IMG/VR virus record: IMGVR_UViG_3300006127_000058
Location: 1 to 32,683 of that record
Origin: a virus
Lineage: Duplodnaviria > Caudoviricetes
Reading direction: 5' to 3' (one strand)
Length of the DNA: 32,683 nucleotides
Part shown: piece by piece, positions 1 through 32,683 of the stretch
How positions within the stretch are numbered: the first letter of the stretch is position 1
How the letters are laid out: each line of letters opens with the position of its first letter
Notes under the pieces: model-generated
Told to the model about the DNA's origin: nothing
The model's input: the letters and a program-made list of their open reading frames with translations, nothing else
Databases searched by the model: none
Translations under genes and position numbers: made by a program

Positions 1-74
1 TGAAGTATTCCAGAAGTGTCAGAAGATAACGCTGCGCCACTTGTGGCTGTTCCCGCTGCTAAAGTTGTACTCAT
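1..74 (-). CDS. 5' fragment of a tail-fibre-cassette gene (runs off the left edge)
   Basis: ATG at 74-72 overlaps the TGA of the upstream gene (ATGA). It reads MSTTLAAGTATSGAALSSDTSGIL with no stop to position 1. Not in the ORF track. Confidence 0.7.
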   Translation of the reverse strand, partial: MSTTLAAGTATSGAALSSDTSGIL

Positions 75-511
75 AAAACCACCCACCTTTGTCCATTAGA
101 AACTGTAACTGTTGAGCCAGATTGGACTGTAATAGGCCCAACTGATAGCCCATTTTGTCCTGACATGATTGTATAGCTAGATGTAATTGAATTGTTATTT
201 ATTTGTATGGCTCCACTAGCCTGTGCTCCTCCCAAGCCTCCCCAACCACCAGATCCTGTATAGCCCTCATACATTGCTGTTTGGGTATTAAAGCCAATTT
301 GACCCACACTTGGAGAGCTTGGCCTTGTGGAGGTAGTCCAACTCCCTAAAACTGGAGCTGTTAGACCTTTGTTTGTCAGGGTTTGTGTACTTGTTACCCC
401 TACAAATGTGTCAGTAACTGCAGGCAATGTCCAAGTGTAGGTTCCTGTGGTGTTGTTTGCCACCACATTGACTGTTCCCCCACTGGTTTGCTGAAAGACT
501 AAGGTTCCCAT
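71..511 (-). CDS. Small tail-fibre-associated/adaptor protein
   Basis: Start moved to ATG 511 (AAGGA SD plus A-rich spacer). T/G/S-rich, with RPSSPSVGQIGFNT...YEGY motif. The C-terminal SVGPITV...RWVVL module is shared with the 893-aa fibre. Confidence 0.65.
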   Translation of the reverse strand: MGTLVFQQTSGGTVNVVANNTTGTYTWTLPAVTDTFVGVTSTQTLTNKGLTAPVLGSWTTSTRPSSPSVGQIGFNTQTAMYEGYTGSGGWGGLGGAQASGAIQINNNSITSSYTIMSGQNGLSVGPITVQSGSTVTVSNGQRWVVL

Positions 512-521
512 TTTTTTTCCT

Positions 522-3203
522 TTATAGAACAATCCATCTGCTACCAGATGGGACTGTAACTGTTACTCCATTACTTAATGATACTGGCCCAACTGAATGA
601 GCTGAATAACCAGATGGCAATGTGTAACTTGTGCCAATTGTTAAATTGTTGACAAAAAGACCATTTGAGGCAATAACCTCTGCTCCAGTGGAAGTACCAG
701 ATGCACTTACTGTAGTAAATGCTCCAGTTGTAGGAGTTGTTGCCCCAACAGTTCCATTATGAGCACCAGTAAACCCTGTGGCTGACAATATTCCTGTATT
801 AGGAACATAGCTTAATTTAGTGCTACTTGTTGTTTCCCCAGTGATAGTGCCTGTTGTGGCAGTGGTCAAAGTTGGGTAATAAGTAGAACTAGAGCTAGTA
901 TTATCTGTAATGGTTATCCCTGATACTGGAGCTGTTGCCCAAGTGGGAACCCCTCCAGCCAAAGTCAAAATATAGCCATTTGTGCTTGCAGATAAGAATG
1001 TTGTGGTTCCAGATGCTGTTTGATAAGGCAAAGATCCATTAGCTCCACCACCCAAATTTGTGGCAGTTGTAGCACTGGTTGCAGTTGAGGCATTTCCACC
1101 AATAGACAAACTTGAGGCTGTGCCTGTGAGTCCAGTGCCTAAACCAGTAAATGATGTGGATGTCAAAACACCAGTGCTTGGGTTGTACTGAAGTTTTGTG
1201 GAACTTGTGTACTCTGTACTTAAACTTCCAGAGGTCTGGTTAGCAAATAATGGGTATCTGGTTGCATTAGTGGTAGTGTCATCAGTGACTGTGGCATAGC
1301 TTACTGGAGTTGCCCAAGTAGGTGCTCCTGTGCCATTTGACTGTAAAAACTGACCACTTGTGCCAACAGAAGTCAAAGCTATTGCAGAGGCTGTGGAGTA
1401 AGCCACTGATCCTGCAGAGGCTGTCAAATTAGTATTAGTTCCACCATAAGATAGGCCAACTAAATTACCTTGCCAAGAAACTGAGCCAGAAATACTGCTT
1501 GAAGTATTAAAGTTTAGAGTTGCAGTTCCCCAAGAGGCTGTGCTTGGAACATAAGAGTGAACATCCCAAGTGCCATTTGTTGTGCCATTGTTGAGGAGGA
1601 TTAGGTGCGAGGCCCCCCCAGCCTGTAATGCCAAAAGTGATGTAGATCCATCATGTGCATTAATTTGTACAGATGAATAAGTAATATTATTGTTAAAGTA
1701 AAAAGTATCCCCAACCACTAAAGTAGTGGCATCAGGCATATTAAATGTCTGTGATGTCACAGTACCATTAACAATTTGATACTGAGATGATGCAACAGTT
1801 AAATTGATTGGAGTGGATGATGCTGTGGTTGTAGTGGTATTTGGAATAAAGTTATTAGCAAATACATTTTGGTTTGAATCTCTCAAAACCACAGAATTAG
1901 CACCACTAGATGCAGTTACTCCAGTTCCACCACTGCTTACCCCTAAAGTTCCTCCCAGTGTCACAGCTCCAGTTGTTGCAGTGCTTGGAGTCAATCCAGA
2001 CAAAGAAGTCTGAAATGTGGATACAAAATTACCTGAAAGAGCAGATGTGGGAATGGTTGTAGATGCAGTCATTGCACTTGTACCATTGCCATAAACATAG
2101 CCTGTCAGGGTTGTGGCTCCTGTGCCTCCATTTGCCACATTTAAAGTGCCAGAAAGGGTCACAGCTCCTGTTGTGGCAGTATTAGGAGTAAAGCCTGTTG
2201 TGCCTCCAGAAAAGCTCAAAACACCAGTATTTGCTATGGTAATTGCTGTTGAACCATTGTAGCTAGTGCCTGAAAGACCAGTTCCAATGGTCAAAGCATT
2301 TGGATTTACAGCAGTTATAGTGGCTGATCCACCCAAACTAATGCCAGTTCCATTAATAGTGATTGAACTATTAGTCAATCCAGAATTAGGAATAGTTGCA
2401 TTAATTTGACTAGGAGCAATGCTAATAGATGTATTGGTTACAGATGTCACCTGACCAGATGCATTTGTAACAAATACTGGAACAGTTGATGCAGAACCAT
2501 AAGTGCCTGCTGTGCCAACTGGAGTAATGCTGAAAGTGTATGAGGAAAGGGTCAGCCCTGTGCCTGCAAAGTAACTGGCCGCACTTGCCAACTGGCTCCA
2601 AGTCACTGGTGTGGTTCCCAATGTTCCACCACTAGTAATAGTACATACCCAACCAGAATTCTGTTGAGTTGAGCCATTTTGAATAAATGTAAAGGCTGAA
2701 ATCAGTGAATTCCAAGTATTTGCATCACTTGATCTAGACCAAGCTCCTGAAGAGGCCACATAAATGCCATTTTGTGATGATGTGCTTTGATTCTTTACCA
2801 AAACCCTATCATTGGCTAAAGTGGTATAGCCATCTATGGTTTGCAATCCACTTAAAGTAAGGTTCCCAGTTGAGGCAACTTGGCATTCTGCTTTGATGGC
2901 ATAGCCTTGAACAAACATATCCACATAATTCTTGTTAACCAAGTCAGTTGGATTGCTTGGAGTTGTGGAAATAGTGCCTGTAACTGTAGAAATAGAGGTA
3001 AAAGCACCAGAAGATGGAGTTACAAGTCCAATTGTGGTGCTATTTATTGTGCTATTGGTGATGTTTAACCCACTTTGAGATGGATTAAAAGTAGCATAAA
3101 AAGGCTGTCCTTGCCCTATAAAAGTGTTGAAACTACCATCCAAATTGAAATATGCCTGAACAGGCAATAGATTTTGGTCAGATGTTAGGGCAGGAGCAGT
3201 CAT
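522..3203 (-). CDS. Long tail fibre protein (893 aa)
   Basis: T/S/G-rich. Contains the NLTLSGLQTIDG...DRVLVKNQ...QNGIY...WSRSSDA fibre domain and internal duplications (TPxTATTGAVTLxGTLxVxxGGTG x2; TDxT...YP...TSSTKLxYxPxTG x2). Confidence 0.8.
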   Translation of the reverse strand: MTAPALTSDQNLLPVQAYFNLDGSFNTFIGQGQPFYATFNPSQSGLNITNSTINSTTIGLVTPSSGAFTSISTVTGTISTTPSNPTDLVNKNYVDMFVQGYAIKAECQVASTGNLTLSGLQTIDGYTTLANDRVLVKNQSTSSQNGIYVASSGAWSRSSDANTWNSLISAFTFIQNGSTQQNSGWVCTITSGGTLGTTPVTWSQLASAASYFAGTGLTLSSYTFSITPVGTAGTYGSASTVPVFVTNASGQVTSVTNTSISIAPSQINATIPNSGLTNSSITINGTGISLGGSATITAVNPNALTIGTGLSGTSYNGSTAITIANTGVLSFSGGTTGFTPNTATTGAVTLSGTLNVANGGTGATTLTGYVYGNGTSAMTASTTIPTSALSGNFVSTFQTSLSGLTPSTATTGAVTLGGTLGVSSGGTGVTASSGANSVVLRDSNQNVFANNFIPNTTTTTASSTPINLTVASSQYQIVNGTVTSQTFNMPDATTLVVGDTFYFNNNITYSSVQINAHDGSTSLLALQAGGASHLILLNNGTTNGTWDVHSYVPSTASWGTATLNFNTSSSISGSVSWQGNLVGLSYGGTNTNLTASAGSVAYSTASAIALTSVGTSGQFLQSNGTGAPTWATPVSYATVTDDTTTNATRYPLFANQTSGSLSTEYTSSTKLQYNPSTGVLTSTSFTGLGTGLTGTASSLSIGGNASTATSATTATNLGGGANGSLPYQTASGTTTFLSASTNGYILTLAGGVPTWATAPVSGITITDNTSSSSTYYPTLTTATTGTITGETTSSTKLSYVPNTGILSATGFTGAHNGTVGATTPTTGAFTTVSASGTSTGAEVIASNGLFVNNLTIGTSYTLPSGYSAHSVGPVSLSNGVTVTVPSGSRWIVL

Positions 3204-3562
3204 CAGAATGAAAAGCAGTTAATAAGCAGAATATCGCCTGCATTCATTGTGGCACTTGTACCATCAGCATTTTTGAATGATGCCAAAGTAACAGAGTTCT
3301 GAGTAAATGCTGTTTGCAATAAATAAACAGTGTTTGCCTCAGATACATTGTTAGCTTGAGCAGACCATCCATTTGGTGCTGTTGGTAAAGTGATAGTGCC
3401 TCCAGTAGAGCCACCAGAACCAATCTTTACTTGGAAACATTTTGTGTTAGCTCCTGTCAAAGTTGGACTTGTTCCAAATCCAGTTTGAATGGAGGGACTA
3501 CCAGCAATGTTGTTTACCTCAGTAACATTGTAAGAAGTTGTGTAAGCTACTTGATTGGTCAT
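3203..3562 (-). CDS. Putative virion structural protein
   Basis: Beta-rich 119-aa ORF, translationally coupled within the late operon. Confidence 0.55.
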   Translation of the reverse strand: MTNQVAYTTSYNVTEVNNIAGSPSIQTGFGTSPTLTGANTKCFQVKIGSGGSTGGTITLPTAPNGWSAQANNVSEANTVYLLQTAFTQNSVTLASFKNADGTSATMNAGDILLINCFSF

Positions 3563-3912
3563 GATTGATCTGCCACAGGCATTACATATAGAGTATTAGC
3601 TGTCCCAACTGCACTCAAATTGAATCCATTTGCAGGCACTGCAATCACAGTTGGCTGAGACATAGATATGCCCAAGACAAATGATGTTGAGGTGTTGCCT
3701 GCAGTGGGCAATACTGCTGAAGGTGCAGTAATGCTTGTAGGATTTAAAGGAGCAATTGAAATGGCAATAGGTGTAGAGCCAGTATTCAAAAATGCACAGT
3801 AATTGATTTGGTCATTGCCAACAGGAACAATGCTCAAAGAATTACTAGCAGTTGTGGTTACTGCAACAGCATAGGTCTGGCCTATAGGTCTGTAAACACT
3901 GGTATTAGCCAT
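3559..3912 (-). CDS. Putative virion structural protein
   Basis: 117-aa ORF, coupled, with virion-type composition. Confidence 0.55.
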   Translation of the reverse strand: MANTSVYRPIGQTYAVAVTTTASNSLSIVPVGNDQINYCAFLNTGSTPIAISIAPLNPTSITAPSAVLPTAGNTSTSFVLGISMSQPTVIAVPANGFNLSAVGTANTLYVMPVADQS

Positions 3913-3914
3913 AA

Positions 3915-4250
3915 TTAAACTGCTGTTACTGGTAATGGGCCTTCAGCTCTGGTGATCTGGATTACATATTGACCAGATGCAGGCACTGCTGATGCACTAG
4001 CTGTCAAATTACCATACTGAATTGTTAAAACATTGTTTGTTAAACAATCAGCCTCTGCGATAAAGACACCAGCAGTTTGATTACCAATTACACCTTGAAC
4101 AATGATTAAATCAGTGGTCAGGAGGCCTGGCACTGTATAAGTAACTGCTGTTGTGGTGTTGGCCGCTAGTGTGTTAGAGGCATTAGAAAATGTGGGAGAA
4201 ATGTAGAAAGTGCTTAAAGCATTTCCCCTTGCAATTGTGGTAGAGGGCAT
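3915..4250 (-). CDS. Putative virion structural protein
   Basis: 111 aa, AAGGA SD upstream, beta-rich. Confidence 0.55.
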   Translation of the reverse strand: MPSTTIARGNALSTFYISPTFSNASNTLAANTTTAVTYTVPGLLTTDLIIVQGVIGNQTAGVFIAEADCLTNNVLTIQYGNLTASASAVPASGQYVIQITRAEGPLPVTAV

Positions 4251-4290
4251 GTTTTTTTCCTTTGAAAATTGAAATTGTACTGTTTAAAAC

Positions 4291-4324
4291 AGAAAAAGCT
4301 ACCCCTTTTGAGAGTAGCTTTTCT
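4291..4324 (-). terminator. Intrinsic terminator after the coat/decoration genes (possibly bidirectional)
   Basis: Minus-strand GCTACTCT-CAAAA-GGGGTAGC stem-loop followed by TTTTTCT. A T-tract also follows on the plus side. Confidence 0.7.
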
Positions 4325-4342
4325 TCTTTTTTTTAAGCTGTA

Positions 4343-4789
4343 TTAGCTAAAGTCATAGCCATAAACATATACATCACCAGTTCCAGTAGCACCTGATGCA
4401 ACTGTCACATTGGCATATAAAGTTTGGTTAGCATAAGACAAACTGGTTGAGCTTGAATCTACATAGGCAGTTCCTAGTGTGGAAGTTGACAAAGATGCAA
4501 GTTGAGCAGTTGTTAGAGCACCAAATAAACTTGATGGTGAACCAGAGTTTACTGTTGCAATGCCTAGTGCTGTGCTAGTTGACAAACTTACCACTGATCC
4601 ATTGTTGTTTACATTGGTAACAATCAACTCTTTTGGCAAATATGCTGTGGAGTTGTTAACAGGGATTGGGGTAAATGCAACTGCATTCAAGTTAACACCC
4701 TTTGCCACACCAATCAAGCGCAAAGCCTGATTAGTGGTGACATTACTTGGGTGTGCTGAGACTGTGGTTGCTGGTCCGGGATTACTCAT
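4343..4789 (-). CDS. Probable capsid decoration/minor head protein
   Basis: Directly downstream of coat and before the terminator; beta-rich, ends DVYVYGYDFS. Function inferred from position. Confidence 0.55.
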   Translation of the reverse strand: MSNPGPATTVSAHPSNVTTNQALRLIGVAKGVNLNAVAFTPIPVNNSTAYLPKELIVTNVNNNGSVVSLSTSTALGIATVNSGSPSSLFGALTTAQLASLSTSTLGTAYVDSSSTSLSYANQTLYANVTVASGATGTGDVYVYGYDFS

Positions 4790-4820
4790 TTTTTATTTCC
4801 TTTAATGTAAATGTTAATGA

Positions 4821-6074
4821 TTAAGCCGCGATTCTGCAAGCAAGCTCTTGGTACAGCGGTGCCCAACCATACAGAACATCAAGCCTTGTTGGGATTGAAT
4901 CGTTGTTGATGGTGTATTGGCGCACAACACGCATGGACAAACCAACTTCCTTGTCAGAGGCTCTGCCTGCAAAGTGCACACCCTCGGGCAACTCAAGATC
5001 AGCTACCGCTAACGTAAATGCATTGCGATGGAAGAGCATGTTTTGTGGTGACAATGTGCCAGTGTTATTGAATGGTGTAACAACTGCTGTTGAAGATGTT
5101 GTACCAATAATAATAGAGTTCTGGAACTGACCACCAGTGATGACTGCAGGGCTAACTGTAATGTTTGTAGCTGAAGTTCCAACTGTTGTAGTGGACTGAA
5201 TTACAAAATTACGCAATTTGCCAGAGCCATAAGCCTGTCTGTTTTGTGGGTTAGTTGCATACACACCAGCAATCTGGATCACATCACCAGCATTCAATGT
5301 AGATGCTGTAGATGCTTTGATCTGGATTGTTGAATACTGTGACCAACCACTGTTCAAGTAACCAATTTGGCCTGTAGCAGTTGTTGTGTCAGCAGAGAGT
5401 GTGTTTCCACTGTAAGAGCCAAAGGTTTGACTGACCACGTTTTGATCCAATTTCCAATTGGTCCCAGCGCTGTCCCGGCCCATAAGGCCTTTGCGGTATT
5501 GCTCCGCTATCGCCTCTTGTGGCATGAACAAACCTTTTAGTGAATCAACAATAGTTGCTGATGTAAAGGGTTCAACAATACATGCTCTGCGACCATCTCT
5601 TGGTGCACCTTCTGCATCAAGATATGCGCCAGCAGTTAGATAGGTGATGAGGCCTGTGGGGGGTGTCCCGGCCGTCCCGACGATATTTGCTGTTTGCAAA
5701 GCCGCCATCTGTAATCCATCACGGTCTATCTTATTTGCAATAGCAGCTACTGCGGGTTTCAATACGCGGTCACTGAACATATCGAGTGATAGGGCCAGGT
5801 CTTGCGTAGTAAATTGCGTATCCACGTGAAATTGCGTTGATAGAGTGACCGGCACCGAAGTTTCATTGAAGTCCTCTACGTTGAGTGCGGGCCCGGTTGT
5901 ACCAATGAAGCGACCAGGTCTGCGGACATTGACTGTATTGCCGATCTTTCCGCCAACTACGGCAAACTGATCGTCATAGTTGCGATCAACTTCACTTGAA
6001 AATGTGAGTTCGTTTTCTAAGACCATTAATGCTTCATTAGTGATCTTGGATATCGTTAGCAAATTATTTGCCAT
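4821..6074 (-). CDS. Major capsid protein, P22 gp5-like (HK97 fold)
   Basis: MANNLLT...ITNEALMVLENEL, KIGNTVNVRRP and C-terminal RLDVLYGW match the P22 coat family; follows scaffold. Confidence 0.92.
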   Translation of the reverse strand: MANNLLTISKITNEALMVLENELTFSSEVDRNYDDQFAVVGGKIGNTVNVRRPGRFIGTTGPALNVEDFNETSVPVTLSTQFHVDTQFTTQDLALSLDMFSDRVLKPAVAAIANKIDRDGLQMAALQTANIVGTAGTPPTGLITYLTAGAYLDAEGAPRDGRRACIVEPFTSATIVDSLKGLFMPQEAIAEQYRKGLMGRDSAGTNWKLDQNVVSQTFGSYSGNTLSADTTTATGQIGYLNSGWSQYSTIQIKASTASTLNAGDVIQIAGVYATNPQNRQAYGSGKLRNFVIQSTTTVGTSATNITVSPAVITGGQFQNSIIIGTTSSTAVVTPFNNTGTLSPQNMLFHRNAFTLAVADLELPEGVHFAGRASDKEVGLSMRVVRQYTINNDSIPTRLDVLYGWAPLYQELACRIAA

Positions 6075-6103
6075 TTCTGTTCCTTTAAAAAGTTAAAAAT
6101 TGT

Positions 6104-7015
6104 TTACCTTATCTTTCCCGCTTTCCTGAGTTCTTTCCACTGTGATGGAGTGCCATTAAAATTCCCATTTGAATCTATTGGCACTTCAACATTAGAACCC
6201 CCTCTAATAGGATTGATAGGTGCTGGTGCATTGCTCTTTCTAACAGTAGGCTTTTGTGTCTCTGTAGGCTTTTCAAATCTAGCCTCCAATCTGCCAACTT
6301 CTCTCAAAGCACTAATCAATGACATCTTGCCAATTTTTTCTGCTACTTCAGGATTCTCTGCTAAGTGATACAAGATCTTTGGCCCAACATCACTTTCCAA
6401 AATAGCATCCCTAACTTGATCTGAAACAGTCACATCTGATGATGCAATCATTTCCTCATAATCAGGAAGTTCAGCCTTTGCTTGCTCTAACTTAGAACTC
6501 CAAGATGATAAAACCTTGTCTTTCTCTGCCTTTGCTTGCTTTTGCTGTTCAGCAATATCTCTGTCTTTTAGTGCCTTTTCAGTTGAGTATTTTGCTAATG
6601 CCTTTGCATATTCAAATGCATCAGTAAAATCACTAGGCTGTGGTTCTTTATCAAGGTTTTCTGCCACTTGGGGCTTACTAGCTTGTTCAAGTTCTTTAAG
6701 CCTGTTCTCTAAAGCCTCTCTTTGTTCCCTTTCCTTTTGAGCCTCTGCTCTGGCAAGTTCCCTTTCTTTGATGACTTTATCAAACCTCTTTTCAAGTTTT
6801 GGCTTTCTGACACCTTCCTCTACTGGTTTGGTTTCCTCTTGTGCCTCTGGTAAACTCTGATCCTCTTTTGTCTCTGTCAGCTCAGGTTGCTCAACCTCTG
6901 GTGAGGGAGTCTCTGCAGGGTCAGGACTTTGGGTCTCAGCTAAACCAAGTTTGTTAGCATAAAAATCACCTGAATTTTCTGAAGTAATTACATTACTTGC
7001 TTGTCTATCACTCAT
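6104..7015 (-). CDS. Scaffolding protein
   Basis: Acidic coiled coil between portal and coat, with ESDVGPKILYHLAENPE and a basic C-terminus. Start moved to ATG 7015 (GAGGAA SD). Confidence 0.8.
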   Translation of the reverse strand: MSDRQASNVITSENSGDFYANKLGLAETQSPDPAETPSPEVEQPELTETKEDQSLPEAQEETKPVEEGVRKPKLEKRFDKVIKERELARAEAQKEREQREALENRLKELEQASKPQVAENLDKEPQPSDFTDAFEYAKALAKYSTEKALKDRDIAEQQKQAKAEKDKVLSSWSSKLEQAKAELPDYEEMIASSDVTVSDQVRDAILESDVGPKILYHLAENPEVAEKIGKMSLISALREVGRLEARFEKPTETQKPTVRKSNAPAPINPIRGGSNVEVPIDSNGNFNGTPSQWKELRKAGKIR

Positions 7016-7067
7016 GAGTTTCCTCAAGTATTTTGCCTAGTCTGCCTGACTAGTAAGGTTTGTGGGC

Positions 7068-7096
7068 AATATAACCCAAAATTATAAGGCTGTCAA
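7068..7096 (-). promoter_or_regulatory. Sigma70-type promoter for scaffold/coat
   Basis: TTGACA (7096-7091), 17 nt spacer, TATATT (7073-7068), immediately after the portal stop codon. Confidence 0.7.
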
Positions 7097-9205
7097 TTAT
7101 TGTTGCTGATTAGGCATAATGGATTGGTCAGCCTGCATTATTGCTTGGTACTGCTCCTGATTTCTCATTGCTATTTCCCTTTCTAGCCTTGCAGTGTCCA
7201 TGTTGTGCAAAAGTAAGTCTGTGATGGCCTCAATTTCAGACCTGTTTTGACTTGTGATGGCCTTGGTGTTCACATCATGAACCCTAGCCTCCAAAGTAGA
7301 CTCAGTGTTATGAGCCTTGGCAGTCTGCCTCATCAACTCCCTCTGTGTCTCAGCCTGTTGCTTGACTTGCTCAATATCTTGTCTTTGTTTCATAGCCAAC
7401 TGCATAGCCTGTAACTGCTGTGTGAGCTGTTGGACTTGAGCTTGGGCTTGCTTAATTGCCATCTGAGCCTGTGGAGGAATCTCAGAATGTTCATCAATCT
7501 GGGCTAATGGGTTCAGAGTTGCAAGTCTGTCTGCAATCACCTCAGCACCTGGGAAGTCCATGTTCCTGAACACCAAGTCTGCAGCGGCATTGAACAATTG
7601 CTCATTTCCAGACAGCAATGGCATCATTGCCTCAACTGCCTCTTGACGCTTGGAGTTATACCCTGGGCCTGTCTCCATCACCACATCATATTGGCCTACA
7701 GTCACATCATTCATGACTCTTCCAACTGCATCCCTTTGATTAATGGTCAAAAGGTCTGGCTTTCCATCATCACCAATAATCCTCATTACCCTTTCAGTGT
7801 CATAAATATGAGGAATTAGATCCAAAATGATCTTACCAATATGGGCTATGGACTTGGTTAAATTGTCATAAAGGTCAAAATTGGTCAGATCAATCTGCAT
7901 TTGTTGACCATTTAGAGCCTTTCCAGACATATTGCCTGGGAGCTGTTGGCTTGGGTCATAAATGCCAATAATAGTAGCCATGTCATCATTGATCTGACTA
8001 GCGGCAGTCATAATCCCTGCTGGAGGAGGCTCTGGCTGAAGTCTTGTTGGAGGAGGAGCTGGGTTTCCATCAATATCAGTCTGCTTATATCTCAAAGTAG
8101 CCATTGACTTGATGTTGGCACTTGCCCAATCATTCTCATGACCCTCATCTTGACCCTCTGCCATGATCCATTTAGCCTTTGGAGCCAAGGCCACAGATTC
8201 AGTCATGGATGTGACCCAGAAGTTGTACATGCGCTGGCTGTCCTTCGCATGTCTCACCATTCCAAACTTTTTCCTCTTGTCACCAATGACCACATGCCTT
8301 CCATAAACTGGAACAATTGGGATGTAGTAGCCAGGCCAATCTCTCTCCTCCAAGACCTCAATTGCTGTCAGTTTTTTCCATTTAATGGTCTTTTTGACAC
8401 TTGGCCTTTCATCCACTATTTCTAGCCCAGATCTCTTAATCTTTTCAAAAAAGTCCTTGGAATCTGCAAATCTAGCAGAGCCATCACTCAATAAATAGAG
8501 TTTGGCTTTTTCTCTGACTGTGTAAAAGTATTCTGCAACCCTAATATCTTCCCTAGTAATCCATTCAGACTGAGTGTCTCCAGTTCCTCTAGAGGTAAAG
8601 GAAGTGTCTTGGGCATCTGGATACATCTGCTTAAACACAGATTTAGGCATCATGGATGTAATCAGACACTTTTCTTGGTCTGAGCCATCAACTGCTATAG
8701 AGTTGGGATCCATATAAACAGTAAAGGGATTGTCAATAGGATCTATGTAGATTTCTTGGTCAAAAGAATCTTCCCTTACATATCTATGGTCAACTCTGAT
8801 ATATCCCCAACCCATGCGTACAGCATAGTTATAAGCATTGTCATAAGCATTATCTGCACTGGAATTTACCTCTATGTGCCTGACCATTCCTTGGACTACT
8901 TTTGCATCTGCCGCGTCCTCCACAGTATTTGTGGCATGAACCTTAATCCTTGGCCTTTGTTGTCTCTGTTGGTTAGTTACTTGTCTGCAATAGCCATCCA
9001 GTTTATTAATAGTCAAAACTGGTCTGGACTCTAAGTTTCTTGAGTTTTGTAGGTCAACAGGCCATTGATCCCCCCCAGATGCAAACTTGAGATCTTCCAA
9101 AGCCTCTTGTCTGTTCATGGTGTCTGCATCATTTGCAAACTTTAGAAATTGTTTGGCCTCATCAATGATGGGGTCATAGTCTGTTTCTTGAGGATCTAGT
9201 GCCAT
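7097..9205 (-). CDS. Portal protein, P22 gp1-like
   Basis: 702 aa with GDQW, RPVLTINKL, YIPIVPVYG, GMVRHAKDSQRMYN, SGKAL and YDVVMETGPGY, plus a Q-rich C-terminal barrel. Confidence 0.92.
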   Translation of the reverse strand: MALDPQETDYDPIIDEAKQFLKFANDADTMNRQEALEDLKFASGGDQWPVDLQNSRNLESRPVLTINKLDGYCRQVTNQQRQQRPRIKVHATNTVEDAADAKVVQGMVRHIEVNSSADNAYDNAYNYAVRMGWGYIRVDHRYVREDSFDQEIYIDPIDNPFTVYMDPNSIAVDGSDQEKCLITSMMPKSVFKQMYPDAQDTSFTSRGTGDTQSEWITREDIRVAEYFYTVREKAKLYLLSDGSARFADSKDFFEKIKRSGLEIVDERPSVKKTIKWKKLTAIEVLEERDWPGYYIPIVPVYGRHVVIGDKRKKFGMVRHAKDSQRMYNFWVTSMTESVALAPKAKWIMAEGQDEGHENDWASANIKSMATLRYKQTDIDGNPAPPPTRLQPEPPPAGIMTAASQINDDMATIIGIYDPSQQLPGNMSGKALNGQQMQIDLTNFDLYDNLTKSIAHIGKIILDLIPHIYDTERVMRIIGDDGKPDLLTINQRDAVGRVMNDVTVGQYDVVMETGPGYNSKRQEAVEAMMPLLSGNEQLFNAAADLVFRNMDFPGAEVIADRLATLNPLAQIDEHSEIPPQAQMAIKQAQAQVQQLTQQLQAMQLAMKQRQDIEQVKQQAETQRELMRQTAKAHNTESTLEARVHDVNTKAITSQNRSEIEAITDLLLHNMDTARLEREIAMRNQEQYQAIMQADQSIMPNQQQ

Positions 9206-10492
9206 TTATAGTGCCATCCATGATTGTGGTGGTGCATAGTTTACTTGTTTTGGTCTTTTTGGTCTAGTCTCTTGGACTCCCAAGGCAACCATTCTGAAAG
9301 CATCAGCTCCATGTGAATATTGGTCATGAAGTGGGTTTTTACTAAATGCTTTTGTCTCTGGGTCAACTTCATACCTATAGTGTCTCAGACATTGCAACCC
9401 ATCATAGCAATTATCTCTGTCAAAGAAACAGTTTCTGAACATGGTTCTGGAGGCATTTATTGAGTCTGCAATACTGGTTCTTGGAATGATTTTGGTCTTG
9501 AACCCTGAATTTCTGACAATTTCCTCTATGGTTCTACCCTGAGCCGCCAAGGTCTTATTCTGAGCATCATGAGGCAACCACAAAGTGTCATAGACATATC
9601 CAAAGGTTTGCATCAAAGCCAAATAATGGCTCACAGTCTGCTGATTGTCCTCAATATATCTAATAAACCTGATTTCTTGGGCTATGAACTGCACAAACCA
9701 AATGGCTGTGGAGTCTGCCCATCCAAGATCAAACACAGCATGAACTGGCTTGGTAGGGTCATATCTGACTTTGGTAATTCTTTCCTCCAACTCAGCACTT
9801 TGCATTTCCCTTGCAAACACAGCTCCATCCACAGTCTGCCTACACAATCCTTCCCAGACAGTGTTATAGGCCTCTGGATCTCTGGCCTGAAGAGTTCTCC
9901 TCTCATGATCTAAGACTTCTGGAAACCAAGGATTATCAGACCAGTTGACTTTGGTTGTGATGCAATTATCAGGCTTGTGGAGGATAAATCTTTGGTATGT
10001 GGCATCTGACTCCAGTTCTGGGTTCATGGTTATCCAAATCTCTGAGTCTTTTGCCCTTATAGTTGGGATCAAAATATCCCATGACCTAGCTGACACTGCT
10101 TGCGCCTCCTCAACCCAAACAATGGTACACCCTTCGTATGACTTTATATTGTGTGGATTGTTCTTTAGGCCAACAAAGGAAAACTCAGTTCCATTTGCTC
10201 CTTTGATTGAGGACTGGGTTATCTCATAAAACCCAATTAGGCCAAGCTCTACTATCTGGTCACTTAATAGCTTATGAACTGATTGAGATATGGAGTTCTG
10301 GAATTCCCTTGCACACAAAATCCTATGGACTTGCTTTGCACCCAAGATGAGCAATGCTCTCGCAACAGACCAAGACTTTGCTGACCCTCTTCCTCCAAAG
10401 ATGCATTTATATCTAGAGGGTTCAAACAGGCACTGGAGCTTGACTGGAAACTCAGCCTTTTTAATAGCTTGATTAAGTTCACTCTGCTCCAT
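9206..10492 (-). CDS. terL: Terminase large subunit (PBSX/XtmB-like)
   Basis: Walker A GGRGSAKS, Walker B VWVEEA, nuclease FDLGWAD and HGADAFR. Confidence 0.95.
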   Translation of the reverse strand: MEQSELNQAIKKAEFPVKLQCLFEPSRYKCIFGGRGSAKSWSVARALLILGAKQVHRILCAREFQNSISQSVHKLLSDQIVELGLIGFYEITQSSIKGANGTEFSFVGLKNNPHNIKSYEGCTIVWVEEAQAVSARSWDILIPTIRAKDSEIWITMNPELESDATYQRFILHKPDNCITTKVNWSDNPWFPEVLDHERRTLQARDPEAYNTVWEGLCRQTVDGAVFAREMQSAELEERITKVRYDPTKPVHAVFDLGWADSTAIWFVQFIAQEIRFIRYIEDNQQTVSHYLALMQTFGYVYDTLWLPHDAQNKTLAAQGRTIEEIVRNSGFKTKIIPRTSIADSINASRTMFRNCFFDRDNCYDGLQCLRHYRYEVDPETKAFSKNPLHDQYSHGADAFRMVALGVQETRPKRPKQVNYAPPQSWMAL

Positions 10493-10751
10493 CTGGCTTT
10501 ACAAATGTGACCTGAAGATGAGGCATGATGACATTTCCACTTGCATCCTCAAGAGTTGTGGACTGAACTGCTTTCCCATCTATCCTATCCATCAGCTCTT
10601 TAATTGCCCAAGGTTCTCCCTCTTCAGCCTTGCTGATTAACACCTCAGCAACTTGCCTAGCTCTATGTGGCTCTTGAGAAAGAATCATCCTCAGTTTTTC
10701 CTGAAACAATTTTCCCTTTGATGAATTAATATTACCTAGTGGAGCACCCAT
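10479..10751 (-). CDS. terS: Terminase small subunit (putative)
   Basis: GAPxGNxN start, ELMDRIDGKAVQ motif, overlaps the terL start. Confidence 0.7.
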   Translation of the reverse strand: MGAPLGNINSSKGKLFQEKLRMILSQEPHRARQVAEVLISKAEEGEPWAIKELMDRIDGKAVQSTTLEDASGNVIMPHLQVTFVKPDGAE

Positions 10752-10790
10752 ATTGTAAATTTAAGTATATATTTGATTTATTTATAACTT

Positions 10791-10970
10791 TTAGTTATTT
10801 GGAGGTGTCTCAGGATTAGCAACAACTGCCTCTATTGGAGCTTGAGTTGGTAATTGAGCATTAGCTTCTTTTGTTAACTTTTGGATTAACAATTGAATAT
10901 CTCTAGCTTTGTGTTCTAGAGCTGTAATGATGAGGTTTACATCTTGGACTTCATGTTTGAAATTGAACAT
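10791..10970 (-). CDS. Hypothetical 59-aa protein (not in ORF track)
   Basis: MFNFKHEVQDVNLIITALEHKARDIQLLIQKLTKEANAQLP...; AAGGA SD; fills the intergenic gap. Confidence 0.6.
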   Translation of the reverse strand: MFNFKHEVQDVNLIITALEHKARDIQLLIQKLTKEANAQLPTQAPIEAVVANPETPPNN

Positions 10971-10981
10971 TTGTGTTTCCT

Positions 10982-11125
10982 TTATTTCTTTTTCTTGGCT
11001 TTTTCAGCCTCTCTTTTTTCACTATAGGCAATTGCCACTGCCTGCTTAACTGGTTTCCCAGCCTTTACCTCTGCTTTGATATTTTCTTTAAATGCTTTGG
11101 GTGATGTGGATTTTTTTAATGGCAT
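10982..11125 (-). CDS. Small basic 47-aa protein (not in ORF track)
   Basis: MPLKKSTSPKAFKENIKAEVKAGKPVKQAVAIAYSEKREAEKAKKKK. The QAVAIAY motif is typical of a phage pre-terminase family. Confidence 0.75.
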   Translation of the reverse strand: MPLKKSTSPKAFKENIKAEVKAGKPVKQAVAIAYSEKREAEKAKKKK

Positions 11126-11126
11126 G

Positions 11127-11402
11127 TTAACAGTTCCAGTTCTTTAATGATGCTTTAGCCCTTTCTGCAGGCCCTTTTGCGTTTTTGACAACTCCCTCCA
11201 TCCTTGCACAGAAAGATGCTTTTCTGCCCTCATCTTTCTTTGTCTTGGGGTTTGGAGCTGGAGCCTTCAGGTTTGACCCATTCTTTGCATTGTATTCAGC
11301 TCTGCCTTTGGCTGTCATCCCAGCACCCTTTTCTGTTGGGTTGTAGGTCTTGCCCTTCCCAGTGGTCTTGTGCTCTATTGGTTTGTCATGTTTTTTAGTC
11401 AT
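11127..11402 (-). CDS. Small basic phage protein (DUF6321-like)
   Basis: GMTAKGRAEYN...GSNLKAP...RKASFCARM motif; family recognised from memory. Confidence 0.65.
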   Translation of the reverse strand: MTKKHDKPIEHKTTGKGKTYNPTEKGAGMTAKGRAEYNAKNGSNLKAPAPNPKTKKDEGRKASFCARMEGVVKNAKGPAERAKASLKNWNC

Positions 11403-11560
11403 TTTTTGGCAGTCTTTGCAGATTGTTTAAATGCCTCAGCAGTTGGTGCACCCTTAGAGCCAACCTTTCTCATTTTCTCAACAGGCTTGCCCTCTGCCTT
11501 TTCCCTAGCTATTCTTTCTTGCTTTTTATGGATGTTTGCATAAAGTCCAGTTTTAGCCAT
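11399..11560 (-). CDS. Small basic phage protein
   Basis: MAKTGLYANIH...MRKVGSKGAPTAEAFKQSAKTAKK; start moved to ATG 11560 (GGAGG SD). Confidence 0.7.
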   Translation of the reverse strand: MAKTGLYANIHKKQERIAREKAEGKPVEKMRKVGSKGAPTAEAFKQSAKTAKK

Positions 11561-11820
11561 TATTCCTCCAATATTGCACAAATATCTGCCTCTTGGATGA
11601 TCTGAAACTCTTGACCATCAGCCTCTTTGAAAATAGGAAAATCTAAGTAAGTTCCATTTCCAAATTTAATCAAATCACCTACTTTTGCTTGGTCAACCAA
11701 TGGCCCAATTGCAAAAATAGTCCCCTCATTAAACTTTTCTGTGTTCTCAACAATAATAATGTCTGAGAGCTTTCTAACCTTGGGTCTGACAGCTATTCTG
11801 TCTCTTAATGGAGTTATCAT
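11560..11820 (-). CDS. groES: Co-chaperonin GroES-like protein
   Basis: PLRDRIAV, mobile loop IIV, GTIFAIGP, KVGDLI and IIQEADICAI match Cpn10. Confidence 0.88.
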   Translation of the reverse strand: MITPLRDRIAVRPKVRKLSDIIIVENTEKFNEGTIFAIGPLVDQAKVGDLIKFGNGTYLDFPIFKEADGQEFQIIQEADICAILEE

Positions 11821-12050
11821 GCCTGTCCCCCTATATTTTTGGGAGGTCTGCCAAGTTTTTTCTTTTCTGTCTGATCTATTTCTAAGTCAGGTTTTGGCAA
11901 TGTAATTGTGGTTTCTTTAATGGCTAAATGCTCCCCACACCAATCTGTGGAGTGCTTATTCTGTTGCTCTGGGAACCTCTTACAGAGTCCCATGTCTGTA
12001 TAACTCTGTTTGGAGAAATACTTACAAGTCTTACAATCTGAGGTAGTCAA
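11817..12050 (-). CDS. Small Cys-rich (Zn-binding) protein
   Basis: CKTC...GLCKRFP...WCGEH; C-terminal KKLGRPPK; TTG start with AAGGA SD. Confidence 0.65.
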   Translation of the reverse strand: MTTSDCKTCKYFSKQSYTDMGLCKRFPEQQNKHSTDWCGEHLAIKETTITLPKPDLEIDQTEKKKLGRPPKNIGGQA

Positions 12051-12078
12051 TTCAAATCCTTATTATTTGGGTTGATTA

Positions 12079-12115
12079 GAAATACCCCTTAGACCACTAA
12101 TCTTTGGGGTATTTC
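12079..12115. other. Stem-loop (10-bp perfect inverted repeat)
   Basis: GAAATACCCC...GGGGTATTTC just after the first late gene. A T-tract is present only on the plus side. Confidence 0.6.
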
Positions 12116-12120
12116 GCTTT

Positions 12121-12459
12121 TTACATGCTATCTTGGATGTGTGGTGTTCTCTCATGAGAATAACACTCTGACTCCCTTGAGCCTGTGTTGAACTCACCAG
12201 TTCTACCATCAACTTTACCCATGTGGCTCATGTCTCTAGCACCAATGCTATCAGCCTTGCCCATGCCAACTCCTCCAACTAGTTTGGCTTTTCTCTCGCC
12301 AGACATATCTGAGGCTGTAGCACCTTTGGGTAATTTCTCACCAGTCATGCCTTTTGTGCCTTTAGTGCTGTTTGGGCCAGACTCTGAACCCATTTTCTCA
12401 CCAGTTCTGTCTGATGATTTAGCCCCTTTAGGCTCTTTTTCCATTCCATAATATCCCAT
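12121..12459 (-). CDS. Low-complexity G/K/M/S-rich protein, first gene of the late operon
   Basis: Internal repeat PKGAxxSDxxGE x2; start moved to ATG 12459 (AAGGA SD). Confidence 0.65.
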   Translation of the reverse strand: MGYYGMEKEPKGAKSSDRTGEKMGSESGPNSTKGTKGMTGEKLPKGATASDMSGERKAKLVGGVGMGKADSIGARDMSHMGKVDGRTGEFNTGSRESECYSHERTPHIQDSM

Positions 12460-12493
12460 TTTTGTTCCTTGCAAGTTAAAAAGTGGAGCCTCA

Positions 12494-12521
12494 ATTATCC
12501 CAAATCACTATCTCTTGTCAA
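12494..12521 (-). promoter_or_regulatory. Sigma70-type promoter heading the late operon
   Basis: TTGACA (12521-12516), 16 nt spacer including TG, then GATAAT (12499-12494): an extended -10. Confidence 0.6.
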
Positions 12522-12665
12522 GTGAATTTTGTTTTCTTTGATAGCTTTTTGGAGTCTTTCATCCTCTTCTTTTGTAATTATATATACAAAATAAGACCAA
12601 CAAACACAGATAAAAACTGATGCTCCAATGAACAAAATTGAGGTAATACAGATGAAATTAAGCAT
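12495..12665 (-). CDS. 56-aa single-TM protein (not in ORF track)
   Basis: MLNFICITSILFIGASVFICVCWSYFVYIITKEEDERLQK...; overlaps the stop of the upstream ORF. Confidence 0.5.
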   Translation of the reverse strand: MLNFICITSILFIGASVFICVCWSYFVYIITKEEDERLQKAIKENKIHLTRDSDLG

Positions 12666-12864
12666 TTAATCTATCCAATAGCTTGTCAGTTAAATCTACA
12701 GACATTTGCACCATCTCATCAGGTTCCCAACTAGAGCTTGGATATAAAGTAGATATAAGGCCTGAGAGCACCTTGCCTGCAATCATAGCCCTTAAATCCC
12801 TTTGATTGATGTAATCTTGGTGCAACTCCTCAAATCTAGCCTCAATTTCATCATCATAGGTCAT
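12658..12864 (-). CDS. Hypothetical protein
   Basis: RDLRAMIAGKVLSGL...TDKLL, a common small phage family; coupled. Confidence 0.65.
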   Translation of the reverse strand: MTYDDEIEARFEELHQDYINQRDLRAMIAGKVLSGLISTLYPSSSWEPDEMVQMSVDLTDKLLDRLNA

Positions 12865-13052
12865 GCTAACTCCTTGGCTAATTGCTCCAATTCAGGCCTC
12901 ATGCCACTTTCATCTACCTCAGATTCAAGCCTTTTCTTGTATCTTTTAGTCATTAGCTCTATTTCTCTGAGCCTATAAACAATTTGGATGTCTGGACATT
13001 TTTTGTAAATAGCTTGGAGTTGTAGCTTTCTCTGTTCTAGTAGTTCAATCAT
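12861..13052 (-). CDS. Hypothetical protein
   Basis: 63-aa coupled ORF. Confidence 0.55.
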   Translation of the reverse strand: MIELLEQRKLQLQAIYKKCPDIQIVYRLREIELMTKRYKKRLESEVDESGMRPELEQLAKELA

Positions 13053-13345
13053 TGTGGAATTCTCCTCAGACCCTTCAACTCTAAAGTCTCACCATCAAAG
13101 AGAAATTCAACATTTTGCTTTCCAACTCTACTAAAAACAACCATGTCCTTAGTTATGTCTTTGCTTTGGCTAAAGTTAACCCTAGCTGATATAGCAAAAT
13201 CTGCCTTTTCCTCTAGTTTTATTCTGTATTCAAATTCGTTATCCCAAGTTGGGCTATAACTATCAAACCAAAATTCTCCTTGTTTACGTTGAATTTGTGC
13301 ACCATCTGCCCATTTTTTAATCAATTCTGCGTGTTTGTGTTTCAT
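13049..13345 (-). CDS. Hypothetical protein
   Basis: KHKHAELIKKWADGAQIQ...PTW...EYRIK, a common phage accessory family. Confidence 0.7.
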   Translation of the reverse strand: MKHKHAELIKKWADGAQIQRKQGEFWFDSYSPTWDNEFEYRIKLEEKADFAISARVNFSQSKDITKDMVVFSRVGKQNVEFLFDGETLELKGLRRIPQ

Positions 13346-13764
13346 TTGTTTTTTTCCTTTAATTTAGTTTCTATTTCTTTGGCAAAAGCCATAAACCAAC
13401 TAAAAAACCAAGCGTTTTGTTCCCCATTATTTAACGGAACTCCATGCCTTGCGATCCAATCAATTTCAGGACAAGTTTTTCCTTTTATAACTATTAACTC
13501 TTCCTCAGTCAGCCCTACCCATTCTTTAGGATGAGTATAGAGAAGAACTCCAGAAGAACCAACTGTAACTTCTCGCCAAATACCATCGTTAAACTTTGCA
13601 AACTTGCCCACAGGCTCATCCTGCTCTTGCTTTGATTTTTCTGCTATTAGTTTGGCAAAAGTCTCAATAAATTTTTTAGGTATTCTTAAATTAGGTATGT
13701 GATTGCATTTTTTGTATGCAATAGTAGCCGTCTCAATAATTTCTTCTTTTGTCATTCTTTTCAC
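13342..13764 (-). CDS. Mosaic accessory protein
   Basis: QDEPVG...LYTHP...EWVGLTEEE...FAKEIETKLKEKN modules; lies in a CpG-rich island. Confidence 0.65.
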   Translation of the reverse strand: MKRMTKEEIIETATIAYKKCNHIPNLRIPKKFIETFAKLIAEKSKQEQDEPVGKFAKFNDGIWREVTVGSSGVLLYTHPKEWVGLTEEELIVIKGKTCPEIDWIARHGVPLNNGEQNAWFFSWFMAFAKEIETKLKEKNK

Positions 13765-13783
13765 CTTACTAAAATAGTTTTAA

Positions 13784-14050
13784 TTATGTTTGTTGTTGTA
13801 ATGTAGTAAAAAGAGGAATGTCAAAATGTAATTTATTTTTTTCATCCATGCTGTCATATTGAGTTTTGCTCACTAATTGATTATTTTTAGTGCTACTCAT
13901 ATATGCCACAGGCTCACCCTGCTCCCGAATAGGGGCTTTCTCATCCCAATAATCAGGATAAACACGAACAATATGCCCAGGCTTATGGGGGTCTAGTATT
14001 TCTATGAACTTATCGCCCCAATACGCTTTTGTTTCTTTTCCTATATTCAT
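13784..14050 (-). CDS. Mosaic accessory protein
   Basis: EQGEPVAYM...PLFT module; lies in a CpG-rich island. Confidence 0.6.
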   Translation of the reverse strand: MNIGKETKAYWGDKFIEILDPHKPGHIVRVYPDYWDEKAPIREQGEPVAYMSSTKNNQLVSKTQYDSMDEKNKLHFDIPLFTTLQQQT

Positions 14051-14406
14051 ATAGCCCTCATTACTCTTTGCTGTTTGCCAGAATTACCCTTTCTAGTCTC
14101 ACCAGAATCCTCTATAAAGCCTTTTCTAAGCAATGGTGCATATCTGGCAGTAATTGAACTATATCTATGCTTTGGGAACAGTTCTAGCACTTCATCTGAT
14201 ATACATCCTTTACTACCAAAAGACTTAATTGCCTCATAAACAATTGCCTCTAACTTAGTTGTGTCCACAGTCTTGGCTGATTCTTTGGATGTAACTGGAT
14301 CTGTAGATCTAGCCAACATTTTTGGTTCTGTCCCAAAGTGCTTGCTTATCAATCTAGATCTGTTAAAAAGTTCATTAATTTCATCAAAAATAGTAATTTG
14401 TTTCAT
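14047..14406 (-). CDS. Putative winged-helix DNA-binding protein
   Basis: ARSTDPVTS motif followed by a wHTH-like YSSITARYAPLLRKGFIEDSGETR...SGKQQRV. Confidence 0.6.
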   Translation of the reverse strand: MKQITIFDEINELFNRSRLISKHFGTEPKMLARSTDPVTSKESAKTVDTTKLEAIVYEAIKSFGSKGCISDEVLELFPKHRYSSITARYAPLLRKGFIEDSGETRKGNSGKQQRVMRAI

Positions 14407-14427
14407 AATTATTTCCATATTTAGAGT

Positions 14428-14664
14428 TTAAAAACCAATATCATCATCTTTTTCTTTTCTGTCCCAATTCTTTTCTCTTGGAGGATTGATCCAAGCCCAA
14501 CCATTCCAAGGAGGCTCACAAACAGGCAAAGACTCAATCTTGAGCATGTGGCCTTGAGGTGTGTCAAAAATAAATCCAAGCCTATGATACTTGTTCTTTT
14601 TGTTTCCCTCTTTGTCAGTGTAGGAACCCACAATAGTGGTTAATTCTGAAATCATCTTAGACAT
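14428..14664 (-). CDS. Small SSB-like protein with SSB C-terminal tip
   Basis: YTDKEGNKK hairpin motif, C-terminus DDDIGF; follows the ERF/exonuclease genes. Confidence 0.55.
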   Translation of the reverse strand: MSKMISELTTIVGSYTDKEGNKKNKYHRLGFIFDTPQGHMLKIESLPVCEPPWNGWAWINPPREKNWDRKEKDDDIGF

Positions 14665-15274
14665 TTAAACTCCTTAATTTATTTACTTTCTCTTCAACTT
14701 CTCTTAAAAACTGTATAACCTCTTGCTCCAACTCAATTAAATAAGACTTATCCAAATTTACCCTTTTACAAAAGAGTTGTAAGTTTTCTGGCATTCTAGG
14801 GTCATAACTCACAAAGTCAGTCCACTCAGTTTGAGTACATCCCATTTGCCATGTCATTTGAATAATGTATTTACTAGGAACTTTTCCAGATAGCAAAGTT
14901 TCCAAGTGAGTTGCGGTGTTTGGGCACTTTATCTCTATGAGGCCTGTATCTACCAAACCATCTGGTGATGCTCCAGACATTTCAATTGTGGGATGAGGAA
15001 CAAAACCTACTTGGTTAACCATGCAGTTGTATTTGACCTCATATGCCGCCCGCGCTAACGGCTCAGTCTCAGTCCCCCACTGCATTGCAGAATTACTGTA
15101 GGACTCAATAGGCTTGCTTGTAAGCCTTTCACAGACCAGTTGAGCCATATAGTTATCTCTTGATGTGGAATAGCCTGATTTAGTCTTGGCTATGATGTCA
15201 GCAACTCTAGAGGCTGTTACCTTTCCAAGTCTAGCTTGGAACCATTCCTCTGTGCCTTGTTCAATTTCAGTCAT
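14657..15274 (-). CDS. YqaJ/lambda-exonuclease-family recombination nuclease
   Basis: QGTEEWFQARLGKVTAS, MQWGTETEP, GASPDGLV, IEIKCP and YxxQMxWQM motifs. Confidence 0.92.
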   Translation of the reverse strand: MTEIEQGTEEWFQARLGKVTASRVADIIAKTKSGYSTSRDNYMAQLVCERLTSKPIESYSNSAMQWGTETEPLARAAYEVKYNCMVNQVGFVPHPTIEMSGASPDGLVDTGLIEIKCPNTATHLETLLSGKVPSKYIIQMTWQMGCTQTEWTDFVSYDPRMPENLQLFCKRVNLDKSYLIELEQEVIQFLREVEEKVNKLRSLNV

Positions 15275-15474
15275 TTTGTTTCCTCACTAAATTGTTTTTT
15301 TCTGTCTATCAGATGGGTTAGAACATCTAAGAAATCTAATTCCATAATATCTGAAACTGTAATCAACATATCAATAGTTGCACACAAAGTTACATCCATC
15401 TTTTCATCAGTAAATGCATCTAGCATTTTTCCATAAACTCTAGTTACATCTTTGGAAAATTTAGATTTAGCCAT
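15271..15474 (-). CDS. Hypothetical protein
   Basis: 67-aa ORF coupled between ERF and the exonuclease. Confidence 0.55.
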   Translation of the reverse strand: MAKSKFSKDVTRVYGKMLDAFTDEKMDVTLCATIDMLITVSDIMELDFLDVLTHLIDRKKQFSEETK

Positions 15475-16052
15475 TATTTAGTCTCCAATTTCTTTTTCAT
15501 TTTGTCTTTAACAGCAATGATTTTGAGTTGCCATTGTTTGTCACCATTGGATGCTGATATGGCTTTAACAAAGTTCTTTTGTAAAGTATCCAAATCACTA
15601 GACTCAGCTATTGCCTCTAACCAATCAACCATTTCAGATTCATTTGCTAAAGGCTTTTCTGGCTTTCTAGAGGCCATGTTGCCATCATCATCCTCTGGAG
15701 CTATGCCACAGGCACTCATCAGGCTGTACCGCCTTGCATAGGTCAAAGCACTGCCATAACCTTGCGGGTCTTGTTTGCTTGCTGGAACATGCAAAACACC
15801 ACACTCTAAAGTTTCACCAGACTCATGTAAAAATATAGTTTCTACACTTACCCCAGTTGCATTTTCATAGAGCTTTTGTGTCATGCCAATTCCATTGTTG
15901 TTCAAAGCATCAATGACTGCCTCCACACAGGCTGATAGGTCAGCATATTTGGATTTAAAGTGTGGATTGGTGCTTGACTTTAGAGCAGGCCCAAATTCTT
16001 TTTGTGCCTTTACAAATGCTGTGGCAATTAATTTGCCTCCTTGATTAGTCAT
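15474..16052 (-). CDS. erf: ERF-family single-strand annealing protein
   Basis: NPHFKSKYADL, HESGE, QGYGSALTYARRYSL and EDDDGN signature. Confidence 0.92.
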   Translation of the reverse strand: MTNQGGKLIATAFVKAQKEFGPALKSSTNPHFKSKYADLSACVEAVIDALNNNGIGMTQKLYENATGVSVETIFLHESGETLECGVLHVPASKQDPQGYGSALTYARRYSLMSACGIAPEDDDGNMASRKPEKPLANESEMVDWLEAIAESSDLDTLQKNFVKAISASNGDKQWQLKIIAVKDKMKKKLETK

Positions 16053-16243
16053 AATATTCCCCAAATAATTAATGTAAATAAAATAAAAGCAATCACTACA
16101 CAGGCTGTCATCACCAATTTGTCCTCTTTGTCAAAACCTTTTTCCTCAAAGTTTGGTTCTGGGTTATTAGGAAATGCCTCTGCCAATGTTCTAGGAAATG
16201 TTTTGGTTGTGGGATTAATATTCCCTTTTCTAAATTTAATCAT
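16049..16243 (-). CDS. Small membrane-anchored early protein
   Basis: TKTFPRTLAEAF motif plus a C-terminal TM. Start reassigned to ATG 16243 (GAGGAA SD). Confidence 0.6.
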   Translation of the reverse strand: MIKFRKGNINPTTKTFPRTLAEAFPNNPEPNFEEKGFDKEDKLVMTACVVIAFILFTLIIWGIL

Positions 16244-16406
16244 TTTCATATTCCTCTGGTTCACAGTTGGCACAGCCTGGGTGATCTGGGTCTTGGCAAT
16301 CTGGATGTGCAAAATAGTGGGATTGATATTGTTTTTGTGCAAAATCTTTTGATATAAGTTCTGCAATTTCTGGATCTTCATCTTCAAAGTAAGCTCTGTT
16401 ACACAT
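16236..16406 (-). CDS. 56-aa acidic Cys/His protein, first early-left gene (not in ORF track)
   Basis: MCNRAYFEDEDPEIAELISKDFAQKQYQSHYFAHPDCQDPDHPGCANCEPEEYEND; AAGGA SD. Confidence 0.7.
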   Translation of the reverse strand: MCNRAYFEDEDPEIAELISKDFAQKQYQSHYFAHPDCQDPDHPGCANCEPEEYEND

Positions 16407-16439
16407 AATTAGTTCCTTAATTTAGATTTAATTTAAATA

Positions 16440-16556
16440 TCAGTTTGCTGTCCTGATGCCTTTTATTGTAAACAAATATTTACTCTTTTTTGTAGGTAGT
16501 TACCCTAAAACAACAAAAATAGTAAAATAAGTCAATAAATCTGTACAATTTAGGAC
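16440..16556. promoter_or_regulatory. Divergent early promoter/operator region
   Basis: TACAAT -10 boxes on both strands (16470-16465 minus; 16544-16549 plus), palindrome GTAAA-N6-TTTAC (16468-16483) and imperfect palindrome TAGGTAGTTACCCTA (16493-16507). Confidence 0.5.
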
Positions 16557-16724
16557 ATGACAAAAGAAAAAGCCATATCACTTGCAGGCTCTCCAGCCAA
16601 ACTTGCCAAGCTCTTAGGAGTTAGCAGACAGGCTGTTAACAATTGGTTTGAGATACCCCAAGGTAGGATTTGGCAATTGAAAGTGTTGAAACCTGAATGG
16701 TTTGATGAGACACCAAGATTTTAG
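16557..16724 (+). CDS. cro: Cro-like HTH regulator (not in ORF track)
   Basis: MTKEKAISLAGSPAKLAKLLGVSRQAVNNW...IPQGRIWQL: a classic Cro HTH, upstream of the replication gene. Confidence 0.85.
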   Translation: MTKEKAISLAGSPAKLAKLLGVSRQAVNNWFEIPQGRIWQLKVLKPEWFDETPRF

Positions 16725-16737
16725 GTTAGAATATTTT

Positions 16738-16802
16738 GAAACTGGGCTAGAAAGGGATTGATCCCCCTTTTGAAAAGAGTACCTCCCTCCTGCCATAGTT
16801 TC
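16738..16802 (+). ncRNA. Candidate cis-regulatory structured RNA (three-way junction)
   Basis: Closing stem GAAACT/AGTTTC and GGC/GCC; hairpins AAAGGG/CCCTTT and GAG/CTC joined by TGAAAA. Confidence 0.5.
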
Positions 16803-16829
16803 TTTTCTGGAGGTTTGCGAGGGCATTTA

Positions 16830-17597
16830 ATGCACTATTATCAACATCATATTGGTGACTTTTTAAAGGTCACATCTAGGCTTTCTGATTCCCAGACTAT
16901 GGCCTATCTCAGGTTAATCTGGATTTATTATGATTCTGAAAAACCTTTAATCAATAATATTAAAGTATTAGCATTTCAAGTAGGAGCATCTGAAAATGAT
17001 GTTGAACTTATTTTGCATAGTTTCTTTAAATTAAATCAAGACTCTTGGCATCAAACAAGATGTGATTTAGAAATTGAACAATATAGAGAACTTTTGTCTA
17101 AAAAATCAAAAGGAGGAAAGATCTCTGCTGAACAAAGAAAGGCTAAAAAATCAACAGGTGTTGAACAGGTGTTGAACAGGTGTTCAACAGATGTGCAACT
17201 AACCAATAACCATGAACCATTAACCAATAACCATAAACCAATTATTAATACTATACAGTCAGGAGCAAAGCTCCTAACTTGCCCTCATCAAGAGATTTTG
17301 AAACTTTATCAAAAGCATTTACCTCACCTTACTCAGCCTAGAGTTTGGGAGGGAGCAAGGCAAACCAATCTGAAAAACAGATGGACTCAAGCATCCCAAA
17401 AGTCTGACTTTTCAGATGGATACACCACTTTGGAGGAGGGTTTAGTCTGGTGGGATGAGTTTTTCCAATACATAGCCAAGGACACAAAACTATCTTCAGG
17501 CTTTGAGAGCAATAACAGAACTTGGAGGCCAGACCTTGTTTGGATGGTCAATGCTAGTAATTTTCAAAAAATAATTGATGGGAAGTATGACAAATGA
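16830..17597 (+). CDS. Replication initiator (DUF1376/YdaU-like, lambda O analogue)
   Basis: MHYYQHHIGDF...AYLRLIWIYYDSEKPL N-terminus, central iterons, C-terminal F.KIIDGKY. Start moved to ATG 16830. Confidence 0.85.
   Translation: MHYYQHHIGDFLKVTSRLSDSQTMAYLRLIWIYYDSEKPLINNIKVLAFQVGASENDVELILHSFFKLNQDSWHQTRCDLEIEQYRELLSKKSKGGKISAEQRKAKKSTGVEQVLNRCSTDVQLTNNHEPLTNNHKPIINTIQSGAKLLTCPHQEILKLYQKHLPHLTQPRVWEGARQTNLKNRWTQASQKSDFSDGYTTLEEGLVWWDEFFQYIAKDTKLSSGFESNNRTWRPDLVWMVNASNFQKIIDGKYDK
17151..17242 (+). repeat. Replication origin iterons within the initiator gene
   Basis: About four copies of 11-bp TT(G/C)AACAG(G/A)TG, then AACCA heptad repeats (two ~21-bp units). Confidence 0.75.
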
Positions 17598-17896
17598 GCT
17601 TTAAAAAATCAGAATCAAAACAAGAACCTCAAGATGATGGTGCAAGATTGCTTTGCAGTGAGTTTGGTTGTACCAACCCTTGGACTGTTCAAATTGAAAA
17701 ACCCAAATGTAGTTTGCACCAATGGAAAAAGAAAGAACCTCCTCCAGAACAAGTTTGGGTGAAACTTGAAGAGCCTATGGGTGATGGTAGAGATTGGGCT
17801 AGGATTATTCTTGCCAAACAAGAAATGGGGTATAAAGTCAGGAAAATTAGCCTTGAATTTGCTAAAGAGGCATTAAGAATTAAGGAAGTAGTATGA
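17594..17896 (+). CDS. Hypothetical protein (Cys/His motif)
   Basis: CSEFGC...KCSLH and RDWARIIL; coupled to the initiator. Confidence 0.6.
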   Translation: MSFKKSESKQEPQDDGARLLCSEFGCTNPWTVQIEKPKCSLHQWKKKEPPPEQVWVKLEEPMGDGRDWARIILAKQEMGYKVRKISLEFAKEALRIKEVV

Positions 17897-18963
17897 AAAC
17901 ATTAATTTCTACTGTTGAACAAGATGAAATCACCAAAGAATGCTCAAAATCATTTGACTTTCAATTTGATGGATCAACCAAATTTCAAGTGCCTTTTTTT
18001 GAAAAGCCTGAAAATTTCCAAATAGGCTTGATTGTAGGGGCATCAGGTAGTGGCAAATCTTCCATACTATCTACCATAGGTGAGGCTGAAAAAGTGTCTT
18101 GGGAGCCTAATAAAGCCATTTGTAGCCATTTTGAAAGTGCTTTGGATGCTCAGAACAAACTCAGTGCTGTTGGACTCAATTCTGTACCATCTTGGTTAAA
18201 GCCTTATCATGTTTTGTCTATGGGAGAAAAGTTCAGAGCTGACTTGTCTAGATCTTTAAAAGACAATGCCATCATTGATGAATTTACATCTGTTGTGGAT
18301 AGAAATGTGGCTAAATCTTGTTCTTATGCTATAGCTAGGCATATCAGAAAAGAGGGCTTGAAAAATATGGTGTTTGCCTCTTGTCACTATGACATCATTG
18401 ATTGGTTACAGCCTGATTGGATTTTTGACACAACTACAAACCGGCTCACAGTCGGAAGGGGGTCAGTTCGGCCAGTTCTGGAATTGGAGATACTTCCTTG
18501 CACAACCGAAGCATGGTCAGTCTTTCGCAACCATCACTATCTCACAGGAAACCTCAATAAAAGTGCACGATGTTGGATCGCAACATGGGAGGGAACGCTT
18601 GTTGGATTTGCCGCAGCTATCACTCTTCCCTCTGGAACCTTAAAAAAAGCATGGAAAGGTCATAGAACTGTGATACTTCCTGATTTCCAAGGTCTAGGGT
18701 TTGGAGTAAGAATCAGTGATGCAATTGGTCAAATATTTGTAAATGAGGGTTGTAGATATTTTTCTAAATCTAGTCATGTAAGACTTGGTGAATATAGGAA
18801 TAATTCACCTTTGTGGAGACCAACAGCTCACAATATGCAAGATAGATCTAGACAATATAAAAGATCTTTGGAAAATAAAACAGATTTCTTTTGGTCAAAA
18901 GAAATGACTGAAAGACATGCAGATAGGATTTGTTATTGTCATGAATACATAGGTGCAAAATGA
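17893..18963 (+). CDS. ABC-type ATPase fused to a GNAT (Mom-like) acetyltransferase
   Basis: Walker A GASGSGKS, signature LSMGE, Walker B IIDEF with VVDR, H-loop SCH; then HHYL and the acetyl-CoA motif RTVILPDFQGLGFG. Confidence 0.85.
   Translation: MKTLISTVEQDEITKECSKSFDFQFDGSTKFQVPFFEKPENFQIGLIVGASGSGKSSILSTIGEAEKVSWEPNKAICSHFESALDAQNKLSAVGLNSVPSWLKPYHVLSMGEKFRADLSRSLKDNAIIDEFTSVVDRNVAKSCSYAIARHIRKEGLKNMVFASCHYDIIDWLQPDWIFDTTTNRLTVGRGSVRPVLELEILPCTTEAWSVFRNHHYLTGNLNKSARCWIATWEGTLVGFAAAITLPSGTLKKAWKGHRTVILPDFQGLGFGVRISDAIGQIFVNEGCRYFSKSSHVRLGEYRNNSPLWRPTAHNMQDRSRQYKRSLENKTDFFWSKEMTERHADRICYCHEYIGAK
18374..18643 (+). CDS. Candidate overprinted +1-frame ORF ending ...PQLSLFPLEP
   Basis: Open +1 frame across the ATPase/GNAT junction; QLSLF at 18614-18628; coincides with a CpG island. 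Confidence 0.4.
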   Translation: MPLVTMTSLIGYSLIGFLTQLQTGSQSEGGQFGQFWNWRYFLAQPKHGQSFATITISQETSIKVHDVGSQHGRERLLDLPQLSLFPLEP

Positions 18964-19514
18964 ATGCAATTCTTGAATTAAATGATTTAGGAATAGTCAG
19001 AAATGCAACATTAAATGACATTTCCTATATTATTTCATTATCAAAAAAGGAAAGTAATAGTCTTGGATTTATACCAAAAATGGCTTATGAATCAGCTATT
19101 ACAGGAATAAAATCAGGTGATAGATGGAGTAATGTTTGTAATGACAAATTATTTATTATTGAATGTAATAATGATTTGGTAGGTTTTTGTTTAGCAAGTT
19201 TTGGAATTCCTCATGCTATTAGTAAAAAAGGAAAAATAGCTCAAATTTGTTTACAAACTGATGCTAGAAAATTTTTAAGAGGTAGAAAACTTTTAGACCA
19301 TGTTGTTGATTATGGCAAAACTCAAGGAACTTTTGCATTCAGTGCTGGGTGTGCTGATGATTTGGAATCCAACTTATTTTGGCAATCTATGGGTTGGATT
19401 AAGATTGCACAAAGAAATGGTATATCTCACAAAAATACTTGGAAACAAACAAGTCAAAGGTTGATAAACATTTATAGATATGATCCATCTGATTTTTTAT
19501 TAGGATTAATATGA
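18960..19514 (+). CDS. GNAT-family acetyltransferase
   Basis: VRNATLND, LVGFCL, motif A QICLQTDARKFLRG, motif B SNLFWQSMGW. Confidence 0.85.
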   Translation: MNAILELNDLGIVRNATLNDISYIISLSKKESNSLGFIPKMAYESAITGIKSGDRWSNVCNDKLFIIECNNDLVGFCLASFGIPHAISKKGKIAQICLQTDARKFLRGRKLLDHVVDYGKTQGTFAFSAGCADDLESNLFWQSMGWIKIAQRNGISHKNTWKQTSQRLINIYRYDPSDFLLGLI

Positions 19515-19660
19515 CTTTTAAAACAATTTGGCAACCAGTTAAACCTTGGGATGTTCCTGTCAAACAACTTGATAGGGCTAAATATCCTAAAAAAAAAGAT
19601 GAATATAAAAGAGAAAGGACAAACCAAAATGCCCTCAGAAAATGGATCTTTAATCTTTGA
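19511..19660 (+). CDS. 49-aa basic protein (not in ORF track)
   Basis: ATGA overlap with the GNAT stop, AGGA SD; MTFKTIWQPVKPWDVPVKQLDRAKYPKKK... Confidence 0.5.
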   Translation: MTFKTIWQPVKPWDVPVKQLDRAKYPKKKDEYKRERTNQNALRKWIFNL

Positions 19661-19829
19661 TTGGGATGCTGAATACCAAAGCATAGTTAAATTCTATGCT
19701 GAGTTGGCATTAGCTCCAGGCTTTAGGGACTACACCAGAGATATGGTTAAGCAAAAAATGATGGATCCATTATTGAAAAATTTAGGTAAAGATGTTGCTG
19801 AAAAAATTAAGGAATTAGAAAATGACTAA
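19629..19829 (+). CDS. Hypothetical protein
   Basis: Start moved to ATG 19629 (AAGGA SD); ends overlapping the next gene. Confidence 0.55.
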   Translation: MPSENGSLIFDWDAEYQSIVKFYAELALAPGFRDYTRDMVKQKMMDPLLKNLGKDVAEKIKELEND

Positions 19830-20067
19830 GGAAGAAATAATAAACATTGCTTGGAATATATTTCCCATAAGTGTTAGAGATGATGATGATACATTTATTG
19901 TGTTATTACATCATTTTGCAAATTTAATAGCAAAACGTGAACGTGAAGCGTGTGCAGAAATTGCTGAAAAGCAACGCTATGCAATGCATATAAGTTTGAC
20001 TTCTCATCCCACTCAAAACGGAACAGCAGTCGGAATTGCAAATGAAATCCGTGCAAGGGGACAATAA
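19822..20067 (+). CDS. Mosaic accessory protein (EREACA...IRARGQ family)
   Basis: Recognisable motif; 3' half is CpG-rich. Confidence 0.65.
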   Translation: MTKEEIINIAWNIFPISVRDDDDTFIVLLHHFANLIAKREREACAEIAEKQRYAMHISLTSHPTQNGTAVGIANEIRARGQ

Positions 20068-20348
20068 TGAGATTAGCAAGTAGAGTGGATAACAACCAAA
20101 AAGGTATTGTGGATGCTCTTAGAGCTGTTGGAGCAACTGTTTATAACCTCAAAGAACCTTGTGATTTATTGGTTGGCTATCATGGTCAAACCTTGCTTAT
20201 GGAGGTTAAAAATAAAGAAACTGGTTATGGCAAAAAAGGGTTTAATGAAAATCAAAAGCATTTTGCTGAAAACTGGAAAGGAGGGCCATTTTGCCTTGTA
20301 GATAGCATTGAGTCAGCTCTCAGAATGCTAAACATCATGGTTGACTAA
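20067..20348 (+). CDS. VRR-NUC-like PD-(D/E)XK nuclease, putative resolvase
   Basis: RVDxNQxxIVDALRAVGA, CDLLVG, LMEVK and Q..F motifs. Confidence 0.75.
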   Translation: MRLASRVDNNQKGIVDALRAVGATVYNLKEPCDLLVGYHGQTLLMEVKNKETGYGKKGFNENQKHFAENWKGGPFCLVDSIESALRMLNIMVD

Positions 20349-20349
20349 T

Positions 20350-20763
20350 ATGCAATATAAACTTGTAAATGTAGAGCAAGGCACAGCTCTTATTAAAAAC
20401 CTATGGCCTAAAATGAAAACTGCTTTGGAATCAGGTAAAACCCTAGTCATGACAGTTGAGGAGGAAAATAGGAGCCATGACCAAAATGCTAAGTTTCATG
20501 CCATCATTGCTGACATTACTAAGCAAGCACAACATTTTGGAGCTAAGTGGGATGCAGAATCTTGGAAGAGGTTTTTAATAGACCAATTTGCCACAGAAAC
20601 AGGCCTACATGCCTCCAAAATAGCACCATCCTTAGATGGGCATAGACTTGTGCAATTAGGCCTCCAGAGTCGTAAATTCACCAAAGACCAAGCTAGTCAG
20701 TTTGTAGATTGGTTACAGGCTTGGTGTGATGAAAAAGGAATAGAGCTTGAAAGCACACCCTAA
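20350..20763 (+). CDS. ninB: NinB-family recombination protein
   Basis: RSHDQNAKFHAII.DI..Q, WDAESWK and QSRKFTKDQASQFVDWL. Confidence 0.8.
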   Translation: MQYKLVNVEQGTALIKNLWPKMKTALESGKTLVMTVEEENRSHDQNAKFHAIIADITKQAQHFGAKWDAESWKRFLIDQFATETGLHASKIAPSLDGHRLVQLGLQSRKFTKDQASQFVDWLQAWCDEKGIELESTP

Positions 20764-21103
20764 AAGGCAATATGTTAGGAGCACCAAACTCTTAAACAAT
20801 ATTAGATATTTACACTGTCATGCTTGTGGATGTGAGGATGAAACAGTAGTTGGTGCTCACTCTAATAGCTCTGTGCATGGGAAAGGTAGGTCAATTAAGT
20901 CTGATGACAACATGATCGCGGCTCTCTGTTGGGACTGTCACCATGCCTTAGACCAAGGCCATTATTTAAGCAAAGAGGAAAAAGAGCAGTTCTGGATGGA
21001 TGCACACCTTAGAACTGTCTTTACTCTAATCAAGACTGATTTATGGCCTAAAGATGTGCCATTACCTCAGACTTATATTGATTATCAAAATAAACTAAAT
21101 TAG
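20747..21103 (+). CDS. Zn-binding HNH-like protein (YbcO/DUF1364-like)
   Basis: CHAC...AHSN...GKGRSIK.DD...LCWDCH; located in the nin region. Confidence 0.7.
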   Translation: MKAHPKRQYVRSTKLLNNIRYLHCHACGCEDETVVGAHSNSSVHGKGRSIKSDDNMIAALCWDCHHALDQGHYLSKEEKEQFWMDAHLRTVFTLIKTDLWPKDVPLPQTYIDYQNKLN

Positions 21104-21267
21104 CTCTTTTCTGGATGAGCTTTTTCCATAGGTAGGTGCTCATGCTTTTTGAGCTTATCCTCTAGTCTATGCAACTCATGCTCAGTTTTCTTTTCATGTT
21201 CTCTCAAAACTACATAATGAGCTTTGGGAGATTTGTATTCTTTGCCCTCAATTTTAAAGTTTTTCAT
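21100..21267 (-). CDS. 55-aa His-rich protein, last gene of the lysis operon (not in ORF track)
   Basis: MKNFKIEGKEYKSPKAHYVVLREHEKKTEHELHRLEDKLKKHEHLPMEKAHPEKS; AAGGA SD. Confidence 0.6.
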   Translation of the reverse strand: MKNFKIEGKEYKSPKAHYVVLREHEKKTEHELHRLEDKLKKHEHLPMEKAHPEKS

Positions 21268-21712
21268 ATTCATCCTTAGAAAGTAAGCCAGATTTGTATT
21301 TCTTGGCTGGGTTAAAAATAGTGAGTTTTTGCATTCTCATCTCAGGAGCAAAGCTAATGTGAGTCCAAATACCATATTCATGGATGAGTTGGTCAAATTT
21401 GATGCCTGCATCCTCTATAGCCTTTGCAACCATTAAAGGTGTCCCAAAGTCCTTGCAAGTAAAGTCTATTGCCCAACCATCCATATGGCTAGAAATCTTA
21501 GACCCTCCAACTGCTTGGTTAACTTCTGGCAATCTTAGCCATGAATTAATATGTATAGACTTTCCCAACAAGGCTCTGACCTCTTCCATGCCTTGGGCTG
21601 ACTTTTTCATATTCTCTAATTGTTGTTCACTTGGTTGATTATTAATGCCAAGTCTAGAGGCTGTCTCAGAATAAGTAGCCTCTTCAAGAGTAAAGTGTTC
21701 ACTGAGATTCAT
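21254..21712 (-). CDS. Endolysin, peptidase M15A-like
   Basis: LSEHFTLEE, SWLR...N.AVGG...SSHMDGWAIDF and WTHISF Zn ligands. Confidence 0.88.
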   Translation of the reverse strand: MNLSEHFTLEEATYSETASRLGINNQPSEQQLENMKKSAQGMEEVRALLGKSIHINSWLRLPEVNQAVGGSKISSHMDGWAIDFTCKDFGTPLMVAKAIEDAGIKFDQLIHEYGIWTHISFAPEMRMQKLTIFNPAKKYKSGLLSKDEYEKL

Positions 21713-21923
21713 CAGATTTTCCAACATGAATGCCTGTAATTAGGCCAATAAATCCACCAACCACTGTTTGAAAGGCTGGGCCAACAATATCAAACACCAC
21801 CTTATCATCCACAGTTGGATCCAAGATAGCTTGAACAAACATCCAAACCATAGATGTCACCACTTCCATTAAAGCTATGCAAGCAATAATAGTAACAACT
21901 CCTTTTAATGTCCAGTTTTTCAT
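21699..21923 (-). CDS. Holin-like two-TM protein
   Basis: Two hydrophobic segments; adjacent to the endolysin. Confidence 0.6.
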   Translation of the reverse strand: MKNWTLKGVVTIIACIALMEVVTSMVWMFVQAILDPTVDDKVVFDIVGPAFQTVVGGFIGLITGIHVGKSDESQ

Positions 21924-22378
21924 TGGTTTCCTTTCATGATTTTGTAAGCATTATTATATTGATCTATACAAGAATTTAGCTCATTTATGGCTTTGTCACC
22001 TTCTGTGGTGAGGCTGATAAGGAAGTTACTAGCTGATTGGTCAAGTTCGCTTCCCTTTTCTCTATCTGCATTGGAGGGATCTGAGGGCATTGATAAGCCA
22101 CTTTTGGTGTGGATGAACAACCTGAGATTAGCACTAGCCAAATCAGACCTAAGTTGAGTTTGTTTTTGATCTGCATCTTGATTTACTTTTTGGAGTTGTT
22201 TAAGAGAATCTGAATTTTGGCTAACCAGTTTTTGCTCATCTGACCTAGCTTTCTCATTAAGTCTTGCAACTTCAATTTGATTTCTTGCTGATTCATCATT
22301 TTCCCCTTTGTAATATCCTGACCCAAATGCACTAATTATTGATAAGATAATTCCTAACAAAACCCAAGGATTAAACAT
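21920..22378 (-). CDS. rz: Rz-like inner-membrane spanin
   Basis: N-terminal TM, coiled coil, C-terminal GDKAINELNSC; start at ATG 22378 after AAGGA. Confidence 0.8.
   Translation of the reverse strand: MFNPWVLLGIILSIISAFGSGYYKGENDESARNQIEVARLNEKARSDEQKLVSQNSDSLKQLQKVNQDADQKQTQLRSDLASANLRLFIHTKSGLSMPSDPSNADREKGSELDQSASNFLISLTTEGDKAINELNSCIDQYNNAYKIMKGNQ
21985..22176 (-). CDS. rz1: Rz1-like outer-membrane lipoprotein spanin, embedded in Rz
   Basis: Signal peptide with lipobox LISG/C, Pro-rich CPQIPP; fully nested in another frame of Rz. Confidence 0.75.
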   Translation of the reverse strand: MQIKNKLNLGLIWLVLISGCSSTPKVAYQCPQIPPMQIEKREANLTNQLVTSLSASPQKVTKP

Positions 22379-22389
22379 TTTTTTTCCTT

Positions 22390-23030
22390 TTACAAACAAT
22401 ATTTGGGTGAATATCCAGTTTCCCTAAATATTTTGTAACATTCAAATTCTTGGCTATTGTCTTTAAATTTCTTTTTAAACTCAATATGCCAAGGCTCTTC
22501 AACTTTACTTTTTTGATAGTCTAGGTTTATGTAGTACATCAAGCCAAAGATTGTGATGATGACCACCAAGACTGCAATACAGATTGCAATTCTAAGATCC
22601 CACTTTTCTTTTCTTGCTTTTCTTTCTCTCTCCTCAAGTTTGTCCTTTTTTTTTGCTCTTGGTCAAACTTCGCTTTGTCTTTTTCTAATTTTTCTCTTTC
22701 TTTTTGAAAATCAGACCACAAAGCACCTAATTCTGGAGGTGAATCATAAATAAGGGTGTGCCTTAAATCTTCCTCTGCCTGTTCAAGTTGTTTCCTCTTG
22801 ATTACATTTTCAAGAGCTTGAGCTTTTATGCTTTTGCCTTTAGGAGGATTCTTTTCTTTTTGTTTAACCTCTGCAATGGCTTTTTCTTGATGGTCAAAAA
22901 AAGATCCAAGTGAATCACTTAATTCTGAATAAATGCCAAAGACTTCTTGACCTACTTGCTTTGCCTCTTTATACATTGCTACACCTTGCTTAATAGCAGA
23001 TACAGCAGAGATAGCAAGCATGAATGGCAT
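22390..23030 (-). CDS. Lysis-region coiled-coil protein: 163 aa in frame 0 (stop 22539), or ~213 aa with a TM after -1 shift at A9
   Basis: A9 run at 22654-22646. The -1 frame is open for 85 codons to TAA 22392-22390, which abuts the Rz SD. Confidence 0.7.
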
Positions 23031-23245
23031 TATTTATTCTGAAAAAAATGTACTACATAACCAGAAATGCTAGACAGAGCAGAGACTATTGCCATCCCTG
23101 CCCAAAACCCACCCCTACCTTGGTTAGCAAGTTTGAGCAACTCTTCCATGCCTGTTTCTAGCTTGTCAATCTTTTGTTCCATGTTCTCTACTTTTTGCCA
23201 AAGAACACCATACTTAACAAGATCTATGGGTGATTCTGTACTCAT
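23030..23245 (-). CDS. Small coiled-coil protein with C-terminal TM (holin/antiholin-like)
   Basis: ANQGRGGFWAGMAIVSALSSISGYVVHFF hydrophobic tail; at the head of the lysis cluster. Confidence 0.6.
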   Translation of the reverse strand: MSTESPIDLVKYGVLWQKVENMEQKIDKLETGMEELLKLANQGRGGFWAGMAIVSALSSISGYVVHFFQNK

Positions 23246-24009
23246 GATTTGAATATGTAAGCTAAAGCATAGTAAGGAGGTAGGTTAGCATTTGTGCCAC
23301 TTACACCAGTGCTTTGATTTGTAGTTGTTGTGGATGTTGCTACAGATATTCCAGTTGTTGCTGAATCTGTATTAGCAGATGAATTTGCTGTAAATACTGC
23401 AGTTGAACTACCAGACTGAGGAGCTGTTACTGTAGCCTTTTGGTAAGCATGGAAGTGGCCTGGGTCAGTCACCGTAGAGGTAGAGCTAGATGTAGCTGTG
23501 TGAGTATGTGACACCACAATAGCATCTGTAGAGCCTCCAGTAGCACCTGGTGAGTAAGTGGAGCCTGCACCCACTATAAAAGATGATCTTAGATCTGGTG
23601 TTCCATTAGTACCATCACAAAGCAACCATCCACTAGGAATAGCTCCAATAGCTCCAGACCACATTGCAATCAAGCCTGATGGAACATAAGCTCCACCACC
23701 ACCACTTGTAGATTGAACTCCAATAATTCCATACAAATTATCATAAGTCTGAATAGTCACATTATTGCTATCAGTCAATACAAACTTGTAGTTATAGCCA
23801 TAAGTCAACCAAATCTCATTTTGTGGCCTACCATCTGTTCCCAAAACAATAGGATTGGTATTAGGAAAAACTGCACCATTGTCTGAGTAAGTGGTCAGAG
23901 GAGTTGTGGAGCCTGCCTGATAGGTGTAGATAAATCCACCATTTAATGGCAATCCAGTGGTAGTAAAGAATTGAAATCCATTACCTATGGGTGAAAGATT
24001 GACACTCAT
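23242..24009 (-). CDS. Short tail fibre with virion-binding N-terminus and collar domain
   Basis: GLPLNGGFIYTYQAGSTTP...NPIVL..GR; collar IPSGWLLCDGTNGTPDLR; SHTH...HFH; NLPPYYALAYI. Confidence 0.8.
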   Translation of the reverse strand: MSVNLSPIGNGFQFFTTTGLPLNGGFIYTYQAGSTTPLTTYSDNGAVFPNTNPIVLGTDGRPQNEIWLTYGYNYKFVLTDSNNVTIQTYDNLYGIIGVQSTSGGGGAYVPSGLIAMWSGAIGAIPSGWLLCDGTNGTPDLRSSFIVGAGSTYSPGATGGSTDAIVVSHTHTATSSSTSTVTDPGHFHAYQKATVTAPQSGSSTAVFTANSSANTDSATTGISVATSTTTTNQSTGVSGTNANLPPYYALAYIFKS

Positions 24010-26252
24010 TTATTGTCCTTATTTAATAAATCTTTGATTGGAATAAATCTACTTTGAGCATTTTCAAAGGATTGTTTTTCTGTTGTTGCTTGAGCCTCTG
24101 CATTCTTTTTAATGGCTCTTTTTTCTAAATAATGACTTGTAACAAGTGCAGGAACTCCCATTCCATGACCACCAGTTACAAATTCAGCTCCTAATGGAAG
24201 TCCTTTGTTAATTGCCATTTCACCTATTTTTTGACCAAGTTTCTTTTCTATGTTTATGGTCTGAGCGGCAGAGCCTGGATAACCAGTGTCAGTTTTAAAT
24301 ATATGCTTTGCATTATGAAAGTCTCTTATATTCTCCATCTCTTCTGGAGAAAATAATCTAGTCATGACTTCTTTATTGCTATTTAAAAATTTGGTTAATT
24401 GTGCAGGATTTTTATCTGCCATTTGGTTTACAAAATGTGCTTTAATTTCACCTACTGCTTTTTGAGCTTGTGGTTGCAACTCATTAGGCATACTTTTTAA
24501 AGTATCAATTACATGGGTAAATTGATCCACAGGCATATTAGTAATGTTTTGAGGAATTTTCTCAACATCAACTTTTCTATTAATATCTTTTGGCCCATTA
24601 GCCTCAAGAATATTAGATATTCCTTTTGGATTATCCAAAGTATTTTTTCTAAGTTCTACCAATTGCCTAGCATCTTTGTAAAGTGGTGAGTTAGTATCCA
24701 TATTAGATAATACATCATCATCCACTGCACCTTTTAATGCCTTGTGTAATTGATTAGCTTTTGGATCATAATTTTGATTTAACCATTTTCTAAACAATTC
24801 TGAATGATAGGCATCAGTAGGCAATAAATTACCTTTTTCATCCATCATGCCTAATTGCTGAAGTTTAATTTTAGATGTCTTTGCTAATCTTTCAGCGGGA
24901 TCAGAAATTTCACTTAAAGTTCTGTCATTAAGTGTTTCATTTATTTTGTTTGCTATAACAGGAATTGATTTGCCTTGTTCATCCCTAGCTTTATAAATTT
25001 CTTCTGTTTTCTTGTCAAAATAATCTTCAAGACCTTTAAGAGGCTCTAAAATAGTATTTCCTCTTTTGTAAACAGCAGACTCATCAAGTCCTTCTGTTCC
25101 ACCAGTATCTTTAACTAATTTTGATTGATAAGCATTAATTCTATTTTGCTCATCAGCAAATCTTTCAGCCAAGTAATTGCCTAGAGCTGTATCAGTTTTT
25201 GATGTCTGGTAATTTGTGGCTCTTTCTTTTCCTTTACCTTCAATAGCAGATAAATCAGCCTGATGATCTTCACCCAATACTTTTTGAGCTGTCTTAGCTC
25301 TAGCATATTGCTCATCCAATGGCAAGCCAGATTCTCCATAATGAACTTCTTTAAACTCTGCCTCTGGAGTTGTAGGTTTGGCAGTTCCCAAATCTTGTAC
25401 AACTGGAGGAGCATTATCCTCTTGTACCACTTGCTGATTTGGTTCTGTCCCTGTAGGATTAGCTTTTTTCTGTTGAAAGTCTTGTTCTAATTTTTCAAGA
25501 TTTTGAGTAATTTCAGGAACTTTCTTTTGTTCTAATTGTTTTTGAAGTTCTATTTTTACTTTAGGAATTTTTTGACCTAAAGCACCAGATATTAATTTAG
25601 CTTCTTCTACAATAGGTTTTGTTATTGCTTTAGCAACAGGCTTTAATTCTGATCCAATTTCTGGAATAGCAAAACTTGCTATATTAAGCATGTTTCTTAC
25701 ATGCTCAACAGGAATTCCAGTTTTCTTTGATATAAAATCTGCACCTTTATTTCCATATTCACCAATAACTTGGCTGATTTGATTACTTAATTCTTGTTTA
25801 TAAGCAGGATCTTCTGTAACACCAAAAAACTTACCAACAGGTTTTTCTAAAAATCCACTTACAGCACCACCTATTTTTTCTGCTCTTTGTGGATTTGTTA
25901 AAGGGTTTACATAAGCCTGTGTTACTGCTCCTAAAGCAGTTGGAACTGGAGACCAAGCAACATCAGCAAGTGATGCAAAACCTTTTCCTAAATCACCTAA
26001 AAATCCTGTAACTCTGCCTTTTGGCTCTGGAGATGGAGGTTCAGAATAAACATCTAAAACAGCCTTATGTAAATCAAGTGGATGATAAATATCTGGGTTA
26101 TTAGTTGATTGAGTTACAACATCAGCCATTGGTTGACTAGGATTAAAACTAGACATACTGCTTTTCTTTGGAGCAATAATATCTGTTGGCTTTTTCTTGC
26201 CATAAACATCATCAACTGCACTATTTAATTCATCTAAACTTAAAATAGTCAT
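24006..26252 (-). CDS. Internal virion/DNA ejection protein (P22 gp16 position)
   Basis: Large helical protein, third of three ORFs after the tail hub. Assignment is by synteny only. Confidence 0.6.
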   Translation of the reverse strand: MTILSLDELNSAVDDVYGKKKPTDIIAPKKSSMSSFNPSQPMADVVTQSTNNPDIYHPLDLHKAVLDVYSEPPSPEPKGRVTGFLGDLGKGFASLADVAWSPVPTALGAVTQAYVNPLTNPQRAEKIGGAVSGFLEKPVGKFFGVTEDPAYKQELSNQISQVIGEYGNKGADFISKKTGIPVEHVRNMLNIASFAIPEIGSELKPVAKAITKPIVEEAKLISGALGQKIPKVKIELQKQLEQKKVPEITQNLEKLEQDFQQKKANPTGTEPNQQVVQEDNAPPVVQDLGTAKPTTPEAEFKEVHYGESGLPLDEQYARAKTAQKVLGEDHQADLSAIEGKGKERATNYQTSKTDTALGNYLAERFADEQNRINAYQSKLVKDTGGTEGLDESAVYKRGNTILEPLKGLEDYFDKKTEEIYKARDEQGKSIPVIANKINETLNDRTLSEISDPAERLAKTSKIKLQQLGMMDEKGNLLPTDAYHSELFRKWLNQNYDPKANQLHKALKGAVDDDVLSNMDTNSPLYKDARQLVELRKNTLDNPKGISNILEANGPKDINRKVDVEKIPQNITNMPVDQFTHVIDTLKSMPNELQPQAQKAVGEIKAHFVNQMADKNPAQLTKFLNSNKEVMTRLFSPEEMENIRDFHNAKHIFKTDTGYPGSAAQTINIEKKLGQKIGEMAINKGLPLGAEFVTGGHGMGVPALVTSHYLEKRAIKKNAEAQATTEKQSFENAQSRFIPIKDLLNKDNK

Positions 26253-27754
26253 TATTGATTACCAGTTACAAGTGAATAAATTTTGTTATATTTTTTGATT
26301 AAATCTGCATAGCCTTCAGAATTTGGCCCACCAACTTTATCTATAATTTTTCTTATTTCTACTTTGTCTTTGTTTTTTATAGCATCATAATATTTCAATG
26401 CATCAATTTCAGCAACTGATGCCCATTTTTCCATGTAATCTCTGCCTGCTAATGGATTGTTGCCTGCTTTTTTAATTGCATTACTCATTCCTAATCCATA
26501 CAAATCAGATGCAGTAACCAATGCTCTATTTGTTCTAGCTGTGGACTTAATTGCATCATTTGTCCAATTAGTAGTTCCAATTTGTTCTTGGGCAATTGAT
26601 CTTCCTTGGTCAGTGCCTAAACCAGCTTGTTGTGCAAGATTTCCAGTTTGTAAAGCCATGTAATGACCAAGTTGTTGAAGATTACTTGTTTCATCAGATG
26701 TCCAAGGAATTGCAGAATAACCACCACCCAATTTTGCAATTGTTTGTGCACCAACTCCAGTAATGGATTTATTAGCCAAATCAATAATTTGATTGTAGTT
26801 GTATGTACTTTGAGGAACTGTTAGTCTTTGTTCAATAGCTTTTTGTTGAATTGCTTTAGCAGTTTTTACTGTTTCCTCATTTTCAAAAGGAACTCTTGTA
26901 ACTGGCAAAGTTGGTTCTGCTGTTTGACCTGTTTTGGCTCCAGGCATAGCATTTGGAGGAACAGATGCAGGAACAGTAGTCTGTCCAATTACTCTGCCTT
27001 TGTCATCCATAACATTAAATATTGGATTACCTGAAATATCTTTAGTATTTGTATCAACCATCCTTTGTGAATAAGGCAATGGTGATGGTGTAGCAACAAG
27101 TGGCTTACCTCTTAAAGTTCCTGGAGCAACTCCAGTAATATCAGGATTACCTCCAGCAATTGGATTAAATTCACCACCAGTTCCAAGAAATTGAGTTGCA
27201 GGAAATTTGGCCGCATATTGCTCAGATGTTGTTCCAGAACTTTTAGCCGCTATGCTTCTTAGCTTTTCATAAGCATCATAATCTTTGTTAGCAATAGCCT
27301 CTTCTAATTGACCTAAAAGATTAGATGGATGTTTGGGCAATCCTACAGCCTCAGTTCCTTTTCTAATAATTTCTAAAGATTTTGTTAATGCTCTTTGATT
27401 TACTTCACCAGACTTTTCATCTGTAAATTCATCTATTTTTGGCAAAGAATTAATCATTTGTCTTGAATAATTTTCACCAGAAACTAAAAAATCTTGTTTA
27501 GCTTTTTGTGCTCCAGTAACAGCAGATTCTGCCCTAGCTTGAGCCTCTTTTAAAGCTATTGGATTCATCATCCTAGCTTGCTCAATATCCATTTGCTGTT
27601 TTTGCAAAGCCTTTTGAGCTTGCTCAATTTGCAAAGGATTTAATTGTTGAGCCTGTTGATAAGCCTGTGCTCCTTTAGCAATATTAAGCATATCCCCCAG
27701 AGATGTCTGAGGCTGTGGTTGAATTGCAATAGGTGAAAAATTAAAGCCTGCCAT
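26252..27754 (-). CDS. Internal virion/DNA ejection protein (P22 gp20 position)
   Basis: Q/A-rich N-terminus; synteny. Confidence 0.6.
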   Translation of the reverse strand: MAGFNFSPIAIQPQPQTSLGDMLNIAKGAQAYQQAQQLNPLQIEQAQKALQKQQMDIEQARMMNPIALKEAQARAESAVTGAQKAKQDFLVSGENYSRQMINSLPKIDEFTDEKSGEVNQRALTKSLEIIRKGTEAVGLPKHPSNLLGQLEEAIANKDYDAYEKLRSIAAKSSGTTSEQYAAKFPATQFLGTGGEFNPIAGGNPDITGVAPGTLRGKPLVATPSPLPYSQRMVDTNTKDISGNPIFNVMDDKGRVIGQTTVPASVPPNAMPGAKTGQTAEPTLPVTRVPFENEETVKTAKAIQQKAIEQRLTVPQSTYNYNQIIDLANKSITGVGAQTIAKLGGGYSAIPWTSDETSNLQQLGHYMALQTGNLAQQAGLGTDQGRSIAQEQIGTTNWTNDAIKSTARTNRALVTASDLYGLGMSNAIKKAGNNPLAGRDYMEKWASVAEIDALKYYDAIKNKDKVEIRKIIDKVGGPNSEGYADLIKKYNKIYSLVTGNQ

Positions 27755-27762
27755 GTTAGTCC

Positions 27763-28575
27763 TTATGCTTGTGCACCTGGCACACCACCAGATTGAGTAT
27801 TAGGGCCAATTGTTGCATTTGGATCATAGCCTTGTGGAGCTTGTACATTAGGCTTTTGATTTAGCAATGCCCATAAAGTAGCACCACTTCCCAAAGTATT
27901 TGTAAGTCCACCATAAGCATTGGCAGATGCAATTTGGCCTTGACCCAAAGCACTAGCTCCACCAACTCCAAGACTGCTAATGTTGTTTGTGGCATTTTGG
28001 CCCGCAGTGTTCACAGCACTTTGGGCTGTTTGACCAATGCCTGCCTGTCCAGCCAATATCCCATAAATATTATTTCTTTGATTCTGGTAATTAGTAAAAG
28101 CATTTTGGTATTGAGTCCCAGCCAACCCTTGTGTGTAATTTTGTAACCCAGTAAGTGCATTTCCACCTATCAAACCTCCACCCACATTATTGGCATTTTG
28201 TGTAGCCCTTTGGCCTTGGTCAAGCACAAAACCATAGTTAGGAGCCATTTGAGCATTTAAATCACCAGATCCAAATTGATGAGTTAAATAACCAGACCCT
28301 GTGGAGGTTCCTGTTGGGTTTCCATTAGCATCATAAGTCTGATAAGCACCAGATCCAAGTGAACCAAGTTGATTAATAGAGTTATAACCAAGTTGTCTTT
28401 GAGGAGCTTGTTGTTGTTGAATGGTGTTGAATTCAGCCTTTTGCTCTGCAATGGCTTGCAGTGCGGCTTGGTATTGCAACTGCGCGGCTTGTTGTGCGGC
28501 ATTAGCCTGTTTGTTAGCACCCCATACACTTAAACCACCAGATGCAAGTAATGCGGTTCCTACTCCAATTGGCAT
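27763..28575 (-). CDS. DNA ejection/pilot protein (P22 gp7-like)
   Basis: Hydrophobic G/A N-terminus; PNYGF...QG...GGLIGGNAL..L..Y.QGLA...YQNAF motif. Confidence 0.75.
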   Translation of the reverse strand: MPIGVGTALLASGGLSVWGANKQANAAQQAAQLQYQAALQAIAEQKAEFNTIQQQQAPQRQLGYNSINQLGSLGSGAYQTYDANGNPTGTSTGSGYLTHQFGSGDLNAQMAPNYGFVLDQGQRATQNANNVGGGLIGGNALTGLQNYTQGLAGTQYQNAFTNYQNQRNNIYGILAGQAGIGQTAQSAVNTAGQNATNNISSLGVGGASALGQGQIASANAYGGLTNTLGSGATLWALLNQKPNVQAPQGYDPNATIGPNTQSGGVPGAQA

Positions 28576-28577
28576 AA

Positions 28578-28928
28578 TTAACCCCTTTTAATCAAAACTT
28601 CATCCACCTTAGACTCATCTTTTTCATCAGTGGCATGAATACAAAACCAAACAGAATCCTCCAATGCTTGGATTGAATGGTGTATACCAGATTTTATTTC
28701 AATACAGCTAGGAGCACTATAAGTATTTTCAGAATTATCAGTTCTCACAATAACCTTGCCTTTAGCCAAAATACTCAAGTGACTAAAGCTATGGATGTGC
28801 TGAACCACAAAGAAATCCTTTGGGATGGTCATTTCTTTGGCATACAAACCATCAGAAAAGTTATGGACTGTTTTAGGATCAAAGTCCATCCTACCCTCTA
28901 AGGTCTTAAAAATATCTGAATGATTCAT
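28578..28928 (-). CDS. Cupin-fold protein
   Basis: HNFSDGLYAKE, HIHSFSH and GIHH...ALED metal-binding cupin pattern. Confidence 0.75.
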   Translation of the reverse strand: MNHSDIFKTLEGRMDFDPKTVHNFSDGLYAKEMTIPKDFFVVQHIHSFSHLSILAKGKVIVRTDNSENTYSAPSCIEIKSGIHHSIQALEDSVWFCIHATDEKDESKVDEVLIKRG

Positions 28929-29143
28929 TGGTTATAGTAAGGAACTTTGAAGTTTTGCCCATTTACTGTTACATTCATAAACCCTACTGGAGCACTAGGC
29001 AAAATAGCTCCTCCCTTTGTGGCTGTAGGTGATGATGTGAAATTCAACAAATTCTGAAAATACTGTAGCCAAGCTCTACTTGGCCTTTGAGTTGATTGAT
29101 CCAATAACTCTGTCTGTGGATAAGCCTTGATTTGTGTGGTCAT
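28925..29143 (-). CDS. Small tail-associated protein
   Basis: 72 aa coupled to the gp10-like gene; PSRAWLQYF...KVPYY. Confidence 0.6.
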
Positions 29144-31374
29144 GATTCTCCCTGACTTGCTTTCAGATTAGAGGAAACAATTACAGCAAATACAGGGTCA
29201 GTCATGGAAACCTCAAAAACTCTATCCCTAGCAGTTCCAAGCCTTCTCCAAATAGCCCTGTTTCTATATCTTCCCTCTTGACCAATAGTTACCCAATATT
29301 CTCTAGACCATGTAGATCCACCATCACTAGACCATCTGAGCATAGCTTGTGGATAACTTTGGACTTGGCTAGACAATAATTGATTTGGAACACCAATGAT
29401 GATAATGTCATTTACACCAATAGTAAAGGTCTGAGTTGGAGCAATTATTAGGTTTTGACCCACTACATTGCCTGTGACCACAGTTGGCCCTACAGTCCCC
29501 ACACCAGGCTGAAACTGGATCTGCAACTCATCAAAAAATTGCCTTTGCAAGTCACTGACCAAATGAGGTGCTCTTCTGACCCTCCTAATAAATTGACCAG
29601 AATCTGTGTAATTGGATGGGTCAAGCATGTAAATCTGACCATTTTGCCAATCCCCAACCAAAACCATATTCTGAAACACAGCAGAGCAATTAGCCCTATG
29701 TCTGTGGAATTTATTATTGTTATCACACCAAAGCCATTTATGCCACATTCCTGTGGTTATATCAAATGCCCAAGTTAAATCCAAAGTTGGGAAAGAAATG
29801 ACATAAACTTCATGTCCCTCTAACTGATAAGTAAAGGCAATTGCATCCTCAACATACTCATTGACTAGGGTATTTTCAACAGCATGAGTGGATATTCTTT
29901 GTGGAATATAACCATTCATCTGAACAATTTGAGATTGGCCTCTGATATTTCTGCTTAAATAAGCAAAAGAATTGCCTAATCTAGCCACAGAAAATGGAGC
30001 CACAATGCCATGCTGAGTGCTTGTGCCAGGGATTCTCTGAAATGGAAATGGATAAGTTCCAGTATCTACCCAAACCTCAGAAGATACTTCCCCTAATAAA
30101 TAAACTTCCCTATGGTCAACAATTAAAGACACTAAATTATCAGGAGAGCCATCTTTTGAGGCAAAACTCAGTGAATAAGAAATAGGTGAAAGTGGATTAC
30201 TTGCACCCCATTGTTGGGTATTTGGCCTGTTATAGACAAAATAATTGTCCACAGTATCCACCACATCTGCACTACTAAATGCACCATCACTAGAGGGCAA
30301 AATAGTAAAGTTCAGAGCATAAAGGGTTTCTGAGCTAACAGTTTGAGAGCCTGAAACTATATAAGATCCAGTTCCACCAGAGCCTGTGCCAAAGGTTAAG
30401 TTTAAGGTCAACCCAGTACCAGCACCTGAATCCGTCACAGAAACAGGGTTTGTAGGTGTGGCTGTGTAGGCTCCAGGGCTAGTCAGTGAAAGTCCTGTAA
30501 CCACTCCTCCAGTGCTGATTGAGGTCACTGTGAATGTGGCTGGGCTTTGCCCATAAACACCACCCACAATAGTCACAATATCATTGACAGCATAGCCAGT
30601 GCCTGCAGTCACTATAGAGCCACTCAATACAGTCTGTGAGCCTAGAGCTGTGATTACAGTCTTGGTTGCTACACTGGTTCCTTGGATGGTCTGGCCTGGG
30701 TACAGTGTCCCTGTAATGGCTGTCACAGTCAGAGTTGTGCCTGAAATGGATCCTGTCAGTGTTGCCGCTACATTGGCAGAGTTCATCCTCTCTGCTGTTG
30801 ATACAGTCTGAGACAAATTAATTGTGTATGTCCCAATGCCTCCAGATCCAGATCCAAGGGCTGTAATCACTGTTTCATTAGCTACACCAATGCCAAATAA
30901 TGCTTGTCCAACAGCTATGGTTCCATTGGTCACAGCAGTCACATTTAATGTGGTTCCTGAAATTGTGGCAGTAAAAACAGCAGATGAGGGACTAGAAATC
31001 CTCCATGTATATCTATTTTGACCATCCACAATATAGACATTGGTTCCATTATCAGTAATTCCTACCTGACCACTTGAGGTAGTTAATTGACCAATAATTG
31101 TAGGAACTAAGCTAGATGTCAGTGAATAAACATATTGACCACAGACAGCTACTAATTGATTGGATCCTGAGACAGCTCTTAATCCCCTAACTGGAGCCTG
31201 ATTCTGAAATGAAACCACAGTGGTGAGGCCAGGAGTTGGGTACAGAGCAACCACACCCCTAGTGCCAGGCTGTTTAAGTGGGTCAATCTCAGGCCTCCAG
31301 TTAATGCACTCTTGGTCATCTTGGTAGATAGAGGGAGCACCATAACTAGGGCCAACAAAGCCAAATTCAGGCAT
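29140..31374 (-). CDS. Tail hub / DNA stabilisation protein, P22 gp10-like, with inserted beta domains
   Basis: [36 protein letters not shown] and [11 protein letters not shown]...[13 protein letters not shown]. Confidence 0.88.
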
Positions 31375-31383
31375 TTATGCTCC

Positions 31384-32361
31384 TCATCTAAAAAACCCGC
31401 CAGATAAGATCCAACCCGCATCTTTTTGTCTGCCAACCAACAAAGAATCAGCATATGTAGAAACCATTGGAGGTTTCATGTTTGTTCTTTTTACTGTGGC
31501 TTTGGCCTGAGCCGCGTATTTCATAATCATCCCAATCTGGGTTTGACTTGCCTTTCCATACATAGGCATTAATCTTTCAGCCAAACACCATCTCATTGCC
31601 ATTGTGTAACCCTGTGGCAAAGCAATATTGTCATTAATTGAGGTAAATTGTTGGAACAATTGATCCACAAATATATGCATTTCACCTTGGCTAGGATTAG
31701 GCCAAACATATAGATTTCCCAATGTTTCTGTAGGCTCATAATACAGAGCTTTAGGCCAAGGGCCATTTAAAGTTTTCAAGCCAATCATCTCATATTGTTC
31801 AATATTTAGAACAGAAACAGGATAATCTAATCCACCATTTGTGATGGGCTGACCATTGGAATATGTGTTAATTCTGACAAAACAAGAATTTATAGCCAAA
31901 GGTCTGTAGTAATAAGCATTGATGGTTTCACTAGAAATGGGTGCTGAATAGCTAACATTTAAGAGGTAAGTGCCTGCCTCATTTATATTCCCACCAGCTC
32001 CTGTGAGCATTTGCTGTATCTTTGTGCCATTAGTAATGCCTGACCCAGAGAGTGTCATTCCTATGGAAATTCCACCAGATTGAATTGAGGTAATGGTGAG
32101 GATATTTCCAGAAATAGAACCAGTAAATATGGCTCCAATTTGACCCCCAGGCCCTATGGTGTATTGGGTTTGTCCAGAAATTAAAGGAAAAATAATCTCA
32201 TTCTTATAAAACACCATCATGCTTTCATTAGACCATTGGTCTAGCATGTCTTGGAGCATGTCAAAAGCATCTTGGGCAGATTCTGGAGTTGGTGTCTCCC
32301 CAGCCTCCAAAGCTCCAATATCCTTTAATGCCCTAGAAATGATGTCTATAGCTTGACTCAT
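31384..32361 (-). CDS. Head-to-tail adaptor, P22 gp4-like, with inserted beta domain
   Basis: DIISRALKDIG...GETPT...D....L.DMLDQW and LAERLMPMYG; upstream of the gp10-like gene. Confidence 0.8.
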   Translation of the reverse strand: MSQAIDIISRALKDIGALEAGETPTPESAQDAFDMLQDMLDQWSNESMMVFYKNEIIFPLISGQTQYTIGPGGQIGAIFTGSISGNILTITSIQSGGISIGMTLSGSGITNGTKIQQMLTGAGGNINEAGTYLLNVSYSAPISSETINAYYYRPLAINSCFVRINTYSNGQPITNGGLDYPVSVLNIEQYEMIGLKTLNGPWPKALYYEPTETLGNLYVWPNPSQGEMHIFVDQLFQQFTSINDNIALPQGYTMAMRWCLAERLMPMYGKASQTQIGMIMKYAAQAKATVKRTNMKPPMVSTYADSLLVGRQKDAGWILSGGFFR

Positions 32362-32363
32362 AT

Positions 32364-32681
32364 TTATCCTAAATTAGGTGTGAAAACTTGTGGTTTCCAA
32401 GGAGGAACAACTACTTTTGATTTTTCAAGCAAGGCAATCTGTTCCTCTAATCTTGATTTTATGAGGTTTTTTCCATCCCTCATAGATTCATTTTCTATCC
32501 ATTCTGAGACTAATTCTTCTGTAACTTGACTAAAAGGAATGTTAGCAACAGGATTGGCAAAATACCAGTTGCCCTCAGTATCAACCGTGTTTGTACCGTC
32601 AGTCAGGCTTAAATGGTACTTTGCATGGGTGATTAATTCACCCTCTGCGCTTAGTTCCAGTATTTGCCATTTGTAATTCAT
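32364..32681 (-). CDS. Tail-associated hypothetical protein
   Basis: Y.W.I...FSQVTEELV..WI...PPW pattern seen next to fibre genes; start lies at the window edge. Confidence 0.55.
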   Translation of the reverse strand: MNYKWQILELSAEGELITHAKYHLSLTDGTNTVDTEGNWYFANPVANIPFSQVTEELVSEWIENESMRDGKNLIKSRLEEQIALLEKSKVVVPPWKPQVFTPNLG

Positions 32682-32683
32682 TT

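Follow-up and report, generated by a model that had tools for sequence, protein, structure and literature searches.

Recent single-origin purge of CG dinucleotides in a clade of freshwater P22-like phages

A lineage of freshwater phages has dropped about 95% of its CG steps, while its close sister viruses retain theirs. The loss has a single origin, placed on a short branch, and no intermediates are seen. We propose, with moderate confidence, that CG was lost through selection at silent sites, likely exerted by a host defence activity reading CG in incoming phage DNA. New here is the recent single origin of the purge, with CG-normal sisters serving as controls.

Results

The window, i.e., the whole stretch of DNA analysed (1..32683), is a P22-like podophage genome of a freshwater bacterial virus with 39% G+C, ~95% complete (completeness estimate 95). 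The P22-like assignment is based on coat (PF11651), portal (PF16510), terminase (PF04466), and head-closure/ejection (phrog_578 and phrog_598) genes, all in one block. Among the 56 ORFs of this ~95% complete record, an integrase was absent and a Cro-like gene present. Searches of the window for tRNA and Rfam families gave none, PADLOC returned weak P-loop matches and nothing else, and no RNA holder was listed. The features needed below are as follows.

4821..6074, minus strand: coat protein gene (PF11651), main CG island; 47 CG, observed/expected (O/E) 0.70
6104..7027, minus strand: scaffolding protein gene (phrog_8865), purged core gene; 1 CG versus ~40 expected
7097..9205, minus strand: portal gene (PF16510), purged core gene; 8 CG; Arg codons 3 CGN versus 38 AGA/AGG
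9206..10492, minus strand: terminase large subunit gene (PF04466), purged core gene; 4 CG; CGN in 0/28 Arg codons
13237..14024, minus strand: 13-CG island lying within three short, variable early ORFs (13049-14050); O/E 0.35-0.50
17893..19514, plus strand: ABC-ATPase-GNAT gene and second GNAT gene, variable DNA-modification slot (phrog_11143, phrog_1249, PF00583)
19822..20067, plus strand: short ORF whose CG content is normal; 7 CG, O/E 0.92
22400..31380, minus strand: lysis-to-tail block, nearly CG-free, containing the zero-CG stretch 24900-27200; per-gene O/E 0.00-0.16
28464..28554, minus strand: 5-CG cluster in the Ala-rich start of a DNA-ejection gene; 3/5 are Ala-Ala forced choices in the codon listing

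Base composition predicts 1,257 CG in 32,683 bases and 135 were observed (rho 0.11), 200 base shuffles of the window giving a mean of 1,253 and a minimum of 1,187. Outside eight islands that we delimited ourselves, 41 CG were found in 29,863 bases where 1,128 are expected, in agreement with the first-pass annotation of the window, which had described a near-total depletion with about 50 CG outside islands and on the order of a thousand expected at 38-40% G+C. The tracts that it had read as CG-free (75-1600, 16830-18430, and 24900-27200) each hold zero CG, and GC dinucleotides are indeed common (1.20, with TG/CA at 1.35); C-N-G and wider gaps occur at normal frequency. The loss likewise extends beyond Arg codons, as had been claimed: the CG remaining outside the coat gene lie in CGN (20), NCG (30), and codon junctions (34), and the proposed codon-shuffled control, made with synonymous codons within genes, gave 400 junction CG versus the actual 34. 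Non-ORF DNA contained 35 of 233 expected CG in five depleted genomes (0.15) versus 195 of 238 in four CG-normal genomes (0.82).

Among 157 related loci, CG O/E was 0.12-0.24 in 14 and 0.62-1.21 in 143, the gap between being empty. The CG-normal group includes sisters that share gene order and genome size (33-35 kb) with the depleted phages and have portals 85-91% identical to theirs; the portal genes of these sisters hold 83-124 CG versus 8 in the window. The first-pass annotation had allowed that relatives might be equally CG-poor, and the close relatives are not. Depleted sequences were monophyletic in the trees of the portal (10/10, support 1.0), terL (8/8, support 0.994), and coat genes (14/14, support 1.0), the portal gene having also served for the Arg-codon test.

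The first-pass annotation had suggested m5C deamination, recognizable by a TpG/CpA excess. At four-fold sites compared with close sisters, NCA enrichment was 0.89-fold (0.76-1.01) where decay predicts 1.49, and T-before-G was 0.98-fold (0.78-1.17) where decay predicts 1.32, so that neither test is compatible with the predicted excess; with distant relatives as the reference, the excess is again excluded by NCA, and by the T-before-G interval (0.90-1.38) only just. In the 12 portal columns with CGN in all 7 sisters, 70/72 depleted codons are AGA/AGG, and altogether CGN makes up 35/886 Arg codons in depleted phages versus 718/1,291 in CG-normal ones. Codons of the NCG type became NCT/NCC in 53 cases versus NCA in 13, and C>T accounted for 59/106 changes at CG in partly purged imports versus 129/214 elsewhere (p 0.47). 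The absence of CA/TG compensation, the move from CGN to AGA/AGG, and the lack of C>T enrichment at CG argue for loss by selection and contradict the deamination option. Decay under a CpG methylase as in Mycoplasma penetrans, whether or not combined with selection against mutation load, would fit the TG/CA value (1.35 versus 1.25 in normal relatives) and the conversion of junction CG to TG in 73/96 cases, although the latter is also the usual silent route. However, AG/CT rose more than TG/CA (1.10 in depleted versus 0.93 in normal relatives) and a C5 methylase (PF00145) is not common to the depleted phages (1/5 depleted and 2/5 normal records), which, with the codon data above, makes this explanation hardly credible.

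All ten NCGN classes stand at 1 to 9% of expectation (131/3,006; 182/3,519 in the dereplicated set), with unequal retention (0.01-0.094, chi-square p 7e-6) among nonpalindromic (ACGA 0.031, CCGA 0.010) and palindromic contexts (ACGT 0.020, TCGA 0.061, GCGC 0.065). Strand symmetry of the contexts, considered as the mark of a double-strand DNA reader, was good in four genomes and failed to replicate in the larger set (Spearman 0.03), thus leaving room for a reader acting on RNA. Beside CG, the clade and its relatives avoid AAGCTT, ACATGT, GGTACC, GCTAGC, and CCATGG (at or near zero) as well as GCWGC (0.18), and the CG-normal relatives display a single-site avoidance of CCGG (0.15) while their overall CG is 0.81. 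In depleted phages, GCSGC occurs 58 times in the Ala-Ala frame and 0 times in other frames (~29 expected), and GCWGC 19 and 0 times, respectively (~32 expected in other frames). GCSGC as a protected motif was rejected because it is restricted to this forced frame. The Ala-Ala choice of GCSGC over GCWGC was 58:19 in depleted phages versus 114:242 in sisters (p 3.5e-12). Since CG is written in preference to GCWGC at these sites, each CG likely costs little, and scaled selection would be ~3 for CG versus ~5 for GCWGC, values that assume equilibrium.

The coat island was found in 14/14 depleted loci (O/E 0.35-0.72). In the window, its CG are distributed as 36 at 5438-6054, 10 at 4827-5026, and 1 in between. 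The coat gene is a recombination hot spot, and exchange with CG-normal phages accounts for most of islands such as this one, as directly observed in the depleted relative L102, whose coat tract is 91-100% identical to CG-normal phages while its flanks match depleted phages. CG-rich DNA thus keeps arriving by recombination and erodes with divergence, CG being kept in 43/44 cases in imports of 99.9% identity, in 17/21 at 92%, and in 17/92 at 85%. Coat retention tracks protein conservation (Spearman 0.72, p 0.013) and not codon bias (-0.57), and Arg CGN persists at 7 coat sites in at least 9/12 depleted coat genes. Sliding windows gave no close CG-normal donor for the coat tract of the window, and the 10 stretches returned by a 17-base exact search corresponded to 2 of the clade, 1 distant coat gene, and 7 unrelated sequences. 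A contig from run X2, which may be the source sample, is identical to the window over 5553-6182, spanning the coat-scaffold junction. Elsewhere, the early ORFs at 13049-14050 are patchy or missing in other complete genomes and their island is likely made of recent imports; the ORF at 19822..20067 is likely another, with no homologue in any of the eight further genome records used for comparison.

CG depletion tracks no phage gene. As the first-pass annotation had noted, the window is devoid of methylase genes, the C5 and N4/N6 families being absent; its suggestion that the phage's own GNAT modification caused the loss did not hold. In the comparison of phages with and without this predicted DNA-acylation module, the ABC-ATPase-GNAT genes were missing in 3/5 complete depleted genomes (G001, G002, and G003) and homologues were present in 55/80 loci with CG of at least 0.6, so that the module, not being confined to depleted phages, was rejected as the cause. 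In the window, this slot contains a 9-CG island at 18442-18612. More broadly, the phage could encode something directed at CG, be it a modification enzyme, a host-degrading nuclease, or a DNA-binding protein, and its genome would avoid its own weapon. The slot after the replication genes does carry DNA-modification genes in all five complete depleted genomes, and a 56-aa membrane ORF (12495-12665) is present in 40 depleted loci. Yet the slot content varies (ABC-GNAT in 2/5, TAGT-type in 2/5 including G001, and the C5 methylase in 1/5, G003), an N4/N6 methylase is absent in 5/5 genomes examined, ABC-GNAT homologues, C5 methylases, a 63-aa ORF, and terS all occur in CG-normal phages, and one normal genome contains a weak match to the 56-aa ORF. 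Matches of the small clade ORFs in the Atlas were all below 0.9, with 2 proteins for the 56-aa ORF. The enzyme version of this idea is largely refuted, and we hold the idea as a whole to be very improbable.

The host was searched for by several routes. Among genome contigs, the portal had 17 matches, all in MAG contigs or in distant prophages, and CG depletion was seen in none of them (0.75-1.33). Searching 401 genomes from the family of G013 for Erf returned 8 matches, of which one was close (70%; locus CG 1.02); at the DNA level, 241 and 251 genomes were searched, and these held contigs of related phages assigned to MAG bins and no demonstrable integrated prophage. In the candidate host genus (241 genomes), probably Polynucleobacter to judge from genome size and G+C, a four-CG pattern was too sparse for ranking. 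CG was 0.65-0.95 in 16 sampled pieces of this genus (9 pattern-free, 5 single-match, and 2 other genomes) and 0.66-1.08 in pieces of five MAGs; the candidate host genomes sampled are not CG-poor, an eventuality that the first-pass annotation had left open. C5 methylases occur in 55/241 genomes of the genus, some adjoining Type II nucleases. When 30 of these loci were screened for CG-free islands, the lowest value, 0.47, belonged to a Type II pair of ordinary kind, with 3 CG in its nuclease gene at 29% G+C, and could not be linked to the purge. The genome searches of candidate hosts yielded neither the host nor a CG-reading protein. The remaining cause put forward by the first-pass annotation, selection against CG by a nuclease or sensor in the host, fits all the tests, but the candidate host searches gave no such protein.

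Discussion

Altogether, the loss in one clade at all codon positions, in noncoding DNA, and in all ten contexts, with no deamination signature, argues for selection. We propose a model in which a host activity would read CG in entering phage DNA and would destroy or block this DNA with a small chance per site, so that selection on silent sites, through a weak cost per CG, would recode the phage genome. Such a small cost would leave CG at forced Ala-Ala sites, in fresh imports, and in the heavily exchanged coat gene. The hypothetical agent could be a nuclease, a glycosylase, or methylation-dependent restriction carried by a fraction of the host cells, and sisters specialized on other host strains could thereby be spared. 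An efficient cutter is excluded by the 135 sites left, 47 of them in one gene. Against a host reader of CG, the CG-normal sisters must share cells with the clade in order to recombine, yet they are not depleted.

Three other explanations were weighed against this host reader. Pooled Type II restriction, in which the many CG-containing 4-6 base sites of a host population would all be avoided until nearly every CG is removed, is in line with the classic sites avoided by the clade and its relatives and with the C5 methylases of the candidate genus, and the unequal retention among contexts would be equally expected from pooled enzymes. Nevertheless, the nonpalindromic contexts ACGA and CCGA are as depleted as palindromes, true single-site avoidance looks different, as for CCGG in normal relatives, and the purge has a single origin on a short branch; we consider this explanation unlikely, while giving it some weight. 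A reader working on RNA or translation (CG-cutting RNase, sensor, or tRNA supply) is improbable. Transcription may cover all of the sequence tested, the strand symmetry did not replicate, and the persistent Arg CGN sites of the coat gene would suit it; however, tRNA supply cannot account for the depletion of junctions or of non-ORF DNA, and the coat gene, likely the most expressed, is the CG keeper, with a retention that follows protein conservation. A physical or chemical cause is, in our opinion, just as improbable: CG-free DNA could bend more easily for packaging or escape a CG-selective intercalator or cross-linker from the host or its neighbours, mitomycin C and echinomycin being CG-selective drugs. 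A weak per-site cost across all contexts fits this cause, but the sisters, so alike in portal sequence, gene order, and genome size, keep their CG. CpG loss has been tied to DNA bendability in bacteria (PMC11282364).

Restriction-site avoidance is documented in nontemperate dsDNA phages (Rusinov et al. 2018, PMC6286503), in which, as here for GCWGC and several 6-base palindromes, a short word is removed by silent change. Avoidance of 4-8 base, mostly palindromic words holds here for GCWGC and the 6-mers only: for CG, the word has two bases and is lost in all contexts, and the main text of that article uses neither "CpG" nor "dinucleotide". Among prokaryotes, M. penetrans, with its CpG methylase M.MpeI, displays a similarly strong genome-wide CG loss (Wojciechowski et al. 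2013, as cited in PMC11282364); unlike it, our clade has no deamination signature and no shared phage methylase, and the candidate hosts sampled are not CG-poor. E. coli Mrr and McrA, the MspJI family, and PsuGI restrict DNA at methylated CG (PMC12707154), which makes a penalty at the level of CG biochemically possible, but these enzymes need prior methylation of the phage DNA, no such methylase is common to the clade, and the searches tied none to a host. In vertebrate viruses, CpG is suppressed by ZAP and TLR9, sensors encoded only by vertebrates according to PMC11282364, and the selection proposed here would work alike, silent sites being shaped by a host factor that senses CG. We would tentatively suggest that freshwater Betaproteobacteria could carry an undescribed antiphage system for which the CG dinucleotide is in itself a mark of foreign DNA; it would be the bacterial equivalent of ZAP/TLR9, and whole phage lineages would escape it by recoding. 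The literature search, mostly outside subscription papers, found no account of a dinucleotide-level CG purge in phages; the portions consulted of PMC6329791, PMC7522526, PMC13326640, and bioRxiv 10.1101/2025.05.15.652987 had no bearing on the cause.

Site avoidance is known for restriction sites of 4-8 bases; selective removal of a two-base word implies a pressure beyond the described bacterial defences. The lineage offers a natural experiment, with one recent origin, CG-normal sisters whose core proteins are 85-91% identical, dated imports in mid-purge, and a scale of CG versus GCWGC at Ala-Ala, which makes the search for a CG-reading agent testable and bears on k-mer host prediction and on the recoding of phages or plasmids for such hosts. 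Moreover, the purge recurs in an unrelated phage of another host phylum, Bacteroides phage crAss001 (MH675552.1), whose first 30 kb contain 39 CG (rho 0.05, TG 1.08, AG 1.29). The purge is of the same kind, but the crAss001 capsid gene has 0 CG where the coat gene is an island here, and the clade studied here has CG-normal sisters with which it exchanges DNA.

CG depletion in the window

The window (39.3% G+C) holds 135 CG dinucleotides against 1,257 expected from base composition (observed/expected ratio, rho, 0.11), and 200 base shuffles never brought the count below 1,187; the dinucleotide GC stands at 1.20, TG/CA at 1.35, and C and G spaced by one to six bases occur at normal frequency. 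The CG depletion of the window stands. The first-pass annotation had estimated by eye about 50 CG outside islands (stretches retaining CG), with on the order of a thousand expected, and outside the eight islands that we marked the count is 41 against 1,128; 75-1600, 16830-18430 and 24900-27200, which it had read as devoid of CG, are indeed CG-free. Arg codons across all window genes number 339 AGA/AGG and 32 CGN. The first-pass annotation had also held that the loss extends beyond Arg codon bias to codon junctions and intergenic DNA. This was borne out by the codon-shuffled control that it had proposed, since the loss persists at junctions outside the coat gene (34 CG versus 400 after within-gene synonymous shuffling), and by non-ORF DNA, with 35 CG versus 233 expected in the depleted genomes and 195 versus 238 in normal ones.

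The window, about 95% complete, encodes P22-type coat, scaffold, portal, terminase, head-closure and ejection genes, a lambdoid early region (YqaJ, Erf, Cro, NinB), lysis genes, an ABC-ATPase-GNAT gene and a second GNAT; no integrase, tRNA or Rfam family was matched in it. A GroES-like co-chaperonin gene lies at 11560-11820 of this 33-kb podophage, and the unannotated stretch between ORFs at 10981-11128 matches, at 74%, a chromosome contig of a bacterial genome (G521), among host genes. The 12 runs holding at least a fifth of the sampled window words are freshwater metagenomes, four of them with matching pieces, 350-730 bases long and in many cases identical or nearly so; one piece spans the junction of the coat gene, rich in CG, and the scaffold gene, free of it, and its run may be the sample of origin. 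Among named records, uncultured spring phages come closest, with portals at 66% and 61%; MW202674.1 has a CG ratio of 0.92.

A single depleted clade

Among the 157 best-matching loci, fetched by portal (best 80 of 302) and coat (best 80 of at least 598) and exceeding independent genomes in number, as some are one contig fetched twice, 14 have CG ratios of 0.12-0.24, 143 of 0.62-1.21 and none lies in between, so that relatives are not equally CG-poor. Sisters with portals 85-91% identical are CG-normal. Nucleotide trees were built from the nearest sequences together with four outgroups, more distant rows being omitted (portal, 27 rows; terL, 23; coat, 37), and in each of them depleted sequences form a single clade (support 0.99-1.0, stem ~0.15 changes per site). 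The four other complete depleted genomes have ratios of 0.10-0.19 and four normal genomes 0.75-0.84. CG depletion marks one clade and has a single origin.

The unit under selection

Outside GCSGC, every one of ten NCGN classes lies at 1-9% of its codon-matched null (131/3,006), with differing retention (heterogeneity p 7e-6), and a dereplicated set of 92 ORFs holds 182 CG where that null gives 3,519. The unit purged by selection is the dinucleotide CG. The clade also avoids GCWGC (0.18 versus 0.91), with only five sites in the window:

31, GCWGC
55, GCWGC
5743, GCWGC
7581, GCWGC
18613, GCWGC

Several CG-normal relatives lack GCWGC entirely, and its loss is therefore separate, ordinary site avoidance. 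Ala-Ala forces either GCWGC or GCSGC, and here depleted core genes have 19 GCWGC and 58 GCSGC, versus 242 and 114 in normal genomes (odds shift 6.5, p 3.5e-12); in avoidable frames they have neither (GCSGC, 0 of ~29; GCWGC, 0 of ~32). Ala-Ala is scarce in the clade (0.34-0.59) but likewise in a GCWGC-free, CG-normal phage (0.60 in G008). Under mutation-selection balance, the scaled cost would be ~3 per CG and ~5 per GCWGC, both lower bounds because imports add CG; the cost of each CG site would thus be small. AAGCTT, GAGCTC and TGGCCA have no site in the window, and GGWCC has two.

Erosion of imports and exchange of the coat gene

Accessory genes retain CG in proportion to the recency of their arrival, and imports are eroded: CG was kept at 43/44 sites in a tract of 1,570 bases that depleted L177 shares with normal L101 at 99.9% identity, at 17/21 at 92% identity and at 17/92 at 85%, the 16 shared tracts listed keeping 93/212 together. 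The window start (1-112), with exact matches of 53 and 58 bases to a CG-normal locus (L153) and 3 CG nearby, appears to be a recent import.

The coat gene (window 4821-6074, minus strand) is an island in 14/14 depleted loci (CG 0.35-0.72). L001 is 98.5% identical to the window overall, yet shows ~80 silent codon differences within coat codons 7-218, and depleted L102 has a ~640-base coat tract, including a 245-base insertion, that shares 91-100% identity with CG-normal phages and lies between flanks that match depleted phages (a single assembly, possibly chimeric). Across 11 coat-gene windows, CG retention tracked the degree of amino-acid identity shared with normal phages (Spearman 0.72, p 0.013) but not C-ending codon bias (-0.57). 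Nearly all clade members retain a few coat CGN Arg and NNC-G sites, and therefore translational selection may contribute. Sliding windows and exact-word search found no donor for the window's own coat tract; four of the six CCGG sites of the window lie in its coat gene (5475, 5668, 5849, 5893) and 61/106 CG-normal coat genes lack CCGG, so that the donors would not be the CCGG-avoiding sisters.

In 21 loci, on 17 distinct contigs, the coat gene carries ORF-less insertions of 226-281 bases, which occupy six or more conserved sites; three further rows, short offsets in distant prophages, are not counted. Among those found are:

L102:4952-5198, coat insertion
L030:4880-5589, coat insertion
L090:1411-1638, coat insertion
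L100:5142-5390, coat insertion
L130:4300-4589, coat insertion
L055:6364-6636, coat insertion

They have a common structured core, which from its motifs we take to resemble group I introns, although Rfam gave no match for them; such insertions are absent from 189 portal and 161 terL locus matches and from the window. Intron homing may drive coat-gene exchange. Homing nucleases at borders of exchange are described in PMC10448857.

Weighing the explanations

That m5C deamination under a CpG methylase emptied the genome, a route to CpG loss named in the first-pass annotation, is hardly credible, as four-fold-site, Arg-codon and C>T tests all run contrary to it and the depleted clade fails these three tests of deamination-type loss. 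At four-fold sites of core genes (81, 85 and 68 gene copies, the bootstrap resampling genes that are non-independent), decay predicts that A gains what G loses after C, and that T gains what C loses before G. Against close sisters these changed 0.89-fold (0.76-1.01; predicted 1.49) and 0.98-fold (0.78-1.17; predicted 1.32), i.e., without the TpG/CpA compensation proposed as a deamination signature, and against more distant relatives 0.76-fold (0.63-0.90; predicted 1.34) and 1.12-fold (0.90-1.38; predicted 1.39). At 12 portal columns that are all CGN in seven sisters, 70/72 codons of six depleted portals are AGA/AGG, and CGN makes up 35/886 Arg codons of depleted core genes versus 718/1,291 in sisters. 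In six pairs with common tracts of at least 84% identity, C changed at 106/292 CG sites and at 214/1,938 elsewhere, the C>T share being 0.56 and 0.60, respectively (p 0.47). A mutation-load version is excluded because it requires the same CA/TG or C>T excess. m4C exemplifies methylation without a mutational trace and is compatible with these results.

A phage-encoded product targeting CG is very improbable, and depletion is independent of phage genes. A slot after the replication genes swaps DNA-modification modules (ABC-GNAT plus GNAT, ABC-GNAT alone, TAGT glycosyltransferase, C5 methylase):

window 17893-19514, modification slot
L160:5711-6800, modification slot
L158:1363-2283, modification slot (C5 methylase of G003)

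The suggestion that CG loss is a by-product of the phage's own modification system fails, since the ABC-GNAT gene, present in G017, is absent from G001, G002 and G003, which are complete and depleted; nor does the module track depletion in the comparison called for earlier, homologues occurring in 55/80 loci with CG of at least 0.6. PMC7824862 describes ABC-GNAT pairs as a DNA acylation system that is predicted and as yet uncharacterised. In G001 the slot holds the glycosyltransferase (homologue in G002) and in G003 the C5 methylase, a CG-rich gene (38 versus 51 expected) also found in CG-normal G007 and G011; no N4/N6 methylase occurs in 5/5 complete depleted genomes. This C5 methylase matches only first-half motifs of HhaI and is overlapped in another frame by a 301-aa ORF (L158:1374-2279), an arrangement reminiscent of methylases made of two subunits, one of them frame-shifted. 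Three ORFs are common to the five depleted and missing from the four normal genomes: terS, also in 9 normal loci; a 63-aa ORF, also in 13; and a 56-aa membrane ORF (window 12495-12665, hydrophobic first half), in 40 depleted loci and matched once, weakly, in a normal genome. Apart from differing terS types, no gene present in all four normal genomes is lacking in depleted ones.

Contigs of related phages sit in the bins of freshwater MAGs, chiefly of Betaproteobacteria, which hints weakly at this host group. CG ratios are 0.65-1.08 in sampled pieces of these MAGs and of 16 genomes from one candidate genus, so that a CG-poor host, the neutral explanation anticipated earlier, is not seen among sampled candidates. 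By the own measure of PMC11282364, O/E CpG is 1.35-1.42 for 11 of its ~27 Polynucleobacter rows, 1.41 for one Methylopumilus row and 1.24 for one Limnohabitans row. One candidate host genome carries a Type II nuclease-methylase pair (L443:414-2523), whose nuclease gene has 3 CG (0.14; 29% G+C).

We favor, at about even confidence, weak count-dependent selection in part of the host range, where a host activity would recognize CG in phage DNA and selection, weak per site, would rise with the number of CG. The host side of this agent, its action on DNA and the small cost per site are what we infer. Several points count against this reading: candidate-host searches found no agent, sisters share cells with the clade but keep CG, NCGN contexts differ, and strand symmetry of contexts failed to replicate. 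Pooled Type II restriction sites are a less likely alternative. The purge works like the restriction-site avoidance of PMC6286503 but, with a word of two bases, departs from it in site length. A reader acting at RNA or translation is improbable, and equally so DNA mechanics or a CG-selective chemical. The CG purge is real, a form of motif avoidance. A literature search with thin coverage of subscription titles returned no description of a CG purge in phages; the first 30 kb of crAss001, with 39 CG (rho 0.05), show the same purge.

Follow-up and report, generated by a model that had tools for sequence, protein, structure and literature searches.

We have found that GCWGC and CG are both strongly depleted in the genome of an uncultured freshwater P22-like podophage (a stretch of 32,683 nucleotides, referred to here as the window), and that the few GCWGC sites it retains are nearly all overlapped by a CG. 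These patterns probably reflect restriction-site avoidance in which CG is modified, a state that would be costly in general and protective over sites that cannot be avoided. Through its choice of codons, the phage would then borrow a DNA mark for its own protection; the likely modification motif (CG) would be readable from the plain sequence of an uncultured phage. The window encodes a P22-type coat protein, portal and terminase as well as ejection and head-closure genes (PF11651, PF16510, PF04466; PHROG DNA ejection and Hc3). It carries a Cro-like gene and no integrase among its 56 ORFs, and is classed as a P22-type tailed phage.

Depletion of GCWGC and CG in the window

GCWGC is the most depleted 5-mer of the whole window, occurring 5 times against 41.4 expected under a maximal-order Markov model (z = -6.9). 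In 2000 shuffles that held the proteins, the codon use and the first base of the next codon fixed, the mean was 30.2 and the minimum 19. The expectation therefore spans 30-41 across the two nulls, and under-representation under both is the pattern by which avoidance of a Type II restriction site is recognized; the avoidance claimed by the first-pass annotation is borne out by both comparisons. The window holds 24 GCNGC words (5 GCWGC and 19 GCSGC), every one of them an in-frame Ala-Ala pair, with 22 located in the 56 called genes and two in an ORF that exits the left end. None occurs out of frame, where the codon-preserving null predicts 9.4 GCWGC and 3.4 GCSGC.

The five GCWGC sites (31, 55, 5743, 7581 and 18613) had been listed exactly and with none missing. 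The first two encode Ala-Ala in the start of a gene whose remainder lies off the left end (MSTTLAAGTATSGAALSS...; 3..74, minus strand), and both are CG-overlapped. Two more, also CG-overlapped, fall in Ala-Ala-Ala runs of the portal gene (GCC GCT GCA; 7581..7588, minus strand) and of an ABC-ATPase/GNAT gene (GCC GCA GCT; 18610..18617, plus strand). The sole GCWGC without an overlapping CG (5743..5747, minus strand) lies within the coat gene, in its CG-rich core. The 19 GCSGC words, counted irrespective of strand, all have GCC or GCG as the first Ala codon and span 2578..31515, starting at 2578, 4162, 4825, 5701, 7584, 8001, 8910, 9543, 15045, 18610, 20918, 24265, 27210, 27246, 28463, 28484, 28496, 30764 and 31511. 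Those listed earlier are all present within 1-2 bases, although four (4825, 5701, 7584 and 18610) had been overlooked, and the "many" residual CGs said to lie in GCSGC amount to 17 of the 88 outside the coat gene.

CG has an observed/expected ratio (O/E) of 0.11 in the whole window and 0.074 outside the coat gene, and every flank combination of NCGN is depleted. At 108 invariant Arg sites, CGN accounts for 17 of 634 codons in the CG-poor clade and 234 of 429 in outgroups, a loss that is not a product of C-to-T decay and thus indicates that CG itself is counter-selected. In the portal gene (7097..9205, minus strand), Arg is encoded by 3 CGN and 38 AGR codons, compared to 23-36 CGN in close CG-normal relatives. 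The P22-type major capsid (coat) gene (4821..6074, minus strand) forms a CG island with 47 CGs and an O/E of 0.70, in which the codons of the conserved core are CG-rich and the variable codons 216-344 are purged. It is likely that this island is fed by recombination; translational selection is disfavoured, since codons 216-344 are purged and non-optimal NCG codons in the core stand at the outgroup level.

Outside the coat gene, GCC or GCG comes first in 17 of 19 Ala-Ala pairs, whereas these codons make up 3 of the 178 other Ala codons that precede a G (p = 1e-19). The earlier claims that Ala-Ala favours these codons in spite of the shunning of CG, and that two separable pressures act, with an exposed GCWGC costlier than one CG, are both upheld by this comparison. 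The two pressures also separate among relatives, where GCWGC avoidance occurs without CG loss and CG loss occurs with weaker GCWGC avoidance. The further statement that GCWGC is avoided more strongly than CG holds at forced choices only, and fails as a ratio (0.12 vs. the CG values above). Nor is the phage unable to evade a GCWGC system otherwise, as had been proposed: Ala-Ala pairs are themselves depleted in its proteins (22 vs. 71), and GCWGC is retained under CG overlap. The first-pass interpretation as a whole is therefore partly supported. TseI-type (GCWGC) and BbvI-type (GCAGC) systems recognize the same duplex sites, so that sequence is unable to separate them.

CG overlap at surviving sites in related phages

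CG overlaps four of the five surviving GCWGC sites of the window, leaving one un-overlapped site against 28.7 expected, and this overlap rule is seen again throughout the CG-poor clade. Three escapes are seen at Ala-Ala: one Ala is replaced, GCC or GCG is used first, or GCW is kept with a CG at the edge (NNC GCW GC or GCW GCG). In the main count for subclade A, from which the coat gene and CG-rich patches were excluded, 10 of 10 GCWGC sites are CG-overlapped (6 of 6 when CGs derived from GCSGC are set aside) over a patch-filtered background of 82/3022; these counts, like the other overlap counts given here, pool related genomes and homologous sites and are hence non-independent. Overlap falls to 9/15 or 18/25 without the patch filter, and a tiny hold-out (1/3, or 0/2 without GCSGC-derived CG) does not support the rule. 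GGCC, which is not an avoided word in subclade A, shows overlap at 0 of 195 sites. Several avoided 6-mers show no CG rescue either (GATATC, 0/6 in subclade A). Descent of the overlapped GCWGC sites from CGCGGC by decay is disfavoured; that route predicts C-GCAGC, yet GCAGC-G prevails (15 vs. 4 of 25).

Sister subclade B avoids GGCC, and its surviving GGCC and GGWCC sites follow the same edge rule. CG overlaps 31 of 46 GGCC (background 58/2392), 8 of 37 GGWCC and 8 of 59 GCWGC; among B-like sites fetched later, the counts are 12/15, 10/19 and 5/17, respectively, with controls of 13/460 and 24/630. Trp-Pro obligately creates GGCC, so that a CCG codon there places a CG over an unavoidable site. 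In subclade B this otherwise rare codon is found at 13 of 16 distinct Trp-Pro sites vs. 11 of 1232 other Pro codons; in other groups it is found at 0/15, 0/34 and 0/13. The base following the rescuing CG can be A, C, G or T, all four being seen, and its 5' base is set by the motif. The two CG-poor subclades fall in an open fork of a quick portal tree built from 61 of 164 portal rows.

No rescue is seen in CG-normal phages that avoid the same words, whether GCWGC (59 of 338 loci, with 7 GCWGC against 1446 expected) or GGCC (overlap at 79/400 vs. 32% in the control). CG-normal genomes that tolerate GCWGC show a mild overlap excess (134/292 vs. a 30% background).

A marked CG as a possible shield

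Under the explanation we favor, a host restriction enzyme likely cuts GCWGC, and the phage has dropped this word except at Ala-Ala pairs. The nuclease would be of Type II and read GCWGC or GCNGC. CG steps would be chemically modified, with the mark blocking the enzyme wherever a CG overlaps its site. The mark would most likely come from a CG-specific methyltransferase of the host, because no modification gene is common to the whole clade. Its cost could lie in modification-dependent nucleases of other host strains that cut marked CG, or in mutational load. ApeKI, which cuts GCWGC, is blocked where the 3' C of the site carries 5mC (PMC3087801); this block needs two marked strands, whereas most surviving sites have CG on one side. 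M.MpeI gave bulk DNA no protection from HaeIII (PMC13288465), and the mark at GGCC may therefore be something other than plain 5mC.

One variant of the marked-CG explanation, which we consider possible though somewhat unlikely, is that the nuclease reads GCNGC and that GCSGC is tolerated only through its marked internal CG. Fnu4HI is a nuclease of this type. Blocking by the internal CG fits the data equally well, and several observations agree with it. Out-of-frame GCSGC is absent, although CG cost alone also predicts this. Close relatives avoid GCSGC and not GCWGC. Around GCCGC, a G after the word is far commoner than a C before it (19 vs. 1 of 102 in subclade A; 13 vs. 0 of 74 in subclade B), as would be expected if another mark on this strand were beneficial, and this excess is absent from the CG-normal relatives G003 and G005 (12/125 vs. 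30%). These two genomes, however, avoid exactly GCWGC (0 vs. 49-64) and use GCSGC freely, which indicates that true GCWGC systems act on this phage family.

A second variant of this explanation, which we find doubtful, is that the mark is not made by the host but phage-made and bulky, produced by a TAGT glycosyltransferase or, in the window, by a GNAT cassette. Members of both subclades carry a CG-free TAGT gene, a bulky group would presumably be a better obstacle than an outer 5mC to enzymes that cut GGCC, and other TAGT phages with CG O/E below 0.62 show overlap at 61 of 159 GATC sites against 30 expected. The window and G006 nevertheless lack TAGT, and TAGT loci with CG O/E of 0.62 or more are unrescued (GGCC, 109/319 vs. 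124). Of 80 TAGT loci, the majority are not poor in CG, and on this ground TAGT was also rejected as a cause of CG loss in general. In addition, TET is absent among the clade ORFs scanned, and described phage TET/C5-MT systems target GpC (PMC8256090).

Less credible still is plain two-level avoidance with no mark, in which a GCWGC nuclease and an unrelated CG bias act and sites survive through longer recognition words (DGCWGCH, DGGCCH, DGGWCCH) or the influence of flanking sequence. It accounts for the forced choices and for the independent variation of both traits among relatives, and requires no unseen enzyme, but the same not-C/not-G flank rule is needed for three words in the CG-poor clade only, and the CG-normal avoiders of these words spare nothing. 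Mutation alone, by deamination of methylated C in CG and GCWGC, is very improbable: CA and TG are over-represented in the window (1.32 and 1.38), but CG-normal relatives likewise have excess CA, at about 1.1-1.35, the synonymous change of GCSGC to GCWGC that CG decay brings about runs counter to the observed pattern, and neither CCG at Trp-Pro nor the change from CGN to AGR at invariant Arg is explained. Some of the CG loss may nevertheless stem from deamination.

Modification genes, host and known systems

The window contains no CG methyltransferase gene and no methyltransferase/TET/glycosyltransferase cluster. An ABC-ATPase/GNAT gene and a GNAT gene (17893..19514, plus strand) occupy a variable slot after the replication genes, the slot that holds a TAGT glycosyltransferase in G007 and G008. 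This pair is possibly a DNA-modification cassette; it was rejected as a clade-wide cause since it occurs only in the window and the near-identical G011 among 16 genomes compared. TAGT (PF20691), a C5-MTase or a TET cluster is found in variable slots of relatives. Among the ORFs scanned, G007, G008 and G010 carry TAGT alone, with no methyltransferase or TET. The C5-MTase of G006 is CG-rich and is nearer to M.HhaI than to weak matches that include entry 4dkj. A 63-aa gene at 12861 was dismissed as diagnostic, its homologues of 54-59% identity sitting in CG-normal loci. Neither the window nor the inserts found in relatives gave an Rfam match.

An Rz-like spanin in the window points to a Gram-negative host. 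We tentatively suggest a Gram-negative freshwater bacterium in which a CG marker is paired with a defence directed at CG, or at its marked form, at the dinucleotide level. The phage clade may have escaped this system by purging CG tenfold, and may have co-opted the mark by placing single CGs at the edges of forced sites (Ala-Ala, Trp-Pro and Gly-Pro). Searches of cultured phages, genomes, metagenomes and the phage genes revealed no host, host restriction system or marking enzyme. Cultured phages gave distant hosts only (e.g., Rhodoferax phage P26218, 42% portal identity), and the genome scan gave two short contigs at 67-69% in Planktophila and Chitinophagia MAGs, which are probably mis-binned. 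Cluster members and endolysin homologues indicated no host, the metagenome scan no contig exceeding phage size, and the motifs listed in the consulted sections of the P. asymbioticus methylome paper include neither GCWGC nor CG. The DNA of this phage is represented by assembled contigs alone.

Methylation and restriction do act on GCWGC, and this extends to freshwater bacteria: M.AbaBS3I of a lake Chloroflexi is a GCWGC methyltransferase, listed with no partner nuclease (PMC6329791), and as with ApeKI and TseI, an edge-C mark can block cutting (PMC3087801). The host of M.AbaBS3I has no tie to this phage. M.SssI and M.MpeI are CG-specific orphan methyltransferases of Mollicutes, and CpG is under-represented in Mycoplasma penetrans (PMC11282364, PMC8256090). 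The dinucleotide-level CG depletion of the phage, independent of flanking bases, likewise points to a CG mark; unlike those systems, the phage has a spanin and lacks a methyltransferase gene, and its CG is under selection beyond decay. The phage C5-MT/TET/glycosyltransferase hypermodification of cytosine described by Burke et al. (2021), which favours GpC (PMC8256090), resembles the gene content of relatives, in contrast to the window and to the TAGT members of the clade, whose scanned ORFs include no TET. If correct, our explanation implies CG-specific modification outside Mollicutes and a bacterial pressure on CG, whereas a recent survey thought CG pressure from defence systems unlikely (PMC11282364). 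No description of CG-overlap rescue in a phage was found in the freely accessible literature searched. Restriction-site avoidance in dsDNA phages was analysed by Rusinov et al. (2018), the consulted sections of which do not consider effects on codons or amino acids (PMC6286503). Like the phages of that study, this dsDNA phage is nearly free of short palindromic Type II sites (GCWGC, GGWCC and at least a dozen 6-mers), and it differs in the protein-level loss of Ala-Ala, the tenfold CG purge and the sparing of CG-overlapped sites.

Avoidance of GCWGC in the window

The window spans an entire virus record of 32,683 bases. It encodes a P22-type coat, portal and terminase, ejection and head-closure proteins, ERF/YqaJ recombination genes, an M15 endolysin and an Rz-like spanin. 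Its 56 ORFs yielded neither an integrase nor a methyltransferase. The spanin points to a Gram-negative host. The ten runs containing at least a fifth of an 8.2-kb stretch were all freshwater metagenomes, kept as contigs, and the best of them may be the sample from which the record came. Two near-identical relatives (L160:1271-4312 and L161:1189-4230) carry ~810 additional bases within the head-closure gene that are absent from the window.

GCWGC (GCAGC or GCTGC) is the most depleted 5-mer in the window, with 5 copies against 41.4 expected (z -6.9). Their positions (31, 55, 5743, 7581 and 18613) are exactly those of the first-pass annotation, whose claim of avoidance is borne out. In 2000 shuffles holding proteins, codon use and the first base of the next codon, the mean was 30.2 and the count never fell below 19. 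GCSGC (GCCGC or GCGGC) occurs 19 times and the dinucleotide CG 135 times (observed/expected, O/E, 0.11). All 24 copies of GCNGC, the two words combined, are in-frame Ala-Ala pairs. Within called genes other than the coat gene, the first Ala codon is GCC or GCG in 17/19 Ala-Ala pairs; these two codons are used in 3/178 cases where Ala precedes Val, Asp, Glu or Gly (p 1e-19). The annotation had also proposed a hierarchy of two pressures, with GCWGC shunned more strongly than CG. This holds where the choice is forced but not as a ratio, since GCWGC (O/E 0.12) is no rarer than CG outside the coat gene (0.074); the hierarchy is thus one of forced choice.

The further suggestion that the phage has no other means of evasion failed. 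Ala-Ala is the most depleted dipeptide in the window (22 vs 70.6, with 0/5000 shuffles equally low), and its depletion is milder in CG-normal relatives (O/E about 0.6-0.96). At sites where Ala-Ala is shared by the close CG-normal relatives, it is missing from the window in 19/25 cases, compared with 178/590 for other Ala-containing pairs (p 5e-6). In addition, of the five GCWGC still present, four are overlapped at the edge by a CG; a single exposed copy remains against 28.7 expected, and it sits in the coat gene. Gly-Pro and Ala-Gly are also depleted, GGWCC (2 vs 25) and GAAGC (8 vs 27) are scarce genome-wide, and 13 of 41 CG-free 6-mer palindromes, such as TGGCCA, GAGCTC and AAGCTT, are absent.

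Selection on CG and the coat-gene island

CG has been selected against and has not merely decayed. At 108 Arg positions invariant in the CG-poor clade, which includes the window, and in the outgroup, CGN makes up 17/634 clade codons versus 234/429 outgroup codons. To turn CGN into AGR, C must mutate to A, a change that deamination does not supply. The pressure is soft. Outgroup-like CG is retained in the coat-gene core of all 14 clade copies compared, and variable codons 216-344 kept one CG. The core of this gene (window 4821-6074), a CG island in all 14 copies and a recombination hot spot, is highly polymorphic; against the near-identical locus L001, 82/417 codons differ in the coat gene versus 17/702 in the portal. 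We infer that repeated recombination with CG-rich relatives fits the core better than expression needs do. The core also holds 4/6 CCGG, both GGYRCC and the sole GATATC of the window. In relatives, inserts of ~240-300 bases break the coat gene at three positions (L104:4950-5205, L092:1405-1645 and L030:4870-5170). These share GACTAAG and ATAGTC blocks, which may be group I intron core elements, but Rfam gave no match in the inserts.

Lineage-specific words and their overlap with CG

Scans with the portal, coat, head-closure and terminase gathered 315 sequences, and in 22 of them CG O/E was <0.2 outside the coat gene. A quick portal tree, keeping 61/164 rows, placed the 13 CG-poor rows in two supported subclades: A, to which the window belongs, and B. 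The two share a polytomy with two CG-normal rows, a topology compatible with a single origin of the CG-poor state and equally with separate origins. CG is intermediate in loci L241 (0.39) and L434 (0.51); L241, with a terminase of clade type and a portal of outgroup type, is likely a recent recombinant.

Word avoidance in relatives was measured as ORF counts against a codon shuffle. Two genomes with normal CG (G003 and G005) have no GCWGC (expected 49 and 64). Three close CG-normal relatives (G002, G004 and G014; L327-L332, L338) avoid GCSGC (2/35, 2/20, 1/20) and encode Ala-Ala nearly always with GCW, a mirror image of the window. B genomes avoid GCWGC more weakly (19/34, 28/45, 10/27) and also avoid GGCC (G008 10/47, G009 13/30). 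Avoidance therefore switches between lineages, a pattern that strain-specific restriction systems would be expected to produce. The enzyme names applied to words of this kind are TseI, BbvI and Fnu4HI. Restriction-site avoidance is well documented (PMC6286503), and lake Chloroflexi have GCWGC methylation (PMC6329791). GCWGC is often wholly absent from unrelated phage loci fetched with the glycosyltransferase TAGT (L351-L414 and others), which suggests a widespread GCWGC system.

The feature is real, and within restriction-site avoidance, the way in which a rare CG is put to protective use is more informative than the hierarchy. With the coat gene excluded, along with any site that has >3 other CG within 150 bases, GCWGC in A was overlapped by CG in 10/10 distinct contexts (control words 82/3022). 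Some loci overlap one another and homologous sites recur among them, so the p-values overstate independence. The overlap was 6/6 once GCSGC-derived CG was left out, and 0/195 for GGCC, which A does not avoid. Under the same filter, B showed overlap at 31/46 GGCC versus 58/2392 controls, 8/37 GGWCC and 8/59 GCWGC. GGCC is obligatory in Trp-Pro, where B uses CCG at 13/16 distinct sites versus 11/1232 other Pro, and in 19/21 rows at homologous sites; CCG at Trp-Pro was found in 0/15 cases in A, 0/34 in CG-normal tolerant genomes and 0/13 in G003/G005. Any base may follow the rescuing CG. Unfiltered, A gave 9/15 (near-identical G011 left out) and, in another count, 18/25.

The follow-up covered unseen sites in later-fetched loci, excluding near-duplicates such as L421, apparently the window's own record. 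The B result was repeated (GGCC 12/15, GGWCC 10/19, GCWGC 5/17; controls 13/460 and 24/630), while A gave no support in a tiny sample (GCWGC 1/3). Rescue was absent from CG-normal avoiders: 59/338 loci hold 7 GCWGC vs 1446 expected, and in a separate count CG overlaps 79/400 GGCC vs 32% in controls. GCWGC-tolerant CG-normal genomes had a mild overlap excess too (134/292 vs 30%), and in A GATATC was rescued in 0/6 cases. The literature searches listed no description of phage sites rescued by an overlapping CG, and nothing decisive came from PMC8936443, PMC7522526 and PMC12783734.

A possible mark on CG

A chemical mark on CG could be a single cause behind the blocking of three different words in the CG-poor clade only. 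Cleavage by ApeKI is reported to fail when both strands carry 5mC at the 3' C (PMC3087801). Bulk DNA was not protected from HaeIII by M.MpeI (PMC13288465), a weak test, yet one that keeps a bulkier mark in play. The cost of CG might be imposed by nucleases specific for marked CG, of which McrA (C5mCGG) and PsuGI (BB5mCGD) are examples (PMC12707154), or alternatively by mutational load. If CG is marked, GCSGC would protect itself, so a nuclease reading GCNGC would be indistinguishable from one reading GCWGC. The former accords with an excess of GCCGC-G over C-GCCGC (19 vs 1 of 102), whereas G003/G005 lean toward GCWGC.

As to the source of such a mark on CG, no modification gene common to the whole clade was found, so a host enzyme is the default candidate; CG-specific enzymes have been described in Mollicutes, where they are orphans (PMC8256090, PMC11282364). 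Individual phages carry TAGT (PF20691; G007, G008, G010 and other clade members), a C5 methyltransferase in a CG-rich gene (G006, L316:11885-12805) or an ABC-GNAT/GNAT pair (the window). TAGT was rejected as a general cause of CG loss, to which it is not tied outside the clade. A GATase + ADDT/aGPT-PPlase3 + TET/JBP cluster in G003 (L329:800-3047) is a candidate base-hypermodification system. Two un-overlapped GCWGC of G006 lie within its C5 methyltransferase gene. In three unrelated TAGT phages with reduced CG, GATC is mostly kept under CG overlap (L352 9/13, L353 4/5, L357 19/35).

Follow-up and report, generated by a model that had tools for sequence, protein, structure and literature searches.

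A candidate prfB-like +1 frameshift cassette without a stop codon in a family of phage ATPase-acetyltransferase genes, with a predicted clamp-binding tail

Can a single phage gene make both an ATPase joined to an acetyltransferase and a shorter ATPase whose tail is directed to the replication clamp? The question arises from a phage contig of 32.7 kb, analysed here as a whole and called the window, whose sequence is present in freshwater metagenomes, with no RNA run among the sequencing runs listed for it. One of its genes encodes an ABC-type ATPase fused to a GNAT acetyltransferase, and a hidden +1 frame within this gene ends in QLSLF, an exact copy of the β-clamp-binding consensus QL[SD]LF as given in the excerpted text of PMC12867686. 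The preliminary description had this frame open from 18374 to 18643 and ending RLLDLPQLSLFPLEP*, which is correct, and no second QL[SD]LF occurs in any of the window's six frames. Although the whole stretch is open, only 18470-18643 is conserved; upstream of the G-run many homologues carry +1 stops, so that the conserved frame begins at the ATPase/GNAT joint and not at 18374. From the comparisons described below we consider it likely that a signal resembling that of prfB yields a +1-shifted ATPase of 249 residues, whose QLSLF-ended tail is predicted to bind the host β clamp. The features concerned are collected in Table 1.

Table 1. Features of the ATPase-GNAT locus, in coordinates of the window.
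Feature	Coordinates	Strand	Description or basis
ABC-type ATPase fused to GNAT acetyltransferase, frame 0 product	17893..18963	+	356 aa, 40.4 kDa
ATPase part common to both predicted products	17893..18468	+	residues 1-192; sequence, invariant columns, ABC matches
ATPase motifs: Walker A 49-56, LSMGE signature, IIDE Walker B, H165	within 17893..18468	+	sequence
CG patch, 9 CG	18442..18613	.	genome CG-depleted, observed/expected 0.11
Shine-Dalgarno-like element AGG-GGG, holds G5 run	18457..18462	+	NGG-RGG kept in nucleotides, residues vary
Spacer TCA, P-site GTT (18466-18468), A-site CGG (18469-18471)	18463..18471	+	codon fixity, offset
Overprinted +1 tail, 57 aa	18470..18643	+	stop avoidance, codon-position signature, default-frame relatives
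HHY-L codons, +1 reads ITI	18532..18544	+	Leu CTC removes stop that ends short tails
QLSLF, exact β-clamp-binding consensus	18614..18628	+	four residues before the tail's stop
Second, stand-alone GNAT gene	18960..19514	+	phrog_1249; optional neighbour, outside the two-product system

The frame 0 product matches phrog_11143 (E 9e-111) and PF00583 (E 7e-6); for membership of phrog_11143, the full-length match, the ABC motifs and the GNAT domain are all present in the window's protein. Its ATPase motifs are those that we take to be Walker A, signature and Walker B. The predicted structure of the fusion (pLDDT 94) has ABC nucleotide-binding domains as its nearest folds, and in the model residues 188-197 link the final strand of the ATPase to the opening strand of GNAT, with the putative shift site inside this linker. 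A DUF1376 replication-initiator-like gene lies two genes before the ATPase-GNAT gene, and ninB and an HNH gene lie a few genes after it. Matches of 88 ORFs neighbouring the homologues include initiators, primases, helicases, PolA, RusA, NinG, Mom and a methylase; functions in replication or DNA modification are frequent among the genes near the homologues. The second GNAT gene is an optional insertion, found in one (L001) of 16 related loci tested, some of which end early downstream, and one contig joins across it, skipping 18963-19518.

In order to compare the gene across the family, loci L001-L229 were assembled with the window into 230 sequences, 225 of which could be anchored. GNAT was in frame, with enough flank, in 217 of these, and 149 representatives were left below 90% nucleotide identity; the 8 loci dropped from the 225 include four Firmicute loci with GNAT in another frame, which were handled apart. 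A set of 26 closer homologues was obtained by leaving out five distant ones after early closure of their frame had been seen. All homologues are related to each other and the counts below ignore kinship, so that they overstate the number of independent events. By our estimate the family spans some 1,100 genome and 2,400 viral stretches; its members include a protein of Tenacibaculum phage pT24, with 40% identity over 97% of the query. A further 37 non-redundant viral loci were found with tail-containing queries, a bias toward open tails; a pattern recognises the cassette described below in 27 of them, whose tails have 25 residues or more, and inspection by eye adds another four.

Beyond the joint, the +1 frame is kept free of stops. 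Its first 24 codons contain no stop in any of 144 cassette carriers, although 61 carriers were expected to have one; over the 24 control codons upstream of the cassette, 94 of the 144 do. Over residues 193-238 the 26 closer homologues have a single +1 stop against 67.4 expected from synonymous resampling, and in these homologues the other alternative frames, including the three reverse ones, contain no comparable stop-free zone. The tails fall into a short group (90 representatives, 24-33 residues) and a long one (53 representatives, 37-69 residues), one locus with an insertion being kept out of both. Short tails end ITI (65) or III (22) in 87 of 90 cases, against about 20 expected. The codons for HHYL in frame 0 separate the groups: long tails have CTC as the Leu codon in 49 of 53 cases, whereas all 90 short tails have YTR with a purine after it, which is how that group is defined. 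Short-tail relatives such as L084-L160, L224 and L227 keep CAT-CAY-TAT even in GC-rich genomes, so that their +1 tail ends I-T or I-I.

Synonymous change shows the same boundaries. Short-tail genes, of which 45 of 90 were sampled, have peaks of synonymous conservation only at the cassette and at HHYL, and their third-position suppression is gone after residue 217. Long-tail genes show synonymous conservation 1.6-2.2-fold high as far as residue 237, falling to about 1.1 after 247. Among 22 independent long-tail pairs, third positions diverge by 0.23-0.24 within the tail and by 0.47-0.50 outside it, and four-fold sites by 0.13-0.20 and 0.54-0.58, with no suppression at first positions. Suppression that touches third positions and spares first ones points to an overlapping +1 protein and not to an RNA or DNA element. 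Most long tails belong to one clade (support 0.98), which also contains three short-tail members. From stop avoidance and codon positions together we conclude that the +1 frame is real and under selection, and it is highly probable that the tail is a functional protein. A search with the 89-aa +1 ORF gave no match among longer proteins, which is weak evidence, and NCBIfam has no family for the tail. A search with a tail profile returned nine proteins, of which eight are the family's own tail or ATPase plus tail, with no unrelated homologue; the ninth, P0126, looks spurious.

The preliminary description had also drawn attention to the base composition of this region, calling it a CpG island, which is a misnomer for a phage. 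The observations themselves are confirmed: the nine CG dinucleotides of the patch are the only ones within 16819-19935; the gene's four CGN Arg codons (184, 193, 212 and 226) all lie in the patch, its other 17 Arg codons being AGR; and GCAGC/GCTGC is scarce in the genome (5 observed, 41 expected), with one site at 18613. About 0.46 CG would be expected in the 171 nt at the rate found outside the coat-gene block, but the genome contains seven further clusters by the same rule (eight in all), so that the patch by itself does not stand out in this genome. If frame 0 alone mattered, a silent change would suffice to remove eight of the nine CGs; when both frames have to be kept, eight of the nine withstand every single silent change, and the exception, at 18442, is lost in sister strain L002. 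With the exception of the retained CG at 18453, which lies upstream of the shift site and which dual coding does not explain, this substitution analysis indicates that dual coding explains the patch, as had been proposed. Among four sister strains the tail differs at 6-7 of 187 bases and the ATPase at 51-54 of 564.

A patch of this kind could instead be a tract recently recombined from a CG-normal phage, its open frame and motif being due to chance. The genome does have other CG-rich blocks, e.g. the coat gene, and residues 181-250 show raised identity to relatives richer in CG. However, no near-identical donor is seen, identity over 193-250 being 0.68-0.85 in seven CG-richer relatives; CG is denser in the tail than elsewhere in the gene for 27 of 29 CG-poor representatives; and frame and cassette are kept down to about 35% protein identity. 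Stop avoidance, the third-position pattern and the CG analysis largely refute a recombination tract, which we regard as exceedingly improbable.

Elsewhere in the window, the P22-like coat gene (by family matches; 4719-6054) holds 48 clustered CGs of the genome's 135, which suggests that it was recently acquired from a CG-normal phage. Smaller clusters at 13926-14024, 15047-15059, 19936-20050 and 28464-28554 may, by analogy, be overlapping constraints or recent tracts. Over the whole window TG (1.38) and CA (1.32) are raised, and GCWGC, GGWCC and many 6-base palindromes are strongly avoided; the loss of CG and the avoidance of palindromes point to host CpG methylation and several restriction systems.

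At the point where the conserved +1 frame begins, the window reads AGG GGG TCA GTT CGG (18457-18471), and nearly all homologues share this layout, in which three bases separate NGG-RGG from a CTT, GTT, GAA or CAA codon and a sense codon comes next. A strict pattern for this cassette is found in 125 of 149 representatives and 17 times in 316,264 codons of other ORFs of the same loci; a loose one is found in 144 of 149, including a few mis-calls, and NGG-RGG in 136 of 149. The purine tract is kept while the residues that it encodes vary (R, W or G, then R or G), and synonymous conservation at residue 189 is about 4-fold above expectation. The codon in the putative P site is fixed for each residue, with CTT for Leu in 92 of 92 cases (background 15%), GTT for Val in 15 of 15 and GAA for Glu in 14 of 14, and CTT stands exactly 3 nt past the hexamer in 92 of its 95 occurrences. 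Judged by the base that follows (n = 136), the P-site tRNA could mostly re-pair one base on, as in CTT-C (79), GAA-A (14), GTT-C (13) and CAA-A (4); CTT-A (11) and GCT-A (3) fit re-pairing less well, and CTT-T occurs only twice. The A-site codon is a sense codon in all 144 carriers, CGG (56), AGG (34) and CAA (25) being the most common. A rough count over these loci gave no sign that these codons are rare, CGG being used at 1.02 and AGG at 0.75 of even use, and a hungry rare codon in the A site, which we had considered, is unsupported across the family by that count.

The G5 run to which the preliminary description had pointed is indeed present at 18458-18462, but most likely acts as a Shine-Dalgarno stimulator and not as a slip site, since the residues vary, GG-RGG is kept and CTT lies at exactly 3 nt. 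The second frame could alternatively be reached by transcriptional slippage at G5 or by re-initiation from an internal Shine-Dalgarno sequence. The existence of the G5 run in the window agrees with this, and at the T- or A-runs found at the joint in L073, L081, L119 and L364 slippage is plausible. But in 80 of 144 carriers the second codon is AGG and not GGG, so that a G-run is lacking, slippage does not account for the CTT fixed at offset 3, no conserved start codon follows the element, and four DNA runs list no indel, these being assembled contigs, which drop rare variants. The AGG second codons, the fixed CTT and the missing start codon led us to reject G5 slippage and an internal start as main routes, and we hold this family of explanations to be very unlikely. 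An internal start, one of the routes originally put forward, is unlikely also because many homologues have +1 stops just upstream.

It could also be argued that the element is a ribosome pause, or an RNA or DNA signal, between the domains, with the open +1 frame a by-product that is not productively translated. Internal Shine-Dalgarno sequences and Arg codons can pause ribosomes, and the shift site sits in the inter-domain linker, as such a signal might. The evidence nevertheless makes a pause signal very improbable: suppression is limited to third positions and spares first ones, constraint follows tail length between the groups, and other phages make the same tail as their default product. 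Nor is there a sign of an RNA element, since the structure predicted downstream is no better than that of shuffled sequences (z 0.60, -0.08 and 0.70), and Rfam has no family at the shift site, its one sub-threshold match lying elsewhere in the gene. No slippery heptamer is conserved among cassette carriers.

Taken together, the cassette is by these comparisons real, family-wide and surprising, and we think it very probable that the +1 shift occurs. By the mechanism proposed for prfB, 16S rRNA would pair with AGGGGG 3 nt upstream and destabilise the P-site tRNA, which would re-pair one base on, from GTT to TTC in the window and from CTT to TTC in the majority of relatives, with the A site meanwhile occupied by a sense codon that is read slowly. 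A shift after GTT is predicted to give 192 + 57 = 249 residues (28.0 kDa). Since GTT would re-pair with a first-position mismatch, weaker than CUU_U, the shift rate in the window could be low; its A site has no stop codon to pause on.

Relatives that use the tail frame by default, for which the preliminary description had advised looking, were found. Five annotated Firmicute phages (L218-L221 and L229; TR-TP2, Vinitor-27, Javan141, P335 and MismyG) have an ATPase that runs by default into an ITI or III tail, with GNAT in the -1 frame; they are annotated as two genes and are probably unannotated -1 frameshift fusions. The same inverted layout is seen in 6 of the 37 new viral loci, with T-runs or heptamer-like sites. 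Also, among the 120 matches listed for the shifted product as query, at least five are natural one-ORF proteins of ATPase plus tail (214-245 residues), and two of the five end QLDLL; the DNA behind them was examined for one alone (P0080, that is L261), so that single-contig cases could be assembly errors or pseudogenes. Heptamer-like sites stand at the joint in default-tail relatives, G-GGA-AAG in L261 (2495-3136), which we take to be the lambda G-T site, and GGA-AAT-TTT in L358 and L371. That one joint is served by +1 cassettes, by -1 heptamer-like sites and by T- or A-runs argues that the short ATPase is required, and the proposal of two products from a single gene gains support from these comparisons. 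The annotation of L223, from Tenacibaculum phage pT24, splits the gene in two; an in-frame TGA interrupts the GNAT part without any change of frame, and read-through or an altered code is possible there.

What the tail does is a separate matter. Exact QLSLF is found in the window, L076, L161, L165 and L166, and under it the frame 0 residues change from A to S, A to V, T to P and L to F. Exact QL[SD]LF is present in only 5 of 53 long tails. A tolerant clamp pattern, which includes what we take to be the hexameric form of the motif, is found in 29 of the 53 against 1.5 expected and in none of 90 untranslated control regions, the patterns having been drawn up after the tails had been seen. In 17 held-out long tails an earlier, strict pattern occurs once (0.11 expected), a generic one twice (1.7) and the later tolerant one four times (0.32). 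The motif is lacking in nearly half of the first set of long tails (24 of 53) and in most of those held out (13 of 17). To judge from these patterns, the motif is enriched in long tails but patchy, and its LDL register is partly favoured by the frame 0 residues VGF; selection on a clamp-type motif, as suggested earlier, is supported within this sub-clade.

We also inspected the other end of the fusion. Among 145 complete fusion C-ends five carry a clamp-like motif, and none of those five has a tail motif. No motif was found at the C-end in 88 of 92 short-tail or cassette-less relatives in which it is complete, so that clamp binding is not needed family-wide. The fusion in L222 (phage PX29) ends LDFMFGI, which presumably resembles the T4-type clamp motif.

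These observations invite a simpler account, in which the shift is real and the short ATPase is made but the tail is only structural, pairing in the dimer through its I-T/I-I strand, and QLSLF is a non-binding decoration of one lineage. The ITI/III end is kept family-wide, default-frame forms included; the invariant columns of the tail cluster around ITISxxT, away from the clamp motif; and, as just described, many long tails lack the motif. Fold confidence for the tail is low (pLDDT 51-69), and the model of P0025, a natural ATPase-plus-tail protein, is confident over the ATPase but not over a β-hairpin at ITIS..SIKV, nor at the protein's end, which corresponds to the place of QLSLF and is unstructured; the hairpin is in keeping with a structural role. 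Against this, QLSLF outlasts four different frame 0 substitutions across five genes, constraint reaches about residue 241-247, where the motif lies, and motifs of the fusion end and of the tail did not co-occur. We therefore regard a purely structural tail as unlikely, and think that QLSLF probably does bind the β clamp.

A fuller scheme can be proposed. ABC domains work as pairs, and by analogy the ATPase-only and ATPase-GNAT chains may form a heterodimer, which we put forward tentatively. Having the two chains would be the ancestral, family-wide purpose of the cassette, most relatives making an ATPase with a tail of about 25 residues, and the chains would pair as an asymmetric ABC dimer. In the clade of the window the tail would have lengthened to 37-69 residues and gained the clamp motif, so that the short chain could bring the acyltransferase to phage DNA that has just been replicated and carries the clamp, probably for base modification. 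The original prediction for the ATPase-GNAT family is reportedly that of Iyer et al. 2013, as cited in the excerpted text of a 2021 article. Acyl modification of a DNA base is predicted for the ABC ATPase-coupled GNAT family in the excerpted text of PMC7824862, and we slightly favour DNA as the substrate of the enzyme. In its boldest form, which we offer as a speculation with somewhat less behind it than the heterodimer, an enzyme family widespread in phages and prophages would use a stop-free RF2 cassette, a second large natural use of that signal, for an asymmetric ABC dimer; one clade would have evolved a clamp motif de novo by overprinting the first strands of GNAT, docking a DNA-acylating subunit at the fork; and shift rate and subunit ratio might follow the host's supply of Arg and Gln tRNAs.

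The cassette matters beyond this phage. Shine-Dalgarno-stimulated +1 shifting at CUU is known mainly from prfB, and in the stop-free family nature would supply many P-site and A-site variants on which the mechanism could be tested. Since frame 0 is intact, the shift site is invisible to programs that find frameshifts through broken genes. Anyone reconstituting the predicted DNA-modification enzyme from nothing but a codon-optimised fusion would be left without the second chain. The clamp motif, if true, would clearly exemplify how overprinting can give rise to a functional motif.

Searches of the open-access literature found no account of frameshifting in the ATPase-GNAT family, and nothing on it appears in the excerpted texts of PMC3711429, whose supplements list frameshift clusters and may bear on the matter, and of PMC5009743, PMC10885494 and PMC7824862. 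The last deals with the phage pT24 system (phrog_11143), which belongs to the same family and for which DNA-base acylation is predicted; the word "frameshift" does not occur in that excerpted text, and no second product or link to the clamp is described there. Among enzymes of phage Mu, Mom is a GNAT-fold protein that modifies DNA adenine post-replicatively (excerpted text of PMC13219725) and thus resembles the fusion in being a phage GNAT-fold DNA modifier, as is predicted here; unlike Mom, the fusion has no match to the Mom family PF25680 at E 0.1. "Clamp" is absent from the Mom papers PMC13219725 and bioRxiv 10.1101/861617 in a text search. MuC of the same phage binds the host clamp via near-consensus motifs (excerpted text of PMC12867686) and is likewise a phage clamp-binding protein, but it is a transcription activator and its motifs lie in the normal frame.

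The nearest relative of the shift site is that of prfB, with the consensus AGGGGG, 3 nt, CTTT, TGA (excerpted text of PMC12421855), CUU_U being by far the most efficient of the prfB slip sites tested (PMC5009743, in excerpt). All CUU-stop +1 cases of the RECODE set belong to prfB according to the excerpted text of PMC10885494. The two share an internal Shine-Dalgarno-like AGGGGG, 3 nt to a CTT P site, the +1 direction and the want of a detectable 3' structure. They differ in that the A site here holds a sense codon instead of TGA, that the next base is mostly C (CTT-C) instead of T, and that the P-site variants GTT, GAA and CAA are common, the window itself having GTT-C; also, frame 0 gives the long product here, with no autoregulation by termination. 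Since it fails CTTT and the stop, two defining features of prfB, the cassette is a variant and not a member. In its predicted outcome, a long and a short chain sharing their N-terminal part, the system also resembles dnaX tau/gamma, copA/CopA(Z) and magnesium chelatase (PMC5009743, in excerpt), but those depend on -1 shifts or transcriptional slips and this one on a predicted +1 shift; of the dnaX-type heptamer and 3' hairpin, the former is not conserved in cassette carriers, heptamer-like sites being confined to the inverted relatives, and the latter has no counterpart that folds better than shuffled sequence. Finally, whereas dnaX gamma ends one codon after the shift, the short chain here would continue into a selected tail of 25-69 residues, able to carry a motif of its own.
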